DNA of 64,000 nt from Escherichia phage vB_EcoM_JNE01. Below, piece by piece: positions 1-64,000 of the stretch. The position numbers were made by a program, and so were the translations under genes. Location: sequence record OR670491; one strand, 5' to 3'. Numbering within the stretch: the stretch's first letter is position 1; each line of letters opens with the position of its first letter. The notes below the pieces were generated by a model. That model did not search any database. It saw only the letters and a list, made by a program, of their open reading frames with translations, and had not been told where the DNA came from.

Positions 1-15
1 ATAACTAATGAAGAG

Positions 16-750
16 GTGAATAATCGAATTTCAGAAAAAATGAAAAAACTAAATATCAATGAATATGAAATTGTAGAATATAACAGTACTAGGAGCATGG
101 TTGAATATACAGTTGATGATATTTCATATACAACTAGTTACGATAAGATTATGCATCCAACTTGGAAAGGTAATCCAAGATATACAAAAGAAAGAATAAT
201 AAAATTGTCGAAAAAATATTGCAAGGGTAAAAAATTTCAATTTAATAAAATAATTGGTAATGTTAAAGGAATTAATACTATCATTGAATTAGAACTTGAA
301 AATGGTATGTTTATATATCCAAAATTTATACAATTAAAAGGAGGTTCTGACTTTAATACATCCACTGATGGTAAGATTTTAACAGAAATAATTTATCCTT
401 TGTTCGACAATTATATCACACAAAAACGTTTTGAAAATTGTAGAAATCCTGAAACTGGATACTTGTTGCCATATGATTTGTATGTTCCAGAATTTAATTT
501 ATTATTAGAAAAAGATGGAGTGCAACATTACAATCCAACAGCATATTTTAATAAAACATATGAATCATATTTGAAATTGAGAGAGAGAGATGAATTTAAA
601 AACAAATATGCCATATCAAATGGTTATAATTTCATGCGAATAGCAGATTATGAAGATCATGAAAAAATATTGAAATCTTTCCTTAAACTCATTGAAGAGA
701 ATCCAGGAAAGCAAATCGTGCAGATCTATGGTGAAGTACAAATTATCTAA
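16..750 (+). CDS. hypothetical protein (frame open to window start; may be 5' partial)
   Basis: 244-aa ORF from GTG; no in-frame stop upstream to position 1; followed by terminator/promoter hairpin at 757-790. Confidence 0.5.
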   Translation: MNNRISEKMKKLNINEYEIVEYNSTRSMVEYTVDDISYTTSYDKIMHPTWKGNPRYTKERIIKLSKKYCKGKKFQFNKIIGNVKGINTIIELELENGMFIYPKFIQLKGGSDFNTSTDGKILTEIIYPLFDNYITQKRFENCRNPETGYLLPYDLYVPEFNLLLEKDGVQHYNPTAYFNKTYESYLKLRERDEFKNKYAISNGYNFMRIADYEDHEKILKSFLKLIEENPGKQIVQIYGEVQII

Positions 751-760
751 AACAAAAGGG

Positions 761-790
761 TTGACACTAGTCAGCCCTTTTTGCTATAAT
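761..790 (+). promoter_or_regulatory. sigma70-like promoter (TTGACA-18-TATAAT) with -35 inside an inverted repeat
   Basis: TTGACA 761-766, TATAAT 785-790; AGGGTTGAC/GTCAGCCCT dyad; same module recurs at 31033, 35061, 38336, 41086. Confidence 0.55.
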
Positions 791-818
791 CATTTCATCA
801 ACTCAAGAGGATAAAGAC

Positions 819-1592
819 ATGACCCGTACAGAGAAAGCAATCCAAATCGAAAAGAACTTCAACAGCATGATGGCAGCTTTGGAATGTTTACTTGATACCC
901 AAGCTAATTCAATCAATTCCCTGATTGTATCTGGTAAAGGTGGTGTTGGTAAAACTTACAACGTTGACCAGCGTTTACAGAAAGCTGATGATAACTTTGA
1001 AATCGACTACAAAAAGATCAGCGGTAAAGTAACCACTATGGGTTTGTACGAAGCACTGTATCGTTCACGTCATGCCGCTTCAGTACTGTTACTTGATGAC
1101 GTTGATATCTTCAGTGATGAAACTAACATTGACTTGCTCAAAGCAGTGTTGGACACGTCGGAGAAGCGGGTTGTATCTTATGCAACTTCTGGTAAGTACC
1201 TGGAGCAGCAGGGTATTCCTAAGCAGTTTGAATTCCGTGGGAAGGTAATCTTCCTGACGAACAAAAACCTGTCACAGATTGCTAAAGGTAAAAGCAGTTT
1301 AGCACCACACATTGATGCACTGATTACTCGTAGTATCTTTGTTGACCTACAACTGTTCACCAACGAAGAAGTCATGATTCACATTGAGAACATCATGAAC
1401 AAGACTAACATTCTTGAGAACAATGGTGTTAATAAAAATGGTTGTAAAGCAATCCTGAACTGGATGCTGAACAACGAAGAAAACCTGCGTTCACCTTCAC
1501 TGCGTATGCCGTGCCTGATTGCTGGTTTGTACAACAAATTCCCGTATGATTGGGAATCAATGGCAGAAAACATGTTCCTGGAAAAGAACTAA
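819..1592 (+). CDS. P-loop NTPase (Walker A GKGGVGKT, Walker B LLLDDVD)
   Basis: 257-aa ORF, SD AGAGGA before ATG; Walker A/B motifs read directly in the translation. Confidence 0.7.
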   Translation: MTRTEKAIQIEKNFNSMMAALECLLDTQANSINSLIVSGKGGVGKTYNVDQRLQKADDNFEIDYKKISGKVTTMGLYEALYRSRHAASVLLLDDVDIFSDETNIDLLKAVLDTSEKRVVSYATSGKYLEQQGIPKQFEFRGKVIFLTNKNLSQIAKGKSSLAPHIDALITRSIFVDLQLFTNEEVMIHIENIMNKTNILENNGVNKNGCKAILNWMLNNEENLRSPSLRMPCLIAGLYNKFPYDWESMAENMFLEKN

Positions 1593-1595
1593 TAC

Positions 1596-1624
1596 TTGAC
1601 AGTACTACCAATGTACAGTACAAT
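1596..1624 (+). promoter_or_regulatory. sigma70-like promoter (TTGACA-17-TACAAT) for the membrane-protein array
   Basis: TTGACA 1596-1601, TACAAT 1619-1624, directly after stop of the ATPase gene. Confidence 0.5.
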
Positions 1625-1651
1625 ACCTGTATTGAAAAGCGAGGAAACGAT

Positions 1652-1981
1652 ATGCAAGAATTTATAACACAAGATTGGGTACGAAGTTTGACATTCTTCT
1701 ATATGTTGGGGTTCGTATATTATCATGTACTGGTTGGTATACTATGGTACTTTAAGAAGCGAGCGTGTTTAACTCTGTATCCAGAATGGATGATTTTATT
1801 TTCTGTCGTACAAGGCGTTGGTGTGTTATTTGGGGCAATAACACATTGGGTGTATGTGACTGACCCTAGATTAATTTATATTGCACCTTACTTTGTATTT
1901 GGATTTGGTATCATATTTTTGTGCATGAGTGCAATATATGGTTTGGTAGTTTATCGTAGAAAAATTGTTGGCGATTTATAA
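1652..1981 (+). CDS. small multi-pass membrane protein (membrane family 1/8)
   Basis: start moved to ATG at 1652 with SD GAGGAAA; hydrophobic segments; WYFKKR motif. Confidence 0.6.
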   Translation: MQEFITQDWVRSLTFFYMLGFVYYHVLVGILWYFKKRACLTLYPEWMILFSVVQGVGVLFGAITHWVYVTDPRLIYIAPYFVFGFGIIFLCMSAIYGLVVYRRKIVGDL

Positions 1982-1993
1982 GGGGATACAAAG

Positions 1994-2344
1994 ATGGGTT
2001 CTGATTACATTGAGTTTATTTTGAATAGCGGCATTGTACAAACTATTTCTATGTGTATCTTTTATCTTTATATTTTTGTTTGTGCATTTTTCTTTATTGG
2101 ATGGTACTTTAAACGTCCTTACTACGAAGTATATGCATACAGTGAAGAACTAAGTATTGCTAATAATATCTTAGCGTACTGTAGTGTAGGAGCATTAATT
2201 ATTGCAGTTGCAAGTGATAAAGGCTTAAATGTTGCATTTGCATTCTCTTATGGTGTCTGTGCATTGCCAGCATTCATTTTCTTTGGTATTATATTAGTAC
2301 TGAAATACCTTAACAAACTACGTAACCACATTCCAGAGGCATAA
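1994..2344 (+). CDS. small multi-pass membrane protein (family 2/8)
   Basis: hydrophobic ORF, GWYFKRPY motif, basic C-tail. Confidence 0.6.
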   Translation: MGSDYIEFILNSGIVQTISMCIFYLYIFVCAFFFIGWYFKRPYYEVYAYSEELSIANNILAYCSVGALIIAVASDKGLNVAFAFSYGVCALPAFIFFGIILVLKYLNKLRNHIPEA

Positions 2345-2345
2345 T

Positions 2346-2684
2346 ATGGAGTACTTTCTGAGTTTATTACCAATGCACATTCTAATCGCTACAGGTTATT
2401 ATGTATTCTTTGCAGTATTCTTTTTCCTGATGTGGTTCTTCAAACGACCCATTTCAGTCGTGATTGACCGTAACTACTGGCCTCCTATGTTACACGTTTG
2501 GTACTGGTTTTCGTGCTTTATGTCTATTATTCACTACGCTTTGATTAGTACTGGTCAACGTTCAAATGGGGAAGGTATTTGTACTGTGTTTTTTATATTA
2601 GGAACAGCGGTATATATATTTCTTCTAGTAACACCACTGATTCAGAAGTTACGTTCTAAGATTCCTGACGTGAGAGGTCACTAA
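2346..2684 (+). CDS. small multi-pass membrane protein (family 3/8)
   Basis: hydrophobic ORF, MWFFKRP motif; 1-nt gap to previous gene. Confidence 0.6.
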   Translation: MEYFLSLLPMHILIATGYYVFFAVFFFLMWFFKRPISVVIDRNYWPPMLHVWYWFSCFMSIIHYALISTGQRSNGEGICTVFFILGTAVYIFLLVTPLIQKLRSKIPDVRGH

Positions 2685-2686
2685 CA

Positions 2687-2995
2687 ATGTTTGAATTTGT
2701 AATGTTTACAGTAATTTCATTTTACTTTTGTATTTGCTGGGTTGGATTTCTCTTTGCACTGAAATCTTTTATCTTCTTTGAGAAGCAAGCAAAAGAGTTT
2801 TGGTTCCCAATCGCAGTAGTGACAGTAACATCACTGATTTGGGTATGGAAATTGTCATATGGTACATATGATGACATTCAGGTAGCACAATTTCTTCTTG
2901 GCCCTTGTGTAGTTGTATTTGTAGTAAGTTCAATTCCACCATTGTGTCGTGCAGTGAAGTCGTTTCATATGAAACAAAAAGCTAAACGCAGATAA
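2687..2995 (+). CDS. small multi-pass membrane protein (family 4/8)
   Basis: hydrophobic ORF, FFEKQ motif shared with next gene, basic tail KQKAKRR. Confidence 0.6.
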   Translation: MFEFVMFTVISFYFCICWVGFLFALKSFIFFEKQAKEFWFPIAVVTVTSLIWVWKLSYGTYDDIQVAQFLLGPCVVVFVVSSIPPLCRAVKSFHMKQKAKRR

Positions 2996-3006
2996 AGGAT
3001 AATAAC

Positions 3007-3324
3007 ATGCAAATTGAATTGATTCTATTCATCATCTGTGCTGTGTACATGTTATCGTGTTGGGTTGGATACCTGTTCGCAATCCCTGTATTTGACTTTT
3101 TTGAGAAACAATGCAAGAATGGTTTTATATGGGCGTGGGGTGCAACATTCAACAGTGTAATATGGACAGTACTACTTATATTCCATCCTCCTGAAGATAT
3201 GTACGGTGTGAGGATAGTACTGGTTATGACGCTTATATTAGTTGGATTATCAGCCTGTGAAGCACTATACAAAGTATTCACTTCCGTTCGTTTGAAGTAC
3301 TTGAATAAGAGGAAAGATGTATGA
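3007..3324 (+). CDS. small multi-pass membrane protein (family 5/8)
   Basis: hydrophobic ORF, CWVGYLFA...FFEKQ motif. Confidence 0.6.
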   Translation: MQIELILFIICAVYMLSCWVGYLFAIPVFDFFEKQCKNGFIWAWGATFNSVIWTVLLIFHPPEDMYGVRIVLVMTLILVGLSACEALYKVFTSVRLKYLNKRKDV

Positions 3325-3698
3325 TTACATTTACATTAAATGCATTGACAGTAATTCTATGCTATAGTACACTAGTCTACATTGGTAAATTCTTTTGTGT
3401 AAGATTCTTTGAAGCACAATACGATGCAGCGGCTGAAGACGATATTGATAATGTTGCTATCAGTGCTATGTGTTATTGTTTTGGTTTATTCTTCACTGTA
3501 TGTGCATGGTTAACGTACTATTATGATTTTGGATACCTAGAGGGTGACAGATTCTTACTAGTGTTGTTATTGGTATTCGGTTCATTTTGTGTCGTGATAC
3601 ACTTTTTTATTCTTGTGTGTACTAGTGTAGTATATAAGTTAGTTCCGTTCTTTAAAGATTTGCACAGTAAAATCCGTGCTAAGAAGAGAGGTGAGTGA
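3321..3698 (+). CDS. small multi-pass membrane protein (family 6/8)
   Basis: hydrophobic ORF; ATGA start/stop overlap. Confidence 0.6.
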   Translation: MITFTLNALTVILCYSTLVYIGKFFCVRFFEAQYDAAAEDDIDNVAISAMCYCFGLFFTVCAWLTYYYDFGYLEGDRFLLVLLLVFGSFCVVIHFFILVCTSVVYKLVPFFKDLHSKIRAKKRGE

Positions 3699-4051
3699 TG
3701 TTATCATTTGCGGGTCAGATTATCGTCATGGGTATTACATTATTATTCACGGTGAATAGTATTATTTTACTCGGTAAGTACTTTAATATTCGTCCAATGA
3801 ATAAGTTGTACGATAAATTAAAAGAAGATAATCCATTCTATGTATTTTTATCTGTAGCAATTGGCATAGGTTTCGTTTTAGAAGTTATTGGTTTAATTGC
3901 ATCTGCACCAGTTGTGATTGTTTTTGGAATCTTTTCTGCTACATGTGGGTTATTATTATTTTCTTTAGGTTTAATACTCGACCTATCGATTAACATTGGT
4001 ATTAAACTTAAGAAGTTTCATGAAAAGCAACTTCAGAGGGACGTAAAATGA
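3695..4051 (+). CDS. small multi-pass membrane protein (family 7/8)
   Basis: hydrophobic ORF; ATGA overlap. Confidence 0.6.
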   Translation: MMLSFAGQIIVMGITLLFTVNSIILLGKYFNIRPMNKLYDKLKEDNPFYVFLSVAIGIGFVLEVIGLIASAPVVIVFGIFSATCGLLLFSLGLILDLSINIGIKLKKFHEKQLQRDVK

Positions 4052-4419
4052 CATACCGTGAGTACTTCCTAATTGTTCATATCTTATTTTTTACCGTATT
4101 TTCTGTTGTAGGGTTGATGTATTATTTTTGTATTCAACCAGTGTACAATTACTTCCAGAAGACTACTGACACAAAGGTTGTTGGTACAATTGCTGCAATC
4201 CTATTATATATGTTGAGTATCCTTCTTATAATTGGTGAAGTATTTTTTGATGGTATGCCAAATTCAGACGGTTTGCTTATTCATGAGTTTATAACTGGTT
4301 TATATTGTTTAGTTGGGTTTATTGCATTTGTGATTTTTACAGTGTACAGGATCTATAAATTTTTCATGTATCTTGGTGGACTACACGATTCTATTCGTCA
4401 GAAACGTATGGGGGAATAA
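4048..4419 (+). CDS. small multi-pass membrane protein (family 8/8)
   Basis: hydrophobic ORF; ATGA overlap; followed by terminator. Confidence 0.6.
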   Translation: MTYREYFLIVHILFFTVFSVVGLMYYFCIQPVYNYFQKTTDTKVVGTIAAILLYMLSILLIIGEVFFDGMPNSDGLLIHEFITGLYCLVGFIAFVIFTVYRIYKFFMYLGGLHDSIRQKRMGE

Positions 4420-4424
4420 AAAAA

Positions 4425-4460
4425 TACCCAGTACTGAAATATTGTACTGGGTATTTTAAT
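4425..4460 (+). terminator. rho-independent terminator
   Basis: ACCCAGTAC-loop-GTACTGGGT hairpin followed by T-run. Confidence 0.6.
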
Positions 4461-4465
4461 ATATT

Positions 4466-4819
4466 ATGAGATTCATTAAAGCGAGCTTGCAATCACAAAA
4501 GAAATGTCAAATTATAATTGAACACGATGGTTTGAAGATATCAGCATTTGATTTTGGAAGTACTAAACATTCTATTTGCTTTAATGATCCTGACAACGCA
4601 GTGTATTGTCTTATGATTAAAGTAAACTACTTACATAAACTTATAACAGAACCTGAATATTTTGTTCGTTTCAAAAACTTTAGTACAGAGAAACTACATG
4701 AGATATATAGAATTTCAATGATTGCATATACATTTTTGGGAATACCTGATGATGAACTTGATGTGACATTCCCTGGTGAAGCTAAAATACCTAAAGAATC
4801 ATTTTGGAAGGATTTATGA
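4466..4819 (+). CDS. hypothetical protein
   Basis: 117-aa ORF after terminator. Confidence 0.5.
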   Translation: MRFIKASLQSQKKCQIIIEHDGLKISAFDFGSTKHSICFNDPDNAVYCLMIKVNYLHKLITEPEYFVRFKNFSTEKLHEIYRISMIAYTFLGIPDDELDVTFPGEAKIPKESFWKDL

Positions 4820-5457
4820 AACACAGACTTAATAAGTTTTACACTGACTATTTCAAAGATGTAAATGCATTCTTTAAAAAATACAAGATGCATACTAAAA
4901 ATGCACAGAACAGACGAAACCCAGCATTTGCCAGACCAAGTAGAAATATTACTTCATGTACACCTACGTGCTCAACGAAAAAGATGTTAAGTGCCAAAGG
5001 TATAAAGATAGCTTATATTGAAGCATATAAAGATAATGCACGTTTGAATAGTACTGATGATATTAAATTCAGTTCTGTTAAAATGAAAATTGGTGATATT
5101 CAGTGTGAAATGGCTGTTGATTTGGAATACAATCTGGAAATCAGAATGTATGTAGCTCACGATAGTTCACGAAAAGTGGAATTAATGGGAATAACATCTT
5201 ATATTTGTAAAGATACAGATGGATTTGCATTGAAAACTTCAACGTTCAACGTTGATTCGGTAGATGATCTCGATGGTGCATTAAATCATCTGATGAGTTC
5301 TGAATGTACAGACGAACTAATGTTCCAGTACTCACTGTTGTATAAAGATATTGACCAGTACATTGAAATGTGCAAAGTACTACAACGTGTATATGATATG
5401 TACATGAAGACTGGAAAACTAACTGCATTTATTTTATATAACGCAGTAGAGGTATGA
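4816..5457 (+). CDS. FQ-S family protein (outlying member)
   Basis: ATG at 4816 with SD GGAAGGA; motif DELMFQYSLLYKD shared with the 48-64 kb array. Confidence 0.55.
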   Translation: MKHRLNKFYTDYFKDVNAFFKKYKMHTKNAQNRRNPAFARPSRNITSCTPTCSTKKMLSAKGIKIAYIEAYKDNARLNSTDDIKFSSVKMKIGDIQCEMAVDLEYNLEIRMYVAHDSSRKVELMGITSYICKDTDGFALKTSTFNVDSVDDLDGALNHLMSSECTDELMFQYSLLYKDIDQYIEMCKVLQRVYDMYMKTGKLTAFILYNAVEV

Positions 5458-5458
5458 T

Positions 5459-5668
5459 ATGGAAAAGTTTTATAGTTCACTACTTCTATCTACTGAACTT
5501 GTATCATTTATGGTGTGCAAGACTAAGAAAGATTATTACATTAATAATCCAAATCCTTTAAATGATATAGAGCTATCACTTAAATTTGTAAATTGTACTG
5601 AAAATATATTAAAGTACAACAATAAAGTTTATTTTAATGTATTGAAATTGATATTTGTATATAACTAA
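5459..5668 (+). CDS. YY-family small protein (outlying member)
   Basis: C-terminus VYFNVLKLIFVY matches the 17-21 kb family. Confidence 0.5.
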   Translation: MEKFYSSLLLSTELVSFMVCKTKKDYYINNPNPLNDIELSLKFVNCTENILKYNNKVYFNVLKLIFVYN

Positions 5669-5670
5669 AA

Positions 5671-5698
5671 AGCCAGTACAAAGTACTGGCTTTATTTT
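5671..5698. terminator. bidirectional terminator between convergent genes
   Basis: AGCCAGTAC-AA-AGTACTGGCT hairpin flanked by A/T runs. Confidence 0.6.
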
Positions 5699-6902
5699 AT
5701 ATACCACGACTGGGTATTTGATATAATTGGAATTTAGTGTAGTAATCAGAAACTGTTGTCCCGGCTGCTTGTGGGATATAGCCACTCAAATACACATCCC
5801 CTTGATTATCCATATACACTGTTGTACATTCACTTGAACAGAATAACTCGGTGTTAGATACTTTAGGAGCATCAACTGGTGTTACAAATGTAGTACTTGA
5901 TGTTGTATTACCGCGACCGAGCTTACCATACGTGTTTATACCACACATATAAAGTGAATCGGCAGTTTTAACCGTAAGCCCACCATATGTTAATGAATTT
6001 GATTTCATTTCCATATCATCTGATATTGGTAGAGTGGAGATAGTGGATAATACTGTCCAAGAATTAGCGGATGAACCATTACCCAAGTTACCATCGGACT
6101 GAATCCCACTTGCACGAACTGTATATGTATTATTCGTGTTGTGTTTATATACAACCCATGATGCACTCCCACCGAGTTCATAATGTATAACAGTATTGTT
6201 GGCGAATGCACCCATTTGTGTCCATACTCTAATGTTAGTTGCATTATTACTTATACCAAGCGAACCCCATGTGTTTTGACCAGTGACCCAAAGTGTTTTA
6301 TCAATTTTCTGCACAATCACTGCACTTGAACCTGTTTTAACACTATCAACATTCGTATTAATTGACGTAAAAGTTGATAATCTAGTGGTTGTGTTATTAC
6401 CAAAATATCCCTGTGTATTCGTCCCCATTCCATATAGCGTACCATTTTCAAGTAAAACAAAAATACCCTCACCTACAAGTTGAATGTCCTTAATTTGGGA
6501 CAATTGTGTAGCATTGAATACTGATGTAAAATATGAAGTACAATCAGTATAAGTACTGGCAGTACTTAAACCTGCACCAATAGCTTTACCAACCCCACTG
6601 TAATAAAATTTATTATCTTCAGTTTGGATTAAATTAAAAGTACCTTGGGCTGTTCTGAAACGTTTTACATTTTGGTATATTAAAGTCCATTCTTTTACTT
6701 TCGCATTATGTACACCATTCCCGAATCCATAGTTTTGTGAAGTAGTTCCACCTATACCCATTAAGTCTCCATTTTTATATAATAGTAAGAGTGCTGTTGC
6801 TGGAATTACTGACGCACTATAACCATTGTACATAAAGATTTCTTTCACTTCAGGAACTTTCATTTTATTAGCGTATTTAACCATTCTTGCAAAAGGTAAC
6901 AT
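5697..6902 (-). CDS. RCC1-like beta-propeller repeat protein (paralog 1/9)
   Basis: 401 aa; N-terminus MLPFARMVKYAN; Gly/Ser/Thr-rich with G-x-N-x-x-G-[QK]-LG repeats (e.g. INTYGKLGRGN). Confidence 0.7.
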   Translation of the reverse strand: MLPFARMVKYANKMKVPEVKEIFMYNGYSASVIPATALLLLYKNGDLMGIGGTTSQNYGFGNGVHNAKVKEWTLIYQNVKRFRTAQGTFNLIQTEDNKFYYSGVGKAIGAGLSTASTYTDCTSYFTSVFNATQLSQIKDIQLVGEGIFVLLENGTLYGMGTNTQGYFGNNTTTRLSTFTSINTNVDSVKTGSSAVIVQKIDKTLWVTGQNTWGSLGISNNATNIRVWTQMGAFANNTVIHYELGGSASWVVYKHNTNNTYTVRASGIQSDGNLGNGSSANSWTVLSTISTLPISDDMEMKSNSLTYGGLTVKTADSLYMCGINTYGKLGRGNTTSSTTFVTPVDAPKVSNTELFCSSECTTVYMDNQGDVYLSGYIPQAAGTTVSDYYTKFQLYQIPSRGI

Positions 6903-6907
6903 AAAAT

Positions 6908-6930
6908 CCTCCTTTATTCATTATACTATA
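6908..6930 (-). promoter_or_regulatory. conserved upstream motif TATAGTATAATGAATAAAGGAGG (candidate promoter -10 plus SD)
   Basis: near-identical copy upstream of every RCC1-like gene. Confidence 0.4.
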
Positions 6931-6934
6931 TTTA

Positions 6935-6968
6935 GCCAAAAAGGAAAAGCCAGTACTTGAGTACTGGC
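6935..6968 (-). terminator. rho-independent terminator
   Basis: GCCAGTACTCAAGTACTGGC hairpin plus T-run on minus strand. Confidence 0.6.
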
Positions 6969-6979
6969 ATTATAAAGAA

Positions 6980-8155
6980 TCAAATTGTAGGAAGTAGGAA
7001 TTCTTTCATAACAGATGAACTACTCGCACTGACATTATCTGGTGATTTCCCTGCGTAGTATAATTTATTATTAATGAACATATATAATGTTGCATCATTC
7101 CCTGCAACAAGAGAAACCTCTTTATTAAAAACAACACCACTAGGTAAAATTGCTTCAACGAATGAACCTGATTCGCGTGTGGTATTATTTGCTAATTGAC
7201 CATTGTTATTATAACCAGTACTATAAATTTTACCTGAACTATAATACACAAGCCCACGTGTACTAGTGTTTTCTATACGAAGGAATTCACTATCATCTGG
7301 AACTGAAGTTGATAAAGTTGCATTTAACTTATAAGCGGATGTTGTATTATTATTACCCAACTGACCATAACCTTGATATCCTAGTGTATACATAGGACAT
7401 GATTCTGGTGTACCTTTAGTTATAACACCAAAATAATTCGAACTACAAAAAGCGTCTATAACTTCTGTAACAGGTGTACCCTTATATTGAACCCAAGGGA
7501 ATACATATGATTGTTGTTTGCCATTCCCTAAAGTACCAGAGCTTGTTGTTCCGGTACGCCATATTGTATCATCAAGTTTAATAATCCAGTTAGCAGATGT
7601 TATAGATGAACAGAATTTTTTAACATTATCAATTAAGTATGTAAATTTATTATAATATGATGCAGTGTTTAGCCCAAACTTAGCACCAGTATTATCACCT
7701 AACAAATATAAACTATTATCAGTACCTAAAATGACAGCATAATCATAACCTACATATATCTCTTTTATTTTTGAAATACCAAATTGTGTAAAATAGCTTG
7801 TACATTCAGTGAATGTTGTTACTGTATTTGTTGTATTATTACCTAACCATTTATCAAAACCACTAAAAAAGAATCTATCATCATTTGTGCGTATTAGACA
7901 AAAAGCGTTCCCTGTACTACACCAGAAATCTTTAACATTGCTATATATTTTTGTCCATTCCTGTACCTGTGTCGTATTACCTAGACCAAAAATACCACCA
8001 TTTTGAAGACCGATGGCCCATACTGAACCATTTTTATCAAGTAGCATTGTAGTTGTAAATGAGTATCCAGATGATGGTGTAACCAATTTAACAAAATTTG
8101 GGATATATGGCACGACCTTATTTCCGTACTTAGCCATCCTTGCAAAAGGTAACAT
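6980..8155 (-). CDS. RCC1-like beta-propeller repeat protein (paralog 2/9)
   Basis: 391 aa; N-terminus MLPFARMAKYGN; motifs YQGYGQLGNNN, YNNNGQLANN. Confidence 0.7.
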   Translation of the reverse strand: MLPFARMAKYGNKVVPYIPNFVKLVTPSSGYSFTTTMLLDKNGSVWAIGLQNGGIFGLGNTTQVQEWTKIYSNVKDFWCSTGNAFCLIRTNDDRFFFSGFDKWLGNNTTNTVTTFTECTSYFTQFGISKIKEIYVGYDYAVILGTDNSLYLLGDNTGAKFGLNTASYYNKFTYLIDNVKKFCSSITSANWIIKLDDTIWRTGTTSSGTLGNGKQQSYVFPWVQYKGTPVTEVIDAFCSSNYFGVITKGTPESCPMYTLGYQGYGQLGNNNTTSAYKLNATLSTSVPDDSEFLRIENTSTRGLVYYSSGKIYSTGYNNNGQLANNTTRESGSFVEAILPSGVVFNKEVSLVAGNDATLYMFINNKLYYAGKSPDNVSASSSSVMKEFLLPTI

Positions 8156-8190
8156 AATTTCTCTCCTTTATTCATTATAATGTATTTACC

Positions 8191-8223
8191 CAAAAAAAGA
8201 AATGCCAGTACTGGAGTACTGGC
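8191..8223 (-). terminator. rho-independent terminator
   Basis: GCCAGTACTCCAGTACTGGC hairpin plus T-run. Confidence 0.6.
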
Positions 8224-8229
8224 ATTATA

Positions 8230-18315: not shown

Positions 18316-18990
18316 ATGAAACTCAATAATTACAGTAAACAATACCTAAAGCATTTTAAGTACCTCAAAAGCATTAAGGCTGAATCTATCACCAGCAGCT
18401 ACGTTTACAGCCCTAATGTACTAAAACAATTAAAGTACAAGAAAGAAAAAGTATCAAAGAACCTCAAAAAGTTTCTTAAGCACAAAGACGCAAAGATTCA
18501 GTACTTGAACATTAAAAACGATCATCCAGTACTAAGCCTCAATACAAGTCTAAAGAATCTGGATAACTCTTCATTTATGCTTGAGTTCAATATAAATGAA
18601 AATACTCCAGCGGTTTTTACAATTGCGTATAATAAAGCACAAATCTTTTTAGGTGCAAAAACCGCACTTAAACTCAGTAAAGCACAATTCTGTTTAGGTG
18701 ACCAGTACTACGTAGGTAGTGTACATATTGAACTCGAAAAAGATATGTACTTCGGTAGTACCCACGATAATCCAGAACATAAAGATACTATTGACTTCTT
18801 CAGGAATCTCCCTAAAGAGTATTCAGAAGATGAAATGTTCCAGTGGAGTACTATTATTAAAGACCCACATCTTTGCTACGAAGTGTATAAGAAAGTACAA
18901 GGGATTAAACAAATGATTAAAGAAAATAAAAAAATGTACCAACTCTTGCAGTTCTTAACCGGAGAAAATCTAATTGTTCAAAGACCATAA
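18316..18990 (+). CDS. hypothetical protein with FQ-S motif (EDEMFQWSTIIKD)
   Basis: 224-aa ORF inserted in the YY array. Confidence 0.55.
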   Translation: MKLNNYSKQYLKHFKYLKSIKAESITSSYVYSPNVLKQLKYKKEKVSKNLKKFLKHKDAKIQYLNIKNDHPVLSLNTSLKNLDNSSFMLEFNINENTPAVFTIAYNKAQIFLGAKTALKLSKAQFCLGDQYYVGSVHIELEKDMYFGSTHDNPEHKDTIDFFRNLPKEYSEDEMFQWSTIIKDPHLCYEVYKKVQGIKQMIKENKKMYQLLQFLTGENLIVQRP

Positions 18991-19168
18991 AGAGTACTAC
19001 AGAAATCAACTCCCAAAGGAATGGCAAATAACATTAGAAACTAACCTAGCACAGATATATACCCAGAAGTTTCTTGCTATGACATGGGAGCACTGCATTG
19101 AGTCAGTACTGAATTCTTCAAATGAATCACAATATCTCAATACTCTTTTACTTGTATATAAATTCTAA
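18974..19168 (+). CDS. YY-family small protein (TTG start)
   Basis: TTG directly after in-frame TAA, SD GGAGAA 8 nt upstream; HKEYY ... QYLNTLLLVYKF. Confidence 0.45.
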   Translation: MFKDHKEYYRNQLPKEWQITLETNLAQIYTQKFLAMTWEHCIESVLNSSNESQYLNTLLLVYKF

Positions 19169-19181
19169 AAAGGAATAACAA

Positions 19182-19388
19182 ATGCAATTCCATGAACATA
19201 TGGAGTACTACAGAAAACAACTACCAGAACCTTTATCGATGATAATCGGTTCCAGAAGTTTAATAAGTAATCCCAATTTTCATATGCGTAGTCACTATAA
19301 ATGTACTGCTTCAATTTGTAATGGAACTGCTCACAATGAACCGCACCAGCATCTATACCAAATCCTTAAACTAATATATCAGTACTAA
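19182..19388 (+). CDS. YY-family small protein
   Basis: HMEYY ... LYQILKLIYQY. Confidence 0.55.
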   Translation: MQFHEHMEYYRKQLPEPLSMIIGSRSLISNPNFHMRSHYKCTASICNGTAHNEPHQHLYQILKLIYQY

Positions 19389-19391
19389 ATT

Positions 19392-19583
19392 ATGCACGAA
19401 TATAAAGAGTACTACAAAGATAAAATCCCAAAGTTTCTACAATACCAAATACCAGATGCTGCACTAGGAATAAATGATGTGCACACCTGTACAAGATTCT
19501 ATCAATGCACTGAAAGTTTTCTGGTAGATGATTATGACCAATGCAAGGTGTACTATGTTATTTCACTAATATATAGGTACTAA
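19392..19583 (+). CDS. YY-family small protein
   Basis: MHEYKEYY ... VYYVISLIYRY. Confidence 0.55.
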   Translation: MHEYKEYYKDKIPKFLQYQIPDAALGINDVHTCTRFYQCTESFLVDDYDQCKVYYVISLIYRY

Positions 19584-19586
19584 ATC

Positions 19587-19766
19587 ATGCACAACGATTT
19601 CTATATACAAAAACTTATCGACGCTGGCCTGGAAAGCTTCCCGATAAATCCTGTACAAACAAAAGGATTGCACTGGTACTTCATCCCCTGTACTAAAGCA
19701 TGTATAAACCCCAGCAATTACAAGGATCTATACCACAATATATTAATACTCGCATTGAGGTACTAA
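19587..19766 (+). CDS. YY-family small protein (59 aa, absent from ORF track)
   Basis: hand-translated MHNDFYIQK...LYHNILILALRY. Confidence 0.45.
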   Translation: MHNDFYIQKLIDAGLESFPINPVQTKGLHWYFIPCTKACINPSNYKDLYHNILILALRY

Positions 19767-19769
19767 ATT

Positions 19770-19952
19770 ATGCAAGAACACTTGGAGTACTACAGAAGCC
19801 ATCTCCCAAAGAAGGCACAAAGAAACTTCGACCAACAATATATAAACCAAAAGAATCAGTTCTATAATGCATTCTATTCGTCTATGAAAACTATTGCTAT
19901 ACAAGGCAAAGACCCGTACTATAGCATCCTGAACATCATCTTCAAGTACTAA
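19770..19952 (+). CDS. YY-family small protein
   Basis: MQEHLEYY ... YYSILNIIFKY. Confidence 0.55.
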   Translation: MQEHLEYYRSHLPKKAQRNFDQQYINQKNQFYNAFYSSMKTIAIQGKDPYYSILNIIFKY

Positions 19953-19955
19953 AGC

Positions 19956-20141
19956 ATGTACAGAGACTTCTATATAAGTAAACTTAATCCTGTACTACAA
20001 ACTCGTATTCCTCCAGCGAAATTTATCCTCAAAACAAAAGCACAAAGGTATGAGTTCAAAAAGTGTACAAAAGAAATACTCAGTACTAAAAGTAATAAGA
20101 ACATATACTATCAAGTACTCGTCCTTATATTCAAGTACTAA
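19956..20141 (+). CDS. YY-family small protein
   Basis: MYRDFY ... YYQVLVLIFKY. Confidence 0.55.
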   Translation: MYRDFYISKLNPVLQTRIPPAKFILKTKAQRYEFKKCTKEILSTKSNKNIYYQVLVLIFKY

Positions 20142-20161
20142 AGTACTAAAGGAATAAACAT

Positions 20162-20356
20162 ATGCAACACCAGCACAAATTGTACTACACGCAATTTCTT
20201 AATCAGCAACTACAACAATTTATACCTAATGAACCATTACCATATGATCATCCCCTGGGTGCACGCGTTTTCAAAAGAACTATTAATGAACTATTGAGTA
20301 CTACCGACGACGATTCCCTGTACTACTGCTTAATTAAACTTATATATAGGCACTAA
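20162..20356 (+). CDS. YY-family small protein
   Basis: KLYY ... YYCLIKLIYRH; SD AAGGA. Confidence 0.55.
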   Translation: MQHQHKLYYTQFLNQQLQQFIPNEPLPYDHPLGARVFKRTINELLSTTDDDSLYYCLIKLIYRH

Positions 20357-20357
20357 T

Positions 20358-20552
20358 ATGCAACTCCTGCACAGAGAATACTACACACAATTCCTTAAAG
20401 AGAACTACAGAGATTCAGTCCCCGTAACTCCTTTTGACCCAAATAACCCAAGTTCAATCTTCCTCTTTAACGACGCAACACGTACTGCACTCTGTACTAC
20501 CAATAAACATTGGCACTACGCATTTGTACTTATACTTATATACAGACACTAA
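20358..20552 (+). CDS. YY-family small protein
   Basis: REYY ... HYAFVLILIYRH. Confidence 0.55.
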   Translation: MQLLHREYYTQFLKENYRDSVPVTPFDPNNPSSIFLFNDATRTALCTTNKHWHYAFVLILIYRH

Positions 20553-20561
20553 GGCACTAAC

Positions 20562-20747
20562 ATGAATGAGCACAGAGAGTACTACATAAAGAGACTTCAC
20601 CCCGACCTACGAGATACTATACCATTCGTTCCACATAATATACATGAACCCGTAGTGCAGTACTACTTTAATATAACAGTACAAGCCGCATTAAGTGAAT
20701 ATAGACTTGAGTACTTCACTGTACTAAAACTTATATATAAGTACTAA
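20562..20747 (+). CDS. YY-family small protein
   Basis: HREYY ... YFTVLKLIYKY. Confidence 0.55.
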   Translation: MNEHREYYIKRLHPDLRDTIPFVPHNIHEPVVQYYFNITVQAALSEYRLEYFTVLKLIYKY

Positions 20748-20812
20748 CCCCTTGACATATACTCCAAGAATGATATACTACTTTCTATATAGAAACAATA
20801 CAGAGATAACAT

Positions 20813-21022
20813 ATGCACGAACATAAAGATTTCTATGTAAGCCAACTCCCCGTAATAGACCAATTCTGGTTAGCTGATGCAGCACCGTGTAATACAGATA
20901 CTAAGTACGGACAATTGTGCTTTGTTGAATCTATAAAGAAAGTACTACAACAAGATAAAACTAAGTACCGTAAAGAAAAAGACTTGTACTTTAATATAGT
21001 AGAACTTACCTTTATGTTCTAG
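20813..21022 (+). CDS. YY-family small protein
   Basis: HKDFY ... LYFNIVELTFMF. Confidence 0.5.
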   Translation: MHEHKDFYVSQLPVIDQFWLADAAPCNTDTKYGQLCFVESIKKVLQQDKTKYRKEKDLYFNIVELTFMF

Positions 21023-21080
21023 TATAGAGAATAGTACAGGATACTAAGGTCTAGATGTGTTCCTAGGGAAGCATTATAAC

Positions 21081-21190
21081 AGGCTTTAACATCTCGTAAA
21101 GATGTTAAAATTCAGCCTGCTCGACGTCTGAATTGTTAAAATTCAGCCTGGACAAATGCGATCACTAGGATTCTATCTAGGCTGAATCCC
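21081..21190. repeat. direct and inverted copies of GTTAAAATTCAGCCTG
   Basis: two direct copies (about 21104 and 21134) and inverted partial copies, in non-coding DNA. Confidence 0.5.
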
Positions 21191-21928
21191 GTAATCACAA
21201 GTACGCATATGTAATCATATATAAACATTTCCGTGAGAAGTTTTGAGTACTGTATAGTATTAAGAATCACCGTAGGAGCACAGAATGATTAAGAATGCAC
21301 GGGAATGATTCAGAATGATTCAGTACTGATATGTCACTAAGTAGGCAGAGGAAGTCTGCCGTACTTTTTAGTTTCCAAGCTCCTTTTCCATTTTTCAAAT
21401 TACATCAAATGCAATCAAAAGTAATCACGCAATGATTAGTACTGAATTATTACTTTCACCTTAATTTCAAATACCCGTTGACCCTTCGGGGTAAAATTCC
21501 ATTACCCCTTGAGGCTCCAGCAAAAAGTTGGTTAGTACTCCATCCTAAATCTCGATCCTAAAAATTTTGGAGTACCTATGAAATAAAAGTTGGATCTTCG
21601 AAAGTTGAAATTTACGTTGGGATGATTAGGATTTGTGAACTATAATGTAGTTCAAGTTGGAGTACAGAGTGAGAACAATCTAGAGTACTGAAAGATGAAA
21701 TAACATCTTGACAATACAATTCAGTACTGTATAATGTTGTACATAGGGTGAGGGAACGGCGGCAACTGTTCCTTAATCTCAGTATCATGTCGTGAGACAT
21801 TACGCAAGTTATATCCTCCTGTGCATAGTGCTGGTGGTTATCTCTTGAACCTCATTTTTTCTCGTGAACTAAACAGTACTGATATTAACAGAATGGTAGC
21901 AGTACTGATATTAATCTAATGCATTATG

Positions 21929-21948
21929 CCACCAGCTTGTGCTGGTGG
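21929..21948. repeat. perfect hairpin CCACCAGC-TTGT-GCTGGTGG (Chi octamer in both orientations)
   Basis: read directly; GCTGGTGG is the E. coli Chi sequence. Confidence 0.6.
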
Positions 21949-22162
21949 ATTCCCTCTAACAGTATTCAGTACTACATGATGGTCTTCATCCTCCTGGGGT
22001 AACATAGTGAAGGTTATGATGGCAGTACTGAATACTCCAAACTCAAGATGGATTAAGGGTGTAGTACTGACGGATTTTGGGTGTAGTTACCCTGGATGGA
22101 TTTTGGACGTAGATATGTCTAGCCCTCCAGAAGTCTGGAAGTAAAGATGGCTATCCATCTAG

Positions 22163-22238
22163 ACGGCTAAACGGCTAGATTTCTGGATGGCTGGACGTTT
22201 GGACGGCTAAACGGCTAAACGGCTAAACGGCTAAACGT
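22163..22238. repeat. tandem 8-mer ACGGCTAA (iteron-like) with GGATGG/GGACG satellites
   Basis: four perfect tandem copies at 22203-22234 plus two copies at 22163-22178. Confidence 0.6.
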
Positions 22239-22878
22239 CTGGATGTATGGATGGCTAAATCAAAATTTTATTTTGTTTTTTCCAATAGTTCCCCTACCGC
22301 GTGGGGATAGTTTCCCCGCAGTATCTGGTGTTAGATTTTTCTGAATCTGGAATCATTATCTTATAAACTGGGGGCAATGTCAACGGCCTGGACGGATATT
22401 TTTAAAAATTTTTTCAGTACTGAATTTTGGGCGTAACTATGCACCCGGTGGGCTTGAGTCTTTCTCGACTTGATGGAACTATTATACAGTACTGAAAAAA
22501 TAAAGCAATACCCTGGAAGCAAAAAAGTTTTAATTAATTTGCTTGCTATCCTGGGCCGGACTATGGTACTATATTTCAGTACTGAGAAAGTGCGTTTACC
22601 TGCTAGGGTGCGGGAGTGTATCCTTTTTTTATATCTTGAATTTTGGACGGATCTTCCCACCCCCTGGGGTATCCGCTTTCTCGCGTCTATGTAGTAATTA
22701 TACGCTTTTTCAGGATCAAGTCAATACCTAAAAACAAAATAATTGAAAATAATTTAACGCGTTTAAACGGCCCGTAACGCCCTGGAATGATTAGAATGGT
22801 GCAAATGTATAGCTTAGGTGTATTAATGCGTTAGAATGCGTCTGAGGCCGTTTTATGGGGTGTAGTAGTGATTTGGTT

Positions 22879-23045
22879 GATTCAGTACTGAATAATAGTA
22901 CTCCTATATAGAAAGATAGTTCCCCTGGATTGATTCAGTACTGAATGATAGTACTGAATAATAGTACTCCTATATAGAAAGATAGTTCCCCTGGATTGAT
23001 TCAGTACTGAATGATAGTACTGAATAATAGTTCCCCTATATAGAA
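22879..23045. repeat. direct repeat of a roughly 66-bp unit, about 2.7 copies
   Basis: unit GATTCAGTACTGAATGATAGTACTGAATAATAGTACTCCTATATAGAAAGATAGTTCCCCTGGATT; abuts first early promoter. Confidence 0.6.
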
Positions 23046-23077
23046 AGAAAACTATTTTAAAAGTATTTGTAGAAAGT

Positions 23078-23138
23078 ACTTGCACAGTACTGATAAAAGC
23101 GTATAATGTTTTACATCGAGAGCGGGAACTCTTCCCGC
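23078..23138 (+). promoter_or_regulatory. early-type promoter (TTGCAC-16-TATAAT, extended -10 TG) plus 5' stem-loop GCGGGAA-CTC-TTCCCGC
   Basis: consensus AGTACTTGCA...AGTACTG-TATAAT-GTTTTACATC then GC hairpin then SD. Confidence 0.55.
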
Positions 23139-23162
23139 TACACTTTAAGAGAGATTAATACG

Positions 23163-23525
23163 ATGGCGACTCAAATCACTAAAATCATTGCTAACCTGGT
23201 TAACTTCCGCGACGATATGAAAGATCTTCCGGCGGCAACGGTTAAAACTCACATTGACGCATACCGCGAACTGATTAAAATGCTGCCGCTTAAGCGTGAA
23301 CAATACGCCGCCACCGTGATGCTTGATGCGATGATCCATAAGATGATCGCCAGTGATTTAACGATGGCTTATCAGTATATGGGTGAATTGTTCGCGGTGT
23401 ATAGTAAACCAGTACCAGGAATGGAAAGTACAGAAGTATTACACGGTTTAAATTTAAAACAAGATGCATGGGATAATATGCCTCGTTTCCTGGTATGGGC
23501 TGACAGTGGCAAAATTTACGAATAA
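23163..23525 (+). CDS. hypothetical protein
   Basis: start moved to ATG at 23163 (MATQITKII) downstream of promoter hairpin; SD AAGAGAG. Confidence 0.6.
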   Translation: MATQITKIIANLVNFRDDMKDLPAATVKTHIDAYRELIKMLPLKREQYAATVMLDAMIHKMIASDLTMAYQYMGELFAVYSKPVPGMESTEVLHGLNLKQDAWDNMPRFLVWADSGKIYE

Positions 23526-23538
23526 GTTAAAAATTAGT

Positions 23539-23595
23539 TTGACAGTACTGAATAAAAGCGTATAATGTTTTACATCAGGTGGGGAATAGTTCCCC
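23539..23595 (+). promoter_or_regulatory. early-type promoter (TTGACA-16-TATAAT) plus 5' stem-loop GGGGAA-TAG-TTCCCC
   Basis: read directly. Confidence 0.55.
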
Positions 23596-23617
23596 ACTAT
23601 ATAAGAGGATTAAAAAA

Positions 23618-23857
23618 ATGGCTAAATCAAAAATGTTCTTAGGTCACAAAAATAAAACTCATTGGAATGTAAGCCTTTGGATTAATAACGATGAGGGATT
23701 GTATCGGTTGGCCCAGGACTTTATTAACGATAGCACTAATCGCAATGATGCGGCCCGTCATATGATGTTATTTTTAGAACAGACTGGACAAGATAAAACA
23801 CCGGACGGATTCAAATATAGCACTACTGCGATCCGTGCGGCAATGGTAGGAATGTAA
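23618..23857 (+). CDS. hypothetical small protein (paralog of 25659..25898)
   Basis: MAKSKMFLGHKNKTHWNVSLWINN...PDGFKYSTTAIRAAMVGM; SD AAGAGGA. Confidence 0.6.
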   Translation: MAKSKMFLGHKNKTHWNVSLWINNDEGLYRLAQDFINDSTNRNDAARHMMLFLEQTGQDKTPDGFKYSTTAIRAAMVGM

Positions 23858-23869
23858 TAGAATATATTT

Positions 23870-23906
23870 AAAGTACTATCATTTTTTTGCGATAGTACTT
23901 TATAAT
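23870..23906 (+). promoter_or_regulatory. dyad AAAGTACTATC-N10-GATAGTACTTT abutting TATAAT (operator-like)
   Basis: same dyad plus promoter upstream of the paralog at 36326-36364. Confidence 0.4.
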
Positions 23907-23943
23907 AGTGTTTTATTCATACACCAACGATAAGGGCAACAGC

Positions 23944-24210
23944 ATGAATATTAAGTATTTTGCGACGCGTGAACAAGCTCGGATCGCCGCTCGCCAGGAC
24001 GGGGCAACGTTTAAAGATATGGGCGTACAATCGGAACGTGGTAAACGTTGGGCCATTGTAAAGCGTAGTACCGCCAGATCATTACAGTACTGGTTAGCGG
24101 CCTTAAAAAGTCCCGATAGTGTATCGCGTCGAGTGGTAGAAATAAAGCTCGACCGAAAGGGCAACCGCGTGACCGTGTACCGTACTAAAAAGATAGCAGT
24201 ACTTGAATAA
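23944..24210 (+). CDS. hypothetical small protein (paralog of 36413..36808)
   Basis: MNIKYFATREQARIAARQDG...DRKGNRVTVYRTKK. Confidence 0.6.
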   Translation: MNIKYFATREQARIAARQDGATFKDMGVQSERGKRWAIVKRSTARSLQYWLAALKSPDSVSRRVVEIKLDRKGNRVTVYRTKKIAVLE

Positions 24211-24217
24211 AAAGTAC

Positions 24218-24276
24218 TTGCAAACTATGTTTAATGGCGTATAATGTTTTACATCGAGAGCGGGAACTCTTCCCGC
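24218..24276 (+). promoter_or_regulatory. early-type promoter (TTGCAA-16-TATAAT) plus 5' stem-loop GCGGGAA-CTC-TTCCCGC
   Basis: read directly. Confidence 0.55.
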
Positions 24277-24297
24277 CTATAACCTGGAGTAATAAAA

Positions 24298-24528
24298 ATG
24301 ACTAATATGTATATGACTGAAGTTAAAACCGTAAAAGATACTACCACGAATAAAACTACTTACTTACAGCGGATCTGCGGTGTATGGCAACGTATCAGCA
24401 AATCAAAGTACTTTAAATTAACATCATATGCAAATCGTTCGGATTCATTCAGTACTGAAATAAAAGGTAATAAAGTACACCAATACGGCACTTATTATTA
24501 TTACAGCCTGGACGCGATTGCAGTATAA
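24298..24528 (+). CDS. hypothetical small protein
   Basis: 76-aa ORF, SD GGAG. Confidence 0.6.
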   Translation: MTNMYMTEVKTVKDTTTNKTTYLQRICGVWQRISKSKYFKLTSYANRSDSFSTEIKGNKVHQYGTYYYYSLDAIAV

Positions 24529-24558
24529 GCAGTTTACAAATCTTTACAATTGCCGGTA

Positions 24559-24640
24559 TTGACTTATTTTGTCAGTACTGGCATAATGTATTCATTGGCA
24601 GATAAGCCGTAGCCCATAGGGTGCGGGAGTGTATCTATAG
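24559..24640 (+). promoter_or_regulatory. promoter (TTGACT/CATAAT) followed by conserved element AGCCCATAGGGTGCGGGAGTGTATCTAT
   Basis: seven copies of this element in the window, always downstream of a promoter. Confidence 0.45.
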
Positions 24641-24812
24641 AAAAATTAGTTTAGTATAGTTACAATTGTGCACCCGGTGGGTTAGCTGTTGTCATGGGGT
24701 ATATTATGCCAGTACTTGATAATTCTGTCAATACTTTTTTTTTACTATTCAGTACTGAAAACTATTTTTAAAAAGTACTTGCAAACTATGTTTAAAGGCG
24801 TATAATGTTTTA

Positions 24813-24895
24813 CATCAGGACGGGGAACGAAATAAGTAACTTCCCGTTAAGTAGCCCAGGAGTAAGGCACACGAAAAACTCCCCTGATAAAATAG
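24813..24895 (+). ncRNA. candidate structured leader / small RNA (about 80 nt)
   Basis: promoter-driven, no ORF, two hairpins; near-identical copy at 35214-35295. Confidence 0.3.
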
Positions 24896-24956
24896 TTTGA
24901 CAAATGTTTTTAAAAGCGTATAATACTTACATCAACTACTGAATGAGGGTTACAAA

Positions 24957-25568
24957 ATGAAAACTATCACTACTACTACTTTCGTTATGGATTTTTCTGA
25001 ATTGAACGCAGAACAACAAACGTCAGCTATCGAACTGGTTCGGGATCGTGAGCGTTCATGTGAGGATAATTTCTTTGCTGAGGGCGTTATCGAGTACTAT
25101 AAAGAAACAGTACTACCAGAATACGGCATAGATGAAGCTGAATTGCAATACAGTGGTTTTTGGTCGCAAGGTGACGGTGCATCAATCAGTACTGACAGCG
25201 TGGACGCAGTGAAGTTTTTACGCAAGATTAAAGCGTTAACGAAATATCGTTCTATCCGTCACTTGTTGAATGAAGATGATTTGGCAATGAGTGTAGAACG
25301 TTCACACTCTCGCTACGCACACGAAAACACGGTAAGCGGGTACATTGAATCGGCTTACACTGATTTAACCGCAAAACAAGAAACGTTAGTTAATGAGCTT
25401 GAGGAACTACTCACTGATACTATTCGTGAATTGTCCCGCAAGTTGTACCGTGATTTAGAGAATGCATATGAGGATCAATTCACTACTGAAAACATTACGG
25501 CACTGATTGAGGGTAACGAATATCAATTCAATGTTATTGATGGCGTAGTGGAATCAATCGAATATTAA
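24957..25568 (+). CDS. hypothetical protein
   Basis: 203-aa acidic ORF with its own promoter (TTGACA...TATAAT) and SD. Confidence 0.65.
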   Translation: MKTITTTTFVMDFSELNAEQQTSAIELVRDRERSCEDNFFAEGVIEYYKETVLPEYGIDEAELQYSGFWSQGDGASISTDSVDAVKFLRKIKALTKYRSIRHLLNEDDLAMSVERSHSRYAHENTVSGYIESAYTDLTAKQETLVNELEELLTDTIRELSRKLYRDLENAYEDQFTTENITALIEGNEYQFNVIDGVVESIEY

Positions 25569-25580
25569 TTTAAAAAGTAC

Positions 25581-25640
25581 TTGCAAACTAAGTTTAAAAG
25601 CGTATAATACTTTATATCGAGGCGGGGAGTGGTTCCCCGC
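25581..25640 (+). promoter_or_regulatory. early-type promoter plus 5' stem-loop GCGGGGA-GTGG-TTCCCCGC
   Basis: TTGCAA 25581-25586, TATAAT 25603-25608. Confidence 0.55.
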
Positions 25641-25658
25641 TCAAACGAGGATTTAAAA

Positions 25659-25898
25659 ATGGCTAGTACTAAAACTTACAACGGACACAAAAACAAAACT
25701 CATTGGAATGTAAGCCTTTGGATTAATAACGGTGAGTCATTGTATCGGCTTGCTCAAAGTTGCATCGCACAAAGTAGAACTAAAGATATTGCTGCGGAAT
25801 GTATGTACCGCAGATTAAAAGCCAACGGTACTACTACAACGCCGGACGGCTTTAAGTATAGCACTACTGCGATCCGTGCTGCAATGGTTGGAATGTAA
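25659..25898 (+). CDS. hypothetical small protein (paralog of 23618..23857)
   Basis: MASTKTYNGHKNKTHWNVSLWINN...PDGFKYSTTAIRAAMVGM. Confidence 0.6.
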   Translation: MASTKTYNGHKNKTHWNVSLWINNGESLYRLAQSCIAQSRTKDIAAECMYRRLKANGTTTTPDGFKYSTTAIRAAMVGM

Positions 25899-25955
25899 TA
25901 TTCAGTACTGAGATAATGGCGGGTAATAGTTCCCGCCTTTACTGAGGGTTATCTA

Positions 25956-26216
25956 ATGAGTAAAGTAATTAGCTATACAGCACTAAGCAAGACATTATCT
26001 ATTAGCCAGTGCACCGATGGTTATTGGCTATTTGATGAAACGCGTGGCATGAATTTAGCGATGCGTGCAAAAACTGCTGAGGCGGCGTATATTCAAGCAC
26101 TGGAATACTACCAGGAACGTTTAAAGGAAGTAGAAGAAGATTATAAAAGCCTCAAAGCGAAAGTAGATCATTTCGTCGGTCAATTCAACGAGGAAGACGA
26201 CGACAAACAATATTGA
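25956..26216 (+). CDS. hypothetical small protein
   Basis: 86-aa ORF preceded by hairpin GGCGGGTAATAGTTCCCGCC. Confidence 0.55.
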   Translation: MSKVISYTALSKTLSISQCTDGYWLFDETRGMNLAMRAKTAEAAYIQALEYYQERLKEVEEDYKSLKAKVDHFVGQFNEEDDDKQY

Positions 26217-26224
26217 AAAAGTAC

Positions 26225-26283
26225 TTGCAATTAGTTTTCAGTACTGTATAATGGTTTACATCAAAGGGAGAAATGGTTCTCCC
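26225..26283 (+). promoter_or_regulatory. early-type promoter plus 5' stem-loop GGGAGAA-ATGG-TTCTCCC
   Basis: TTGCAA 26225-26230, TATAAT 26247-26252. Confidence 0.55.
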
Positions 26284-26302
26284 TGGTAATGAGGAAAATA
26301 AA

Positions 26303-26524
26303 ATGGCTAATATCACTACTCTTTCCCAACTGGAAGCACTGGTGAAATCTATGCGGGAACATGCCGACAAAATCGGCGTACAAGATCCAGCCGTTTGCTT
26401 CTGCGACGAATTGAATGATGATACCCTGGTAATAGCAGAAGTCCAGGACGTTTCTAACTATTCCTCGCGTTACACTGGCGGCGTAGCAAATAAAGGCGAC
26501 TTCTGTTTATACCTTACAAAATAA
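26303..26524 (+). CDS. hypothetical small protein
   Basis: start moved to MANITTLSQ with SD GAGGAAA. Confidence 0.6.
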   Translation: MANITTLSQLEALVKSMREHADKIGVQDPAVCFCDELNDDTLVIAEVQDVSNYSSRYTGGVANKGDFCLYLTK

Positions 26525-26529
26525 CAACG

Positions 26530-26559
26530 CGGGGAGATAATAACTCCCCGTTACTTTTT
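26530..26559 (+). terminator. rho-independent terminator
   Basis: CGGGGAG-loop-CTCCCCG hairpin plus T-run. Confidence 0.6.
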
Positions 26560-26767
26560 CAGTACTGAATCATTTAATAGACGGATCTCGGCACCCGGTG
26601 GGTTAGTGACTGTTTCGTCTTGATGTAGTAATTATGCCAGTACTGGATGCACTTGTCAACAACTATTTTTCAAATACTTTTTATTAAAATACTTGCAATT
26701 AGTTTTTAAACGCGTATAATGTTTTGCATAGGGGGAGCGGTTCCCCTGGTAACTAAGGAATAATAAA

Positions 26768-27004
26768 ATGCTTGAACAAATCAAATCAACGTCTGCGAAT
26801 GTAACGGGAACGGTATCACACTTTACTAGTGATGAATCGCGTGGTGTTCCTTATTGTGCTGTACATGTAAACACTGATGGCAACTACTGGTTTACGGTTT
26901 ACGGATCATATTCATTTGGACGGCCAGGGCATCAAAAAATTCTGGATAAAGTACAACCAACGGGTAAAAATATCACTGCCGAAATGTTTTATAAAAAATC
27001 ATAA
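26768..27004 (+). CDS. hypothetical small protein
   Basis: 78-aa ORF with promoter, hairpin and SD upstream. Confidence 0.6.
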   Translation: MLEQIKSTSANVTGTVSHFTSDESRGVPYCAVHVNTDGNYWFTVYGSYSFGRPGHQKILDKVQPTGKNITAEMFYKKS

Positions 27005-27009
27005 AGTAC

Positions 27010-27068
27010 TTGCAATTAGTTTTTAGTACTGTATAATATTTTACATCGCAAGGGGAAACGGTTTCCCC
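27010..27068 (+). promoter_or_regulatory. early-type promoter plus 5' stem-loop GGGGAAA-CGG-TTTCCCC
   Basis: TTGCAA 27010-27015, TATAAT 27032-27037. Confidence 0.55.
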
Positions 27069-27088
27069 TGGTAACTAAGGATAATCAA

Positions 27089-27388
27089 ATGAAAGTTGCA
27101 ATCATCGCCCTGGCTTTATCTGTATCGTCTTTCGCTGTTAACGCTTCCGTTGATGTACCGCGTGAAAAATTCATTCAGTGCACTGTTGCAATGACTAACG
27201 AGGAAACGGCTGAGATTGTTACCAAATCCCTGGAACTGGCCCCTGCAATGTTTGCTAATGGCCCGTACCATGAAGAAGATGATCAGGGTAGCACGACCAT
27301 CTATTACGATGCAAAAAGTAAACGCGGTTCAGTTACTGTAATGGATACTGAGAAAGTTACATTCACGGGAGTAATTAATTGTTTTTAA
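27089..27388 (+). CDS. small secreted/periplasmic protein (Sec signal peptide)
   Basis: MKVAIIALALSVSSFAVNA/SVD: hydrophobic N-region with AxA cleavage motif. Confidence 0.65.
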   Translation: MKVAIIALALSVSSFAVNASVDVPREKFIQCTVAMTNEETAEIVTKSLELAPAMFANGPYHEEDDQGSTTIYYDAKSKRGSVTVMDTEKVTFTGVINCF

Positions 27389-27404
27389 TGAAGTACTGAA
27401 TCAT

Positions 27405-27434
27405 AAGCCCACTATAAGAAGTGGGCTTTTTTTA
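27405..27434 (+). terminator. rho-independent terminator
   Basis: AAGCCCACT-loop-AGTGGGCTT plus T-run. Confidence 0.65.
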
Positions 27435-27518
27435 TTGTAGTACTGAATACTTTAAAAATAGTTTTGAAATAGTAGTTGACATTACCAGGGAAAGGCGTAG
27501 AATGTATTACATCAGGAC

Positions 27519-27600
27519 GGGGAACACTAAGTAGACCGCCAGTAAGTCGAACGAAAAACTGGACACGACCTGGAAACTTTGATAAACTAACTTACACTTT
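27519..27600 (+). ncRNA. candidate structured 5' leader (diverged copy of the 80-nt element)
   Basis: begins CATCAGGACGGGGAAC like copies at 24813 and 35214. Confidence 0.25.
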
Positions 27601-27618
27601 AATTGAGGAATTAAAAAA

Positions 27619-28098
27619 ATGGCAAATGTAAAATCATTCTTTAAAGCACTGGTATCTTCTGACGTATCTATCGCCGCTGAATTGCTGGCTGACCTGGATA
27701 ATGATACCATGAAAGCAGTACGCAATAATTTTAATATGGCGTACAGTGCAGCAAAAGAACTGCAAGCCAAAAAGGTAGCAGAACTGGAAGCGGCAAAGGC
27801 AGAACGTGAAGCAGAACTGCAAGCAACAATCGAAAGCATCCAGGCGGCGGTAAGTGGATTGGATATCGAGATCGTAACCGATATGGCACATAAAGCCCTA
27901 GCTGCAAAATACGGTGAAGTAAAAGCGGTTAAAGAAAAGAAATGGATTCAGGACCGCGTTAACGTAGTACTTGACAACGGGGAAGAATATCTTATTCCTG
28001 TACGCGGTAACTGCATTGCCGTAGTACTGGACGCGATTAACTCCAGTGGTATGACACGCGAGGAATGGATCGAAGCTCATCGCAAAGTTGAAGCATAA
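27619..28098 (+). CDS. hypothetical protein with central coiled-coil-like segment
   Basis: 159 aa; AKKVAELEAAKAEREAELQATIESIQAAV. Confidence 0.65.
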   Translation: MANVKSFFKALVSSDVSIAAELLADLDNDTMKAVRNNFNMAYSAAKELQAKKVAELEAAKAEREAELQATIESIQAAVSGLDIEIVTDMAHKALAAKYGEVKAVKEKKWIQDRVNVVLDNGEEYLIPVRGNCIAVVLDAINSSGMTREEWIEAHRKVEA

Positions 28099-28119
28099 CA
28101 ATAAAAGTACTGAATCACT

Positions 28120-28147
28120 AGCCCACCTTAAACGGTGGGCTTTTTTG
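28120..28147 (+). terminator. rho-independent terminator
   Basis: AGCCCACC-TTAAAC-GGTGGGCT plus T-run. Confidence 0.65.
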
Positions 28148-28373
28148 TGTTTATCGTTTACCAGGCCACCAGCACCGCCTAGAAACGATTCTAACGCATT
28201 AAACTGATTATCTGATGCATTGCCCTAGCTGGTGGCGTTAAGGCTGTAAGAACGCGATTGAGAGCGTTTAAAGTATTTTGCAAAAAGTAATAAAAAGTAC
28301 TTGCACGATTAAGAGATTAGCGTATAATTAATTACATCAAGGCAAGACACCTTAACTAACTGAGGATATAAAG

Positions 28374-28526
28374 ATGAATACTTATGACCTGGATTGTTTT
28401 ACTTTACAAGTAATGTCAGTATGCAGTAAGAAAGATTGGTCATCAAAGGAATTTAAAGCAGTTATCGCGTGTGCAAAACACGGCAAGACTATCAATGAAA
28501 CGGCATCAATCATTGATAAACTTTAA
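28374..28526 (+). CDS. hypothetical small protein (50 aa, not in ORF track)
   Basis: hand-translated; promoter and SD GAGGA upstream. Confidence 0.45.
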   Translation: MNTYDLDCFTLQVMSVCSKKDWSSKEFKAVIACAKHGKTINETASIIDKL

Positions 28527-28595
28527 AAAATAGTTTGACAATAGTTTTAAGTACTGGCATAATACATACATCAACTACTGAATAGGAATTAAAAA

Positions 28596-28823
28596 ATGGC
28601 TATTATCATTACTCGCGTATCTGGTACTACTGGCAACGAACAAGTAGTTGCAGTCATTACCAACAAGGAAGGTGCGGAATTGCAAAATGCAATGAATACC
28701 TGGGCCGTTAATGAGTTCGGTCAGTGGGCAAGTGTAGCATACATTGAAACCTATCAAGTGCCGTCGATTAGTTTAACTGATTTGGGCGTTGAGCGTATCC
28801 TTTGCCTGGATGAATTAAATTAA
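28596..28823 (+). CDS. hypothetical small protein
   Basis: 75-aa ORF with promoter and SD. Confidence 0.6.
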   Translation: MAIIITRVSGTTGNEQVVAVITNKEGAELQNAMNTWAVNEFGQWASVAYIETYQVPSISLTDLGVERILCLDELN

Positions 28824-28908
28824 AAAAGTACTTGCAAAGTAAATCGAATAAAGTATAATACATTACATCAAGGGGAGAAATGGTTCTCCCCACTACAAGG
28901 AAACTAAA

Positions 28909-29052
28909 ATGAAAACTTGTCAATGTGGTCATAAATCTATTACGGGTTTTAAGCGGGGCGTTGCTCTTTGCCAGTACCATTATAATTTACAAGTATGGGG
29001 TAAAGAATGGGCCGACCAGGTGGAAGCAGCAAAGAAAGCAAAAAGTAAGTAA
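28909..29052 (+). CDS. hypothetical small protein (47 aa, not in ORF track)
   Basis: hand-translated MKTCQCGHKS...; promoter, hairpin and SD upstream. Confidence 0.45.
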   Translation: MKTCQCGHKSITGFKRGVALCQYHYNLQVWGKEWADQVEAAKKAKSK

Positions 29053-29140
29053 AATATTATCACAGTACTATTGACATAGTTTGATAGTACTGGCATAATA
29101 GATTTTATCAAGACAACATATTAATTTAAGGAATACAAAA

Positions 29141-29464
29141 ATGGCTAAAACTATCATTAACACCGTTTCCCTGGCTGCAATCCGTGCAATCAATGTTGAC
29201 GGTAAACGTTGGACTGATACATATGGCAATACTTATCATTCTTGTCATGTAAGCGTTGAACTGGATAACGGTTTGAATGATCTGGCGGTTGAATCATTTA
29301 CTTATGGCTATGAAGATGCATATCAACAAACGGCGTTAGATCTATTAAAGGAATCAGTAGACGGGCTTAATACTGATGAAACCTCCCTTACTCGTTTGTG
29401 CAATGATCTTAATATCCCGTTGCATTGTACTGTACAGAATGTTAAACGCAAAAAAGATCTTTAA
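29141..29464 (+). CDS. hypothetical protein (paralog of 35990..36313)
   Basis: shared RWTD..GNTYHSC.VS and C-terminal KRKKD. Confidence 0.6.
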   Translation: MAKTIINTVSLAAIRAINVDGKRWTDTYGNTYHSCHVSVELDNGLNDLAVESFTYGYEDAYQQTALDLLKESVDGLNTDETSLTRLCNDLNIPLHCTVQNVKRKKDL

Positions 29465-29544
29465 TTAGCTTTACTTTATGCAGATACTTTGATATAGTGT
29501 CTGCATAGGGGAAAGAAATTAAATTAACTTAAGAGGATCGTATA

Positions 29545-29814
29545 ATGAAAAATATCAGTACTTTAATCGATACAGGTACTCATGTTCGTCGGTCTATGGT
29601 TGCAACCAGTACTACAAAACAAGTACCAAGCGGTTATCTTGTATTTGTGCACGATGGTAAACTCCTGGAACGTTCAATCAATTTTGATGTTAAAAACAAT
29701 TGCCGTTTTATTATCTTTAAGCGTGAGCAATATAAAATTGATTTACCAGCAAAGCCCATAAGCGGGGCGTACAACGTGCAATCATTGTTTGAACGTCAAC
29801 CATACACCTATTAA
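29545..29814 (+). CDS. hypothetical small protein
   Basis: 89-aa ORF, SD GAGGA. Confidence 0.55.
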   Translation: MKNISTLIDTGTHVRRSMVATSTTKQVPSGYLVFVHDGKLLERSINFDVKNNCRFIIFKREQYKIDLPAKPISGAYNVQSLFERQPYTY

Positions 29815-29865
29815 TCAAAACATCGTTAGCGGTCGATTTAGGCCGCGTATATTGGGGATTATACC

Positions 29866-30138
29866 ATGAACGTTAATCAAGTACTGAATGAGATCGAAAG
29901 CATCATTAAACCAATGAAACGCATTGATGCTATGTTAACACCGGAAGAATGCCGCCTTTATGAGCGTTACAGCGTCGAACAAGTCCAGGCAATGGCTATG
30001 GCTACCCCAGCCGTTAAACCGCCTGAGAATGCGTTACAGGACGTTACAGGGGATTATATCATCAATCCAGTACTAGGGAAGATGGCTGCAATCACCGAAG
30101 ATCAACAAGATTACTTAAGTCAGTACTTAAAAGGTTAA
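29866..30138 (+). CDS. hypothetical small protein
   Basis: 90-aa ORF. Confidence 0.55.
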   Translation: MNVNQVLNEIESIIKPMKRIDAMLTPEECRLYERYSVEQVQAMAMATPAVKPPENALQDVTGDYIINPVLGKMAAITEDQQDYLSQYLKG

Positions 30139-30143
30139 TTAAT

Positions 30144-30353
30144 ATGCTTACTGTACAGGATAAGATCGACATCTTAAAGGTTAATATGTATGTGATTGAT
30201 GCAGTACCTGGTAAAGTATTTGCATACGATGACAGTACTGTAAGCGATTTCTACTATAGCCAGGACGTGGGGGATCTTTCTGTACAGTCGGTTATTGAAA
30301 ACGTAGTTAATGCAGCGTATGAGCATTTACTTTCAAATAGTACTTGCAATTAG
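30144..30353 (+). CDS. hypothetical small protein
   Basis: 69-aa ORF; 3' end runs into next promoter. Confidence 0.5.
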   Translation: MLTVQDKIDILKVNMYVIDAVPGKVFAYDDSTVSDFYYSQDVGDLSVQSVIENVVNAAYEHLLSNSTCN

Positions 30354-30422
30354 TTTTTAAACGCGTATAATGTTTTACATGAAGGGGAGAAATGATTCTC
30401 CCCACTAATTAAGGAATATGAA

Positions 30423-30569
30423 ATGAAAGCATCAAAAAAGAGTAATACTAAGAAAGCACGTTCAACCTTAGATGGGGTATTCCCTTTACGTTTCGTTGAT
30501 GAAGTGGTGTCCTACCCGCCGGGCCTTACTCCTGAGATGGTAGAAAGTTTGCGTAAATCTAAAAAATAG
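30423..30569 (+). CDS. hypothetical small basic protein (48 aa, not in ORF track)
   Basis: hand-translated; promoter, hairpin and SD upstream. Confidence 0.45.
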   Translation: MKASKKSNTKKARSTLDGVFPLRFVDEVVSYPPGLTPEMVESLRKSKK

Positions 30570-30650
30570 TACTTGCAATTAGTTTTTAGTACTGTATAAT
30601 AGTTTACATGAAGGGGAGAAATGATTCTCCCCAATAACAGGAGAATCAAA

Positions 30651-30803
30651 ATGAAACAATACAACGCTCGGTTTGATGTTACTATCGGTAACGGCAAAGG
30701 TCAATTCTCTTTCAGTACTCGCAAAAGTTATACAGAAAACTTCCTGCGTAATTGTGCACTGACCGCCGCTCAAATTAAACATTACTTTCAGGCTAAAAAA
30801 TGA
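30651..30803 (+). CDS. hypothetical small protein
   Basis: start moved to MKQYNARF downstream of promoter hairpin; SD AGGAGAA. Confidence 0.5.
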   Translation: MKQYNARFDVTIGNGKGQFSFSTRKSYTENFLRNCALTAAQIKHYFQAKK

Positions 30804-30889
30804 AAACATTAGCTTACTATAGTTCGGCCCTGGTCGGTGCATTGATCGCGGCGTTGTTAGTAACCTATCTATTCTTTATGGTGATTTAA
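30800..30889 (+). CDS. candidate 29-aa single-TM peptide
   Basis: ATGA overlap with previous gene; hydrophobic MKTLAYYSSALVGALIAALLVTYLFFMVI. Confidence 0.3.
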   Translation: MKTLAYYSSALVGALIAALLVTYLFFMVI

Positions 30890-31033
30890 ATGAATCCAAC
30901 AGGTTTAAACTATAAAAGTTGTTCGGCGTTTACGAAAGCAAATAAAGCGAATGCACGTAAAGCGAAAGTACAAGAATACATCAAGCAAGGCATGACGCGA
31001 AAGGCGGCGATTCTAAAAGCTAAAAATAAATGA
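30890..31033 (+). CDS. candidate 47-aa basic protein
   Basis: TAA-ATG abutting start; hand-translated. Confidence 0.3.
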   Translation: MNPTGLNYKSCSAFTKANKANARKAKVQEYIKQGMTRKAAILKAKNK

Positions 31034-31113
31034 AAAAAGTGGTTGACTCCGGTCAGCCATTTTGCTATTATATATTCATTGAGAGATAGCTCACTAGCCC
31101 ACAGGGTGCATAA
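31033..31113 (+). promoter_or_regulatory. terminator/promoter hairpin plus conserved element AGCCCACAGGGTGCATAAGTGTATCTAT
   Basis: TTGACT inside inverted repeat, TATTAT -10, then conserved element. Confidence 0.45.
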
Positions 31114-31254
31114 GTGTATCTATTATATGAGTATTGAGTACTGAAAACTATTTTAAAAGTATTTGTAGAAAGTACTTGCAAACTATCTCAATAAGCGTAT
31201 AATGTTTTACATCGAAAGGGGAAACGGTTTCCCCTGATAATAAGGAAACAAATC

Positions 31255-31596
31255 ATGACTATCTCAATTGCTCAATCTAACTTTGAAAACGAAATCATCG
31301 CCCAGGCACTGCGTTTAAATGATGGTCGGGCCGAAATTAATTACGGTTTCAATTCAGGCGGTTGTGAAAAATATCAGTACTTTGTAACGGCTGATGGCGG
31401 TGTCCTGGGTATCAATACAGTTATTGTAAACATCCAAAAAATTAATTTCAATGATCCAGACGATAGCCAGTTTTACATCACTGGCGTAGACGTGAACTAT
31501 GAGGATGACTCACTAACTGATGATCACACTGGTGAGAAGTTAGAGAGTGCATACGGTGAAGATGATTATCAGTCAGTACCGGAAGATTTTGAATAA
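31255..31596 (+). CDS. hypothetical acidic protein
   Basis: 113-aa ORF; second promoter, hairpin and SD upstream. Confidence 0.6.
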   Translation: MTISIAQSNFENEIIAQALRLNDGRAEINYGFNSGGCEKYQYFVTADGGVLGINTVIVNIQKINFNDPDDSQFYITGVDVNYEDDSLTDDHTGEKLESAYGEDDYQSVPEDFE

Positions 31597-31693
31597 TATT
31601 AAAAAAATAGTTTGACAATAGATTATAGTACTGTATAATAGTTTACATCAAGGGGAGAAAAACTTCTCCCCACTAACAGAGAGAGAAAACAAA

Positions 31694-31906
31694 ATGGCTA
31701 ATATCTGCACTGTACTGAAAAATGCAAAACAAGTTTTATTTTCTGATCACGATCATTTAAACAAGGATATTACTGGCGTTCGGAATATCAAAGATGTAAA
31801 AAGTGTTATGGGTATCTATTGCAATATGAAACGTGTTGGAACGTTCGGCGACAAAGTACTATACCAGGCAGGGGATTACAATTTTACACTGACTATCATT
31901 AACTAA
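31694..31906 (+). CDS. hypothetical small protein
   Basis: 70-aa ORF with promoter, hairpin and SD. Confidence 0.6.
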   Translation: MANICTVLKNAKQVLFSDHDHLNKDITGVRNIKDVKSVMGIYCNMKRVGTFGDKVLYQAGDYNFTLTIIN

Positions 31907-31998
31907 AAATATATTACCAGTACTATTAAATCTATTGACAACGTTTGATAGTACTGACATAATAACTTTTATCAACTACACTACTAAGGAATTAAAAA

Positions 31999-32178
31999 AT
32001 GGCTATCATCGCAAAAACTGAAATCGTTGGTCTGGATTCTATCATCATGACGTTTGAAGATCAAAAAGGTATGTATGTAGTTTCATATGGTGATTATGTT
32101 CGGGAGTATGAAACGGTAGACGAAGCCTTTGAAAGTTATATTCGCCAGGTGAATAAAGCATACGACGACTACCGCTAA
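31999..32178 (+). CDS. hypothetical small protein (59 aa, not in ORF track)
   Basis: hand-translated MAIIAKTEIVG...; promoter and SD AAGGAA. Confidence 0.45.
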   Translation: MAIIAKTEIVGLDSIIMTFEDQKGMYVVSYGDYVREYETVDEAFESYIRQVNKAYDDYR

Positions 32179-32268
32179 AATATATTACCAGTGCTATTGA
32201 CAAAGTTTGATAGTACTGTATAATAAGTTTTATAAACAGTAGTTAACTTAACCTAAGAGAGAAATAAA

Positions 32269-32412
32269 ATGATCGCACTGGATTCATTCATCGACGCAGT
32301 ACTGGCAAAAACTGGCGAGGATCTGACCGCAGAACAATACGCGATGATCGAGCAATGTCAGCAAAACGGTAAATCGGTGAAAGATACTGTTAAGATTATC
32401 CGCAAGATGTAA
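32269..32412 (+). CDS. hypothetical small protein (47 aa, not in ORF track)
   Basis: hand-translated; promoter TTGACA...TATAAT and SD upstream; terminator downstream. Confidence 0.45.
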   Translation: MIALDSFIDAVLAKTGEDLTAEQYAMIEQCQQNGKSVKDTVKIIRKM

Positions 32413-32418
32413 GATTAT

Positions 32419-32447
32419 AGCCCACTGGTTAACGCTGGTGGGCTTTA
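32419..32447 (+). terminator. terminator hairpin containing a Chi octamer
   Basis: AGCCCAC-loop-GTGGGCT; loop/stem contains GCTGGTGG. Confidence 0.5.
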
Positions 32448-32517
32448 ATCCTTTACCCTATACAATGCCAGTACTCAACCGTTTATCTCGTTAGAATGCG
32501 TTACAGGACGTTTGACA

Positions 32518-32715
32518 ATGATTAGCATGAAATCAGTACAAAAACAAATAGAAACATTATCAAAAATTAAACGTAAACAGTACTCGTTAGAATATACAAT
32601 CAATGGTAACTATCATCTAATGAAAGAGAATAATTTTATCGTCATTGATGAATCATTGCAAGTTATTAGTATAGTACTGAAAGCATTAATCAATGACAGA
32701 AAAAAATTAAAATAA
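32518..32715 (+). CDS. hypothetical small protein
   Basis: ORF; weak SD; start uncertain. Confidence 0.35.
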   Translation: MISMKSVQKQIETLSKIKRKQYSLEYTINGNYHLMKENNFIVIDESLQVISIVLKALINDRKKLK

Positions 32716-32804
32716 TCTATTGACAATATCCTCCAGTACTGGCATAATACTTACATCAAGACGAGAACGTCGCTAACCCATAGGGTGCACAAATGTAACT
32801 ATAT

Positions 32805-32895
32805 AATATCGATCAATAAATGATCAAAAAAGTACTGGATCAATTTAGCATAAGGCGTATAATTCTGATCAATTCTTGATCAAAGGCAATATACG
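32805..32895 (+). promoter_or_regulatory. GATC-rich palindromic cluster (five GATC sites, TGATCAA repeats)
   Basis: ATCGATCAATAAATGATCAA...GGATCAAT...TGATCAATTCTTGATCAA, upstream of the TraR-like gene. Confidence 0.35.
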
Positions 32896-33044
32896 CAGTT
32901 GAATTTATATAGACAGTACAAAGGCGTTACTATCCGTGGTAATGCTGGTGGATATGTAGTATCATATGGTTTGAATAAGATAAACACTAGTAGTATTATT
33001 GTAGCATTACAGTACTATAGTATTTTTATAATGAGGTTAAAATA

Positions 33045-33302
33045 ATGGCAGTAGGATACGCGAAAGACGGGGCCGAACAAGACGAGATTCACGCAGTGAT
33101 TCAGGCCGCCGTTAACCACGCTAGAAAGCAAATTAACGCACAAAGAGAATCACTGGTACATTGCCTCGACTGCGGCGATAAAATCCCTGAGAATCGACGC
33201 CAGGCCGTTATAGGGTGCATGTATTGTATTACTTGCCAGGAGGATCATGATAGTACTTTTAAAAGAGATCCGCGTAATTGTTGGCATAGATCTATGAGAT
33301 AA
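33045..33302 (+). CDS. TraR/DksA-family C4 zinc-finger protein
   Basis: CLDCGDKIPENRRQAVIGCMYCITCQ matches the CxxCGxxIPExRR...CxxCQ signature. Confidence 0.7.
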   Translation: MAVGYAKDGAEQDEIHAVIQAAVNHARKQINAQRESLVHCLDCGDKIPENRRQAVIGCMYCITCQEDHDSTFKRDPRNCWHRSMR

Positions 33303-33365
33303 AAAGTATTGACAGTACTGAAAGATAGTGTATAATGTTTTATATCTTAACTGAGGATAGTAATC

Positions 33366-33722
33366 ATGGGAATACAACATATCACGCGTACTACTGACAA
33401 TGGCGAGATCACTGGTTATCAGGTACAGGGCAAAGTAGCACAATTGCAGTACTGGTTTGTTAAACGTGGAATCATTGCACCGGATCTTGATTATGACCGT
33501 GTAGCGTTTATTGATTCTCTTTATGTTGATCCTGATAGTCGGGGCAATGGTGAAGGTAACGAATTAATGAATGCCTTTATTGATGCCGCCGATGATTCAG
33601 ATTGTATCATCTTAGAATGCGATACGGGAGAAGATAACGCCTTTAATCTTAAAGAATGGTACGAAGGTTTCGGATTCGAGGTACTGATCGATAGTGAATA
33701 TCCTATCATGATTTTATCATAG
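33366..33722 (+). CDS. possible GNAT-like acetyltransferase domain protein
   Basis: VAFIDSLYV...RGNGEGNELMNAF resembles the R-x-x-G-x-G CoA-binding motif; weak. Confidence 0.4.
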   Translation: MGIQHITRTTDNGEITGYQVQGKVAQLQYWFVKRGIIAPDLDYDRVAFIDSLYVDPDSRGNGEGNELMNAFIDAADDSDCIILECDTGEDNAFNLKEWYEGFGFEVLIDSEYPIMILS

Positions 33723-33800
33723 TACTTGCATTTAGTTTTCAGTACTGTTATAGTACTTGCATCAAGGGGAAACATCTTCCCCTACTAAGAGGAAATAAAA

Positions 33801-33989
33801 ATGGAAAACTTATCAAGTATTTTAGTACAAGATGATTTCGGTAATCCTGGAAGTGCTATCATTGTTCGGGGCAATAAAGCAACGTTTGTTATTGCTGGTG
33901 GACCCGTACAGCGTAGCATTAAAAATAATGCTGTTACCATTAATAATGTACGCTATCGCTTAGATAAAGAATTAATTCATAAACTGTAA
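33801..33989 (+). CDS. hypothetical small protein
   Basis: 62-aa ORF with promoter, hairpin and SD. Confidence 0.55.
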   Translation: MENLSSILVQDDFGNPGSAIIVRGNKATFVIAGGPVQRSIKNNAVTINNVRYRLDKELIHKL

Positions 33990-34016
33990 TATTAATTTAA
34001 TAGAGGATAACAATAA

Positions 34017-34340
34017 ATGTACATTCATACTACTATCACAAAGGAAGTCCGTTGCCAGTTCGAAAGTATTCCGGGCGTATGTTTCATCACTGGTACGTTT
34101 TCCCCTGGTGATCGTGATAATCCAGTACTGTTACAATTACGCCATCCATCATGGGATAAAGCATTTGATCTACCGTTGAATGAATTCGCAACTACTGCTG
34201 AAAAGTACATTAAAAATATTCGCGAGAATGATCGACTATTCATTAATGCTTTTAGTGATGCCGCGTTAAGTGAGATCCATGCTGTATTGGTTGCAATCAT
34301 GGAATCAATGGAGAAAACTATATTCAAACAAGGTGAATAA
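34017..34340 (+). CDS. hypothetical protein
   Basis: 107-aa ORF, SD GAGGA. Confidence 0.55.
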   Translation: MYIHTTITKEVRCQFESIPGVCFITGTFSPGDRDNPVLLQLRHPSWDKAFDLPLNEFATTAEKYIKNIRENDRLFINAFSDAALSEIHAVLVAIMESMEKTIFKQGE

Positions 34341-34423
34341 AAACTATTGACAATGCAATCCAGTACTGTATAATAGTTTACATGAAGGAGAGAAATGATT
34401 CTCCCCACTAAGAGGAAAGAAAA

Positions 34424-34636
34424 ATGCAAGGTCAACTAATCGTTCGTAAATGGTCTGATACTAACGAAAAACCGTGGGATGTACAATACATCGCCCCAAA
34501 TGGTGAATCCAGATATCAACCAGGTGTAACGCATAGTACTGAGCAATTCGCCGCCGCTCATCGCGAACGTCTGTTACAATCAATGCAGCAAGGTTCCGGT
34601 GAAAAATTCATTCAGGATCATTGGCTGAAAGATTAA
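34424..34636 (+). CDS. hypothetical small protein
   Basis: 70-aa ORF with promoter, hairpin and SD. Confidence 0.6.
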   Translation: MQGQLIVRKWSDTNEKPWDVQYIAPNGESRYQPGVTHSTEQFAAAHRERLLQSMQQGSGEKFIQDHWLKD

Positions 34637-34722
34637 AAAGTACTTGCACAGTACTGAATAAAGTGTATAATGTTTTATATCGGAAGGGGAATAGTTCCCC
34701 TCCGAACAAAGAGGAAAGTATA

Positions 34723-34896
34723 ATGGTCCAGGTAGAATTAACAGTACTGAAAGATCTGTTTTATCGGATTGGTACTACTGGCGAATATCCGAAGGGTGAT
34801 AATGCAAAACTTTACGTATCACTCGACTTATGGCAACGCGAACAATTAGCAACGGCCTGGCGTAAAGGCAAAGCAGATAGCGAGGTGAAAGCATGA
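34723..34896 (+). CDS. hypothetical small protein
   Basis: start moved to MVQVELTVLK downstream of promoter hairpin; SD AGAGGAAA. Confidence 0.5.
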   Translation: MVQVELTVLKDLFYRIGTTGEYPKGDNAKLYVSLDLWQREQLATAWRKGKADSEVKA

Positions 34897-35042
34897 AAGA
34901 ATTCTTATTTGAAGTAGTGTTTCAAGGTGTCGGTAATAACCAACTGATTCGATCAAGTGGTTATAATGTTAACCAGGCATGGAATAACATTAAACAAATG
35001 TACCCGAACGCTATCACATATCGCAACCCGAAAGAAGTTTAA
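34893..35042 (+). CDS. hypothetical small protein (49 aa, not in ORF track)
   Basis: ATGA overlap; hand-translated. Confidence 0.4.
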   Translation: MKEFLFEVVFQGVGNNQLIRSSGYNVNQAWNNIKQMYPNAITYRNPKEV

Positions 35043-35060
35043 AAATAATTGAAAAAGGGA

Positions 35061-35136
35061 TTGACTCCGGTCAGTCCCTTTGTTATTATATACGCATAGA
35101 AACAAATTAGCCCACCGGGTGCATAAATGTATCTAT
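35061..35136 (+). promoter_or_regulatory. terminator/promoter hairpin GGGATTGACTCCGGTCAGTCCC plus conserved element AGCCCACCGGGTGCATAAATGTATCTAT
   Basis: near-identical copies at 38336 and 41086. Confidence 0.45.
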
Positions 35137-35213
35137 TGTTTGCTGGTGGCTAGTACTGAAAACTATTTTTAAAAAGTACTTGCATTGTACTTAGAATCAA
35201 GTATAATGTTTTA

Positions 35214-35295
35214 CATCAGGACGGGGAACGAAATAAGTAACCCCGTTAAGTAGTCCAGGAGTAAGACATACGAAAAACTCCCCTGATAAAATAGT
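35214..35295 (+). ncRNA. candidate structured leader / small RNA (about 80 nt)
   Basis: second copy of the 24813-24895 element; differences preserve hairpin pairing. Confidence 0.3.
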
Positions 35296-35356
35296 TTGAC
35301 AATAGAAAGTAAACGAGTATAATACTTACATCAACCACTGATAAGGAAACATAAAA

Positions 35357-35632
35357 ATGCGGATTCTACTGACAGCTAACGAAATCGAACAAGTACTGAC
35401 TACTAATCTGGAACAATGGAAACGTGAAGCAGATATCCAGGCGGTTCAATGCCTTAACGATAAGTTAACGCCAGATGACTTAAGCACGATTGTTGATCCA
35501 CAATTTTATGAAGATATTCACGACACGTCTTTAAGCGTCGAGGATGTACTTGATAAGCACTACATTGATACTGATTTACATGTTTACGGTCGTAAAAACT
35601 TTATCACTATTCACGACATTTACAATACTTAA
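35357..35632 (+). CDS. hypothetical protein
   Basis: 91-aa ORF with third promoter and SD. Confidence 0.6.
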   Translation: MRILLTANEIEQVLTTNLEQWKREADIQAVQCLNDKLTPDDLSTIVDPQFYEDIHDTSLSVEDVLDKHYIDTDLHVYGRKNFITIHDIYNT

Positions 35633-35718
35633 GTATTGACAAAGTATCTTAGTACTGTATAATAGTTTACATCAAGGGGGGGAATGGTTCCCCTCCTAAC
35701 TAAAAGAGAGAAATAAAA

Positions 35719-35901
35719 ATGGCTAAGTGCACTATCTGTAATAAAGAAATAGTATTAGTTCCAAGTGCCCGTGAACGTGCCGCTCGGTTCGGTGGCAAAG
35801 CGTCAGACTATACAAAAATGTTTACTACCCATACAGCTTGCCAGGTAGCAAAACGTTCACAAGAAAGCGTAGAATTAATGCGTAAACTTTCCAAAAAATA
35901 A
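35719..35901 (+). CDS. hypothetical small protein
   Basis: 60-aa ORF with promoter, hairpin and SD. Confidence 0.55.
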   Translation: MAKCTICNKEIVLVPSARERAARFGGKASDYTKMFTTHTACQVAKRSQESVELMRKLSKK

Positions 35902-35989
35902 GTATTGACAAAGTATCTTAGTACTGTATAATAGTTTACATCAAGGGGGGGGGAATGGTTCCCCTCCTAACAAAGAGAGAGAAATAAAA

Positions 35990-36313
35990 ATGGCTATGAT
36001 CCTTACCCAGAAAGTAGAACTGAAAATTGTAACCTCCTTTGACATTAAAGTTAATCGGTGGACTGATAGCCACGGCAATACTTACCACTCCTGCTACGTG
36101 TCCGCATTGATTGGTGATCGCTGGGAAGACCTGGGACACGAAACCTTTACATACGGTTACGGCACACAAGGCGAGTACACGGGTTTAGAAATCATTAAGG
36201 AAACTGTAATAGGTTTCAACCCGAAAGAGAAAGTACTACACAGAATTGAGAAAGAGATCAACAAAGAAATTACAGTTCGCTACTACGATGTAAAACGTAA
36301 GAAAGACATGTAA
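35990..36313 (+). CDS. hypothetical protein (paralog of 29141..29464)
   Basis: shared RWTD.HGNTYHSCYVS and C-terminal KRKKDM. Confidence 0.6.
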   Translation: MAMILTQKVELKIVTSFDIKVNRWTDSHGNTYHSCYVSALIGDRWEDLGHETFTYGYGTQGEYTGLEIIKETVIGFNPKEKVLHRIEKEINKEITVRYYDVKRKKDM

Positions 36314-36325
36314 TAGAATCCATTT

Positions 36326-36364
36326 AAAGTACTATTTGACATTGCCCAGATAGTACTTTATAAT
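36326..36364 (+). promoter_or_regulatory. dyad AAAGTACTAT-N-ATAGTACTTT enclosing TTGACA, abutting TATAAT (operator-like)
   Basis: TTGACA 36337-36342, TATAAT 36359-36364; dyad arms on both sides of -35. Confidence 0.45.
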
Positions 36365-36412
36365 AGACTCTAACTTGTAGTACTAATTAACTTAACTAAT
36401 AGGATGTACACC

Positions 36413-36808
36413 ATGATTACTAAATTCTTCGCTACCCGTGAACAAGCTCGCATCGTTGCCCGTGAGGAAGGTGAAACATTTAAAGACATGGGTAAAGATT
36501 CTCCTACTGGTAAACGCTGGGCGGTACAGTTCAAAGAGATCTCTGATATTGTGAATTCACCTGAGCCTGTACTTACAGCAGCAGAACTAAAGCAAGCTCA
36601 AGAACTGGCTGAAGTACTGAACGCTCAAGATGACTTCTTGAAAGGTTCTGATATTGAAGTTACAGTTAACGCAAATGCATGGACTCACGCGGATCACCTG
36701 GCAAACCTTAAGCGTCCAAGTGAACTGATTCGTAACCAGAAAGAGATCCGTCATGACCGTAAAGGAAACCGTGTTACCGTATACAGTAAACGCCGCCAGG
36801 TTATCTAA
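36413..36808 (+). CDS. hypothetical protein (paralog of 23944..24210 with insertion)
   Basis: FATREQARIVAREEGETFKDMG...HDRKGNRVTVYSKRR. Confidence 0.6.
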   Translation: MITKFFATREQARIVAREEGETFKDMGKDSPTGKRWAVQFKEISDIVNSPEPVLTAAELKQAQELAEVLNAQDDFLKGSDIEVTVNANAWTHADHLANLKRPSELIRNQKEIRHDRKGNRVTVYSKRRQVI

Positions 36809-36831
36809 TACCTTGCAGTACTAACCAACAC

Positions 36832-36859
36832 GGCGGGAAGACAGTTCCCGCCTTTTTTA
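36832..36859 (+). terminator. rho-independent terminator
   Basis: GGCGGGAA-GACAG-TTCCCGCC plus TTTTTT. Confidence 0.65.
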
Positions 36860-36872
36860 TAGGACAAACAAA

Positions 36873-37127
36873 ATGATTAAGGTTCAACTATATAAAGATA
36901 ACATCTTACGGGTACACTATAAAGCACCTCAGAGAATCATCACAAAGGCCGTACAGCTTGCTAATGAGTTTATTAATGGTAACCTATTACCTAGGAAGTT
37001 AAGCAACGGGAAACTGCGTGTAATCGACGTGGACACTAACAACAGGATAGTAATCGAGAACACAGGAAAGATAAACCTTTATGAGCATCAACAATACAAT
37101 AAGAAAATAAAACTAATATCACGTTGA
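36873..37127 (+). CDS. hypothetical small protein
   Basis: 84-aa ORF. Confidence 0.55.
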   Translation: MIKVQLYKDNILRVHYKAPQRIITKAVQLANEFINGNLLPRKLSNGKLRVIDVDTNNRIVIENTGKINLYEHQQYNKKIKLISR

Positions 37128-37180
37128 CAGTACTCAATTGTTTTAGTACTATGTACACATACCAACACGGGAGAAACAAA

Positions 37181-37399
37181 ATGAAATTATCTAAAATCGA
37201 AAAGAAAACTATTGATGAAGCAGTTAAGCACGGTTATACCTTTCGTAATGATTCACATTTTACCAATTTTCAACAAGGGTATCGTACTATTAAAAAACTA
37301 ATTGACAAAGGTTTATTAGTTGAAGTCAATAACGGTAACGGTATCGAGTATCAACCAACACAGGACGCATTTTATTTTAAGAAATATAATATTATCTAA
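37181..37399 (+). CDS. hypothetical small protein
   Basis: start moved to MKLSKIEKK; promoter TTGACA...TACTAT and SD GGGAGAAA. Confidence 0.55.
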   Translation: MKLSKIEKKTIDEAVKHGYTFRNDSHFTNFQQGYRTIKKLIDKGLLVEVNNGNGIEYQPTQDAFYFKKYNII

Positions 37400-37457
37400 T
37401 TGACAGTACTCAAATGTTTTAGTACTATATGTACATACCAACACGGGGGGAAACAAA

Positions 37458-37700
37458 ATGATTACTTTAGAAAAACGTATCAAAGAAACTACATCGCTGG
37501 TGGAACTGTTAACAGTACTCAAATGTAAAACAGCACCATTCAGCACGCCGGACTTTATTAATATGGTTGATGTTAATGGTCGCTATCGTATCACGGTCGA
37601 ACAAGGAGCGGCGAAAGTATTCAGTACTAAAAACACGAAGGAAGTGATCCACGCCGTTAATGTTAAAAAAGTAGTTGCCATTGATAGTAAAGTACTGTAA
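37458..37700 (+). CDS. hypothetical small protein
   Basis: 80-aa ORF; promoter nearly identical to that of 37181. Confidence 0.55.
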   Translation: MITLEKRIKETTSLVELLTVLKCKTAPFSTPDFINMVDVNGRYRITVEQGAAKVFSTKNTKEVIHAVNVKKVVAIDSKVL

Positions 37701-37731
37701 TATAGTTTCATTAACTCAAGGAGATCATGCA

Positions 37732-38316
37732 ATGCGTAATTATACAAAATTCATCCGTACACTGTCAGAAATGGAAACCAACAAAGAGATCCTTTCAGCT
37801 TGTCGGTTAGCTGACCTGGAGATCATCGGTGCTGGTTCTTCCCGTATAGTTTTCGCTTTAAATGATCGGTTAGTGATTAAGGTCGCGAATTGTGATGCGG
37901 GTGTAGAACAAAATGAAACTGAATGTAAGGTATGGAATTTTTTAGACTATGACCGCCCTCAGTTGAAACAGTACTTTGCAAAGGTGCATATGCATTTATG
38001 CGATCCTGATAATATGTTTATCGTTATGGATCGGTTGAGTACTGCAAGCAAAGGCAGTGTGAAGCACGTAAACGCGTGCAATGAATTAAAGTACAATATT
38101 AAACGTAATGCAATCGAACGCCAGCACCGCTTTGCTGATGCACTACAACACGTTGATGATACATTATCAACACTAACGATAAGAGATATCAGAAAACAGA
38201 ATATCGGCCAGGATCGTAATGGACTTATTAAAGTACTTGATTACGGTTTAACCAGCAATATCTGGAATCAGTACTATAAAAAGCGTGATGTGGCAGCAAG
38301 TAAGGTAACACGATAA
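37732..38316 (+). CDS. protein-kinase-like protein (candidate phage Ser/Thr kinase)
   Basis: start moved to MRNYTKF; Gly-loop IGAGSSRIVF, VIKV lysine, catalytic-loop-like IRDIRKQNIG, DFG-like LDYGLT. Confidence 0.55.
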   Translation: MRNYTKFIRTLSEMETNKEILSACRLADLEIIGAGSSRIVFALNDRLVIKVANCDAGVEQNETECKVWNFLDYDRPQLKQYFAKVHMHLCDPDNMFIVMDRLSTASKGSVKHVNACNELKYNIKRNAIERQHRFADALQHVDDTLSTLTIRDIRKQNIGQDRNGLIKVLDYGLTSNIWNQYYKKRDVAASKVTR

Positions 38317-38335
38317 AAAAGATTAAAAAAAGGGA

Positions 38336-38416
38336 TTGACTCCGGTCAGTCCCTTTGCTATTATATATCCATTGAGAGATAACTCACTGACCCATAGGGT
38401 GCGGAAGTGTATCTAT
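38336..38416 (+). promoter_or_regulatory. terminator/promoter hairpin plus conserved element GACCCATAGGGTGCGGAAGTGTATCTAT
   Basis: copy of the module at 35061 and 41086. Confidence 0.45.
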
Positions 38417-38538
38417 TATATAAGTATTCAGTACTGAAAACTATTTTTAAAAAAGTACTTGCATTGTACTTAGAATCAAGTATAATGTTTTATATCGAGA
38501 GGGGGAAATGGTTCTCCCTGGCAATAAGGAATAAAATC

Positions 38539-38760
38539 ATGACTACAATGACTTGCATTTACGCTTCCAATCGTCTGAATGATGCGGCCTTTAATGTTGA
38601 TTCAGAATATCAATGTTATCGGGATGAAAATAAAAAAGTTTTTGTAGTTGATAATAATGGTTTCCATATTGAATTACAATCCGGCTTCACTGGTGTTGAT
38701 GGTAAATCAGTATGGGGCGTACAGGATGATAAAGGCACATATCATTTTAAACGTAATTAA
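38539..38760 (+). CDS. hypothetical small protein
   Basis: start moved to MTTMTCIYAS downstream of promoter hairpin. Confidence 0.55.
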   Translation: MTTMTCIYASNRLNDAAFNVDSEYQCYRDENKKVFVVDNNGFHIELQSGFTGVDGKSVWGVQDDKGTYHFKRN

Positions 38761-38843
38761 GTATTGACAAAGTATATCAGTACTGTATAATAGTTTACAT
38801 CAAGGGGAGAATAGTTCTCCCCGATACTAAAAGGAATAAAATC

Positions 38844-39248
38844 ATGACTACTACTAATCTTGCTCGGAATATCGCCAACGATAAAAATCATGCTGCAATG
38901 GTTGTTGGTTACATTGAAGCTATGCAATTCAGTACTGTACACAATGAGAACGGCGATTACCTGGAAGATTATGAATTATCAGAGCAAGCCCATCAAGCGG
39001 CAGTGATTGCATGTTCTCGCTTCATTGAGAAACACGGTAATGATCTGGAAGTAGTTCGCGGTATGTTTATTGATTACGGTTATGAGCAAGCTGGTCATGA
39101 TCTGTTCCTTACCCGCGAAGGTCACGGAACTGGTTTTTGGGATCGTGGTTTAGGTCACTATGGCGATGTATTCACGAAGTACTGCGAAGAAATCAACGTT
39201 TGCGATCCCTATGTAGGCGATGATAATCTAATCTATATGGGCGAATAA
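38844..39248 (+). CDS. hypothetical protein
   Basis: 134-aa ORF with promoter, hairpin and SD. Confidence 0.65.
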   Translation: MTTTNLARNIANDKNHAAMVVGYIEAMQFSTVHNENGDYLEDYELSEQAHQAAVIACSRFIEKHGNDLEVVRGMFIDYGYEQAGHDLFLTREGHGTGFWDRGLGHYGDVFTKYCEEINVCDPYVGDDNLIYMGE

Positions 39249-39335
39249 AAGTATTTGACAAAGTATATCAGTACTGTATAATAGTTTACATCAAGGGGAG
39301 AATAGTTCTCCCCGATACTAAAAGGAAACAAAATT

Positions 39336-39608
39336 ATGTCCAGCTACTCCGCTACTATGATCATTAAAGATATGAACGGTAATCCTACTTCTGCTGGTGG
39401 ATCATTTGGAAACATTAATTTAGATGGTCGGTTATCCATGCAATCAGCAATCGATGCAGCGAAAGAAGTTTTTAAGAATGAATGTACTGTTAGTAAGCTG
39501 GATTATATGGGATTTGCTATCGAAAAAACTAATCGTTTTGTGGACTACAAAAAACCACTGATGATTGATACTAACCTGAAAGCAAACGAAGTGGAGTACT
39601 TATTATGA
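39336..39608 (+). CDS. hypothetical small protein
   Basis: 90-aa ORF; promoter identical to that of 38844. Confidence 0.6.
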   Translation: MSSYSATMIIKDMNGNPTSAGGSFGNINLDGRLSMQSAIDAAKEVFKNECTVSKLDYMGFAIEKTNRFVDYKKPLMIDTNLKANEVEYLL

Positions 39609-39796
39609 CAGTTGAAGAAGTTAAAAAAGTACTGGCAGTACTACGCTATCATAATCATTGTAAGGTGAAGAATGATCCTGATTATCTTGATTCATCCCTG
39701 GAAGAGGATACACTACAAGCAATAAGCCATATGCAAACATTAGCAAAGCGTATGACCGAAAAGAATAGACCGGACTATATCGGAAATAAAATTTAA
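39605..39796 (+). CDS. hypothetical small protein
   Basis: ATGA overlap with previous gene. Confidence 0.55.
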   Translation: MTVEEVKKVLAVLRYHNHCKVKNDPDYLDSSLEEDTLQAISHMQTLAKRMTEKNRPDYIGNKI

Positions 39797-39882
39797 AAAG
39801 TACTTGCATTGTAGTTAGATTAACGTATAATGTTTTACATAGAGCGGGGGAATAGTTCTCCCGCCAGTCCAGGAGATACACC

Positions 39883-40146
39883 ATGAACACTATCGAAATC
39901 ACTATCAATGCACACGTATACGACAACGTAATCATGCAAACTACTATGACCGCTAATGATACCAGTACTTTGCGGAATACTGTTATTAGTGCTGTATGTG
40001 CCGCTATCGGTGATGTCGCCCTGGAAAATGCAAAACACGTAAACGATGGTTTCACTATGTGCAAACGTGATAACGCAAAACATATCATCGTGGAAGGTTA
40101 CGGCGGTGTAGAATTTAATGTTTATATGAAAAAAGTACTTGCATAA
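39883..40146 (+). CDS. hypothetical small protein
   Basis: 87-aa ORF with promoter, hairpin and SD. Confidence 0.6.
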   Translation: MNTIEITINAHVYDNVIMQTTMTANDTSTLRNTVISAVCAAIGDVALENAKHVNDGFTMCKRDNAKHIIVEGYGGVEFNVYMKKVLA

Positions 40147-40213
40147 TAACTAAAACAAAGTATAATGTTTTGCATAGGGGGAGATATCCTCCCCCACTAA
40201 AAGGAGTAATAAA

Positions 40214-40438
40214 ATGGCTAACTTTGATGAACTGATGCGGGAAGTAGCTAACCTGGCAGAAGAGAAGAAATCATTCGATTCTATCTATAACACCGCTCAC
40301 CGTGATTCAGTACTGGCATGTAACCAGGATCAAAAAGATGAACTAATCGCCACCTATCATGAAGCATGGAAGTACTACCGACAATGGGAGAAAGAAGAAA
40401 GTGAGTCTACCATTGACGGCCTCAATAATCTAATCTAA
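40214..40438 (+). CDS. hypothetical small acidic protein
   Basis: 74-aa ORF with promoter, hairpin and SD. Confidence 0.6.
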   Translation: MANFDELMREVANLAEEKKSFDSIYNTAHRDSVLACNQDQKDELIATYHEAWKYYRQWEKEESESTIDGLNNLI

Positions 40439-40514
40439 AAGTTTTATTTCAGTACTATTGACATAGCTTGATAGTACTGATGTAATAACTTTACTAACTA
40501 CAAGGGGAAACATA

Positions 40515-40772
40515 ATGGATCAGTTCACACAATATCGGGTAAATCATCAAGCTATGGCCTACGTAGAAGACCATAAAACGTTACCAGTACTGCAACCAGT
40601 TAAAGGCCATATCTATCGTGCAATGTCGTGGTGTACGGCCCAGGATGGCTATAAAACCGTAGCCGTTGGTATGTATTGCGGTAATGGTGAATGGTTTGAT
40701 CCAAATAATCCGGTAGCCATTGACAGTACTGAAAAAATGAAATGGGCCGACTACATCGAAGATATTTCATAA
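40515..40772 (+). CDS. hypothetical small protein
   Basis: 85-aa ORF with promoter. Confidence 0.6.
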   Translation: MDQFTQYRVNHQAMAYVEDHKTLPVLQPVKGHIYRAMSWCTAQDGYKTVAVGMYCGNGEWFDPNNPVAIDSTEKMKWADYIEDIS

Positions 40773-40861
40773 AAACTATTTGACAGTACTAACCAGTAAT
40801 GTATAATGTTTTACATAGAGCGGGGAATAGTTCTCCCGCCAATAGTTTGGAGTAAAACATT

Positions 40862-41062
40862 ATGTCTATCGCTATCGCCCTGGTTGAAGTACTGAAAGAA
40901 GCTAAAGCCAACCAGATCGACGTAAAGATCCAGGAACTACAAAACGGCTTAATCGGCTGTACTTGTACCGCTGGTGGAGCGGCAGACTATCGAGAACACG
41001 AATCACTCGAATCACTGGTTCGGTATCTTACCATGATCGTTGATGATTGGAGAATCATCTAA
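40862..41062 (+). CDS. hypothetical small protein
   Basis: 66-aa ORF with promoter and hairpin; contains in-frame Chi octamer. Confidence 0.55.
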   Translation: MSIAIALVEVLKEAKANQIDVKIQELQNGLIGCTCTAGGAADYREHESLESLVRYLTMIVDDWRII

Positions 41063-41085
41063 CAAAAAAAGAATAAAAAAAGGGA

Positions 41086-41159
41086 TTGACTCCGGTCAGT
41101 CCCTTTGCTATTATATACGCATAGACAAAAACTAGCCCACAGGGTGCATAGGTGTATCC
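41086..41159 (+). promoter_or_regulatory. terminator/promoter hairpin plus conserved element AGCCCACAGGGTGCATAGGTGTATCC
   Basis: copy of the module at 35061 and 38336. Confidence 0.45.
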
Positions 41160-41308
41160 AAAATATATAGTTAATAACGGTGAGTAACTATCTGCTGGTG
41201 GAACTAAAACTATTAATAAAAAAGTATTGACAAAGTATATCAGTACTGCAATAATGTATCTCGTAGGGCGGCAATGGTGCGACGGCCCACAAAGTTAGGA
41301 GATTCAAA

Positions 41309-41641
41309 ATGACTACTTCAATCGCTATCGTTAAAGCTTTCATCCGTACTAATGTTTCCTCTGTATTCATCGACGGCCTCGACCGTAACGTAGAATACTC
41401 AATCATTATCGCACAAACGGCAAACGGTTCTCGGTACATCCTGAATGATAGTGAAGCAAATCACTACTACTTCACTAAAGCCACTGGCTTTAAACGCATC
41501 GATGCTGATGTAGTATACGCTAAGATGAATAAGCTGGTAGACAAGATTAACGCTAAAGGTACTATAGATTTACAGTACTGGACCGAAACCGATCCAGAAT
41601 ATGGATCTCACCGCTACCTGAATCCAGGTATCAAAATGTAA
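41309..41641 (+). CDS. hypothetical protein
   Basis: 110-aa ORF with promoter and SD. Confidence 0.6.
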   Translation: MTTSIAIVKAFIRTNVSSVFIDGLDRNVEYSIIIAQTANGSRYILNDSEANHYYFTKATGFKRIDADVVYAKMNKLVDKINAKGTIDLQYWTETDPEYGSHRYLNPGIKM

Positions 41642-41730
41642 AAAGTACTTGCATAGTACTTAGATTCATGTATAATGTTTTACATAGAGAGGGGGAAATG
41701 GTTCTCCCTCCTAAATTAAGGAGTATTGTC

Positions 41731-42132
41731 ATGACTTTTTCTATCAATTCTTATGCTGACGTTTTAGTACTGGCTCGGACTTTTGGTAAAGATGCACTGG
41801 AGTACGCTGTAAGTAATGGCACTATCCAACCGGAACAGTGCCGCATCATTGGAAACTGCAAACGTTGGGCGGTTTCCAATACTATTGCACTGGAAAACTT
41901 CCACGATGGCAACAATGAATATTCTGTTGATGTAGTATTCGAAGCCGTTGATCTCGGCGGTATCTATAATACTAACCTGAATGATGTGCGTATCGTTCGC
42001 ACTGGGTTCGGTGCTTATGATGTATCTATTCGTGAAGCTATGAACACCGGATACATTAGCAAGGACTTACTTGCTCACATCATGCAGCTGTGTACGGAAC
42101 GTAACGAAGCACGCACTATCTTAGGACTGTAA
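41731..42132 (+). CDS. hypothetical protein
   Basis: start moved to MTFSINSYADV downstream of promoter hairpin; SD AAGGAG. Confidence 0.6.
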   Translation: MTFSINSYADVLVLARTFGKDALEYAVSNGTIQPEQCRIIGNCKRWAVSNTIALENFHDGNNEYSVDVVFEAVDLGGIYNTNLNDVRIVRTGFGAYDVSIREAMNTGYISKDLLAHIMQLCTERNEARTILGL

Positions 42133-42200
42133 GCGTTACACATCACCAAACATCATAGGCCGCCTTGTAGCGGCCTTAACTATATCAGGAGTACATACAC

Positions 42201-42410
42201 ATGATCTATACAGTATACAGCGTTCTAGGCACTATTGCAGGCGTACATGATAACGTCGATAGTGCTATGCGTACAGTACTGCAACAGGTTCCACTAAAGC
42301 CTAAGACCATTAAGCAGATGACAGCACGACTAACCAGGGCGACGGCTGGCGTGGAAGTATGGCAGGACTATGGGGATACACAGATAATCGTAAGCGTAAC
42401 GAAGGATTAA
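42201..42410 (+). CDS. hypothetical small protein
   Basis: 69-aa ORF, SD AGGAG. Confidence 0.55.
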   Translation: MIYTVYSVLGTIAGVHDNVDSAMRTVLQQVPLKPKTIKQMTARLTRATAGVEVWQDYGDTQIIVSVTKD

Positions 42411-42585
42411 TGCGTAAAAGGATTTAGTACTGATGCATTTTAAATTTTAGTCATTTTTTAAAAACTACGCAAAAAAACTAAACCAATACCTTAGCGTAAT
42501 AGTTTAGGGATTGGACTATGTTTTTATGCGTGGGGGGGCTAGTATGGGGTAACCTTAGCTCGATCGTGAAGTAGCCCATAGGGTA

Positions 42586-42613
42586 TTGACTTTTTATATG
42601 GAACGTGTAAAAT
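42586..42613 (+). promoter_or_regulatory. sigma70-like promoter (TTGACT-16-TAAAAT) for the LGT-family array
   Basis: preceded by truncated conserved element AGCCCATAGGGTAT. Confidence 0.45.
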
Positions 42614-42643
42614 CTGAATGATATAAATTATCAAGGAGTCCCC

Positions 42644-42874
42644 GTGAAAAACTTAAGTAAAGATGAATACGATGAGTTACTTATACGAACTGTTAATAAA
42701 GCCTTTGGAGCCGCTACACCGTTGATACGTTTGGATTACTTCCTTTCGGCTACTCTAGGAACTAACTATCAGGATTTTTGGATAGATAAGTATATTGCAC
42801 AACTAAAAGAAGATATAACTTACAAGGTAGTCAATTACACTATACAAAACGCTATTACTAAAGGTAACAAATGA
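42644..42874 (+). CDS. LGT-family small protein
   Basis: GTG start with SD AAGGAG; motif LGTNYQDF. Confidence 0.6.
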   Translation: MKNLSKDEYDELLIRTVNKAFGAATPLIRLDYFLSATLGTNYQDFWIDKYIAQLKEDITYKVVNYTIQNAITKGNK

Positions 42875-43098
42875 AAGTCATAACACAAACACAAGCGTAT
42901 TCACTTATGCTGCTTTACATGGATGACTTAACCAGTATCTCCCGTGACCTCAATCCTTTGATTAGGGGTCATCTGCAATGTGAGATTCGCATGTTGGCTG
43001 TACTGGGGACCAACTTTCAACTGGAGTACGTTGAAGAATATCTTTACGCACTGAAGAGGTATATTGCACATGAAGCACATCTCGCCGGACGAACATGA
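42871..43098 (+). CDS. LGT-family small protein
   Basis: ATGA overlap; motif LGTNFQLEY. Confidence 0.6.
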   Translation: MKVITQTQAYSLMLLYMDDLTSISRDLNPLIRGHLQCEIRMLAVLGTNFQLEYVEEYLYALKRYIAHEAHLAGRT

Positions 43099-43288
43099 AG
43101 AAATCATTAGAAAACTCACACAGCAAGCATTAAATCTGTATAACGATCCATCTAAAACATGGTATGAAAATAGAATCGCAGTGAGTGACTTATGGGTTCT
43201 GCACTTTATCGGGACACAGTATCAAGAAAGGTATCTGGATCACTTGATTGGACATTTACTGCAAGGAATTATAATTAAATGCGAATGA
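43070..43288 (+). CDS. LGT-family small protein
   Basis: start at ATG 43070 (29-nt overlap); motif IGTQYQERY. Confidence 0.55.
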   Translation: MKHISPDEHEEIIRKLTQQALNLYNDPSKTWYENRIAVSDLWVLHFIGTQYQERYLDHLIGHLLQGIIIKCE

Positions 43289-43527
43289 AAATCCTAAGCG
43301 AAGTAGAATTTTCTGAAAGAATGAAACTAGGAAGAAACGCCAGATTAAAAGTCTACGATGAAGTGGAGTTAACTAACACACAAAGAGCCGTAAAGCGTAT
43401 GGAAATAACATTACCTTACTTCCTTGGGACGAACTATCAGGAAACGATGATAATGAACTATATAAATGAACTTAAAATTCATATCCATGAAACATATCAA
43501 GGTGTACTGAATGAAAAAACTAAGTAA
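43279..43527 (+). CDS. LGT-family small protein
   Basis: motif LGTNYQETM. Confidence 0.55.
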   Translation: MRMKILSEVEFSERMKLGRNARLKVYDEVELTNTQRAVKRMEITLPYFLGTNYQETMIMNYINELKIHIHETYQGVLNEKTK

Positions 43528-43753
43528 TTACGATTACTTCAAACTATTGGACGGCATCAAAGGTGACATACGTTTAATTCATCAAACTGAATACATTCCA
43601 AGGGACGATAGGATTATTATTGTATCAGAAATGAAACTCAAACTCCTTGTGGGAACCGATAGACAGAATATCGCGGTGGACTTACTTATATCATCCTTAC
43701 GCAATAAGATATGGAACCAATATAATGAAGACAATCGACATAAAGGAATTTAA
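43511..43753 (+). CDS. LGT-family small protein
   Basis: motif VGTDRQNIA. Confidence 0.55.
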   Translation: MKKLSNYDYFKLLDGIKGDIRLIHQTEYIPRDDRIIIVSEMKLKLLVGTDRQNIAVDLLISSLRNKIWNQYNEDNRHKGI

Positions 43754-43952
43754 CATTAGACTGGCTCGAACTCGTGCACTAAGACAACAGATTTTCTACG
43801 ATACAAACACACCACAAACCAAAAAGGATGTTGCAATATCAGAGATTAACATGTATAGTACCTTGGGAACGCAATACCAAGAGATGTACGTCCAAGAGCA
43901 TGTACTGAACTTAAAAAAGGAAATCCAACATGAAATACATCGATGCCGCTGA
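43725..43952 (+). CDS. LGT-family small protein
   Basis: start moved to MKTIDIKEF; motif LGTQYQEMY. Confidence 0.55.
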   Translation: MKTIDIKEFNIRLARTRALRQQIFYDTNTPQTKKDVAISEINMYSTLGTQYQEMYVQEHVLNLKKEIQHEIHRCR

Positions 43953-44169
43953 AAAACAACGTAGATTAATGGAATCGCTTAAAGCATGTAAAAAGATTTT
44001 CAATGACTATACGATTACACATGAAGAACGAATGGTGCTAATCGCTGAAACCCGCGTTCTGGTTATGCTGGGAACATCTGAACAGGAAGGTGCAGTTGAA
44101 ATCTTACTTAAGGAAATGCAATTCCACTTAAAACGAAGAGGCAAAGATGAAACACTTGACAAGCGATGA
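43930..44169 (+). CDS. LGT-family small protein
   Basis: motif LGTSEQEGA. Confidence 0.55.
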   Translation: MKYIDAAEKQRRLMESLKACKKIFNDYTITHEERMVLIAETRVLVMLGTSEQEGAVEILLKEMQFHLKRRGKDETLDKR

Positions 44170-44434
44170 ATTGAATGCTAAATTAAACCATGCGTTCACA
44201 GTAAGAACCAGAATTATGATGAACAAGAATTACAGCATAAACGAAAAACGTATCCTCTGTGTAGAAGCTACGATGGGTGTACTGTTGGGAACCACTAAGC
44301 AAGAGCATCACGTTAATCTTGTTATCTCGGAGTTACTCCAGGAAATCAAAGGTAAAATCTATATTCAAAATATGAGTAAAGCTATCCACAGAAAGGATAT
44401 TGACTCTATCGTATCTTTAAACAGAGAAATTTAA
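44147..44434 (+). CDS. LGT-family small protein
   Basis: motif LGTTKQEHH. Confidence 0.55.
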   Translation: MKHLTSDELNAKLNHAFTVRTRIMMNKNYSINEKRILCVEATMGVLLGTTKQEHHVNLVISELLQEIKGKIYIQNMSKAIHRKDIDSIVSLNREI

Positions 44435-44688
44435 TGCAAAATGAAATGATATACTTAACGAACGATGAACTAAAAGTAAGGCTCGTTAAATCCAGAAGAG
44501 ATACCAATAACATCCCAAAAGACCCTATGCAATCACCCGCAGAAAGGAGTGCTGAAGTATTATATGCACAACTCTTGTACTTTCTAGGAACTGATAGACA
44601 AGAACATTACGTTCAATCCTGGCTTAGATACACTAAAATTACTATTCAAGAAAAGCTACATGAACAAGAATTTCCTAAGTCGGAGTAA
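44434..44688 (+). CDS. LGT-family small protein
   Basis: motif LGTDRQEHY. Confidence 0.55.
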   Translation: MQNEMIYLTNDELKVRLVKSRRDTNNIPKDPMQSPAERSAEVLYAQLLYFLGTDRQEHYVQSWLRYTKITIQEKLHEQEFPKSE

Positions 44689-44692
44689 TAGA

Positions 44693-44917
44693 ATGCAAAA
44701 ACCTAAACCACTAGGAACAGCAGAATACATTGAACTAATGGCAGTGAACTTCTCTGCATTTAAGAAACTGCTACAAGAATCAAAGAATGATTTAGAGTAT
44801 AAGATTAAGGGTTCTGATTTAAGATTGTTACTTACTCTAGGAACAGACATTCAGGATAAATCTGTTCAAGAGCATATCAGAGCACTTACACATAGCATCT
44901 GTCATAAACATTCCTAA
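44693..44917 (+). CDS. LGT-family small protein
   Basis: start moved to MQKPKPLG; motif LGTDIQDKS. Confidence 0.55.
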   Translation: MQKPKPLGTAEYIELMAVNFSAFKKLLQESKNDLEYKIKGSDLRLLLTLGTDIQDKSVQEHIRALTHSICHKHS

Positions 44918-44931
44918 ATCGGAGAAATACA

Positions 44932-45159
44932 ATGCAAGCCCAAATCAAAACTCTAACATCTAAAATGTATCACGATGGTTTAATGAAGAGATCACCACAG
45001 CTACTGGAAATTTCCTCAAGCGATAAAAGTGATGAAGAGATTGAAATGCTCATGCAGGAAGTCAGACTAGATATCACGATAGGCACTGATGCACAATCAG
45101 AATACATTGGTTATTATATTGATTGTACTAAAGATTACATCAAGAGCCTATGCCAATGA
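44932..45159 (+). CDS. LGT-family small protein
   Basis: motif IGTDAQSEY. Confidence 0.55.
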   Translation: MQAQIKTLTSKMYHDGLMKRSPQLLEISSSDKSDEEIEMLMQEVRLDITIGTDAQSEYIGYYIDCTKDYIKSLCQ

Positions 45160-45207
45160 CATATTAGTACTGAATACTTAGTACTAAATTTTAATTAGGA
45201 AAATAAA

Positions 45208-45561
45208 ATGAAAAACATTTGGGGAATTGAAAGTACTAGTACTAAACAAAATGATTTAGCACTTTCAGCGATTGGAGTGGAGTTTATTAATCTACAAGGA
45301 AAGACATTCTTTTTATCGTGTTCTTCTGATGATGACATTAATATGTGTTTTGAATTAGATAAACATAACATTTCTTTATCGTACATTAAAAGTGAAGGAT
45401 TATTATTATATAGAGTGTATGACACTTGTAGTACTATCAGTACTGTTTATTACATCCAGAATAATACTGGAATGATATTAGATCAAAATGGAAATGAACA
45501 CAATCTATTTGGTTTATCTTATAGGGATAGTTCTTATTTAATTTCAAAGATTATGGAGTAA
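45208..45561 (+). CDS. hypothetical protein (non-family insert in LGT array)
   Basis: 117-aa ORF, SD AGGAAAA. Confidence 0.55.
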   Translation: MKNIWGIESTSTKQNDLALSAIGVEFINLQGKTFFLSCSSDDDINMCFELDKHNISLSYIKSEGLLLYRVYDTCSTISTVYYIQNNTGMILDQNGNEHNLFGLSYRDSSYLISKIME

Positions 45562-45564
45562 TTA

Positions 45565-45789
45565 ATGCACACAATAACACCAAAAGAACTATGGCGTAGG
45601 CTAGGACTAACTGCTACTAACTCTAGTCCAATCAGGACTGACCCAAATCTGACTGTCCTAGAGAAGCGTGTTTTAATGCATGAATTACAATTGCACAAAA
45701 CCATAGGAACAAACTACCAGGAACAGTTCGTTGGAATTTACCTTAAGAGTTTACAAGATTTAATTAAACAGAATAAAAGGACATTATGA
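45565..45789 (+). CDS. LGT-family small protein
   Basis: motif IGTNYQEQF. Confidence 0.6.
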   Translation: MHTITPKELWRRLGLTATNSSPIRTDPNLTVLEKRVLMHELQLHKTIGTNYQEQFVGIYLKSLQDLIKQNKRTL

Positions 45790-46025
45790 GCATCATCTCA
45801 ATAACCCAAGATGAACTATTACGTAGGATAGGACTAACAACTGCCAGTGCTATTGCAATTCGTAATAATCCAAACTTTACAGTACTAGAAAAGTACGCTC
45901 TAATGTACGAAGTAAAATTGAATGCTATTTTAGGAACAAACTACCAAGAACAGTTCATTGAAAGTTACGTAAATGCCTTAAAAGATTTAATTGAACATAA
46001 TAAAAAGGAATATACCAGAATATGA
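45786..46025 (+). CDS. LGT-family small protein
   Basis: ATGA overlap; motif LGTNYQEQF. Confidence 0.6.
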   Translation: MSIISITQDELLRRIGLTTASAIAIRNNPNFTVLEKYALMYEVKLNAILGTNYQEQFIESYVNALKDLIEHNKKEYTRI

Positions 46026-46267
46026 GAATCATTACATCTCAACAGTACAGAAACATTATGCTCAATACTATCCCTGATTGCAGGGCAATAGATAAACTAA
46101 CCTTAAGACCTGATGAGCGAAAGTGCAAGTACTATGAACTTATGTACTTTAACTTACTGGGTACTAACTATCAAGAGCATCATATTAAAGCGTACTTAAA
46201 TGTTTTAAAGGAGAGCACTGAATACCTTATTGAACAATCTAAGAAAGCTAAAAAGAGACAGAAATGA
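46022..46267 (+). CDS. LGT-family small protein
   Basis: ATGA overlap; motif LGTNYQEHH. Confidence 0.6.
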   Translation: MRIITSQQYRNIMLNTIPDCRAIDKLTLRPDERKCKYYELMYFNLLGTNYQEHHIKAYLNVLKESTEYLIEQSKKAKKRQK

Positions 46268-46524
46268 CAGCAATGAAAGAATTAAGACACGAAGATTACT
46301 TTACTTTTATTTCAAAGCACAACCAACAGTACAAAGAATTTAAAGAGCAGAGTACTTCCCATTATGAGTACTGTGTATTAAGTACTGATTATACTTTAGG
46401 TTTTACAGTAGGAACTACATTACAGGAATACTCTATTGGTTTGCACTTAAATGCTTTAGAAAGATTAATTCAAAGTAAAGTCCTAGAACATGAACAAGAA
46501 AATAAAAATACTAACAAAAAGTGA
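46264..46524 (+). CDS. LGT-family small protein
   Basis: ATGA overlap; motif VGTTLQEYS. Confidence 0.55.
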   Translation: MTAMKELRHEDYFTFISKHNQQYKEFKEQSTSHYEYCVLSTDYTLGFTVGTTLQEYSIGLHLNALERLIQSKVLEHEQENKNTNKK

Positions 46525-46729
46525 ATACGCAGATATCATTTTCAATACTATGCACAAATACCAGTACTTAAAAGATAATTACGATTCTATAGAGTTAGAA
46601 GTTAAAAAAGCAGACTTAGATGTATTAATAGCTTTAGGTACTAATTATCAAAAGTACAGTACTCCAAGATTAATAGAAGCATTACTACAAGAGGTCCAAA
46701 GTAAATGCAATGACAATGACAATGAATAA
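46490..46729 (+). CDS. LGT-family small protein
   Basis: motif LGTNYQKYS; 35-nt overlap. Confidence 0.5.
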   Translation: MNKKIKILTKSEYADIIFNTMHKYQYLKDNYDSIELEVKKADLDVLIALGTNYQKYSTPRLIEALLQEVQSKCNDNDNE

Positions 46730-46976
46730 GAACATAGTAGTAATACAGTACATGAGTTCTGTGCAGTACAAAAATGAAATTGCTAAAATGCAGAGCAATA
46801 GTACAGAAGACCGTTCTAAGTACTTGTGGTTAGTACAATCCAGAGAAATCGTTTTAAATAAATTTATAGGGACAGATGCACAAGAGTATTGCTTAGAGCA
46901 GTACATTGAAGCGTTGATGATGCACATCAGAGGTCTTAAGAAATTACGTTACAGTATTGACAGTACCAGAAAGTAG
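46722..46976 (+). CDS. LGT-family small protein
   Basis: start moved to MNKNIVV; motif IGTDAQEYC. Confidence 0.5.
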   Translation: MNKNIVVIQYMSSVQYKNEIAKMQSNSTEDRSKYLWLVQSREIVLNKFIGTDAQEYCLEQYIEALMMHIRGLKKLRYSIDSTRK

Positions 46977-47025
46977 TGCTATAGTACCTGTACATTCAAG
47001 GTACGTTCAATAAAGGGTAGAGGTT

Positions 47026-47262
47026 ATGATTAAATTAGCATTCGGTATTGTAGTACTGGCACTTGCAATCAGCTTAGGTCTAGCTGCACTGGAAGTTAAT
47101 GAATTAGAAGAGATGCATTGCACAAAGACAGGACAGAGTAGAGTTGAAACGGTTTTGATTCCCGTAACGGTTATTGTGAATAATATGCCCATCACGAATC
47201 TGATTCCTACCCTAACGACAACGTATCAGTACACTTGCGATGACGGAGAGCGATGGAGATAA
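47026..47262 (+). CDS. small protein with N-terminal signal peptide or membrane anchor
   Basis: MIKLAFGIVVLALAISLGLAA hydrophobic N-terminus; SD GGTAGAGG. Confidence 0.55.
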   Translation: MIKLAFGIVVLALAISLGLAALEVNELEEMHCTKTGQSRVETVLIPVTVIVNNMPITNLIPTLTTTYQYTCDDGERWR

Positions 47263-47504
47263 TGCATTACAAACATCTTCCAGAAATGGAATTCAGACGC
47301 ATGTCCAAGTCAATCAGACAAAAATACATTGCAACACAAAGGTACAACCTAAAGTACAAGCACAATATTCATGACGAACGATTGCTGTACGTAGTAGGGA
47401 CAGAGTATCAGGATAGGGTTGTTAATTCATATTTGTACGCCCTAAAAGAGTACATCCTATATCTTTGTAATAACAACAATAACAGTACAAAGGACATAAA
47501 ATGA
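47253..47504 (+). CDS. LGT-family small protein
   Basis: motif VGTEYQDRV. Confidence 0.55.
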   Translation: MEIMHYKHLPEMEFRRMSKSIRQKYIATQRYNLKYKHNIHDERLLYVVGTEYQDRVVNSYLYALKEYILYLCNNNNNSTKDIK

Positions 47505-47821
47505 AATTTAATATCCTAAGAGTATCAAAAAGAGCGATTTATGCATATGAGTTTAATTATGATCAATTTGATGTAGATATCATTTTGTACAAGAACAGCC
47601 AAGGTGAAATGCTTTTTAAGTACCAAAATAGTGAAGCAGATAATATTCCTTTACCGGATTTAACCAAAATGCAAGAGGATGAATTCTTTCAGCAGAGCTT
47701 AGTATATGATATTGATTTTTATAGTATAGATATTCTTTTAGCTTTACAGAAAAAGATGCACGAAATCTTTAATGATTTAGTCCAGGGTGATGATAGCACA
47801 AGGTTCGTATTCTATGTTTAG
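47501..47821 (+). CDS. FQ-S family protein (short type A)
   Basis: ATGA overlap; motif EFFQQSLVYD. Confidence 0.55.
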   Translation: MKFNILRVSKRAIYAYEFNYDQFDVDIILYKNSQGEMLFKYQNSEADNIPLPDLTKMQEDEFFQQSLVYDIDFYSIDILLALQKKMHEIFNDLVQGDDSTRFVFYV

Positions 47822-48017
47822 AAACATAGATCCCAATCAGTACGCAACAATGTACAGAGATTATTGGATGCAAAGTTCCAGTACCAAGTCCCTTGCGGAA
47901 TTTCGTATGATATATTTTCTTGGTACAGAGAATCAAGAAGAAACGATGCTGGACTATATTGAAGTACTAAAGGTTGAAGTACAAGATGAATACATATTAG
48001 GGGTTATGGAGCAGTGA
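47814..48017 (+). CDS. LGT-family small protein
   Basis: start moved to MFRNIDPNQY; motif LGTENQEET. Confidence 0.5.
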   Translation: MFRNIDPNQYATMYRDYWMQSSSTKSLAEFRMIYFLGTENQEETMLDYIEVLKVEVQDEYILGVMEQ

Positions 48018-48508
48018 AATCGAGATTCGTTTCAGAGTTCAGTACAGACACGGTGTACGCTAAGGATTTAGTACAGTTATTAATTTCATTGCTCAAGGCT
48101 AAGGATAATTCAGAAGTTCAAGATTTGTGTAGTTCTTGTATCCGATATGCAGGTGGTAATTTGTATATTAATATAGATGGATTAGATCGTCCTATATATA
48201 AACAATCAAAATTCATCCAAAGTTGGACATACATTGATTTTGATAGTACATATTCGGCGTACACAAAAAGAAGTACAAAAACCTTTTTTACAATCCAGGG
48301 TAAAACGTATAATTTATTAAAAGAGCCATTAACAGAAGAAATGTATTTCCAGATGCAATGCTTAGGATTAAGTACAGAAGCGTTAAATGCTTATGTGCTT
48401 ATTGATGCTATGGATTATTTAGATTTAGATAAGTACGTTCCAGACGGATGGAGAATGTCTTTACCTTCGTTATTTGCAGTGTACAATACAATACATGGGG
48501 AACCTTAA
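48014..48508 (+). CDS. FQ-S family protein
   Basis: GTG start overlapping stop; motif MYFQMQCLGL. Confidence 0.5.
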   Translation: MKSRFVSEFSTDTVYAKDLVQLLISLLKAKDNSEVQDLCSSCIRYAGGNLYINIDGLDRPIYKQSKFIQSWTYIDFDSTYSAYTKRSTKTFFTIQGKTYNLLKEPLTEEMYFQMQCLGLSTEALNAYVLIDAMDYLDLDKYVPDGWRMSLPSLFAVYNTIHGEP

Positions 48509-49019
48509 AGTGAATTTTAATGTAATTGATGTTCCTGAATTAGCAAAGAAGATTCAAACAATCCTGTACATAGGTAGTTCAATACGAAGTACAGGTGATT
48601 TCATCAGGACAGATAAAGTAAGAATGCAAGGTATGCGTTCATCATATGATGTTAAAGGTATGTGTACATTTGATATGGTCTATACAAAATACGGAAAGGA
48701 AAAGAATGCAGTATGTTTATTATCGTTTCCACCGAACCCTATAGCACCGAGAAATCCTAACAATACATTATGGTACGAGCAAGGTGCAGATACAGTAGAG
48801 TTCAAGGGTGTATTTTATGATGTAGAAGATATTCCAGCAACAGAAGAAGGAGCATTCCAGTACAGCTTATTATATCCAGATGATGTAATATTTTATAAGA
48901 AGTTATTTTGGGAGTTAAACAATTTACCTCATTACACCCCTAATTTTTCAATAGATCTGGAGTGCATTGATACCGTATACGAAAGTTTAATGGAGTTCAT
49001 TAGTTATGAAGTACAGTAA
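48495..49019 (+). CDS. FQ-S family protein
   Basis: motif GAFQYSLLYP; start ambiguous (48474/48495/48510). Confidence 0.5.
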   Translation: MGNLKVNFNVIDVPELAKKIQTILYIGSSIRSTGDFIRTDKVRMQGMRSSYDVKGMCTFDMVYTKYGKEKNAVCLLSFPPNPIAPRNPNNTLWYEQGADTVEFKGVFYDVEDIPATEEGAFQYSLLYPDDVIFYKKLFWELNNLPHYTPNFSIDLECIDTVYESLMEFISYEVQ

Positions 49020-49587
49020 CCCAGAAGAGACAGTATTTGAGTACACATATGAAAATGCTGTAGAGCTTTGTACAAAATTAAAAGAAGTCCTTCAAATTTA
49101 CAATTCCATTGTAAATGACCCAAAGAATAAAGATAAAAATGTAATCCAATTAAATGCATTTTGTTCCATAAACATAGCAAAAGACCATTCAGAATTACAG
49201 GTCCGTAAAACACAAGATAACGAGGACAAATTCAGATTCATCAGGAATTATCCAATATCAGATGTATTATCATATCTTAGTTTTCCACCTGGTCCTTGTT
49301 TGAGTAAAGAAGATACGGATTCATTTTGGTATAATAGTACATTCCAGTACATGGGTATTAATAACAAGGGTTCAGATGCAACGGACAGGATTGAAGTGAA
49401 TCAAAGTCCTAAAAGTGCAGAGGAATTCTTTCAGTACAGTACCCTTATGCATCCAAGAACAATTTTTTATTCATGCGTTTTAGATGCTTTGAAGAGTTCA
49501 GGTTTAGATTTACCGCATTTACGTTTCAACCCACAGAGCATTCCTAGTGTGTGGGAAATGTTAAAGAACGAGCCGCCTGTGTCGTAA
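49006..49587 (+). CDS. FQ-S family protein
   Basis: motif EFFQYSTLMH. Confidence 0.55.
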   Translation: MKYSNPEETVFEYTYENAVELCTKLKEVLQIYNSIVNDPKNKDKNVIQLNAFCSINIAKDHSELQVRKTQDNEDKFRFIRNYPISDVLSYLSFPPGPCLSKEDTDSFWYNSTFQYMGINNKGSDATDRIEVNQSPKSAEEFFQYSTLMHPRTIFYSCVLDALKSSGLDLPHLRFNPQSIPSVWEMLKNEPPVS

Positions 49588-49606
49588 GATACGGGCTTTT
49601 TTTGTA

Positions 49607-49635
49607 TTGACAAAAGCAAAAGTACCAAGTACAAT
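49607..49635 (+). promoter_or_regulatory. sigma70-like promoter (TTGACA-17-TACAAT) preceded by T-run terminator
   Basis: TTGACA 49607-49612, TACAAT 49630-49635, SD AAAGGAA, ATG 49664. Confidence 0.5.
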
Positions 49636-49663
49636 ACAGATATATTAATAAAAGGAACATACC

Positions 49664-50230
49664 ATGCAACCAGTACAACCAGTACAACCAGTACCTAAAG
49701 TGCCTAAAGTGCATCTAGTAGCCGATTTCGAAGTACCACAAACGTTCGAAGAGTGCAATGCGTACATCGACAAGGTGCTTTGTATTTTCAAGGCATTCAT
49801 TGAAGATGACATTCCATCCTTTGATTACGAACATCCCAGCCAAGGGTACGCAAACATGTACACAAGGAATAACATGAGTGGTATTATTCCTCACATCACG
49901 AGTACAACGTTTTGGTACACAGATAGTTCAAAGAAATCAAAAGATTTCCTTGTACGCGATTTGAATTTAAACGAACCTTCATCAGTACCTATGCTGTTTG
50001 AGCCTATTCAATCCAAAGAAGAGTATTTTCAGTACAGCACCTTGTATACAGCATTTGAGTTATTTTGTATTCAGATGTACGCAAGAACAAATGCTTATAT
50101 TAAAGATAATCCAATCAATTTCAAAAGTGCCAAGATTGTCCATCCTGTATTTGCTGATTTATATGATTCAGTGTATTCAGGTAAAAAGCCAAAGTACACC
50201 ACAACAGCGTATAGAGCGTTTCGTCCTTAA
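49664..50230 (+). CDS. FQ-S family protein with N-terminal QPV/KVP short repeats
   Basis: MQPVQPVQPVPKVPKV...; motif EYFQYSTLYT. Confidence 0.6.
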   Translation: MQPVQPVQPVPKVPKVHLVADFEVPQTFEECNAYIDKVLCIFKAFIEDDIPSFDYEHPSQGYANMYTRNNMSGIIPHITSTTFWYTDSSKKSKDFLVRDLNLNEPSSVPMLFEPIQSKEEYFQYSTLYTAFELFCIQMYARTNAYIKDNPINFKSAKIVHPVFADLYDSVYSGKKPKYTTTAYRAFRP

Positions 50231-50239
50231 GGAGCTATA

Positions 50240-50851
50240 ATGAGTTACATGAGTTCGCACAGATTATTAGATGTGTTAAAGGAGCATCTTGTTTTCCTTC
50301 AGGACAAGTTACGTTCCTTTTCAGAGACATTCCCGGAGGGTAGTAAGTTGGTAGTTCCTTTTCGTGCACCCAATGTGAATGACCAGTTCATAGTACACAT
50401 CAGTACAGATAATATTTCGTTGCGTATTATCAATTCAGATTTAGATTTATTCGGTGTAAGATTCAATACAAAACAAACGGTATCGAGTTCGTCCCTGAAC
50501 AAATGGGATTTTTGTATTGCTCACCCTAATAAAGCTGAAGAGATTTGGATACAAATCAGTGCAGATGGTCATGAGAGATCGCATTTTGCGTATTATCCTA
50601 AAACAGATAAGTTCCCAGAATCAGTGTATTACAAGAGAACAGATTATGAAACATTGGATTCATTTTTGTTCCAGCAGCAGATGTTTGAAGGCGTAAGAAA
50701 TCAAGATGAAATCCAGAAGGACATTGATACAATCCTTGATATCCAAAGTTATCTTGATGAAGACATGTACGTATATCATGGTAATTCAGTTATTTTTGAA
50801 AATGTATTACCGTCCTTTATCAATGCATTACAAGATATTAAGGTGTTTTAA
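50240..50851 (+). CDS. hypothetical protein (FQ-S-like)
   Basis: 203-aa ORF, SD AAGGAG; weak motif FLFQQQMF. Confidence 0.55.
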   Translation: MSYMSSHRLLDVLKEHLVFLQDKLRSFSETFPEGSKLVVPFRAPNVNDQFIVHISTDNISLRIINSDLDLFGVRFNTKQTVSSSSLNKWDFCIAHPNKAEEIWIQISADGHERSHFAYYPKTDKFPESVYYKRTDYETLDSFLFQQQMFEGVRNQDEIQKDIDTILDIQSYLDEDMYVYHGNSVIFENVLPSFINALQDIKVF

Positions 50852-51084
50852 TGATTTTATTCAATACAGGTCCGTGTTCCTTAGAAGTGATGTTTTCAAG
50901 AAATCGTTTATGGAATCAAAAATTCAGGGACGATACGTTGTTTCACAGGATGGTACAAACCTTCGAAAACGAGAAAGAAGAAGAATACATACACAGAATC
51001 ATGTACATAGCAGTCCTCAGTACACCTGAATATTACGAGCGTTTGAGAGCGTTCAATTCCACAATACCAAAGGAGCCTAAGTGA
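50851..51084 (+). CDS. hypothetical small protein
   Basis: 77-aa ORF; TAATG overlap. Confidence 0.5.
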   Translation: MILFNTGPCSLEVMFSRNRLWNQKFRDDTLFHRMVQTFENEKEEEYIHRIMYIAVLSTPEYYERLRAFNSTIPKEPK

Positions 51085-51482
51085 CAACCATGAAACCAGT
51101 ACCGTTAAGATATCAATTTTGTGCTTACGCAGTGCAAATGTACAGTTCAGAAGGTATATGTCAATACGAGTTTGATATTGAGTCACAGGAGACGAATGAA
51201 GAGGTGTACACGGTACGTTACCTTTACGGGAAGTACACCTTCGCTATCAAAGACAAGCACAGAAACATATCCCCTGTTCCTAATTTTGTACACGAACCGG
51301 AGTTGGAGTTCCAGTACAGCACCTTAAGAGATGACATTCCTGTGCACAAGAAGATGCAGGATGTGCTGATAAAGTTCGTAGAATGTGTTATGGCGGTTGA
51401 CAATTACCCGAATATCCTGTACATTACCTTTGATAGTTACGAAATCTTAGAAGATATGTTCGAGGGATGGGAATTATGTTAA
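51081..51482 (+). CDS. FQ-S family protein
   Basis: GTGA overlap; motif LEFQYSTLRD. Confidence 0.55.
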   Translation: MTTMKPVPLRYQFCAYAVQMYSSEGICQYEFDIESQETNEEVYTVRYLYGKYTFAIKDKHRNISPVPNFVHEPELEFQYSTLRDDIPVHKKMQDVLIKFVECVMAVDNYPNILYITFDSYEILEDMFEGWELC

Positions 51483-51670
51483 GTGAAAATCAGACCAAAA
51501 TAATTGACAGGATGGTATCCCTGCATATCAGTCAGTACCTTTATGATTCCAGAAGAGGTATTGATACATGGGACATTACAATGCAATGCATCAGGCTTTT
51601 TTATTCGGATTTTAATAATGGATTAAAATGGCTCCAAGAGAGAAAAGATGAGAAAGTACACCAGACATGA
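51476..51670 (+). CDS. hypothetical small protein
   Basis: ORF, 7-nt overlap. Confidence 0.45.
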   Translation: MLSENQTKIIDRMVSLHISQYLYDSRRGIDTWDITMQCIRLFYSDFNNGLKWLQERKDEKVHQT

Positions 51671-51848
51671 GTTTATAGTAGAAATTCAGGAAGTATTTCA
51701 GAGGTGGAAAGCCTTGGGTTTAGAGAATTTTCCGTATCAGGATTTTAAATTATTACATTTTTGGGGTAGTAATATGCAGGACGCTGTATTAAAAGAGTAC
51801 CTAAAAGAGATGCAGTACAAGATACAGTACAAGAAGGAACAACAATGA
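51648..51848 (+). CDS. LGT-family-like small protein
   Basis: motif FWGSNMQDAVLKEYL. Confidence 0.5.
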   Translation: MRKYTRHEFIVEIQEVFQRWKALGLENFPYQDFKLLHFWGSNMQDAVLKEYLKEMQYKIQYKKEQQ

Positions 51849-52069
51849 GTCCAAATCCAAGTCATGAAGTTGCATTTGATTCGAGTATAGTACATTTAGT
51901 TGTAGAAATGGTTAATGAAGATTTCAAACATGAAATTAACAAAGACCGATGGGAAATGCTTTTGGAGTTCATATTACAAAACATCAGGTCGTATTGGACG
52001 GAGGCAGTACGAGAAGAGATGTTTTGGAGGGGTGAAATTCAAATGATAAATAACGGCATTTTGGAATAA
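51845..52069 (+). CDS. hypothetical small protein
   Basis: ATGA overlap. Confidence 0.5.
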   Translation: MSPNPSHEVAFDSSIVHLVVEMVNEDFKHEINKDRWEMLLEFILQNIRSYWTEAVREEMFWRGEIQMINNGILE

Positions 52070-52273
52070 CATGAGGGGGCGGTTTTACAGGCCGATGTTT
52101 TAGGGGTCAAAAAAATTTCCGCTTTAACAAGGTGGAGATTATCTTTTATATATCCTGTTAGAATTGTGCATAAGCGTAGAAGGAATTTTCGAAAAAGAAA
52201 AAAAGACGCGACGCAGGCACGATTCGGGCTGGGAATATATTTCTTTATCTTGTATTTTAATTTGGAGTTCATT

Positions 52274-52618
52274 ATGGATTTTGATTATTCGATTTACAGT
52301 ATAAAGTACCATGATTCTTTTGAATTGTATTGTAATCTTGTAAAGGGTGATAGCAAGCACGATTGTGAGCAATTCCTGCGATACGATGGGAAACAATTTC
52401 ATTTCTATGATTACTGTACTGGAGATAAAGAAGAAGTACCAGATTATACGGGGCTGGATGATGCAGAACTATTTCAGGCTAGACTTGTATTTGATTCGAG
52501 ATTAGTTTGCAGTATTGAAGAGATGATTCCTTTACAACAGGAATTAAAAGAACATTCCGAAAAGAAAGTCCAGTACGGATATGATCATCGTTATTACTTT
52601 AATCTAGAGGATAAGTAA
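52274..52618 (+). CDS. FQ-S family protein, type A (ends YYFNLEDK)
   Basis: start moved to MDFDYSIY with SD GGAG; motif ELFQARLVFD. Confidence 0.6.
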   Translation: MDFDYSIYSIKYHDSFELYCNLVKGDSKHDCEQFLRYDGKQFHFYDYCTGDKEEVPDYTGLDDAELFQARLVFDSRLVCSIEEMIPLQQELKEHSEKKVQYGYDHRYYFNLEDK

Positions 52619-53094
52619 TGAGTTTAGAAAGTGCACTGGAATTAGGTCGAAGGATAGTTCCTATTATTAATTTCTACCAAAAGAATTTATATAAGCTAGG
52701 ATACTTCAATGATGAAATCCTGACTCCAGAAGAACTGGAGTTGGGATACATGTGTATGTTAGCCTTTGGTCAGTATCATACTAGTGGTGATTGTGATATG
52801 AACCTTAGTGGTGGATATCTTGATTTCGAAAGGAATAGTGCACTCCAATTCGTAGACAGAAATGGTTCAGTACAACGTATTGAACCGGAAGAGTTTAAAG
52901 AATTTAGTACTATGACAGAGGATATGTATTTCCAGTTAAGTACTCTTTACAGTTCAGAAGCACTTGATGCAATGATACTTTTTGATTACTTATATGGCAG
53001 TGATGTTCCTAACTTCGTGTATCTAAGTCTTACTCGCTTGGATATTCTGGAAGAATTATATGAACAGGATTTATTAAAACAGGTACATATGTAA
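52618..53094 (+). CDS. FQ-S family protein, type B (starts MSLESALE)
   Basis: TAATG overlap; motif MYFQLSTLYS. Confidence 0.6.
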   Translation: MSLESALELGRRIVPIINFYQKNLYKLGYFNDEILTPEELELGYMCMLAFGQYHTSGDCDMNLSGGYLDFERNSALQFVDRNGSVQRIEPEEFKEFSTMTEDMYFQLSTLYSSEALDAMILFDYLYGSDVPNFVYLSLTRLDILEELYEQDLLKQVHM

Positions 53095-53447
53095 TGGAAT
53101 TTGAATTTGTAATATCGACACATAGTTTCAAGTTACAGCGTCAGTACTTTTGTAATTTAAACAAAGGTGATATGATACACGCAGGGAATGAATATCTTCA
53201 TTACAGTAGTGGTAAATTTACATTTGTTAATTACGATAATTATCTTAATCCACATGAAGAGATGCTGGATTATACAGTACTACCAGATGGTGAACTATTT
53301 CAGCAGTCCCTGGTATTTGATAAGAAGTACATTTGTTCTTTTGAGGATGTTTGTGCTTTGCAGAAGATCATAAAAGAATACGACAAGAGTATTTCTGGGC
53401 GTGATATAATAATTAAGGAATATAAGTTCAACCTAGAGGATATGTAA
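53094..53447 (+). CDS. FQ-S family protein, type A (ends KFNLEDM)
   Basis: TAATG overlap; motif ELFQQSLVFD. Confidence 0.6.
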   Translation: MEFEFVISTHSFKLQRQYFCNLNKGDMIHAGNEYLHYSSGKFTFVNYDNYLNPHEEMLDYTVLPDGELFQQSLVFDKKYICSFEDVCALQKIIKEYDKSISGRDIIIKEYKFNLEDM

Positions 53448-53884
53448 TGAGTTTAGAAAGAGCATTAGAAATTGCTGAGTTGATTGATTTGTGCAGAACT
53501 AAAATCAAAACTGACTGCCTCAATGGATATCTATACCAGGAAGGCAATTCATATTTCCGAAGTTTATTTGATGAAAGTTCTGATAGTATTGAAATGTATG
53601 ATGATAAGTTAGATACCAGATATACTGTTGAATGCGATGTTAGTTTAGAAGATAATTACATATTCTTTTGTAAGAACTCTAGTATTGCATTAAGTTATAA
53701 TGAGCTTCTCCCTTATTCAGTACTTGAAGGTAATTGGGGTAGTCCAGAATATTACTTCCAGCAAAGTACTATCTACAGTGAAGAAGTTCTTGATAAACTA
53801 GTCATTTTGTGGTACTTTAATAACACTAGTCCCAATAACTTCTACATGGACTTGGACATATTAGATGTAATGAAAGGGGGATAA
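53447..53884 (+). CDS. FQ-S family protein, type B (starts MSLERALE)
   Basis: TAATG overlap; motif YYFQQSTIYS. Confidence 0.6.
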   Translation: MSLERALEIAELIDLCRTKIKTDCLNGYLYQEGNSYFRSLFDESSDSIEMYDDKLDTRYTVECDVSLEDNYIFFCKNSSIALSYNELLPYSVLEGNWGSPEYYFQQSTIYSEEVLDKLVILWYFNNTSPNNFYMDLDILDVMKGG

Positions 53885-53886
53885 AC

Positions 53887-54366
53887 GTGTCATTTGAAAG
53901 TGCCTTTATGGAAGCCCAACGAATCCATGAGTACATGATTCGTATTATTAATGATGATAATCCAAATATAACAAAGTACTGTGATGCATCATGGACTGAG
54001 TACTACCTATGTACACCAGCACAAAAAAATTACATGTTGGATTCAAATACTCGTATTCTACATTTATGCCCTGGTAGTAATCACTTCTACTGTTGTCGTA
54101 CAGCAGAGCACAGTACTATGGAGTTCAGTAGGAGTAGTCCTATTATTTTTTATAACTGGAATGTAGAGGGTTCTAACTATACTGACTGTACACACCAGAT
54201 AGATGCAGAAGTACTGGATGAGCCGTGGGATTCTTCTGATTATTATTTTCAGATGAGCACTGTGTACGAAGAAGATGTACTTGACACTTTAGTACTGATG
54301 TGGTACTTTAAGCACAGAACAGATTATCCAGATTTCTATCTGGAGTACTTCCACGACATAGGCTAA
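53887..54366 (+). CDS. FQ-S family protein, type B (starts MSFESAFM)
   Basis: GTG start; motif YYFQMSTVYE. Confidence 0.55.
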   Translation: MSFESAFMEAQRIHEYMIRIINDDNPNITKYCDASWTEYYLCTPAQKNYMLDSNTRILHLCPGSNHFYCCRTAEHSTMEFSRSSPIIFYNWNVEGSNYTDCTHQIDAEVLDEPWDSSDYYFQMSTVYEEDVLDTLVLMWYFKHRTDYPDFYLEYFHDIG

Positions 54367-54375
54367 GAGGATTAT

Positions 54376-54924
54376 ATGGATTACACATTTAATGGTTTAG
54401 AGTACAGGCACTGTATTGCAATGGCTAAAGTACTGGAGTACGTTGTTACCAGATTGCAATGCAATGAATTTCTTAAGCGAAATATCTTATATCTAAATTC
54501 CGATGGTTACTTGTGCCATATTAATGATTTTGTTGACTTTGGTTGGGGCGTTCGTATTGACAAAGATACCATATCAAGAGCCGGATGCAGGGGTGCAGTT
54601 CTTACGCACTGTATTTGTTTTTCTCCTGATAGTAGATCTGTTATTATCAATCACGACAGTCAAAAATATTTTCTGGGTCTGGACAATGGAGATTTGGAAG
54701 CGTGGTTCTTCCAGAACATTTTAGTACTTGAACCTATGAAAGTACTATATATGGTAGTGTTTAATTATTTGTACAACATTAAATGCATAGATTCATTTGA
54801 TATAGAAATGAGTCTTATGCGTATTATCAATCAAATACCTGAACTCCAGCGTATTACAGAAGAACCGTACTTCAACGATTTCACAGAATTATATCGTATG
54901 CACAGCTTTGAAGGAGATGAATAA
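54376..54924 (+). CDS. FQ-S family protein (divergent)
   Basis: SD AGAGGA; motif AWFFQNILVL. Confidence 0.55.
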   Translation: MDYTFNGLEYRHCIAMAKVLEYVVTRLQCNEFLKRNILYLNSDGYLCHINDFVDFGWGVRIDKDTISRAGCRGAVLTHCICFSPDSRSVIINHDSQKYFLGLDNGDLEAWFFQNILVLEPMKVLYMVVFNYLYNIKCIDSFDIEMSLMRIINQIPELQRITEEPYFNDFTELYRMHSFEGDE

Positions 54925-55406
54925 TGTCATTTAAAGGAGCACTTGAAAAAGCTAATACTATTTTCGAGTACTATAAACTATTTCGTAATGGTGACTTGGA
55001 TGATCTTTTTCAATGCAGCGATTTTTCTAATTCATACTTTCATACCAATAGTGATGGTAAGACATGGATAGTATACAGTACTAGTGGATCACGTGAAACT
55101 ATTGAGTACTGCTGCAATCCAGACAGGGATTATATCTCGTACTGTCATAATTCTGAATATATTAATCTTGAGTTATGGACACATGATGACAGTACTTACA
55201 TGAAGACAACTGTTGATGGTGATGAGTTAAATGCCATGTACCAAGATTGGTTATCAGAAGATTATTACTTCCAGCAAAGTACTTTGCACAAGGAAATGTA
55301 TCTTGATGCTATGGTAGTTCTTTCTTATCTTCGTTCTAAGAATTTAAGTCCTTTTTATTTGAATTTAGGTTATCTTGAAGAAATCAAGAAGTCAATGCAA
55401 GGGTAA
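54924..55406 (+). CDS. FQ-S family protein, type B (starts MSFKGALE)
   Basis: TAATG overlap; motif YYFQQSTLHK. Confidence 0.6.
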   Translation: MSFKGALEKANTIFEYYKLFRNGDLDDLFQCSDFSNSYFHTNSDGKTWIVYSTSGSRETIEYCCNPDRDYISYCHNSEYINLELWTHDDSTYMKTTVDGDELNAMYQDWLSEDYYFQQSTLHKEMYLDAMVVLSYLRSKNLSPFYLNLGYLEEIKKSMQG

Positions 55407-55409
55407 TCA

Positions 55410-55757
55410 ATGAAAACTGAAATAGATGTAACTAACTTTTCGTACCACGGTACACTGTATTGTATTTTTAAACTCAAGAACAAAGATGTATCAATTCGTG
55501 CTCTTTATAATATTTGTACTACCGAAACTGAATACGATTTGTACATAGTTAAAGATGAACGTGGTGAGCGTGGTAGGATTCCTAATTACGCTGAATGTTC
55601 ATACAGGGATGAATATGAAGCTTTTATGTTCCAGGAATCATTAGTATGGGAGAAGGATGTTGATTTCTTCTTAGTAAAAGAAATCCAAGAGTACTTCCAA
55701 CGTAATCACGAAAAGTTTATAAATGATGATTCCAAATTTACTTTAACACTAGGATAA
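55410..55757 (+). CDS. FQ-S family protein, type A
   Basis: motif FMFQESLVWE. Confidence 0.6.
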   Translation: MKTEIDVTNFSYHGTLYCIFKLKNKDVSIRALYNICTTETEYDLYIVKDERGERGRIPNYAECSYRDEYEAFMFQESLVWEKDVDFFLVKEIQEYFQRNHEKFINDDSKFTLTLG

Positions 55758-55760
55758 TTT

Positions 55761-56153
55761 ATGACATTCGAAGATTCACAAAGAATTGTAAGTAAATGTA
55801 TGGAATTAATAAAAGAATTAAAAGAAGTAACAGAATATGATCTATCATTTGCTGAACAAAATGAATTCAAGATTGATGGTTCTTTTTACTACAATCCCCT
55901 TTGGGATAAAAAAATCACATTCTTCTCAAAAGAGGGTTATAAAACAGATTATCCCCTAGAGCCAGAGCACGATCCTAGTACTGAAGAAGGTTTCTTTCAG
56001 TTGAGTTTACTTTACAATGATGATATAGTTCTAATGTACGCGATGTTCGATGCGTTCAAAAAGAGCGATTACGAAGAAATTTTCTTCCCTAATTATCGTT
56101 ACCGTGTTGAACTAACTGGGATGGTGAAATGCAAAGTCAAAGTGGAGGAATAG
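55761..56153 (+). CDS. FQ-S family protein, type B-like
   Basis: motif GFFQLSLLYN. Confidence 0.6.
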   Translation: MTFEDSQRIVSKCMELIKELKEVTEYDLSFAEQNEFKIDGSFYYNPLWDKKITFFSKEGYKTDYPLEPEHDPSTEEGFFQLSLLYNDDIVLMYAMFDAFKKSDYEEIFFPNYRYRVELTGMVKCKVKVEE

Positions 56154-56154
56154 T

Positions 56155-56466
56155 GTGACACACGATGAATATAAAAGAGTCATTACTGTGCAGAGTTCAC
56201 TCCTTGATATAACTAAGGAGGATGCTGCATATGCACTTGTTTGTAAGAATATTCTTTCTGATTACCAAGATTTCTTTACGAAGAAATACACTGCTCGTTC
56301 TGTTTTGTTCACGGTGTACTTGGTAGGGGAAGAACAAATCCAAGAAATGAAAATAAACGAGTACTGTATAAATTTACACGCGATATTCTTCAGAGTAGGT
56401 AAAAACGGTTCTAACTCATACGCTGCCAGATGTTTCAGTACTGGATACGTTGAATTACTCCCATAG
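56155..56466 (+). CDS. hypothetical protein
   Basis: GTG start; 3' end contains promoter 56469-56496. Confidence 0.45.
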   Translation: MTHDEYKRVITVQSSLLDITKEDAAYALVCKNILSDYQDFFTKKYTARSVLFTVYLVGEEQIQEMKINEYCINLHAIFFRVGKNGSNSYAARCFSTGYVELLP

Positions 56467-56468
56467 GA

Positions 56469-56496
56469 TTGACACTTGGGAGTTTTGTGCTATAAT
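56469..56496 (+). promoter_or_regulatory. sigma70-like promoter (TTGACA-16-TATAAT)
   Basis: TTGACA 56469-56474, TATAAT 56491-56496, SD AGAGG, ATG 56513. Confidence 0.5.
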
Positions 56497-56512
56497 ATTT
56501 TTAGAGGTACTT

Positions 56513-56824
56513 ATGACAACATATACAGTTGAGGTTAGCAGTTACGGGACGTACACGTACAGGGCAGGTGTAGTAGGTAAATTAGATCAGATCCTTGCAT
56601 ACGATGCATTTGAAGATTTCTGGTACATTCCATATCCTAATGAACGCAAATACGCTGATATCAGTGAAATCTTTAAGATGAATGAAGAAGAGTTGTTTCA
56701 ATTCTCATTAGTATGGGAACATAAAATCCCAATGGAAGTCGTTCTTGCACTGAATCCTATCATCATGAATTTAGTACTGAATTGTGAAACGCCCCGCAAC
56801 ATGAAGATTACATTTGAGGTGTAA
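56513..56824 (+). CDS. FQ-S family protein, type A
   Basis: start moved to MTTYTVEV; motif ELFQFSLVWE. Confidence 0.55.
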   Translation: MTTYTVEVSSYGTYTYRAGVVGKLDQILAYDAFEDFWYIPYPNERKYADISEIFKMNEEELFQFSLVWEHKIPMEVVLALNPIIMNLVLNCETPRNMKITFEV

Positions 56825-57295
56825 ATGATTAATTTAGAGAATAGCAGGACTTTAGCGAATAAGGTTATTACAATTGTTCAGTACTACCATACAAACAGGC
56901 ATCTTCTTACTGAGAATGTTCTGGTAGTTAGTAGGAGTGAAGATTTCGATGTAGATGCCTTAAAGGTATGTGAATGTATTTCTGAAGATAATTTAACAGA
57001 ATACAGTGCTCGTTATCAGTACATGTGCTACAATAAGATGAGACGCTTGCACATTTCGAGTGACATGTACCCAACTAAAGATGAATTCGAAGAATTTGAT
57101 ATCACCAAAGATGAGTGCATGTATGCCTGTACTGAAGAAGGTTTCTTTCAATTAGAGACAATGTATTACCCTGAAGTTGTTGAAATTATTGCAGCTTTTG
57201 GTTTCATTTATAATAGCGATATTAACGTTGACTTCTATCTGGACTTAGATTATCTGGATTATCTTTATGCTGAGGCTACTAAAAATGAACATTAA
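56825..57295 (+). CDS. FQ-S family protein, type B
   Basis: TAA-ATG abutting; motif GFFQLETMYY. Confidence 0.6.
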   Translation: MINLENSRTLANKVITIVQYYHTNRHLLTENVLVVSRSEDFDVDALKVCECISEDNLTEYSARYQYMCYNKMRRLHISSDMYPTKDEFEEFDITKDECMYACTEEGFFQLETMYYPEVVEIIAAFGFIYNSDINVDFYLDLDYLDYLYAEATKNEH

Positions 57296-57821
57296 TATTA
57301 ACAATCCAGAATCACTTGAGTACTTTTATTCTTTTATTACTAAAGCAGTTCCTTTGATCAAACAATCATTTCTCGAAGGTACTGAAGATAAACTTCTGAA
57401 TTCTAAGTACACTATTGATGGCACAGTCCAAGAAAAATCTTCAGCGTTTCAGTCATGTGAAGTGCGTAATGTATTTTGTAAAAGCGAAGTGCCTGTTATC
57501 ATTGGGACAAGTGTGTCTAATTCTTTTATGACAGTAGATGATGATGGTAAAATTCTACGTTTCGAGTACACAAGAAAAAGTAATGTCTTTGAGTTATTCA
57601 CTAATACAAAATACAAGTTCAGTTCTTCGTGTAACGCATTTCTTATTCCTGAATATAATTACACAGAATTTGAAGAACAATGTTTCCAGTTGCGTTGTAC
57701 CGATGAGAACTGTGAACTAATGATTTTCTTAATGAAACTAAGAATGGTTATGAATAATACATTTGCAATGTACTTACCGTTCTTAAAAGTAAATGAAGTA
57801 TTCAATGAAGGTGTACTGTGA
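57285..57821 (+). CDS. FQ-S family protein (divergent)
   Basis: start moved to MNININNPESLEY; motif QCFQLRCTDE. Confidence 0.5.
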   Translation: MNININNPESLEYFYSFITKAVPLIKQSFLEGTEDKLLNSKYTIDGTVQEKSSAFQSCEVRNVFCKSEVPVIIGTSVSNSFMTVDDDGKILRFEYTRKSNVFELFTNTKYKFSSSCNAFLIPEYNYTEFEEQCFQLRCTDENCELMIFLMKLRMVMNNTFAMYLPFLKVNEVFNEGVL

Positions 57822-58027
57822 GTAAAATAAAGTACATCAATGATGATTACATTATGAAGAACGCTATTAAGTACTTCAGTAATTCTGCCAATCAGGGTGA
57901 CAATCTTAAGATGGTGGAGATTCGTGTACTCATATACTTAGGAACACAACACCAGGAAAAATTGATTGCAGAATATCTTGATTCACTAAAACGACATGTA
58001 GAGAAAATTTATTATGGAATACAATGA
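57818..58027 (+). CDS. LGT-family small protein
   Basis: GTGA overlap; motif LGTQHQEKL. Confidence 0.5.
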   Translation: MSKIKYINDDYIMKNAIKYFSNSANQGDNLKMVEIRVLIYLGTQHQEKLIAEYLDSLKRHVEKIYYGIQ

Positions 58028-58514
58028 AGTTTTGAAGTTATACGAAGATATTTGTACTGCAATTAAAGTTGTGGAACTTGATACAAAGAATCCAAATCCC
58101 AAGTTACATACACAGATAGTTAGTCCAGTAGCTTCCTTCCGTAAGATATTAATAAAATCAGACTACGAGATGGAACACTTAATGTTTGTACATGATGAGA
58201 AGTTGACTAATATTGTACCGAACTCTCATTTCGAACAAGCAATGCATACGTTCATGTCATTCCACAAGGACAGTACTAAAATCATGTTACACAGTGATAT
58301 ATACACTGAGTATGATATTGTTCCTGTGGAGTTGAATGCTGACAGTTATTTTCAGTACAGTTTTGTGTACGACGAGACGCTACTGATGATGCAGTTTCTT
58401 TCTAATCTATACATGCAGAACGATGACCTTCCGAACTTCATTAAGATTAATATTTCATATCTCAAGATGCCACAGTACTTAAAGATTAAGGAATACTACA
58501 GTGATTTACTCTGA
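58014..58514 (+). CDS. FQ-S family protein
   Basis: motif SYFQYSFVYD. Confidence 0.55.
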   Translation: MEYNEVLKLYEDICTAIKVVELDTKNPNPKLHTQIVSPVASFRKILIKSDYEMEHLMFVHDEKLTNIVPNSHFEQAMHTFMSFHKDSTKIMLHSDIYTEYDIVPVELNADSYFQYSFVYDETLLMMQFLSNLYMQNDDLPNFIKINISYLKMPQYLKIKEYYSDLL

Positions 58515-59043
58515 ATACAATTCGTTAATTGAAACTATTGAAAAGTCCAGACGTGCTCATACGTTAATGGTTAAGTACGATATTAATAAGTATAAGAAAT
58601 TTAGTATTCAAGAACTTGAACTCGGTGAAAATACAAGGAAATTTCTTTCTTATAGTGGTAGAATGTTTATCTCTCTTAATTTCTTTGAGAATCCAGATTT
58701 GGAATTGATGCGTTCTATGGTTACATCAATGGACGATAAAATACAAAGTATCTATTTCCGTAATGGCAAGAAGATGGAAATCCATGTGTACTATCAGTGT
58801 GATGACCGTTTATCATATGATATTACAAACTATCCACAATTCAGTACTTCAGACGATGCAGCTTTATTCCAGTACAGTACTCTGTACAGTAATTTTGATT
58901 TCATGTGCTTGTACATAATCAATGCCCTACGAGAACTGGACTATAACAATTACAACATCAACTGCTCTGTAATGCAGGACGATGGTTTCGATGAAGGTAT
59001 TGATGAGTTACTTACATATCTAAATGAGTACATTAATGAATAA
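58501..59043 (+). CDS. FQ-S family protein
   Basis: GTG start; motif ALFQYSTLYS. Confidence 0.5.
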   Translation: MIYSEYNSLIETIEKSRRAHTLMVKYDINKYKKFSIQELELGENTRKFLSYSGRMFISLNFFENPDLELMRSMVTSMDDKIQSIYFRNGKKMEIHVYYQCDDRLSYDITNYPQFSTSDDAALFQYSTLYSNFDFMCLYIINALRELDYNNYNINCSVMQDDGFDEGIDELLTYLNEYINE

Positions 59044-59096
59044 AATAGAAATAAAATCTTTTTGTAATAGTTTTATAAAAGATCTGGAGTACTAAT

Positions 59097-59465
59097 ATGA
59101 AACAGGTATTTCGTTATACGTATTACACTACAAAAAAGCAATTGGTTTCTTTATTTGGTTTCAAGACTTTGAAGACAAATGCATATCAAAGGGTATTCAT
59201 TGGCATTGATGATAATGGTTTCTTTCAATTACTGTCCAATGAAAGTGATAAGTCCTATACTATCCCTGACACTACTGTACTGGGAGAAGGTGAATTATTC
59301 CAGTTGAGTACTGTATGGGATGATTCAGAATATGCATGTAATTTTGAGAATTTTGTTCAGTACCAGAAAATATTACGAACTGATTTTGAGAACTACCCAG
59401 TGAAAGTATTAAGTACTGGAAACGAACAATACAGACAAAAAGTGGTTGAACTTGATGCGTATTGA
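59097..59465 (+). CDS. FQ-S family protein, type A
   Basis: SD GGAG; motif ELFQLSTVWD. Confidence 0.6.
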   Translation: MKQVFRYTYYTTKKQLVSLFGFKTLKTNAYQRVFIGIDDNGFFQLLSNESDKSYTIPDTTVLGEGELFQLSTVWDDSEYACNFENFVQYQKILRTDFENYPVKVLSTGNEQYRQKVVELDAY

Positions 59466-59988
59466 AACAATAAGAACACACAGTGCAGAAACATTCTTTG
59501 ATATTTGGCTTGTCCAGGAGCTAATGACTATTGGTTCTATTCCTACGAAATTATTAAATTACACACATAACAATAGTAATTCTGTACCACACCAATCAAT
59601 TACCGATAGTAGTGGTGTGGTGTACATGCGTAGTAGTACTAATATTAATAATATAAAAAGTGCATACAATAATTCATGTGGCTTCTTTACTTATAAATCC
59701 GATACTCACCCATCATTCAGTACTATATTACAGGGGAATGTAATTTATCTTGACATGTTGAAACCACAAGAGTATACTGACGATGTAATTAATGAAATTA
59801 GTACTGCAACAGATCCGAATCTGGTAATTGCTTCTATGGTATTCTCTTACATGAGATACAGTGCTATGCCGTGTACGTGGGCTTCAGCACCTGATCTCAG
59901 GAGATATTTAAATTCACTCCTAGGCACAAACTTCAGAGAACATTTAAATGCACGACGATTTATACAAAATAAACTACAGATTGAGTAG
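59455..59988 (+). CDS. hypothetical protein with C-terminal LGT-like motif
   Basis: start moved to MRIETIRT; C-terminal LGTNFREH. Confidence 0.5.
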   Translation: MRIETIRTHSAETFFDIWLVQELMTIGSIPTKLLNYTHNNSNSVPHQSITDSSGVVYMRSSTNINNIKSAYNNSCGFFTYKSDTHPSFSTILQGNVIYLDMLKPQEYTDDVINEISTATDPNLVIASMVFSYMRYSAMPCTWASAPDLRRYLNSLLGTNFREHLNARRFIQNKLQIE

Positions 59989-60301
59989 AAAAGAACTTAT
60001 ACTCAGGATTGGTTATGATGCACGTAAAAAATGTCACAATAATATCATGTACAACAGTACTGAACGTTTTCTTTTTTGTGTTGGATTTACAAGGTACTTC
60101 ATTGATGACTTTACGGAGTTAGGTGAAGGGGAACTATTCCAGAACATGTGTGTTCTTCCTGATTACATTAATGTAGATATATATGACTTAGTAAAGTATC
60201 AGAAAGCATTAAAGTACTTATACAATAACTATCCATGTACACCAGATCCTAAAACTATAGGTTATGAGGTTTATCACTTACCAGGAAATCTAATATGTTA
60301 G
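59948..60301 (+). CDS. FQ-S family protein, type A
   Basis: motif ELFQNMCVLP; start uncertain (41-nt overlap). Confidence 0.45.
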   Translation: MHDDLYKINYRLSRKELILRIGYDARKKCHNNIMYNSTERFLFCVGFTRYFIDDFTELGEGELFQNMCVLPDYINVDIYDLVKYQKALKYLYNNYPCTPDPKTIGYEVYHLPGNLIC

Positions 60302-60879
60302 ATAAAGATAAAAAACTACTGTCCCCAAGAAATAATCATTTAAAATTAGATACATTAGAAGAAGCTATCCAATGCGGTAAACAGTTAGTTGAACTAATCA
60401 ATGCAATTGAAAATGATGAAATACCACAGATTCAACGCTGTGAAGAAGAATTTGAGGGTGATGGCGATCCTTACTATTACAATTTTAGAAAGGAAGATGC
60501 TAGAACATCTGAATACGAAAGTGCACTATATACAGTACAAGGTGATTACGACACAAGTGAATACGATCCATGTTTTCAGGGTGGATTCCTCAGTACTAGT
60601 TTAAAATCAGATATAATTGTAGTTGACTGGTATGTACACAGAGATGGTAGTTTAGAGGATAATAATGAACTTCGTCTCGATGCATCAGGTATTGAATTTA
60701 CTGAAGAGTCATTCTTCATGCACAGTACATTGTACTCTCAGTACTGCACTGGTGTTATGGTACTGGCGAAGTACTTAAACCAAGAACTCAAAAAACCTAT
60801 CTATCTGGACTTAGATATGCTAGAACAAGCATACAAGTACCACCTTCAAGCCAAATCAAAAAAGGCATCTAAAAAATAG
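60295..60879 (+). CDS. FQ-S family protein (divergent)
   Basis: motif SFFMHSTLYS. Confidence 0.55.
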   Translation: MLDKDKKLLSPRNNHLKLDTLEEAIQCGKQLVELINAIENDEIPQIQRCEEEFEGDGDPYYYNFRKEDARTSEYESALYTVQGDYDTSEYDPCFQGGFLSTSLKSDIIVVDWYVHRDGSLEDNNELRLDASGIEFTEESFFMHSTLYSQYCTGVMVLAKYLNQELKKPIYLDLDMLEQAYKYHLQAKSKKASKK

Positions 60880-60909
60880 TTGACCTTCCTCCTTCTCTTG
60901 TGATATAAT
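60880..60909 (+). promoter_or_regulatory. sigma70-like promoter (TTGACC-18-TATAAT)
   Basis: TTGACC 60880-60885, TATAAT 60904-60909, SD GGAG, ATG 60944. Confidence 0.5.
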
Positions 60910-60943
60910 TCTTTTAATATCTTTTTAATGGAGTTATATCACA

Positions 60944-61417
60944 ATGAGCACTCATTTTCTTTGCACTTATCAATCAGCATTTGCTTTAGCTCAAAAAATC
61001 GAATTCCTTTACCATACATTCATTTCCTTCGAGGATGATGAACACATCCAAGTAGGTTCAGAAAGACTTGATTTCAAGGAAAGTCATAACCAAATTATAT
61101 ATAAAAAATGTTTGTTATTCAGTGTAAATGAAAATTCAGTGAATATCAGGACAAATATAGACCCTTATGTTTGTTATTCCCCAACAATAAAGAGATATAA
61201 ATTATCTACTGCAAGGGGTTATTCAAATGATTATGAAGCTGTTGACATTTTCAGTGAAGAAGATTACTTCATGAATTTGTGTTTGTTCCCTGAACTGGAC
61301 GTATATAATCTTACTATCATTTCATACTTCAAGTTAAAGGGCATGGGTTCATTCTATATGGATCTGGATTGCGTTAATGAATTGTATGAGCATTTTTCTG
61401 GAGTACATAATGTATAA
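60944..61417 (+). CDS. FQ-S family protein (divergent)
   Basis: motif DYFMNLCLFP. Confidence 0.55.
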   Translation: MSTHFLCTYQSAFALAQKIEFLYHTFISFEDDEHIQVGSERLDFKESHNQIIYKKCLLFSVNENSVNIRTNIDPYVCYSPTIKRYKLSTARGYSNDYEAVDIFSEEDYFMNLCLFPELDVYNLTIISYFKLKGMGSFYMDLDCVNELYEHFSGVHNV

Positions 61418-61898
61418 GAATGTAATGATGACCGACTACGATTCAGTACTGAAATTTGCAGAAATCGTAACCAAAATACACTTTGAAGCTTACACTGATA
61501 ATCCATTCGGTGGTTTATTTTATAAGAAATTCGACTCATACGAACGACCAATCCTCGCTGATCTAAATTATGTAAATGATGAGAATGCAATGGAACGATA
61601 TTGTGAGTACTTCAAAGATAGTGATTTCAGTTTAAAAAGTGCATATATGTCATACGCACCTGGAACTGATATATCCATTAATGATGGCTATGATAAAGTC
61701 CTATACAAATCTGAAGATTTACCAAAGGATTATAGTGAGGATTCATATTTTCAGTACTTATGTATACATGATATCAATACTGTGAATGTATTATTCTTCT
61801 ATACTATTCTTCGTAAGAAATATCAGTTGACTAAATGTTTCTTTTTGGATTTTGAATTAATGTCCGATGCAGTACTGGAGTATCTCAATGCCGATTGA
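61410..61898 (+). CDS. FQ-S family protein
   Basis: start moved to MYKNVMMTDY; motif SYFQYLCIHD. Confidence 0.5.
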   Translation: MYKNVMMTDYDSVLKFAEIVTKIHFEAYTDNPFGGLFYKKFDSYERPILADLNYVNDENAMERYCEYFKDSDFSLKSAYMSYAPGTDISINDGYDKVLYKSEDLPKDYSEDSYFQYLCIHDINTVNVLFFYTILRKKYQLTKCFFLDFELMSDAVLEYLNAD

Positions 61899-62229
61899 AA
61901 TCGAGTTCATGGTTGATTCGGATTATGATTGTTTTATTATCCAGACTAAGTACAAAGATGACTTGTACTTAGTTTATATTCACGATAATTCACAGTTCTA
62001 TATGCATAGAAAAGTATCCAAAACATACACACAAGAAAAGAAAATCAAAAACTATACCAAACTAAGTACAGAAGAACTATTCCAAATGAGTTGTTCTGAC
62101 GACTATGATGTGCATTTGATAAAAGAATTACAATTACCGCTTCTTAAATTCCAAAAAGAATGTAATCCTGTATTTGCAAAGCACTTTGGTATCCCGTGGG
62201 ATTATACAACATTTATGTACGAAGGATAA
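61888..62229 (+). CDS. FQ-S family protein, type A
   Basis: start moved to MPIEIEF with SD GGAG; motif ELFQMSCSDD. Confidence 0.5.
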   Translation: MPIEIEFMVDSDYDCFIIQTKYKDDLYLVYIHDNSQFYMHRKVSKTYTQEKKIKNYTKLSTEELFQMSCSDDYDVHLIKELQLPLLKFQKECNPVFAKHFGIPWDYTTFMYEG

Positions 62230-62232
62230 GAT

Positions 62233-62628
62233 ATGAAAACAATGCATGTAATTTTACGTGTTGAAACTGCTTTACGTGTTGATACTTCTCTTAAATATGC
62301 CAATAATTCATATGATTCAGTAGTATATGAACGTTGGGTTAAGCTTGACAAGACGAACACTTTACGCTATATTTCTAATACAAATAAATTCGATGTGAAC
62401 TCCGAGAACGTTCCTAGGCTCGCTCACATGAGTTCTGAAGAGGTATTTCAGTACTCCTTAGTGCACAAGCATAGTGCTGATTTGAAGGTTCTGAAGGCCG
62501 TTCAGGAGGCTCTATTGGAGAATAACAGGACTCGTTACGTTACAATTGAGGTGGATGCACCGGATTATATGTTAGATGATGACGAATTCTATGAGAAACA
62601 TTTCCCTAAGAAACAATGGAGGGATTAA
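62233..62628 (+). CDS. FQ-S family protein
   Basis: motif EVFQYSLVHK. Confidence 0.6.
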   Translation: MKTMHVILRVETALRVDTSLKYANNSYDSVVYERWVKLDKTNTLRYISNTNKFDVNSENVPRLAHMSSEEVFQYSLVHKHSADLKVLKAVQEALLENNRTRYVTIEVDAPDYMLDDDEFYEKHFPKKQWRD

Positions 62629-63096
62629 ATGCGAAAGTACAATGATGCTATGCGTTTCGCACGTGATAGTCTAAATGCACTCACGTACCTTGTACTGAAC
62701 GAAGATAAACTACCAAAAGAGTTTGACGTTCGTTATCCAGCCCGTAACGTTATGGTTACATGGCACGGTGCTTATAGTGTTAGTGTTTCGTCGGCAGGAG
62801 ATCCATCACCTTATGTAGCTTCCATATTTGAAAAAGCCAGAACAAACTATGTGTACTTCGCTAAGAACACTAATACTGTTAATTTCATCGCTAAAGACCG
62901 TAACTTGTGCAAGATGCAAGTACTGACAGAATTAAGTCCAGAGAATTTCTTTCAACAGAGTCTTCTTTATCCAGAAGATGCAGTACTTGCATTGTTTATG
63001 ATTTCGTACTATAATTTGAACAGTACTATCGGTTCGTTCTCCTACGAGGTTGCTGACATGAAGCACTTCATTAAAACACTGAAGGGATTAAAATGA
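62629..63096 (+). CDS. FQ-S family protein
   Basis: TAA-ATG abutting; motif NFFQQSLLYP. Confidence 0.6.
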   Translation: MRKYNDAMRFARDSLNALTYLVLNEDKLPKEFDVRYPARNVMVTWHGAYSVSVSSAGDPSPYVASIFEKARTNYVYFAKNTNTVNFIAKDRNLCKMQVLTELSPENFFQQSLLYPEDAVLALFMISYYNLNSTIGSFSYEVADMKHFIKTLKGLK

Positions 63097-63638
63097 ATAT
63101 TGAAGGTATAGATAAAATTGTCCAAATGTACAAGTTCTTATTATATGCTCGTAAGAATATGGAAGCACATAAAATTTGGTTTGATGCACCTGATGATGAA
63201 TATATGTTGATTAGAAATATCGCTGCGGGTACTGATTTTTATGGAAAGGGTGATGGACTAATATTTACAATTCGCCCTGAAGTTCAGGGTGATCATAACC
63301 GACGAAACCCCAATAGTGCTTCACATTACAAGCACATACTACGCGATGATAATTTCTTCATTAGCTCAAGTGAAAGTGATTTATGTGATGATATTTTCAT
63401 TAGTTATTTGGATGAACCTGTTATAATCAAAATGCCAAGTACTGAAGAAGAGGAATTTCAGTTCTCATTAATTCATGATGACAAGACTATGTTTATATAT
63501 TATCTACAGAAAGCATTGAAAGGTATTATACCAAATGATGTATGGGTTGGTGGTTATTATGATAGAATCATAAACTACGATTTCAGTACTGTACTAAGTC
63601 TCATTAACACTGATAAGATGAAATATGGAAAATATTAA
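63093..63638 (+). CDS. FQ-S family protein
   Basis: ATGA overlap; motif EEFQFSLIHD. Confidence 0.6.
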   Translation: MNIEGIDKIVQMYKFLLYARKNMEAHKIWFDAPDDEYMLIRNIAAGTDFYGKGDGLIFTIRPEVQGDHNRRNPNSASHYKHILRDDNFFISSSESDLCDDIFISYLDEPVIIKMPSTEEEEFQFSLIHDDKTMFIYYLQKALKGIIPNDVWVGGYYDRIINYDFSTVLSLINTDKMKYGKY

Positions 63639-64000
63639 AACACCTAAGCATATTATTAAAGTACTTGAATTCATGTTAACTAAAGTACAAAAAACAATAG
63701 AGAATGGTATTAAAAAATCTATATACGTTAATGGAAAAGATTCTCTACTTATTATCCATCCTGATGGTCAATGCACTTTGCAGTACAATACTGACCGTAA
63801 AATCACTATGTTAAATGAAAACCTTCAGTACGTAAGTGATAGTGTTTCAAGGATTATCATCAGGGGTGATACATTCTTCCTATCTTCACCGAACTCAATG
63901 AAGTTGTATCCAGTCAACGATGTTATTGAATATGAGGATGCAGAAAAATATGATTTGACTGGTTTCAAGACCGAAGAAGGTCGCTTCATGTTAAGTACAC
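63625..64000 (+). CDS. hypothetical protein, 3' partial (runs off window end)
   Basis: ATG at 63625, frame open to position 64000; not in ORF track because no stop. Confidence 0.45.
   Translation, partial: MENIKTPKHIIKVLEFMLTKVQKTIENGIKKSIYVNGKDSLLIIHPDGQCTLQYNTDRKITMLNENLQYVSDSVSRIIIRGDTFFLSSPNSMKLYPVNDVIEYEDAEKYDLTGFKTEEGRFMLST

Follow-up and report, generated by a model that had tools for sequence, protein, structure and literature searches.

Multicopy small RNAs of the enterobacterial type, e.g. Qrr1-5 and OmrA/B, combine a conserved 5′ domain with an intrinsic terminator, the lambda nut (boxA + boxB) and HK022 put sequences are antitermination RNAs, and ColE1 RNA I/RNA II and R1 CopA/CopT are antisense-RNA pairs made from convergent promoters. 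The T5 pre-early region and the SPO1 terminal redundancy represent host-takeover early regions located in long terminal repeats. The repeats of PA5oct and CBB are likewise host-takeover early regions of large lytic phages (PMC7318152, PMC5259590), and that of PA5oct carries highly expressed non-coding RNAs (PMC7318152). Composite promoter/terminator cassettes, the promoter-early stem-loops (PeSLs), have been described in T4-type phages (Arbiol et al. 2010, PMC2839356; Comeau et al. 2014, PMC4122927).

The window considered here, the whole 64,000-nt stretch of Escherichia phage vB_EcoM_JNE01 (OR670491), represents the early region of a jumbo coliphage resembling RaK2/121Q, 98% identical to fEgEco12. 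It contains hairpins that hold the -35 box of a promoter, a known kind of element of the PeSL composite terminator/promoter type, and a repeated 28-nt element downstream. Judged from the promoter consensus and the alignments, the element is very probably the conserved core of a folded and transcribed structured RNA of ~50 nt, referred to below as the module. Neither an Rfam family nor a paper corresponding to the module RNA was found, and the small-RNA family is undescribed to date.

Module copies and promoters in the terminal repeat

The limits of the direct terminal repeat (DTR) were inferred from the annotation of the phage vB_Ec-M-J, whose record position 1 corresponds to window position 21340 and whose DTR end falls at about 42555. 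The ~21-kb repeat is the early-gene region and holds all full module copies. With up to three mismatches allowed, the 28-nt consensus has seven matches against 0.00 expected from 100 shuffles, which excludes a chance origin; six are on the plus strand (24611, 31096, 32775, 35109, 38389 and 41134) and the seventh, 24656–24683, is on the minus strand. Run unfiltered over the full 64 kb, a covariance model recovers these sites together with minus-strand copies at 22425–22476 and 26575–26626, a minus-strand variant at 22641–22692 (CCCAGGGGGTGG) and a weak partial plus-strand match at 22604–22623 (15.2 bits, E 0.16), and has no match outside 22.4–41.2 kb, within the DTR. The tally for the window is ten full copies, one variant and one truncated copy, distributed over both strands:

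21340–42555, no strand: DTR, by homology to Escherichia phage vB_Ec-M-J (annotated DTR 1–21525)
22425–22476, minus: long-form module copy, model match of 44.9 bits (E 4e-8); promoter ~22481–22510, minus strand
22543–22631, plus: diverged copy; partial model match 22604–22623, terminator-like site 22605–22624
22641–22724, minus: variant copy with core CCCAGGGGGTGG, 22.4 bits (22641–22692); promoter 22724–22697, TTGACT-16-TATAAT
24559–24640, plus: promoter 24559–24587 with the -35 box within a 13-bp hairpin, module 24590–24640; left half of a convergent pair
24654–24731, minus: module 24654–24694, promoter 24731–24703; right half of the pair
26517–26659, minus: free-standing small-RNA gene of ~105 nt; promoter 26659–26631, module 26626–26575, intrinsic terminator
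31036–31125, plus: composite hairpin 31036–31063, promoter 31043–31071, module 31074–31125; consensus and model matches
31176–31203, plus: second (tandem) promoter of the type heading most DTR genes, then a GGGGAAACGGTTTCCCC leader hairpin and a gene at 31255
32720–32804, plus: promoter 32720–32748 lacking a hairpin, module 32753–32804; consensus and model matches
35054–35138, plus: composite hairpin 35054–35081, promoter 35061–35089, short-form module 35092–35138
38329–38418, plus: composite hairpin 38329–38356, promoter 38336–38364, module 38367–38418; top-scoring window copy
41079–41163, plus: composite hairpin 41079–41106, promoter 41086–41114, short-form module 41123–41163
42571–42588, plus: truncated copy AGCCCATAGGGTATTGAC, joined to the -35 box of the promoter that follows

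The leftmost copy is transcribed towards the left DTR end, into an array of 8-bp repeats. The cumulative GC-skew minimum lies in the non-coding region with this tandem array, the target of the two leftmost copies, and gene orientation switches at the same point, an equally good explanation for the minimum. The diverged copy, convergent partner of the copy at 22668, has a TTGCTA-18-TACTAT promoter and a GUAC/GUGC hairpin with a UGAGAAA loop; CCUGCUAGGGUGC replaces its core, and the 3′ hairpin AGGGUGC-GGGA-GUGUAUCCU followed by U7 resembles a terminator. The cores of the pair at 24559–24731 are separated by a 45-nt gap. The free-standing gene at 26517–26659 has no ORF, lies antisense to the plus-strand genes around it and ends in the terminator CGGGGAG-TTATTAT-CTCCCCG with a U-rich tail (26550 to ~26517). 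Only the first 14 bases of the truncated copy (AGCCCATAGGGTattgac) match before the -35 box starts; it lies ~15 nt past the inferred DTR end and is absent from the equivalent place in vB_Ec-M-J. Some window copies are near-identical over ~130 nt (families D16 and D19), and a Chi octamer is found at 35142, after a short-form module.

Linkage of the module to promoters is clear throughout. Every window copy is located 21 or 25–28 nt downstream of the -10 box of a sigma-70 promoter, and the same gaps to the core are seen in all 96 distinct copies first collected. TTGACT-17-TATTAT promoters occur at 31043, 35061, 38336 and 41086; the hairpin GGGATTGAC-TCCG-GTCAGTCCC matches exactly at positions 35057, 38332 and 41082 and has the variant form GTGGTTGAC-TCCG-GTCAGCCA at 31036–31063. 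Placement of the -35 box within a terminator-like hairpin with A-run and T-run flanks and a covarying outer stem is kept in 30 of 90 family promoters from several phage genera, which bears out the dual terminator/promoter hairpin that an earlier note had seen. Its tandem arrangement was likewise recovered, the second promoters after the last two composite units being at ~38459–38486 and 41227–41255. The repeated element reported there is real and more numerous than first listed, and its truncated copy is present; its positions stand apart from 31086, correctly 31096. Of the simpler site given as 761, the hairpin is found (755–790), with no element downstream. At 22440, 24680 and 26590, the 'partly complementary GCACCCGGTGGG segments' that it proposed could pair with the element are instead full minus-strand copies, each with its own promoter.

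RNA structure, distribution and genomic contexts

The 161 distinct copies gathered from related phages and metagenomes reveal two structural parts. The 5′ hairpin P1 has at least 37 distinct stem sequences at one place with a conserved purine-rich loop, and in 98 distinct model-aligned sequences four of four pairs change on both sides (169 compensatory cells). P1 is 92.6% paired against 30–70% with the partner slid, in an alignment that is model-fitted and from a seed chosen for P1 pairing; RNAalifold independently predicts both P1 and Pa. The latter is an invariant CCC-loop-GGG mini-hairpin that tolerates loops of 3 or 4 nt: variants keep CCC/GGG around the 4-nt loops UCAA, UAUA, UAGA, UUUA and AUUA, and the C3-G7 pair becomes U-A in three sequences. 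A semi-conserved tail follows. Folded singly, the sequences do not beat their shuffles in energy (z-scores -0.7 to +0.1), and the case for the structure is therefore a comparative one. Hairpins of at least 4 bp are present in 60% of leaders, 24% of shuffles and 68% of unrelated downstream segments, which makes hairpin frequency an uninformative control. A 3′ hairpin of GGGUG with YRYCY, first proposed, has a mean energy of ~0 kcal/mol and no specific register.

Of the two readings offered in the earlier note, the short regulatory RNA fits the covarying 5′ hairpin, the loop-length-tolerant CCC/GGG hairpin and the free-standing copies with a terminator. The protein-binding DNA site agrees poorly with a promoter distance of 21 versus 25–28 nt and with constraint on pairing rather than sequence. 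The outcome that the note named as refuting, in which the copies are leftovers of a single duplicated spacer under no constraint, is excluded, as a 12-mer is invariant in the 161 copies from RaK2-, GAP32-, CBB- and 121Q-type phages while flanks and P1 stems differ.

Exact-pattern scans gave matches only in IMG/VR jumbo-phage contigs and metagenomes, where a further 83 model matches were found, and zero copies in 100,044 bacterial and archaeal genomes. The range of the module is limited to RaK2-like jumbo phages of Enterobacterales and, within their genomes, to the terminal repeat.

Among 92 copies analysed for context, the first feature downstream is a convergent partner in 35, an ORF in 33, a second promoter in 9 and none of these in 15. 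The convergent pairs (~38% of copies) have fixed spacing, with gaps of 45, 56 or 63 nt and promoters facing each other ~140–170 bp apart; related phages have a Fur-box-like palindrome in the space between the two partners. Some copies are free-standing genes of ~100 nt with their own terminator. Copies lacking an ORF end at intrinsic terminators, the stem ending 70–76 nt past the core start in 13 of 16, and a strict terminator test was passed by 18 of 139 copies versus 8% of random positions. In the remaining 42 of 92 (~45%) an ORF or second promoter comes first; the downstream genes are mutually unrelated and usually have their own promoters. A conserved ~175-aa protein has the module 48–50 nt upstream of its start codon in three metagenomic phages.

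Possible functions of the module

The likeliest reading is that of a trans-acting small RNA. Host sigma-70 RNA polymerase would initiate upstream of the module at a strong promoter, which in about a third of copies has its -35 box within the terminator hairpin of the gene before it. Over its initial ~50 nt the predicted transcript would comprise P1, a 3–5-bp hairpin of free stem sequence and purine-rich loop (GCGAAA, GAGAAA, AGAUAA or AGAACAA); Pa, placed after a YUA linker as the invariant R-CCC-(AYA or 4-nt loop)-GGG-U; and the tail GC-RKARRU-NYRUCY-AU. Free-standing copies would end at a terminator ~45 nt further on, giving a ~100-nt RNA, convergent pairs would yield two overlapping RNAs from opposed promoters at fixed spacing, and other transcripts would continue into a second promoter and gene. 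The module RNA itself is most likely the product, since over half of the copies lack a gene that they could control and the invariant part does not differ between contexts. Probably made in many copies straight after DNA entry, it may act in trans, with Pa and the tail as a handle for one conserved partner, putatively a protein that is titrated or recruited, or a complementary RNA. As one whole statement (a small structured RNA family, trans-acting, not a DNA site) this explanation is an even call, and action in trans as the main mode, proposed tentatively, does not quite reach that.

A role in cis, where the module is a 5′ tag controlling stability, processing or translation of its own transcript, is unlikely but deserves serious thought; a phage or host RNA-binding protein would recognise Pa and the tail, e.g. 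shutting off immediate-early messages. The 42 copies followed first by an ORF or second promoter, the fixed position before the ~175-aa protein, the four plus-strand window copies heading tandem-promoter units and the position of P1, that of the 5′ hairpin in the ordinary early leaders of the phage, would all agree with it; however, the 35 copies facing only a partner, those terminating before any ORF and the unrelated, separately promoted downstream genes would not. Processive antitermination appears improbable. Here the nascent module would modify the polymerase, alone as in HK022 put or with a small phage protein as lambda N does at nut, and polymerases from module promoters would read through the terminators of the repeat. 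The module is indeed promoter-proximal with two adjacent small hairpins, like putL and nutL, its variable P1 stem with a GNRA-like purine loop recalls boxB, and its promoters lie directly after terminators in a region that has several; yet in free-standing copies a terminator ~45 nt on apparently sets the RNA end, neither a boxA-like sequence next to a window copy nor an ops element was found, read-through is unneeded as almost every gene has its own promoter, and convergent pairs would be senseless for it.

Still less probable is that the act of transcription or an RNA:DNA hybrid serves a DNA transaction of the repeat, either R-loop priming at origins of early replication, with T4 oriF/oriG as the model and convergent pairs as bidirectional primers, or opening for recombination or packaging. 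Restriction of the copies to the DTR, the fixed spacing of the pairs, the two leftmost copies firing into the tandem array at the GC-skew minimum and the distant relationship of RaK2-like phages to T4 (PMC5259590) speak for such a role, but ten to twenty origins per repeat are implausible, a primer 3′ end does not need conserved 5′-end RNA hairpins, terminator-bearing copies yield short discrete RNAs, and the gene-orientation switch explains the skew equally well. A double-stranded DNA operator for a transcription factor, serving as a roadblock just past the promoter, is very improbable: the 12-mer is invariant and roughly fixed in place downstream of promoters, and the Fur-box-like palindrome suggests that DNA-binding proteins may act nearby, but the P1 stem is free to vary if paired, a Pa loop of 3 or 4 nt shifts the half-site spacing and the promoter distance is bimodal, all of which fits RNA rather than a rigid DNA site. 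P1 covariation, CCC/GGG loop tolerance and the contexts of the copies thus favour the trans-acting small RNA over an operator. That the copies have no function of their own, being mobile PeSL-type cassettes kept similar by recombination or gene conversion, is hardly credible and already largely refuted by covariation. Promoters of the PeSL class are proposed to spread by recombination (PMC2839356, PMC4122927) and the near-identity over ~130 nt would suit this, but the 12-mer is invariant across several genera while adjacent stems and flanks differ, and homogenisation would not give compensatory changes or 37 different paired stems.

Comparison with known systems

The module shares with Qrr1-5 and OmrA/B an own promoter, the lack of an ORF, a length of ~100 nt, a most conserved 5′ end, several paralogous copies per genome and, in free-standing copies, a terminator hairpin with a U-tail; unlike them, it is phage-encoded with at least ten copies per repeat, its conserved segment is largely self-paired (CCC/GGG), and many copies run into genes or a partner copy without a terminator. 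The promoter-proximal position in early transcripts and the small hairpins, one of variable stem with a purine-rich loop, resemble nut and put (the latter compared by description), whereas the module copies are spread over both strands, some as convergent pairs, adjoin no boxA-like sequence and, when free-standing, terminate soon after the module. As in ColE1 and R1, facing promoters ~140–170 bp apart would produce overlapping complementary RNAs with 5′ hairpins, but both phage RNAs share the same 5′ module instead of complementary loops, no replicon or target gene is attached, and each genome has several such arrangements. With T5, SPO1, PA5oct and CBB the locus has in common a terminal repeat with many small genes and strong host-type promoters that is transcribed first; the PA5oct repeat (first 45 kb) has zero copies of the module, and the CBB and PA5oct papers report no such repeated RNA domain (PMC5259590, PMC7318152). 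The likeness to PeSLs extends to a near-consensus sigma-70 promoter, an AT-rich upstream region, a stem-loop able to overlap the -35 box, and many intergenic repeats flanking small orphan early genes in plastic regions. The described PeSLs, however, extend only as far as the Shine-Dalgarno sequence of the following gene and have no conserved transcribed RNA domain, whereas here a ~50-nt structured module, limited to the terminal repeat of RaK2-like jumbo phages, follows the promoter, often with no gene behind it or in convergent pairs.

Module copies and their predicted RNA structure

The conserved 28-nt consensus described in the earlier note is indeed repeated, with 7 sites in the window at no more than 3 mismatches against 0.00 expected from shuffles. 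The reported positions do mark a repeated element, although one was misplaced (31086, correctly 31096), and the copy at 42571, described as truncated, is real but short. The supposedly separate, partly complementary segments at 22440, 24680 and 26590 each turned out to be a complete minus-strand copy with its own promoter. A covariance model of the module, the approximately 50-nt RNA element formed by the P1 hairpin, the Pa mini-hairpin and a tail, was applied unfiltered across all 64 kb and found ten full copies and a diverged partial one, with no further match elsewhere in the 64 kb. The copies occupy both strands at spacings of 0.07-6.5 kb.

Module copies found in the window by the covariance model
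22425-22476, minus strand, module copy
22604-22623, plus strand, diverged partial module copy
22641-22692, minus strand, module copy
24590-24640, plus strand, module copy
24654-24694, minus strand, module copy
26575-26626, minus strand, module copy
31074-31125, plus strand, module copy
32753-32804, plus strand, module copy
35092-35138, plus strand, module copy
38367-38418, plus strand, module copy
41123-41163, plus strand, module copy

A sigma-70 promoter is present on the same strand for all 96 distinct copies first collected. Its -10 box is separated from the conserved CCC-loop-GGG core CCCAYAGGGTGC by 21 nt in the short form of the module or by 25-28 nt in the long form, and the core is therefore predicted to start at approximately +14 to +21 of the transcript. 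The P1 hairpin lies between the start site and the core and has 37 different stem sequences (UGGC/GCCG, AGCA/UGCU, GACG/CGUC, GGAG/CUCC and ACCAC/GUGGU among them), while its purine-rich loop is conserved as GCGAAA, GAGAAA, AGAUAA or AGAACAA; in the short form P1 is reduced to 3 bp, UAG-ACAAAAA-CUA. Among 98 distinct model-aligned sequences all four P1 pairs vary on both sides, with 169 compensatory cells and 92.6% pairing, compared with 30-70% when the 3′ partner is slid. RNAalifold independently yields both P1 and the second hairpin Pa, R-CCC-AYA-GGG-U, from the alignment. Covariation in Pa is sparse because its stem is invariant, with a U-A in place of the C3-G7 pair in three sequences. Several Pa variants keep CCC/GGG around a 4-nt loop (UCAA, UAUA, UAGA, UUUA or AUUA), and such a change of loop length with the stem kept fits an RNA hairpin rather than a rigid DNA site. 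Pa is followed by the tail GC-RKARRU-NYRUCY-AU, in which each of U18, Y20, R21, U22, C23 and Y24 is kept, or restricted to a base class, in 84% of copies or more. Single-sequence folding energies of the modules are unremarkable, and a hairpin-frequency control on the downstream segments is uninformative because these hold partner copies and AGTACT palindromes; the case for the predicted structure is a comparative one. The module is very probably transcribed as a structured RNA.

Several additional features were considered and rejected. A 3′ hairpin P3, GGGUG with YRYCY, is 94-100% pairable but without register specificity, since the invariant 5′ side is G/U and compatible with any pyrimidine column; its mean energy is approximately 0 kcal/mol versus -3.6 for the competing Pa. 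P3 is convincing solely in the diverged copy at 22605-22624, where U7 comes directly after this 3′ hairpin of the module. An attenuator or riboswitch built of Pa/P3 and a U-tract is not borne out, as tails past the module are A-rich as often as U-rich and unrelated genes lie downstream. In some window copies the tail can pair with the P1 loop or the 5′ leader (AGAUA/UAUCU, AGACG/CGUCU), a pairing missing from most copies in the other phage types, and a conserved small ORF within the element was dismissed given differing stop positions and no common start codon.

The window also contains a perfect TTGACA-16-TATAAT promoter at 21708-21760 whose predicted transcript begins ACAUAGGGUGAGGGAACGG and has AUAGGGUG in common with the module core; the CCC arm is absent, and the transcript start is not picked up by the module covariance model.

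Promoter hairpins and downstream contexts

Terminators and promoters are called here by consensus scans (hairpin plus T-run). The proposal that the -35 box lies inside a hairpin is borne out: GGGATTGAC-TCCG-GTCAGTCCC is found exactly at 35057, 38332 and 41082 and as a variant at 31036-31063, TTGACT-17-TATTAT follows A-runs at 31043, 35061, 38336 and 41086, and 30 of 90 module promoters have TTGAC within an 8-14-bp hairpin. An A-run and a T-run flank the hairpin, the loop is UUCG, UCCG or GAAA, and the outer stem covaries (GGGA/UCCC, GUGG/CCAU, GGGG/CCCC, AGAGG/CCUCU, GUAC/GUAC).

What follows the module is variable. The first downstream feature is a convergent partner copy for 35 of 92 copies, an ORF for 33, a second promoter for 9 and none of these for 15; in the window, 6 of the 11 copies have no gene to lead. 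The convergent pairs form three spacing classes with core-to-core gaps of 45, 56 or 63 nt, the window pair 24613/24681 having the 45-nt gap. In related phages the centre of the pairs with 56- or 63-nt gaps is occupied by a Fur-box-like inverted repeat (module-bearing comparison loci L028 3082-3168, L030 8050-8136, L011 1248-1334, L015 996-1082, L010 6060-6139 and L030 2792-2871), which on one L030 strand is a perfect palindrome, AAATGCGAATGATTATCATTCGCATTT; the Fur box is GATAATGATAATCATTATC. The window pair is without such a repeat. Its presence in the other pairs is a hint of protein control, iron-dependent or of another kind, between the paired promoters.

The 15 copies without partner, ORF or second promoter are free-standing genes with an intrinsic terminator approximately 45 nt past the module, usually shared with a convergent protein gene. 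When terminators are defined strictly, 13 of 16 unpaired copies have a stem that ends 70-76 nt past the core start, so the predicted RNAs are approximately 100 nt long. One such gene is located in the window:

26517-26659, minus strand, free-standing small-RNA gene: promoter 26659-26631, module, CGGGGAG-UUAUUAU-CUCCCCG and U-rich tail

Only this gene and the other copies with a terminator 70-76 nt past the core combine an own promoter, no ORF and an intrinsic terminator; paired and leader copies fall outside the definition of a terminator-bearing small RNA gene (RNA of ~50-300 nt). In three metagenomic relatives (L010 12617, L025 2074 and L029 6046) the short-form module is found 48-50 nt ahead of the start of a conserved protein of ~175 aa. 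The protein is basic with a Gly/Arg/Ser-rich N-terminus (MPGQFRSK...GSRGSRNQGTG) and has no obvious counterpart among eight translated window ORFs.

The terminal repeat and the spread of the family

The window shares 98% identity with Escherichia phage fEgEco12, with 121Q, PBECO4, phAPEC6 and other ~350-kb Asteriusvirus genomes as near kin. In the record of a close relative, vB_Ec-M-J, a direct terminal repeat (DTR) is annotated at 1-21525; base 1 of that record aligns to window position 21340 and the DTR end maps to ~42555, which places all full module copies inside the terminal repeat. The 21 kb on each side of the DTR contain no copy by the covariance model. The DTR is densely filled with small genes, nearly all served by a near-consensus sigma-70 promoter of their own, with a GC-rich hairpin in the 5′ leader. 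Going by other phages with terminal repeats, its DNA is likely the first to enter the cell. An ordinary early cassette is present in more than 30 copies at 23049-41710, ahead of almost all small DTR genes. In it an A-rich region precedes (AGTAC)TTGCA/TTGACA-16/17-TATAAT; the start ACATC comes next, then a GGGGAAnnnnTTCCCC-type leader hairpin and, last, the Shine-Dalgarno sequence with ATG. This leader hairpin and the P1 of the module occupy the same position.

Various other repeats mark the region. The E. coli Chi octamer GCTGGTGG is present at 11 plus-strand and two minus-strand positions, with 0.44 expected for the whole window, and all 13 sites are within the DTR (span 21830-41194), certain of them in the module-promoter spacer or directly past the module (35142, 41194). 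Chi is likewise enriched in module-bearing loci of 121Q, GAP32, RaK2, CBB and metagenomic relatives (198 in 495 kb; L003-L010, L023, L030 and L066 included), and the PA5oct repeat has no Chi octamers. The enrichment suggests that the genome ends are shielded from RecBCD. At 22119-22270, in the 1.7-kb non-coding left DTR end and at the cumulative GC-skew minimum, lies a head-to-tail array of ~19 units of 8 bp (CTAAACGG, CTGGATGG, CTAGACGG), at which the two minus-strand promoters of the leftmost module copies are directed; the array could be an iteron-like or end-processing element. Direct repeats GAATGATT / AATGATT(A/C)AG and AATCA(A/C) surround the inferred left DTR boundary (21270-21330, 21400-21440). 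The palindrome AGTACT is found 301 times in the whole window versus ~22 expected, being the commonest palindromic hexamer, 4-fold ahead; it belongs to the promoter context (cAGTACTGnnATAAT, AAAAAGTACTTGCA), is present beyond promoters too and is absent from one 4-kb stretch at 48-52 kb. On the minus strand, 6848-17036 comprises about nine paralogous units of ~1250 bp whose gene starts are conserved, with an ATAAATA-type sequence in common upstream (TAAATATAGTATAATG, coding strand) and the hairpin CCAGTACT..AGTACTGG between units. Small tandem paralogous gene families at 18967-20854 and 45572-46005 are built of ~200-nt units with a common GAGTACTACAG near their starts, in addition to a 207-nt pair of 72% identity.

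Exact-pattern IMG/VR scans, a metagenome scan and the covariance model together gave at least 161 distinct module sequences. The IMG/VR matches are almost all on 345-378-kb jumbo-phage contigs (121Q, GAP32, RaK2, CBB and uncultured relatives), with one additional match on a 109-kb contig fragment; a further match, on a 35.8-kb contig (L020), lacks a promoter and was left out as chance. The metagenome scan contributed 35 more stretches with 83 model matches. No module match was found in 100,044 bacterial and archaeal species genomes or by BLAST against 5,426 E. coli genomes, searches that are blind to a bare 12-nt complementary target, and in PA5oct, the Pseudomonas relative, the initial 45 kb of the terminal repeat are free of it. 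Rfam 15 gives no family matches for the whole window at gathering thresholds, and permissive scans of three module regions returned noise only, far under threshold. The CBB and PA5oct genome papers describe promoters and non-coding RNAs, the module element not being among them, and a literature search did not find the 12-mer core in a phage context. The module is a real, strongly constrained RNA motif family carried on a known type of promoter/terminator cassette, and the family is apparently undescribed to date.

Possible role and relation to known systems

Since the module stays unchanged in every context and more than half of the copies are without a gene to lead, the RNA itself would be the product. 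Unmodified host polymerase would make it in many copies from DNA likely entering first, and the invariant Pa hairpin and tail would act in trans as a handle for one conserved partner, which may be a protein that is titrated or recruited, or a complementary RNA. We give a trans-acting small RNA as the main mode somewhat less than an even chance. The control of stability or translation by a cis-acting leader would suit the 45% of copies that precede genes, yet leaves the convergent pairs and terminated copies unexplained and appears unlikely. For antitermination of the put or nut kind the hairpins are suitably promoter-proximal, but terminators come after the module and the convergent pairs speak against it; neither boxA nor ops is found by the window copies, as no boxA-like 9-mer (CGCUCUUUA-like, up to one mismatch) adjoins any of them and the RfaH ops / JUMPStart sequence GGCGGTAGNNTG is absent from the module leaders, its sole 1-mismatch window match being distant at 15837 on the minus strand. 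We consider this quite improbable. An R-loop or origin function would agree with the restriction of copies to the repeat, the convergent pairs and the aim of the two leftmost copies at the tandem array and GC-skew minimum, but it explains neither the conserved 5′ hairpins nor the copy number and is very improbable. Covariation and loop-length variation contradict both a DNA operator, for which we see hardly any chance, and a functionless mobile cassette, the least probable reading of all.

The trans-acting RNA can be extended to a more specific, doubtful proposal: RaK2-like DTRs may encode unrecognised immediate-early multicopy small RNAs, many in convergent overlapping pairs, whose invariant CCC-loop-GGG would capture a single conserved factor of the host or the phage during the opening minutes of infection, which would constitute an RNA-based host-takeover or anti-defence device and not a gene-regulatory leader. 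To our knowledge, few phage small RNAs are known and almost none from jumbo phages. The present family is large and easily defined: it numbers at least 161 distinct copies, its 12-mer is invariant and its covariation clear, and at least ten copies reside in the DTR of this phage. Its place in DNA that likely enters first opens the earliest phase of jumbo-phage infection to direct tests. Should the RNA prove to titrate or recruit a host factor, this would represent a new host-takeover or counter-defence route; a role in modifying polymerase or priming replication would instead account for the way in which early transcription or origin firing is organised in these 350-kb genomes. The covariance model can annotate module RNAs across the many database genomes of this phage group, which have in this region either nothing or spurious small 'hypothetical proteins', and the predicted strong, compact terminator/promoter units may serve as synthetic-biology parts.

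Three known types of RNA were compared and rejected. The modules match no Rfam CRISPR direct-repeat model, as a solitary-repeat RNA anti-CRISPR might, and nothing similar occurs in the 5,426 E. coli or 100,044 species genomes; the wide spacing on both strands, with no head-to-tail tandem array, is unlike a type III (ToxI-like) antitoxin, whose repeats form such an array beside the gene of an endoribonuclease toxin; and tmRNA mimicry, prompted by GCGAAAC..CCCA..GGUGCAU, is not supported by a module-model score of at most 3 bits on the E. coli ssrA locus.

The promoter part is closer to a known system, the promoter-early stem-loop (PeSL) cassettes of T4-type phages, whose stem-loop may overlap the -35 box (a subclass in PMC2839356) and whose promoter and terminator activities were demonstrated by reporters (PMC2839356, PMC4122927). 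The near-consensus sigma-70 promoter with an AT-rich upstream region and the stable stem-loop within or adjoining it, including the -35-overlapping subclass, are also seen here, and by sequence the -35 hairpin units of the module promoters belong to the PeSL class. However, a PeSL runs up to the ribosome-binding site and start codon of the small gene behind it, whereas module promoters lead into a conserved RNA domain of ~50 nt, with 35 of 92 copies facing a partner and others reaching a terminator. The ordinary DTR promoters and the 755-790 element do end at the next gene in a PeSL-like manner, the latter being a hairpin promoter beyond the DTR, ahead of an ordinary mRNA and without a module. 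The known systems nearest to the module are PeSL cassettes where the promoter is concerned, small RNAs of the multicopy, terminator-bearing type, lambda nut and HK022 put, and further the terminal-repeat early regions of T5, SPO1 and PA5oct and convergent antisense pairs such as ColE1 RNA I/II; it displays the full defining features of none of these.

Follow-up and report, generated by a model that had tools for sequence, protein, structure and literature searches.

The putL and putR sites of phage HK022 specify processive antitermination RNAs, structured nascent RNAs of ~70 nt that act in cis on RNA polymerase to suppress downstream terminators without protein factors. They lie just behind early promoters of a phage relying on host RNA polymerase, and no gene for a dedicated protein partner lies close by. 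A put RNA is made up of two stem-loops and contains no pseudoknot; directly behind it, put operons carry no further promoter. In lambda nut sites and rrn leaders (boxB-boxA-boxC), leader structure is combined with a boxA near an early or strong promoter, boxB of lambda being a simple 5-bp hairpin with a pentaloop. T4-type phages carry cassettes with promoter-early stem-loops (PeSLs), simple hairpins thought to mediate recombination. Other RNAs for comparison are the small aptamers preQ1-I and SAM-II, in which an H-type pseudoknot, an A-rich third loop and invariant unpaired bases are typical, and the RNA anti-CRISPRs and pseudo-ToxI decoys, which are early, highly expressed, protein-independent phage RNAs that mimic host RNA sequence. 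In phage T7, transcription of the incoming DNA also pulls the genome into the cell; the left-end leader of T7, in use as a template for transcription over the past fifty years, is generally described as non-coding.

The window analysed here (64,000 nt of Escherichia phage vB_EcoM_JNE01; OR670491) is from an Asteriusvirus-like, virulent jumbo coliphage and contains exactly three copies of a structured element (A, B and C; Table 1). A core pattern with 17 specified bases matches exactly these sites, against a chance expectation of 0.2, and a covariance model built from relatives and run on both strands returns exactly three matches (52-56 bits; E ~1e-11), with a next-best score of 8 bits. The initial annotation had reported two near-identical promoter-driven copies, each immediately followed by another promoter; the quoted sequences are present where it placed them, the covariance model confirms both, and a perfect TTGACA-16-TATAAT promoter lies directly 3' of each. 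Three substitutions and one 2-nt indel, the latter in the first hairpin, are the only differences between copies A and B, and the compensated pairing it described in this hairpin is real, the stem staying paired despite the indel (ACGGGGA/UUCCCGU in A, ACGGGG/CCCCGU in B). The diverged third copy that it proposed also exists in the leader of gene 27619, though the domain spans 27511-27572 rather than 27519-27600. This copy C has no following promoter, continues into the 5' UTR of gene 27619-28098 as the 5' part of a ~108-nt leader, and has orthologues in 121Q, PBECO4 and CMSTMSU; in Munch and Hallingskeid, both jumbo phages, the motif is likewise followed by a homologue of the gene. All three copies begin at the predicted start site of a near-consensus σ70 promoter (A24814 of copy A being inferred from promoter spacing), and they are single and dispersed, without tandem repeats. 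No conserved ORF occurs within the three copies; a 31-codon frame of copy A has its start within the -10 hexamer, and in B the 2-nt indel disrupts it. Predicted folds of A and B are more stable than those of shuffled sequences (z -2.0 and -3.1, respectively), and that of copy C, with nested pairs only, is not (z -0.8).

Table 1. Positions in the window of the three element copies, their helices and the neighbouring promoters, genes and terminator.
Feature	Position	Strand	Basis or remark
Promoter P1 of copy A, TTGCAA-16-TATAAT	24779..24806	+	Promoter scan; in repeated promoter families D1/D2/D4
Copy A RNA domain	24814..24888	+	Sequence; covariance match 24845-24885, 52.2 bits; constrained fold; pair counts
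Copy A helix P1	24814-24819 with 24883-24888	+	
Copy A hairpin P2	24820-24826 with 24841-24847	+	
Copy A UAAGUAG strand	24848-24854	+	
Copy A S1	24854-24856 with 24866-24868	+	X:Y = C:G
Copy A S2	24859-24862 with 24879-24882	+	
Copy A A-rich loop	24869-24878	+	
Second promoter, right behind copy A, TTGACA-16-TATAAT	24897..24924	+	Promoter scan; drives gene 24957-25568
Promoter of copy C, TTGACA-16-TAGAAT	27476..27503	+	Promoter scan; just 3' of intrinsic terminator 27405-27428
Copy C RNA domain, variant without P2	27511..27572	+	Covariance match 27525-27565, 52.4 bits; constrained fold; orthologues
Copy C helix P1	27513-27516 and 27518-27519 with 27566-27567 and 27569-27572	+	
Copy C UAAGUAG strand	27528-27534	+	
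Copy C S1	27534-27536 with 27546-27548	+	X:Y = A:U
Copy C S2	27539-27542 with 27559-27562	+	
Gene behind copy C	27619..28098	+	159 aa; phrog_27871/20181; function unknown
Strong terminator after gene 27619-28098	28120-28141		Ends the one-gene unit of copy C
Promoter P1 of copy B, TTGCAT-16-TATAAT	35180..35207	+	Predicted start A35215; repeat families D1/D2
Copy B RNA domain	35215..35287	+	Sequence; covariance match 35244-35284, 55.7 bits; constrained fold
Copy B helix P1	35215-35220 with 35282-35287	+	
Copy B hairpin P2	35221-35226 with 35241-35246	+	
Copy B UAAGUAG strand	35247-35253	+	
Copy B S1	35253-35255 with 35265-35267	+	X:Y = U:A
Copy B S2	35258-35261 with 35278-35281	+	
Second promoter after copy B, TTGACA-16-TATAAT	35296..35323	+	Drives gene 35357-35632 (91 aa)

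All three copies fit the core UAAGUAG-X-C ... UAAG-Y-C-R-N-A-Y-GAAAA, the core consensus being UAAGUA[GXC]N[5 bp](N)UAA[GYC]RNAYGAAAAM[5 bp]. The predicted fold is closed by a helix, P1, and includes a hairpin, P2, that is not always present, the invariant strand UAAGUA and an H-type pseudoknot. The pseudoknot combines a 3-bp S1 (GXC/GYC) with an S2 of 4-5 bp and a 10-nt loop rich in A; its strands run S1-L1-S2-L2-S1'-L3-S2', L1 being short and L2 3-4 nt long. In the window, S2 is GGAG/CUCC in copies A and B and CCAG/CUGG in copy C, and the P1 strands are AUCAGG/CCUGAU in the former two and CAGG.CG/CG.CCUG in the latter. Pairing of S1 and S2 in 25 distinct cores reaches 97.5%, compared with 14-38% when the partners are slid, and X:Y is AU in 18 of these cores, UA in four and CG in three, without mismatches; a further instance has GC, so that all four Watson-Crick forms have been seen. 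Four helices covary among 28 distinct T7-type sequences, with both sides changing in 10 of 18 pairs (matched by none of 500 shuffles). P1 is present in all 15 folded sequences of non-T7 type and shows compensated variation (e.g. AUC/GAU to AUG/CAU); T7-like phages instead pair the P2 loop with the 3' flank, which creates a second pseudoknot. Pattern matches in bacterial genome contigs fail S2 pairing in all but one real T7-like contig. Since four helices covary and chance pattern matches lack such pairing, a structured element at the RNA level is strongly supported. Around 20 bases of the domain are invariant and unpaired, and the most conserved bases are the unpaired ones.

A DNA-level function, such as an UP-element or protein site for the downstream promoter, or a functionless remnant of promoter-cassette duplication, is hard to reconcile with these data and is very improbable. 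It would account for the A-rich tract upstream of the next -35 hexamer and for the overlap of the T7 element's 3' end with the A2 -35 hexamer; close relatives share the entire intergenic region with little change, which makes conservation there uninformative. However, stems that change sequence in four helices yet stay complementary are not expected of a DNA site, and the core is kept across phage families despite unrelated flanks. Moreover, the second strong promoter, found behind the domain in most lineages, lies at distances of 2-45 nt, and no such promoter follows copy C or the T7-like instances L026 and L030.

The same core is carried by 485 T7-like records, by further jumbo phages and by members of the Stephanstirmvirinae and Vequintavirinae, giving a family of >500 members that is confined, among the matches examined, to virulent phages of Enterobacteria; no match was found in E. 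coli genomes and plasmids. Comparative sequence data show the element to be a self-contained pseudoknotted RNA domain of ~62-75 nt, with a fold supported by its covariation, and a member of an undescribed RNA family common to jumbo, V5-like/phAPEC8-like and T7-like enterobacterial phages. The pseudoknot fold, the conservation of unpaired bases and the distribution over at least four phage lineages including T7 extend beyond the initial annotation, which had suggested a promoter-driven small RNA or cis-acting leader. A structured RNA is strongly supported by the four covarying helices, though the comparative data do not decide between a free small RNA and a leader. The domain behaves as a module moving between unrelated phages, with a breakpoint at its 5' end; the stretch from the motif through gene 35357-35632 shares ~95% identity with the unrelated phage muut.

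In T7, the element lies between promoters A1 and A2 in the A1 leader (P2 from nt 533, domain nt 548-596; 62 bits with the covariance model). This region, part of the 'non-coding internalisation signal' (nt ~533-596), is homologous to the window copies, sharing the core and the S1/S2 pseudoknot, and as in the window the domain is placed behind the first strong early host promoter and ahead of the next. It differs in having an extra 5' hairpin before the domain and in the pairing of the P2 loop with a 3' flank that is the A2 -35 hexamer. The evidence presented here indicates that the left-end leader of T7 holds a putative double-pseudoknotted RNA, and that jumbo and V5-like phages kept T7's RNA or gained it by horizontal transfer. 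The T7 record has no annotation for the element, and no description of it, in T7 or elsewhere, was found in the searchable literature. CRISPRi block of T7 A1 delays lysis more than its modest reporter effect predicts (PMC11863960). This delay may simply reflect the strength or position of the A1 promoter.

Known RNA classes do not account for the element. Rfam 15 gives no matches in the whole window at gathering score, and no relevant match up to E 10 for copy A and the T7 and phiA1122 regions; models of hammerhead, twister, pistol, hatchet and HDV-like ribozymes, ToxI and CRISPR-repeat-like RNA do not match, and ARAGORN finds no tRNA or tmRNA genes in the window. A type III antitoxin RNA, which would have tandem 34-45-nt repeats beside a gene for a toxin endoribonuclease, is rejected on the single, dispersed arrangement of the copies and on neighbouring proteins that match no defence-system models. 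A riboswitch was likewise set aside, there being no terminator or alternative pairing of a ribosome-binding site, a second promoter intervening in A and B, and no Rfam riboswitch match. More broadly, a ligand-binding aptamer (one that senses a small molecule, e.g. an immune signalling nucleotide, in the way of a riboswitch, or soaks it up as a sponge) or self-cleaving ribozyme would suit the H-type pseudoknot, A-rich third loop and many invariant unpaired bases, and the architecture is permuted among lineages, as in ribozymes. The element shares its strand order, short first loop and A-rich third loop with preQ1-I and SAM-II, but its S1 has only 3 bp, its L2 3-4 nt, and it has no expression platform in which a terminator or sequestered ribosome-binding site alternates with the fold. 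To our knowledge, no cleavage of the element has been reported; T7 A1 templates containing it are routinely transcribed in vitro, for which PMC7430646 and PMC11863960 are examples. With no riboswitch or ribozyme model matching even at E up to 10, this explanation appears decidedly unlikely.

In all lineages, including the window, the domain occupies the sense strand and is no more than ~100 nt away from a strong σ70-type early promoter. No intrinsic terminator directly follows the window copies or is seen in the displayed 3' flanks of relatives, and transcripts are thus inferred always to run on past the domain, which forms the direct 5' UTR in copy C, its orthologues and L026/L030. Transcripts from the upstream promoter have an untranslated leader >100 nt longer. 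As P1 in jumbo and V5-like phages starts with transcript position +1/+2, the domain could be a 5'-terminal structure shielding these transcripts from RppH/RNase E 5'-end-dependent decay or Rho loading, and every other early transcript of the window also begins with a GC hairpin. Yet ~40 other cassettes manage with a simple hairpin, and end protection calls for neither a conserved pseudoknot nor ~20 bases that are invariant and unpaired. In T7-like phages a separate 5' hairpin comes first, and the domain follows only ~35 nt from the transcript start, with the core UAAGUAG at +54. Such a role is consequently considered unlikely, if less so than an aptamer or ribozyme.

The function of the element is inferred rather than shown. 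The reading favoured here, by analogy with HK022 put and with a probability of only about 0.3, is that of a nascent-RNA domain acting in cis on host RNA polymerase. The domain lies at or near the 5' end of early transcripts from predicted host σ70 promoters, and its invariant unpaired bases may represent a surface recognized by a conserved host component, most likely the transcribing polymerase itself. The domain would fold on leaving the exit channel and remain bound to the polymerase that made it, which, as with put RNA, would resist pausing, backtracking and termination. The first kilobases of phage DNA to enter the cell would then be transcribed by polymerases that had started at the upstream promoter, with the following promoter supplying ordinary polymerases for bulk expression. 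Counted in favour of a cis-acting leader are the promoter-proximal, sense-strand position, the absence of a terminator, the use as a 5' UTR, the CRISPRi result and the location in jumbo relatives with determined ends, where the element is 3.4-3.7 kb from the genome end or within the terminal repeat. The genes downstream vary among lineages, which argues against a regulator of one particular gene. Also counted are boxA sequences downstream of the domain, which are present in 30 of 73 distinct instances, all T7-like; L026 and L030 have a perfect or near-perfect rrn-type boxA antitermination signal 17-23 nt 3' of the motif, an arrangement recalling lambda nut and rrn leaders, though no N-like protein is implied.

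Several observations count against cis action on polymerase. No experiment bears on the mechanism, and many transcripts lack the domain because a second strong promoter follows so closely, unlike in put operons. A strong terminator closes the one-gene unit of copy C, which is awkward for an antiterminator role. The fold, with P1, optional P2 and a pseudoknot, is unlike the two adjacent stem-loops of put and has no sequence similarity to them, and no boxA beyond chance is present in the window, nor any in jumbo or V5-like instances; the lack of boxA speaks against a nut-like or rrn-like antitermination site in the window.

Ranked nearly as likely, and just as tentative, is a trans-acting RNA made in large amounts from its own strong promoter. 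Within a longer transcript, or once freed by RNase E (jumbo phages) or by RNase III at R0.3 (T7), it would bind and titrate a conserved host protein or a component of anti-phage defence at a time when phage proteins are still absent, and would thus be an RNA decoy or sponge. The domain occupies its own promoter cassette, with the next gene separately promoted, in A, B, V5-like phages, Munch, Hallingskeid and T7, and is both mobile between unrelated phages and restricted to virulent phages of Enterobacteria. The two to three copies per jumbo genome (more when the terminal repeat is counted) and the compact closed domain, in which P1 joins the 5' end to the 3' flank, fit a dosage-dependent trans RNA equally well. 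However, no target is known, and in copy C and L026/L030 the domain simply serves as a 5' UTR. Of the features of a stand-alone sRNA gene, the promoter is present and a Rho-independent terminator or defined 3' end is absent, though the latter is not decisive since ordinary ORF cassettes of the window mostly lack terminators too. In contrast to known phage decoys, the element has no similar host or plasmid RNA to mimic, no tandem repeats and no cognate system nearby, and ToxI, CRISPR-repeat-like and other Rfam models are unmatched.

Conservation in hundreds of unrelated virulent phages suggests that the element probably matters at the very start of infection. It is conceivable, at somewhat less than even odds, that very different virulent coliphages share a protein-independent host-takeover RNA that acts before phage proteins, either reprogramming RNA polymerase through a fold unrelated to put to power genome entry, or neutralizing a host factor, defence protein or signalling molecule. 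If so, a new functional RNA class has been hidden in the best-studied phage, T7. The shared RNA suggests that infection of enterobacteria generally begins, within seconds, with a step based on RNA. It is also relevant to phage engineering, in which the A1-A3 region is often trimmed or replaced, and annotation pipelines and Rfam gain a new family.

The region surrounding the copies contains ~40 repeats of an early promoter, 5' stem-loop and small ORF, and these cassettes, which resemble the PeSL cassettes of T4-type phages, appear to shuffle between phages. The element differs from PeSLs in its conserved pseudoknot, invariant loops and ORF-less cassette.

The element belongs to a large, pseudoknotted RNA family, apparently undescribed, that lies at the head of early transcripts in T7-like, V5-like and jumbo enterobacterial phages. 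Its three copies in the window, A, B and C, had been proposed in the initial annotation to be promoter-driven non-coding RNAs, a general interpretation that holds. The sequences quoted there are found in the window, a 2-nt indel and three substitutions separate the near-identical copies A and B, and the compensated pairing of their first hairpin is real (ACGGGGA/UUCCCGU in A, ACGGGG/CCCCGU in B). Copy C, the diverged third copy, matches A and B over its first 15 nt and over a core of 40 nt and continues, as the leader it was suggested to be, into the ribosome-binding site of gene 27619-28098. Each copy follows a near-consensus sigma70 promoter, the predicted start site of which is the copy's 5' end, and the anticipated next-gene promoter is present within 9 nt downstream of both A and B as a perfect TTGACA-16-TATAAT. 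No reading frame is conserved among the copies; a 31-codon frame in copy A has its start within the -10 hexamer and is disrupted by the indel in B. A core pattern with 17 specified bases matches exactly the three copies (0.2 expected by chance), as does a covariance model built from relatives (three matches in 64 kb at 52-56 bits; next best 8 bits).

Copies of the RNA element in the window and helices of its T7-type members
Feature	Position	Strand	Description
Copy A	24814-24888	+	RNA element
Copy B	35215-35287	+	RNA element
Copy C	27511-27572	+	RNA element
T7-type helix P2	directly 5' of UAAGUA		4-5-bp hairpin: CCGG/CCGG, CCAG/CUGG, CCAC/GUGG, CGGG/CCCG, GCGG/CCGC
T7-type pairing of P2 loop with 3' flank			5-6 bp: GUCAA/UUGAC, GUGAA/UUCAC, GCUAA/UUAGC, GAUUAG/CUAAUC, GUCGGU/ACCGAC, GUCAUC/GAUGAC
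T7-type third and fourth helices			S1; S2

The structure of the element is well supported. Its core reads 5'-UAAGUA[GXC]N[S2a](N)UAA[GYC]RNAYGAAAAM[S2b]-3', in which stem S1 (GXC/GYC, with X:Y as its middle pair) interleaves with stem S2 to form an H-type pseudoknot with a first loop of 1-2 nt, a second of UAA and an A-rich third of 10 nt. Pairing is seen in 97.5% of cells over 25 distinct cores, compared with 14-38% after displacement of the partners by 1-3 columns. Of these cores, 18 have A:U at X:Y, four have U:A and three have C:G, with zero mismatches, and a G:C form also exists in the T7-like lineage L118; S2 occurs as CCUG/CAGG, CCAG/CUGG, CUUG/CAAG and GGAG/CUCC. X, Y and S2 were left unconstrained in the search pattern, with the invariant G and C of S1 fixed, and their pairing is thus not an ascertainment artefact. 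Independent X:Y events are found in T7-like lineages L022, L026/L030, L118 and L123; in Asteriusviruses the two X:Y states behave as linked haplotypes able to occupy either locus. The sole family member seen with an X:Y mismatch (C.A) is that of phage EmilieFrey (L136, ~431-470).

Beyond the core, four helices are supported in 28 distinct T7-type sequences, with both-sided change in 10 of 18 pairs, a result equalled by none of 500 shuffles. In T7 itself (L070, nt 591-596), the 3' strand of the P2-loop pairing (UUGAC) is the -35 hexamer of early promoter A2; lineages with a more distant next promoter differ in the sequence of this strand, with compensation (alignment A5). The window type has, in place of the P2-loop pairing, a closing helix P1, which joins the extreme 5' end of the transcript to bases just after S2 (AUCAGG/CCUGAU in A and B). 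This helix varies among relatives, and the change from AUC/GAU to AUG/CAU between phage Hallingskeid and locus L083 is compensated. P2 is optional, being replaced by ..GCAACAC in copy C, Hallingskeid, phage UPEC06, L026 and L030. MAFFT failed to align P1 and P2 structurally in full-length jumbo-type sequences, and their support there consequently comes from constrained folding; conservation relative to flanks is uninformative in close Asteriusviruses, because the entire intergenic region is ~96% identical. Since the stems covary, a site acting at the DNA level is excluded, and the reading of the element as a DNA element or remnant is very improbable.

The family was traced through sequence and pattern searches. 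The 88-nt element is shared by 44 phage records at 88-100% identity, including all Asteriusviruses found (two or four copies each in the rows listed) and the ~145-kb Stephanstirmvirinae/Vequintavirinae outra, muut, EmilieFrey, A73, W70, A7_1 and A5-4, which have the promoter-element-promoter layout of the window. More distant members, reached via copy C, occur in the jumbo phages Munch, 7t3, fENko-Kae01 and Hallingskeid and in UPEC06, and an unexpected relative lies between early promoters A1 and A2 of the T7-like Yersinia phage phiA1122. The T7 domain spans ~nt 533-596 (covariance-model core match 548-589), flanked by the transcription starts of A1 (498) and A2 (626), and is unannotated in the T7 record; a search of the A2/A3 leaders of T7 found no second copy. 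A BLAST query with the T7 version recovers 485 T7-like records, T3 and phiYeO3-12 among them, with hosts in Escherichia, Klebsiella, Salmonella, Yersinia, Enterobacter, Citrobacter, Shigella, Serratia and Erwinia. A degenerate pattern yields 42 loci in IMG/VR and 57 in metagenomes, of which the true members are either jumbo-phage contigs or 38-45-kb genomes of T7-like type; marine viral contigs L035, L040, L044 and L048 fit the pattern but not the pairing and were rejected. This longer pattern succeeded on viral contigs where an initial loop-only pattern had failed, returning 121Q itself and two chance matches within coding sequence. Applied to one bacterial or archaeal genome from each of 185,579 species, the degenerate pattern gives 18 matches: one is a T7-like contig, and the other 17, scattered over unrelated taxa and lacking S2 pairing, were dismissed as chance. 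The element is likewise absent from 5,426 complete E. coli genomes and 72,556 plasmids. On this distribution, the family appears to be confined to virulent phages of Enterobacteria. Exchange between its carriers is suggested by window 35215-35632, which is ~95% identical to the Justusliebigvirus muut (L135) over the motif, second promoter and a 91-aa gene, the similarity beginning at the -10/start site of the sigma70 promoter upstream of copy B. Muut is a 146-kb phage of a different family from the 350-kb jumbo phage, and the identity indicates that this stretch was recently transferred horizontally between the two lineages.

No known RNA accounts for the element. ARAGORN finds neither tRNA nor tmRNA in the window, no Rfam 15 model reaches its gathering score in the window, and a search at E up to 10 gives nothing relevant for copy A or the T7 and phiA1122 regions. 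Resemblances to ToxI, the tmRNA resume region, the 16S decoding site, the L11-binding domain, pistol and HDV topologies and CRISPR repeats were considered and dropped for lack of support. An aptamer or ribozyme would likewise be improbable, given the absence of an expression platform and of any model match. No description of the element, its literal sequence included, was found in full-text-searchable literature, where the published T7 fragment serves as a template or a named non-coding internalisation signal; older subscription-journal work on T3 and T7 was not covered, and an early mention cannot be excluded.

In every case the domain is on the sense strand, ~100 nt or less from a strong early host promoter, and no terminator follows it in any instance within the flanks displayed. 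Most lineages have a second strong promoter 2-45 nt downstream, and the domain is a plain 5' UTR in copy C and its orthologues (121Q, PBECO4, CMSTMSU) and in T7-like L026 and L030. The last two represent the simplest architecture of the family, with a single promoter, the motif (L030 4113-4180; L026 5388-5460), an rrn-type boxA (GCUCUUUAACAA) 17-23 nt on, and the first gene. Of 73 distinct instances, 30 have a boxA 17-395 nt downstream, every one T7-like; it is never found in jumbo or V5-like instances, and the window has none beyond chance. The invariant unpaired bases argue for a tertiary surface that, by inference, is recognised by a conserved host component. That the domain acts in cis on the RNA polymerase transcribing it is a tentative inference (probability roughly 0.3), favoured by its leader position, by obligatory read-through and by the association with boxA in the simplest architectures. 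The HK022 put RNA is anchored to polymerase, where it suppresses both backtracking and termination, and the domain would act similarly. Host polymerase draws the T7 genome into the cell, and for such a phage an anchor against backtracking, on polymerases that initiate at the leftmost promoter, would be attractive. A trans-acting decoy or sponge is also possible and ranks almost as likely as cis action, given the dedicated promoter cassette, closed compact fold, multiple copies and RNase III release in T7. That the domain is a mere 5' stabiliser is unlikely, as a hairpin would suffice. Cis action against backtracking is compatible with the published effect of CRISPRi at T7 A1, where the lysis delay exceeds that predicted from the effect on reporter output (PMC11863960).

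Genes downstream of the domain vary by lineage, with the exception of the copy C gene (phrog_27871/20181, unknown function). It is kept after the motif in three jumbo-phage lineages, the window's and those of Munch and Hallingskeid (L009 1658-2245; L010 1671-2297), has a weak, sub-threshold RNase H-like Pfam match, and may be a functional partner of the motif. Downstream proteins have no informative match in Pfam, PADLOC or PDB, and their PHROG families are of unknown function.

The window derives from an Asteriusvirus-like jumbo coliphage with 86-95% identity to its relatives 121Q and PBECO4. Its early region (23-42 kb; cassettes at 23000-41700) contains ~40 tandem cassettes, all on the + strand, each carrying a small ORF with its ribosome-binding site behind a near-consensus sigma70 promoter and a 5' GC hairpin (like GGGGAGAAAUGGUUCUCCCC); these cassettes (repeat families D1-D5) resemble the PeSL cassettes of T4-type phages. 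Relatives with determined termini carry the element either 3.4-3.7 kb in from the left end or within the direct terminal repeat. A second repeated non-coding element (31021-31158, 35041-35133, 38314-38451 and 41066-41158; short form at 24606-24638 and 32770-32802) is placed just upstream of copies A and B and consists of a 12-bp hairpin AAAGGGATTGACTCCGGTCAGTCCCTTT bearing a -35 hexamer (TTGACT-17-TATTAT), then AGCCCAYMGGGTGC...GTATCTAT. At 24559-24745, two convergent promoters (+24559 and -24731) flank an inverted pair of the AGCCCA..GGGTGC..GTATCTAT motif and would yield complementary short RNAs, or a long hairpin then a T9 run; the arrangement is kept in 121Q and UE-S1. At 22119-22270, 8-bp units (CTAAACGG / CTGGATGG / CTAGACGG) are repeated in tandem where minus-strand genes give way to the early region on the plus strand; this array is probably near a physical genome end or packaging site. 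On the minus strand, nine paralogous units at 6848-17036, spaced ~1.25 kb apart, have in common conserved 5' ends, ribosome-binding sites and a GCCAGTACTNGAGTACTGGC hairpin (families D6-D8, D10 and D17) and constitute an expanded gene family. Another family of short paralogous genes is probably marked by a 39-52-nt repeat (..AAAGAGTACTACAGAAA..CTCCCA; D14 and D20) that recurs seven times at 18967-20854, with a spacing of 180-615 nt.

Follow-up and report, generated by a model that had tools for sequence, protein, structure and literature searches.

What is a dense cluster of GATC sites doing within the terminal repeat of a jumbo coliphage, and which protein might read it? Across the stretch of DNA analysed here (64,000 nucleotides, hereafter the window), five GATC sites occur at 32811, 32822, 32838, 32867 and 32878, spread over 67-71 bp. 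An initial annotation had described them as TGATCAA repeats including a palindrome, placed them in an AT-rich spacer just upstream of a TraR-like gene, and likened them to Dam/SeqA-controlled elements such as origins and methylation-sensitive promoters. The cluster and its repeats were both recovered by direct count; read on the + strand, all five sites are GATCAA, three of them are TGATCAA (32821, 32866 and 32877), and TGATCAATTCTTGATCA constitutes a perfect 17-bp palindrome at 32866-32882.

Local enrichment was evaluated against a uniform-placement null. The cluster is the tightest run of five GATC sites in the window, spanning 67 bp versus 218 bp for the runner-up (P ~0.002), and it is also the tightest in fEgEco12, a 99%-identical phage whose sequence was assembled from eight stretches (353,740-bp unique genome; runner-up 240 bp; P = 0.002). 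With the GATC-richer terminal repeat as the sole background, P was 0.015, and the excess over background on which the initial annotation depended is thus present in the window, in fEgEco12 and in the terminal repeat alike. Across the fEgEco12 genome as a whole GATC is depleted, with 599 sites observed versus 1156-1270 expected (O/E 0.47). An AA or TT flank accompanies ~19% of the genomic GATC sites of that phage, so five of five sites flanked as GATCAA in one orientation represent an improbable outcome.

The window derives from a jumbo coliphage of the Asteriusvirus (121Q/PBECO4-like) type, and its coordinates minus 21566 give those of fEgEco12. By this offset, the left end of the packaged genome falls near window position 21567, which in turn places the cluster ~11.2 kb inside a direct terminal repeat of ~21 kb; the genome ends of fEgEco12 have been confirmed by PhageTerm and restriction digests (PMC13070987). 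Small + strand genes follow one another through this region, each with a sigma-70-type promoter of its own, and the matching region of the related phage CBB is regarded as early (PMC5259590). GATC density is ~4 per kb in the fEgEco12 terminal repeat versus ~1.6 per kb in the remaining genome, which sets the early region outside the GATC avoidance.

Upstream of the cluster lies a small early gene of 65 aa (32518..32715, + strand; phrog_36844, E 3e-46), equivalent to g028 of fEgEco12 (10952-11149). The gene immediately downstream of the cluster is a 48-aa ORF with a TTG start (32899..33045, + strand), assigned to phrog_38664 (E 4e-31) and equivalent to fEgEco12 g029; it is preceded by a putative ribosome-binding site, AAAGG (32882..32886, + strand), which is kept in PBECO4. 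The TraR/DksA C4 zinc-finger gene (33045..33302, + strand; Pfam PF01258, E 4e-9) comes only after it, the stop codon of the 48-aa gene overlapping the TraR/DksA start at 33045. The initial annotation was therefore correct in placing the cluster upstream of the TraR-like gene, but that gene is not the immediate target, and the spacer, far from being empty, contains two promoters and the 48-aa gene, which had been overlooked. On sequence grounds, the gene directly served by the second of these promoters is the 48-aa gene; the TraR/DksA gene is probably co-transcribed with it, as no separate promoter leaves room for a ribosome-binding site of its own.

Comparative sequence evidence indicates that the ORF at 32899-33045 is a real gene. 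The PBECO4 ortholog of its product is 60-63% identical, with the frame intact and mostly conservative replacements, and a homolog of 38% identity occupies the equivalent place in Erwinia phage Hallingskeid and is likewise assigned to phrog_38664 (E 6e-7). When 1.8 billion representative proteins were searched with a profile, the family proved small, with 17 clusters, nearly all of 47-74 aa. An AlphaFold model of the protein (pLDDT 88) displayed a generic fold; a Foldseek search of this model against PDB returned nothing (best E about 1), a BFVD structure search returned only uncharacterised small phage proteins, and Pfam detected no DNA-binding domain. Paralogy between the 65-aa and 48-aa genes was considered and discarded, as hhalign gave nothing; a 59-aa ORF at 31999 is only weakly similar (probability 38%).

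The cluster is part of a 329-bp module (32716-33045) comprising, in order, a promoter P1, a leader, the GATC boxes around a second promoter P2, and the 48-aa gene; the 3' end of the 65-aa gene (32715) abuts it. Alignment with phAPEC6 revealed that the whole module is missing from that phage, in which the stop codon of the upstream gene overlaps the TraR/DksA start. Copies of a 10-bp direct repeat, TTAAAATAAT, mark the module boundary on the + strand at 32707..32716 (left) and 33036..33045 (right, with the stop/start overlap TAATG); both are present in the window, whereas phAPEC6 retains a single copy. The module is also missing from UE-S1, ph0011 and several others, and 26 records have it. A mobile element with terminal inverted repeats was rejected, the module ends showing only the 10-bp direct repeat, and by sequence its loss is more simply viewed as a microhomology deletion. 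Because viable relatives lack the module, an essential origin or packaging signal is excluded. One GenBank record (EC.P1) has an end in or beside the leader/box region, as do several independent metagenome contigs, which probably reflects assembly breakage at the repeated leader sequence.

P1, identified by promoter scan at 32720..32748 (+ strand), is of sigma-70 type, with TTGACA, a 17-bp spacer, CATAAT and a TG extension (11/12 matches); it is kept in all relatives and has paralogous copies elsewhere within the terminal repeat. At ~+20 to +45 of its transcript is a leader box, CTAACCCATAGGGTGCACAAATGTAACT (32773..32800, + strand), the core of which is invariant across E. coli and Erwinia-type phages. 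This box (CCCAYNGGGTGC plus flanks) occurs in nine copies in the genome, all of them in the terminal repeat and all 3' of sigma-70 promoters. Each copy lies ~25-30 nt past a sigma-70 -10 hexamer; the paralogs in the window are near 22470, 24690, 26620, 31110, 35120 and 38400, and one pair is convergent, without an ORF between. A scan for the leader pattern matched only 121Q and one Hallingskeid-sized contig. On the - strand of a Hallingskeid-sized contig (9960-10070), the leader box is followed by an intrinsic terminator, forming an sRNA-like unit of ~85 nt. Rfam gave no match at the leader/box copy of the window, and no tRNA was found at the locus.

P2 is defined by the -10 hexamer TATAAT (32858..32863, + strand), with a predicted transcription start near 32870. 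Its -35 element in the window, TGGATC, is weak and falls below the threshold of a simple promoter scan. The upstream regions of Asteriusvirus relatives, Hallingskeid, metagenomic contigs carrying distant 48-aa homologs (P0003-P0013) and Pectobacterium phage CBB were compared. Among the Asteriusvirus relatives, GTATAATTCT, which includes the P2 -10 element, is invariant despite diverged flanks; the Erwinia-type clade exhibits TTGACW, a 17-bp spacer and AATAAT at P2, the length of the spacer being fixed and its sequence variable. The plan of P1, leader box, second promoter with GATC boxes, and gene was observed in almost all homologous loci. In the paralogous P1/leader/P2 modules at 31030-31260, 35050-35360 and 38330-38560, AGTACT-N19-AGTACT replaces the GATCAA boxes, and AGTACT-N15-AGTACT surrounds the promoter of the 48-aa homolog in CBB.

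The repeating unit of the cluster is a 15-bp dyad in which two GATC sites are separated by 11 bp, GATCAA-N3/4-(T)TGATC, with the consensus G-A-(T)-C-A-A-WWWW-T-G-(A)-T-C. Boxes 1 and 2 form dyad A, GATCAATAAATGATC (32811..32825), centred near -52 of P2, and boxes 4 and 5 form dyad B, GATCAATTCTTGATC (32867..32881), which covers ~-3 to +12 of P2 and is the core of the 17-bp palindrome. Box 3, GGATCAA (32837..32843, + strand), overlaps the weak -35 element and is the orphan half of a dyad, GATCAATACTTGATC, that is complete in the PBECO4 clade. The 12 aligned relatives all share the outer five bases of each arm of dyad A as well as its 11-bp spacing, and differ in the centre. Spacing within a dyad is constant, whereas dyad A lies closer to or farther from the promoter by 1-3 bp in different strains and lineages. 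An A6 run on the + strand (32826..32831), between dyad A and an AGTACT, differs in length among close relatives, over a range of 4 to 7; in near-identical phages it measures 4 (CMSTMSU), 5 (TH47), 6 (window) or 7 (WPEC5), which moves dyad A relative to P2.

The same units recur at other promoter positions in more distant relatives. In the Erwinia-type clade, dyad A is found just upstream of the -35 element, with its centre at ~-50 to -52, and the equivalent of dyad B, GATCAATAATTGATC, lies over the -10 element; across Erwinia-type clades, this dyad falls on the -10 element or in the -35/-10 spacer. The PBECO4 clade lacks dyad B and carries its second dyad over the -35 element. Nearly every gene-carrying lineage has at least one dyad and most have two, all at promoter-relevant positions, and in the dyad-bearing lineages at least one always overlaps the core promoter (+1 in the clade of the window). 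No dyads were found at the 48-aa homolog of CBB. Among Asteriusviruses, Hallingskeid and metagenomic relatives, the dyad arms, the 11-bp spacing, the -35 TTGACW and the length of the 17-bp P2 spacer persist as a footprint while the protein falls to 30-38% identity. Within the 354-kb genome there are five GATC-N7-GATC 15-mers, two at the cluster and three in unrelated contexts, and no second cluster of GATCAA pairs, the signature of a genome-wide regulon, was detected. On this comparison of sequences, we take the cluster to be a cis-regulatory element, both genuine and conserved, that consists of two putative operator dyads at the P2 promoter of a small accessory early operon.

An IMG/VR scan for GATCAANAAATGATCAA returned 90 loci, almost all of them chance matches. 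Some unrelated GC-rich viral contigs carry tandem units in which the same 15-bp dyad recurs (at 2816-2915 in one contig); these arrays, with a small-terminase-like gene on one side and HNH/large-terminase genes on the other, have the appearance of a packaging site.

A separate feature of these genomes is a strong bias in palindromes, the over-representation of which is unusual in phage. AGTACT is present in 301 copies in the window and in 977 copies in 354 kb, versus 119 (iid) to 211 (order-2 Markov) expected, and CAGTACTG has 221 copies versus 4-14 expected. AGTACT showed no wider flanking motif and, at 11-68 per 10 kb, was well over expectation in every 10-kb bin; 74 copies are present in a 14.5-kb Hallingskeid-like contig. 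Conversely, GCGC is absent from the 64-kb window, from 354 kb (185-354 expected) and from the Erwinia-type contigs, and no copies were observed of CCATGG (39 expected), ACCGGT (17) or CGTACG (15). The absence of these palindromes suggests strong restriction-site avoidance, or a phage nuclease of that specificity.

Which feature of the dyad is under selection was addressed with a tally of 15 distinct orthologous dyads, or 30 half-sites. G-7, A-6, C-4, A-3, T+3, T+6 and C+7 are invariant in all 15; three further positions are nearly so (-5, T in 13 and A in 2; +5, A in 14 and T in 1; +4, G in 14 and A in 1), and the centre is A/T-rich and variable. GATC is present in 26 of the 30 half-sites; the other four read GAAC (twice), GTTC and AATC, with the remainder of the dyad intact. 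Given these four, the recognised unit is not GATC alone, and the reader would not be simply Dam or SeqA.

The 15-bp frame resembles the high-affinity consensus GNNYAWWWWWTRNNC of the nucleoid protein Fis (PMC3302801). All 15 distinct dyads score 14-15 of 15 against this consensus (15/15 for dyad A and 14/15 for dyad B), perfect matches number only 16 in 354 kb, and all four half-site changes that abolish GATC remain within it. The anatomy of the dyads, their conservation, their positions relative to the promoter and this consensus match are direct observations. The reading that we prefer is that the region is an operator of P2 read by a dimeric protein, the leading candidate being Fis, with modulation by Dam; from sequence, we give this a probability of roughly 0.4. 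The naming of host Fis as the binder is likewise tentative, standing somewhat short of even odds. A conserved host factor is favoured because the half-sites stay constant while the phage protein diverges by more than 60%. Dam is present in the E. coli host, and the phage itself encodes an N6-adenine methyltransferase of the PF05869 'Dam' family (E 6e-33), annotated as a type I R-M subunit; methyltransferase genes of fEgEco12 lie outside the window at 61064-61588 and 279943-280803 (PF05869 Dam-family and C5-cytosine). Several points temper the Fis assignment. The Fis consensus is degenerate, and much of the match follows from the dyad itself, GATC-N7-GATC satisfying 4 of the 11 specified positions and the GATCA arms two more. 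A-6 and T+6 are not known as Fis requirements; their invariance goes beyond what Fis would need and would be explained equally well by additional selection for the Dam site or by a different binder with GAWCA half-sites. The weak P2 -35 element and the dyad-free CBB homolog also count against the P2/Fis reading.

Methylation could instead be the whole signal, either altering the use of P2 by RNA polymerase or creating hemimethylated same-face pairs for SeqA. Such a purely Dam/SeqA-based reading accommodates the prevalence of GATC among the half-sites in a genome where GATC is halved, and the invariance of A-6 and T+6, which Fis does not need; the 11-bp spacing sets paired GATC sites on one helix face, as SeqA needs, and at least two same-face sites within about three turns are indeed found (the 11-bp pairs 32811/32822 and 32867/32878). 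GATC also falls on the -35, -10 or +1 of P2, and both host Dam and the phage Dam-family methyltransferase exist. GATC is not the sole sequence requirement, however; A-3, A-2, T+3 and the A/T-rich centre are conserved as strictly as GATC, neither SeqA nor Dam has a known need for flanking AA/TT, and the four GATC-free half-sites sit in otherwise intact dyads, so we consider this reading quite unlikely. The methylation-sensitive promoter of the initial annotation survives in part: the arrangement is non-random and conserved, with box 3 on the -35 element of P2, dyad B on +1 and the dyads of relatives over the -10 or -35, but GATC is not the unit recognised. Given the promoter overlap, host Dam and the phage methyltransferase, such a promoter is still a reasonable proposal. 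Alternatively, the dyads may be operators for a phage-encoded regulator, in the simplest case the 48-aa product acting as an autorepressor, with monomers or a dimer on the GA(T)CA arms. Phage early regions often contain small modules that regulate themselves, and the dyads lie directly upstream of the 48-aa gene in most lineages that carry it, the only such place in the 354-kb genome. Against this stand the structure and domain searches described above, which yielded no PDB or Pfam DNA-binding match and only uncharacterised BFVD proteins, and the constancy of the half-sites opposite a protein at 30-38% identity, an uncommon pattern where repressor and operator co-evolve. Together with the CBB homolog, which has no dyads, this constancy leans against strict autoregulation, and a phage-encoded regulator appears possible but doubtful.

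Readings unconnected with transcription initiation fared less well. The clustering of GATC and its 11-bp phasing are reminiscent of oriC, with the local excess expected of such an element present as the densest cluster in 354 kb, and would suit a replication origin or a DnaA-oligomer site; similarly, TGATCA(A/G) repeats bring to mind the TGATCA hexamers of the P1 pac site, and an unrelated GC-rich phage carries 4-5 tandem TTGATCAAAAAATGATCA units between its terS-like and terL genes. The related viable phages phAPEC6, UE-S1 and ph0011 nevertheless do without the module, the nearest TTWTNCACA DnaA box, at 31363 on the - strand, is more than 1.4 kb away, 11.2 kb separate the cluster from the genome end that was confirmed by experiment, and in every lineage its position is linked to a promoter and to the start of a gene. 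The origin suggested by the initial annotation thus did not withstand analysis, and an origin or pac function is extremely improbable. A search for IHF sites found no WATCAANNNNTTR match in 32600-33100. An element acting in RNA, through GAUCAA repeats or a hairpin of the palindrome in the 5' UTR that controls translation or stability, would be consistent with the fact that P1 transcripts necessarily read through the boxes, and with the potential of dyad B to form a 7-bp hairpin ending just 5' of the ribosome-binding site. The predicted folding of 32755-32905 was, however, no better than that of shuffles (z = -1.55), Rfam offered no match, and the hairpin is missing in the PBECO4 clade; in the Erwinia-type phages, the P2 start is downstream of the dyad, and P2 transcripts there would thus not include the dyad. 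We therefore regard an RNA-level role as very unlikely.

Returning to Fis as the preferred reader, we infer the binder's identity, the sign of the regulation and whatever effect methylation has, as follows. P2, of sigma-70 type, would drive a small early operon of the 48-aa gene followed by TraR/DksA, and each dyad would be bound by a dimeric DNA-binding protein, for which the host nucleoid protein Fis is the candidate. Occupancy of dyad B would block RNA polymerase at P2, and occupancy of dyad A would place the protein in the UP-element zone; activation that depends on the face of the helix fits poorly, given the 1-3 bp drift in the distance between dyad A and the promoter. As most half-sites are Dam sites, adenine methylation at the outer major-groove positions would probably modulate occupancy. 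Expression would in this way be tied to the growth state of the host and to the state of the phage DNA with respect to methylation or replication.

The closest parallel to the dyads is the inside end of IS50/Tn5, at which Fis binding was reportedly described by Weinreich and Reznikoff in 1992 (J Bacteriol 174:4530). In 222 plasmid records, its 15-mer, GATCAAGATCTGATC, was confirmed to lie upstream of aph(3')-IIa. Like dyads A and B, it comprises a 15-bp frame with two GATC sites 11 bp apart and GATCAA...TGATC arms, and a nucleoid protein and Dam are said to act there on the same bases, as is proposed here for the phage. Fis is reported to bind the IS50 site only when the overlapping GATC sites are unmethylated. 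The IS50 site differs in governing the use of a transposon end, whereas the phage dyads lie at a promoter, and in having a third, central GATC and a Fis score of 13/15. Other methylation-responsive loci, namely Mu mom, agn43 (OxyR), pap (Lrp), IS10 pIN and the Tn5 tnp promoter, likewise place GATC in a regulator site or at -35/-10/+1, with two to three sites in a few tens of bp, and on a mobile element or phage. They are read by OxyR, Lrp or RNA polymerase itself, the 15-bp GATCAA-N-TTGATC dyad is present in none of them, and methylation dependence has been demonstrated there, whereas the phage locus is known from its sequence. Fis-controlled sigma-70 promoters such as fis, rrnB P1 and Mu early share with the phage locus Fis-consensus sites upstream of and over the core promoter, an A/T-rich upstream region and a growth-phase-sensing logic, but the upstream phage site is near -52 rather than at the classical -71, and the phage sites have the invariant A-6 and T+6. 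The GATC clusters of oriC and SeqA and the TGATCA(G) array of P1 pac resemble the phage locus in GATC enrichment, TGATCA-type hexamers and helical phasing, and differ from it in that the phage locus is without DnaA boxes, away from the genome end, dispensable and tied to a promoter.

A bolder version of the preferred reading, which we consider unlikely, would make the dyads an epigenetic growth-state switch, in which Fis binds only un- or hemi-methylated copies and thereby times a TraR/DksA-type modulator of RNA polymerase. From one terminal-repeat promoter, the phage would then sense both the replication, or Dam-proficient origin, of its DNA and the speed of host growth, and the IS50 inside end would represent an independent origin of the same Dam-gated Fis dyad. 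Box 1 contains an overlap of a Dam site with ClaI (ATCGATC, 32808-32814), and digestion of virion DNA with ClaI at this position would report its methylation state; ClaI is among the restriction digests in the fEgEco12 paper, the resolution of which is too coarse for a Dam block at box 1.

Almost nothing has been learned of how the hundreds of tiny terminal-repeat genes are controlled in Rak2/121Q-like jumbo phages. The locus offers a clean, conserved and tractable cis-element, with two operators at defined promoter positions, for which natural variants are on hand in the phAPEC6 deletion allele and the half-site variants. Should the Fis/Dam reading be false, the dyads would be an ordinary operator for a small regulator; should it be true, they would illustrate, in a phage, the gating of a nucleoid protein's binding by methylation, and would link host physiology to the expression of a DksA-like RNA polymerase effector.

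Follow-up and report, generated by a model that had tools for sequence, protein, structure and literature searches.

The 64,000-nucleotide stretch of DNA analysed here (the window) belongs to an Asteriusvirus, an E. coli jumbo phage of the PBECO4/121Q/fEgEco12-like type, and shows nucleotide identities of up to 99.2% to WPEC3, Ecwhy_1, and fEgEco12. Among its many small genes is one of 85 codons (Table 1), for which both the ORF listing and the raw sequence give ATG as the start codon. The initial annotation, which was made from the sequence alone, had read this ORF as carrying the C4 finger signature of the TraR/DksA family, and this held: the string it quoted, CLDCGDKIPENRRQAVIGCMYCITCQ, exactly matches residues 40 to 65, and Pfam zf-dskA_traR (PF01258) matched residues 39 to 68 with 36.9 bits, above the gathering cutoff of 24.9 (E=3.7e-9). 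The four zinc ligands form a CxxC-x17-CxxC motif that is invariant in 47/47 homologues, as is the embedded I47-P48-E49-x-R51-R52. The ligands of TraR (C37, C40, C58, and C61) have identical spacing, and TraR carries the equivalent I44-P45-E46-A47-R48-R49. An additional cysteine, C58, has a counterpart in lambda Orf73. In a six-frame search, this was the sole CxxC...CxxC motif across the 64-kb window, and the ORF was also the single match to the family profile there, with no paralogues. Since the Pfam score exceeds the gathering cutoff and the motif is both single in the window and conserved, it is not a chance occurrence. Conservation extends from Met1 to the stop codon in 47 protein clusters, and the ORF was thus confirmed as a real gene.

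Table 1. Features of the zinc-finger gene, its product, and its leader, in window coordinates
Feature	Position	Strand	Remarks
CDS, TraR/DksA-superfamily C4 zinc-finger protein, YbiI subtype, 85 aa	33045..33302 (including stop)	+	ORF list, profiles, model, hhalign
Shine-Dalgarno GAGG, 8 nt before ATG	33033..33036	+	Part of 45 nt that hardly vary among relatives
N-terminal cap MAVGY, codons 1-5	33045..33059	+	YbiI-subtype MAxG[FWY]; missing from TraR and lambda Orf73
Acidic tip of N-terminal helix, DGAEQDE, codons 8-14	33066..33086	+	D8/E11 register set against lambda Orf73
C4 zinc finger, codons 40-64	33162..33236	+	C40, C43, C61, C64; includes I47-P48-E49-x-R51-R52
C-terminal tail FKRDPRNCWHRSMR, codons 72-85	33258..33299	+	Invariant in the lytic-phage clade
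Nearest strong upstream promoter-like site, TTGACA-17-CATAAT with TG extension	32720..32748	+	Conserved in relatives
Cluster of five GATC sites, all GATCAA, within 71 nt	32811..32881	.	Includes the perfect palindrome TGATCAAttcTTGATCA
48-codon upstream ORF, TTG start (GTG in PBECO4)	32899..33045	+	Stop overlaps the zinc-finger ATG (TAATG)

Comparisons at the level of profiles and structures pointed to the same family. PHROG 54 ('DksA-like zinc-finger protein') matched at 8e-19, and a sequence search of the PDB returned E. coli YbiI (2kgo) as the best match (2.4e-11), followed by TraR from RNAP complexes (5e-6). By hhalign, residues 21 to 71 aligned with residues 18 to 68 of TraR at 98.6% probability, and residues 29 to 73 with residues 24 to 68 of lambda Orf73 at 98.1%. 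An AlphaFold2 model computed with 47 homologues as input was of moderate confidence (mean pLDDT, 71) and comprised a helix at residues 6 to 28, the zinc ribbon, a short helix at residues 62 to 68, and an undefined tail (pLDDT, 51 to 64). At this moderate confidence it has the fold expected of the family, a long helix joined to a zinc-ribbon globular domain. Its top Foldseek matches, to be read with the same moderate confidence, were 2kgo (YbiI), 6n57_M, 5w1s_M, 6ptg, and 7khi_M; the TM scores against RNAP-bound TraR (6n57_M) were 0.45/0.52, and DksA-type proteins were also among the top matches. PF01258, PHROG 54, the PDB search, the fold search, and hhalign all agree on the TraR/DksA assignment, and the contrary outcome, placement in an unrelated zinc-ribbon family, failed to appear in the profile search against the TraR/DksA family.

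Within the superfamily, the best NCBIfam model was the YbiI equivalog NF008243 (78.6 bits; cutoff, 96), followed by the TraR subfamily TIGR02419 (49.1 bits; cutoff, 59.7). The F-TraR equivalog NF010268 (31.6 bits; cutoff, 108) and the DksA model NF033459 (14.2 bits; cutoff, 105) scored far lower. These results support a member of the TraR/DksA C4 superfamily that is nearest to YbiI and lies under both curated equivalog cutoffs; it belongs to the YbiI subtype and is not a TraR in the strict sense. DksA has the same Pfam zinc-finger domain and in principle the same target, the RNAP secondary channel. In contrast to the 85-aa protein and its single modelled N-terminal helix, however, DksA is a 151-aa protein that has a two-helix coiled coil with DxxDxA at the tip and needs ppGpp.

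The family assignment as such is already known, since public records annotate the gene accordingly: Ecwhy_1 carries a 100% identical protein labelled 'C-4 type zinc finger protein', and near-identical proteins appear as 'TraR/DksA C4-type zinc finger protein' or 'DksA-like zinc-finger protein'. Altogether, 532 phage records match the protein. Homologues of 60 to 72% identity occur in many T4-like Straboviridae, including JS98 (orf95), Moon, and phages of Klebsiella, Citrobacter, and Edwardsiella. The literature searched contained no discussion of the gene in jumbo phages and no characterised YbiI-subtype member or homologue from a strictly lytic phage; on YbiI, PA4870, and DksA-like proteins of jumbo phages, it yielded only a remark, given as 'data not shown', that overexpressed YbiI rescues ΔdksA auxotrophy (PMC2613031). 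Blankschien et al. considered YbiI more likely to be tied to iron metabolism.

That the ORF is decaying or functionless is extremely improbable. Some Mosigviruses retain only a deletion chimera with its last 28 codons, and the first annotation of PBECO4 left the gene out; against this, the gene, which has a good RBS, is intact in 36 phage-clade clusters and in >140 phage records with identities of ≥60%, and its Cys, RR, cap, and tail residues are invariant across the clade. Its deletion in some Mosigviruses does show that it is dispensable there, and the corresponding locus of most Mosigviruses is occupied by an unrelated 68-aa gene (L010, 701-907, in the comparison made here). The chimera, gp103 of Mosigvirus RPN187 (L003, 2453-2617), is a 54-aa protein composed of the first ~27 codons of the 68-aa gene and the last 28 zinc-finger codons, so some T4-like lineages have lost the zinc-finger gene. 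Together with phrog_25948, gp103, which matches the last 28 residues only, had suggested that the tail is an independent module; this was rejected, as gp103 is a deletion fusion. The original PBECO4 annotation (L004, 1557-1814) calls only the 48-codon upstream ORF. In CMSTMSU, the zinc-finger gene is frameshifted, probably by sequencing errors, since this record is flagged UNVERIFIED.

The protein departs from TraR at its N terminus. Its first residues, M-A-V-G-Y-A-K-D-G-A, fit the YbiI cap MAxG[FWY]AxDxA. This cap occurs in 74 of the 150 best representatives; of the 47 close homologues, the large majority carry it, among them all 11 from bacteria. Few parts of the YbiI subtype are as well conserved as MAxG[FWY]. 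The tip has no strict DxxDxA motif (M-A-V-G-Y-A-K-D8-G-A-E11-Q-D13-E14), where the position of Ala is taken by D or L. When the hhalign alignment to lambda Orf73 was extended gap-free, D8 paired with D3 and E11 with D6, all lying 32 and 29 residues, respectively, ahead of the first Cys. This distance varies in validated homologues: in TraR and VP882 Orf61 it is 34 and 31, which puts the acidic pair of TraR in another register, where no DxxDxA is found here. Seven residues precede D8, versus two ahead of D3 in TraR and lambda Orf73, i.e., the protein has five extra N-terminal residues. Its N-terminal helix is as long as that of TraR (residues 6 to 28 in the model versus 2 to 27), and residue 2 of TraR sits 4.3 Å from Mg2+.

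These proportions bear on a different role for the protein, that of a plug or competitor in the secondary channel, in which either the cap would reach into the catalytic centre and block it (Gfh1-like) or the protein as such would exclude DksA and GreA/GreB (Rnk-like). A helix of TraR length with a strongly conserved extra cap would favour such a function, given that residue 2 of TraR already comes so close to Mg2+, and Rnk provides a precedent for non-regulatory binding in the channel (PMC9239242). On the other hand, Asteriusviruses encode a sigma factor and no RNA polymerase of their own (PMC11895373) and therefore use the host core enzyme throughout infection, so a general plug would harm the phage unless tightly controlled. 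Moreover, the reported rescue of ΔdksA by YbiI, which has the same cap, argues for DksA-like regulation and against blockage. We thus regard a plug or competitor as unlikely.

Two positions of the acidic tip distinguish the phage proteins from their bacterial relatives. Position 11 is Glu in 35/36 phage-clade proteins and Val in 11/11 close bacterial YbiI-like proteins (Val also in 66/74 of the cap-bearing representatives); at position 14, the phage proteins likewise have Glu, where the bacterial ones have Gln. Judged from this distribution, E11 is a gain specific to the phage clade.

The C terminus also differs. The protein has 21 residues past the last Cys, compared to 12 in TraR; in the model, the short helix at residues 62 to 68 leads into a low-confidence tail, and CQEDHDSTFK aligns with CQEDLELISK of lambda Orf73. 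Bacterial YbiI ends in GYNRRGSKDSQLR, which in the phage clade is replaced by a basic tail of 12 to 14 residues, FKRxPRNCWHRSMR. PRNCWHRSMR is invariant in 36/36 phage-clade proteins, and the YbiI-type ...NRRGSKDSQLR tail is missing from them. In an exhaustive search of 1.84 billion representatives, the full phage-type tail occurred in only one other 50% cluster. A tail that looks intermediate, NRKVWHRSMR, was found in P0057, where Val stands in place of C79. Four matches to residues 61 to 82 in P0193, a repetitive 231-aa protein unrelated to the family, were dismissed as spurious. A second metal site formed by H25, H68, C79, and H81 was also considered; this idea is weakened because H68 occurs in only 21/36 clade members and C79 is replaced in P0057.

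Taken as a whole, the protein resembles YbiI (2kgo; NF008243/PRK11019) in its cap, its helix length, its C4 finger with IPxxRR, its basic tail ending in Arg, and its size (85 versus 88 aa). It differs by an identity of ~37%, by Glu11/Glu14 in place of Val/Gln, by a linker that is one residue longer, by the tail, and by H25 and Y60, both specific to the phage clade. In addition, the gene is phage-borne, whereas that of YbiI lies in the iron-regulated fiu-ybiX locus. Alternatively, the protein might perform whatever YbiI does in the cell, possibly without RNAP (e.g., in metal or iron stress), its likeness to TraR reflecting no more than a shared zinc-ribbon scaffold. The best profile and structure matches are indeed to YbiI, cap and basic tail are hallmarks of the YbiI subtype missing from TraR, and some C4 proteins annotated as TraR/DksA have no DksA-like activity. 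However, conservation extends to R51/R52 and to an acidic i/i+3 pair at the tip of the helix, no metal-related genes are found among the phage neighbours of the gene, and the phage clade has exchanged the YbiI tail and gained E11 and E14, making the tip more TraR-like. A YbiI-like role of this kind is accordingly improbable in our view.

Compared to F-plasmid TraR (6n57, 5w1s), the protein has the same three-part layout of N-terminal helix, C4 globular domain, and C-terminal segment, and IPENRR corresponds to IPEARR, with R51/R52 in place of R48/R49. It thus possesses the Arg pair of functional TraR homologues and lacks both their DxxDxA motif and scores above the curated TraR cutoffs. With lambda Orf73, a validated TraR homologue, the protein shares the extra Cys (GCxxCxxCQED), the QED after the finger, and the distance of the acidic pair from the first Cys. 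Orf73 is likewise a phage protein, made early in lytic growth from promoters of host RNAP, as is predicted for the gene studied here. Unlike the latter's product, Orf73 is 73 aa long, starts two residues before its motif, has Ala at the third motif position, and bears neither cap nor CWHRSMR tail; its gene resides in the exo-xis region of a temperate phage, not in the terminal repeat of a lytic jumbo phage.

The zinc-finger gene lies inside a direct terminal repeat of ~21 kb, which in the window extends from ~20.7-21.6 kb to ~42.6 kb; the left edge is approximate, as the window diverges locally from fEgEco12. Records deposited with both copies of the repeat gave two matches, and the GC skew turns at 21 to 22 kb. 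The repeat consists of a string of small + strand genes (~21700-41700) with 28 strong sigma-70 promoters on the same strand between 21708 and 40780 (TTGACA/TTGCAA-16/17-TATAAT), 11 of which are perfect 12/12 matches. Most of the small genes have a promoter of their own, after which come a discriminator rich in AT (GTTTTACAT or a similar sequence), a 5' hairpin rich in GC, and an RBS. The underlying cassette begins with AAAAAGTAC-TTGACA/TTGCAA, a 16-nt spacer often ending in AGTACTG, and TATAAT, and continues with the GTTTTACAT discriminator, a hairpin such as GGGGAGAAATGGTTCTCCCC, the RBS, and a small gene. The block resembles the pre-early region of T5-type terminal repeats; a description of these cassettes was not found in the Asteriusvirus literature searched.

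The zinc-finger gene deviates from this scheme by an atypically long leader that has no standard promoter-hairpin-RBS cassette. The nearest strong upstream promoter-like site (Table 1) is likely its promoter, which would give a leader of ~290 nt. Relatives have kept the CCCATAGGGTGCACAAATG box, the five GATCAA sites, and the 48-codon ORF of this leader. Nowhere else in the window are GATC sites packed as densely as in this cluster, which holds 5/17 of the GATCAA; overall, GATC is under-represented (143 observed versus ~211 expected). The cluster surrounds a degenerate promoter-like TGGATC-16-TATAAT, and PBECO4-type relatives keep four to five of its sites; a role as an operator or as a site sensitive to Dam/SeqA is possible. 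A search for an RNA element in the ~290-nt leader revealed no Rfam match, no tRNA, and no compensatory changes, and with a fold z-score of only -2.0 no RNA structure there is convincing.

Some records annotate the 48-codon ORF (phrog_38664), which was not found elsewhere; in each of the 27 Asteriusvirus records that have it, the frame is open over its whole length. The ORF falls into two allele groups with only 60% amino acid identity, in which the changes are mostly conservative; the differences by codon position (11/9/18) support coding weakly. It may be a translationally coupled small gene. A two-gene module shared with T4-like phages was rejected, as MobD.3 of JS98, encoded by a coupled upstream gene, is unrelated to the 48-aa ORF.

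This arrangement recalls VP882, in which the start of a TraR-family gene also overlaps the end of a small upstream gene, and TraR forms a complex with the product of the latter, QisA, that arrests host growth (bioRxiv 10.64898/2026.07.27.740977). By analogy, the zinc-finger protein might work only in complex with the 48-aa product, and the persistence of a frame ending in TAATG in all 27 records despite 60% identity is consistent with this. We nevertheless consider an obligate partner very unlikely. The ORF does not start with ATG, and its SD is weak and distant; the 3' third of the ORF falls on the invariant RBS region, where conservation may have non-coding reasons. The codon-position pattern lends coding little weight, the product has no homology to QisA or MobD.3, and the T4-like homologues of the zinc-finger gene do not have the ORF. 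The upstream ORFs of the two systems are unrelated, and complex formation is known for the VP882 pair.

The ORF, its family and fold class, the conservation of the finger and of the RR pair, the genomic position, and the promoter context were obtained directly from the data. Against this background, the best-supported reading, which we consider moderately probable by analogy with TraR and lambda Orf73, is that the zinc-finger protein is an early-expressed secondary-channel binder which lowers host rRNA and ribosomal-protein transcription without ppGpp and redirects RNAP to phage promoters. In this reading, binding to RNAP, the regulatory direction, and early expression are inferred. Host sigma-70 RNAP would transcribe the gene early, from the promoter-rich terminal-repeat block. 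The N-terminal helix (residues 6 to 28) would then enter the secondary channel of host RNAP, with the zinc-ribbon domain and R51/R52 docking on the beta' rim helices and Si3 and with the acidic tip (D8, E11, and E14) approaching the active site. Following the example of TraR and lambda Orf73, the protein would destabilise, independently of ppGpp, the open complexes that form at host promoters for rRNA and ribosomal proteins. The RNAP freed in this way could serve phage promoters, which their AT-rich discriminators should leave insensitive. Promoters with unstable open complexes are marked by GC-rich discriminators, not by AT-rich ones, and the phage early promoters, with their AT-rich discriminators, should therefore escape inhibition. 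Promoters inhibited by TraR have intrinsically unstable open complexes (PMC6970531).

The functional elements of TraR are an N-terminal helix with DxxDxA, the C4 domain, and a C-terminal helix touching the beta lobe/Si1 (Gopalkrishnan et al. 2022, PMC9239242); R48 contacts the rim helices and R49 contacts beta'Si3 (PMC9239242). Binding to RNAP and inhibition of rRNA promoters have been shown for TraR and for five of its homologues, of which four come from known phages and one, X. bovienii Gp34, likely from a prophage (PMC9239242). P2 Orf82 and Gp34 lack the full DxxDxA and retain reduced activity, and some C4 'TraR/DksA' proteins are without DksA-like function (PMC9239242). Several features count against a TraR-like regulator: no strict DxxDxA, five extra N-terminal residues, TraR and YbiI scores below the cutoffs, and a short C-terminal helix. 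The atypical long leader and the deletion of the gene in some Mosigviruses point in the same direction.

Some of these features could instead mean that the lytic-phage clade (Asteriusvirus and several T4-like genera) represents a distinct secondary-channel effector that acts on the catalytic centre, maybe with the 48-aa product as a partner and with GATC-gated expression. The cap would then project past the point reached by the TraR tip, 4.3 Å from the catalytic Mg2+, with D8, E11, and E14 placed on one helix face of the tip. A second contact or metal site could arise from the clade-specific H25 and the invariant basic tail PRNCWHRSMR. We regard a distinct effector of this kind as unlikely.

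As a TraR-like regulator, the zinc-finger protein adds no new principle: ppGpp-independent retuning of RNAP by small phage proteins is established (TraR, lambda Orf73, and VP882 TraR, the latter causing RNAP-dependent growth arrest [bioRxiv 10.64898/2026.07.27.740977]), and the proposed function is the one that textbook knowledge of the family predicts. The YbiI-subtype clade, however, is widespread in jumbo and T4-like enterobacterial phages and has a distinctive cap, tip, and tail; characterising one of its members would also inform the function of E. coli YbiI.

The surroundings of the gene showed further elements of the terminal repeat. Directly downstream, a gene for a 118-aa GNAT acetyltransferase (33366-33722, +) has its own perfect consensus promoter at 33309-33336. 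It is missing from PBECO4 and Salmonella SD phages and is thus a variable accessory gene of the early block. A box, (T)AGCCCAyAGGGTGCAyAArTGTATCTAT, occurs six times (24606, 31091, 32770, 35104, 38384, and 41129), with one copy lying in the leader of the zinc-finger gene. The copies at 31091, 35104, 38384, and 41129 come after a hairpin with a 12-bp stem (AAAGGGATTGACTCCGGTCAGTCCCTTT at three sites and a variant at the remaining one) that contains TTGACT, followed by TATTAT; the box may be a terminator/promoter or operator unit. Near the left end of the terminal repeat, repeat arrays were found at 22119-22270 and 22884-23048. They comprise an array of ~19 8-nt units (CTAAACGG/CTGGATGG) and a 66-nt repeat, with many AGTACTGAATAAT, in 2.5 copies, and could be packaging or replication-related iterons.
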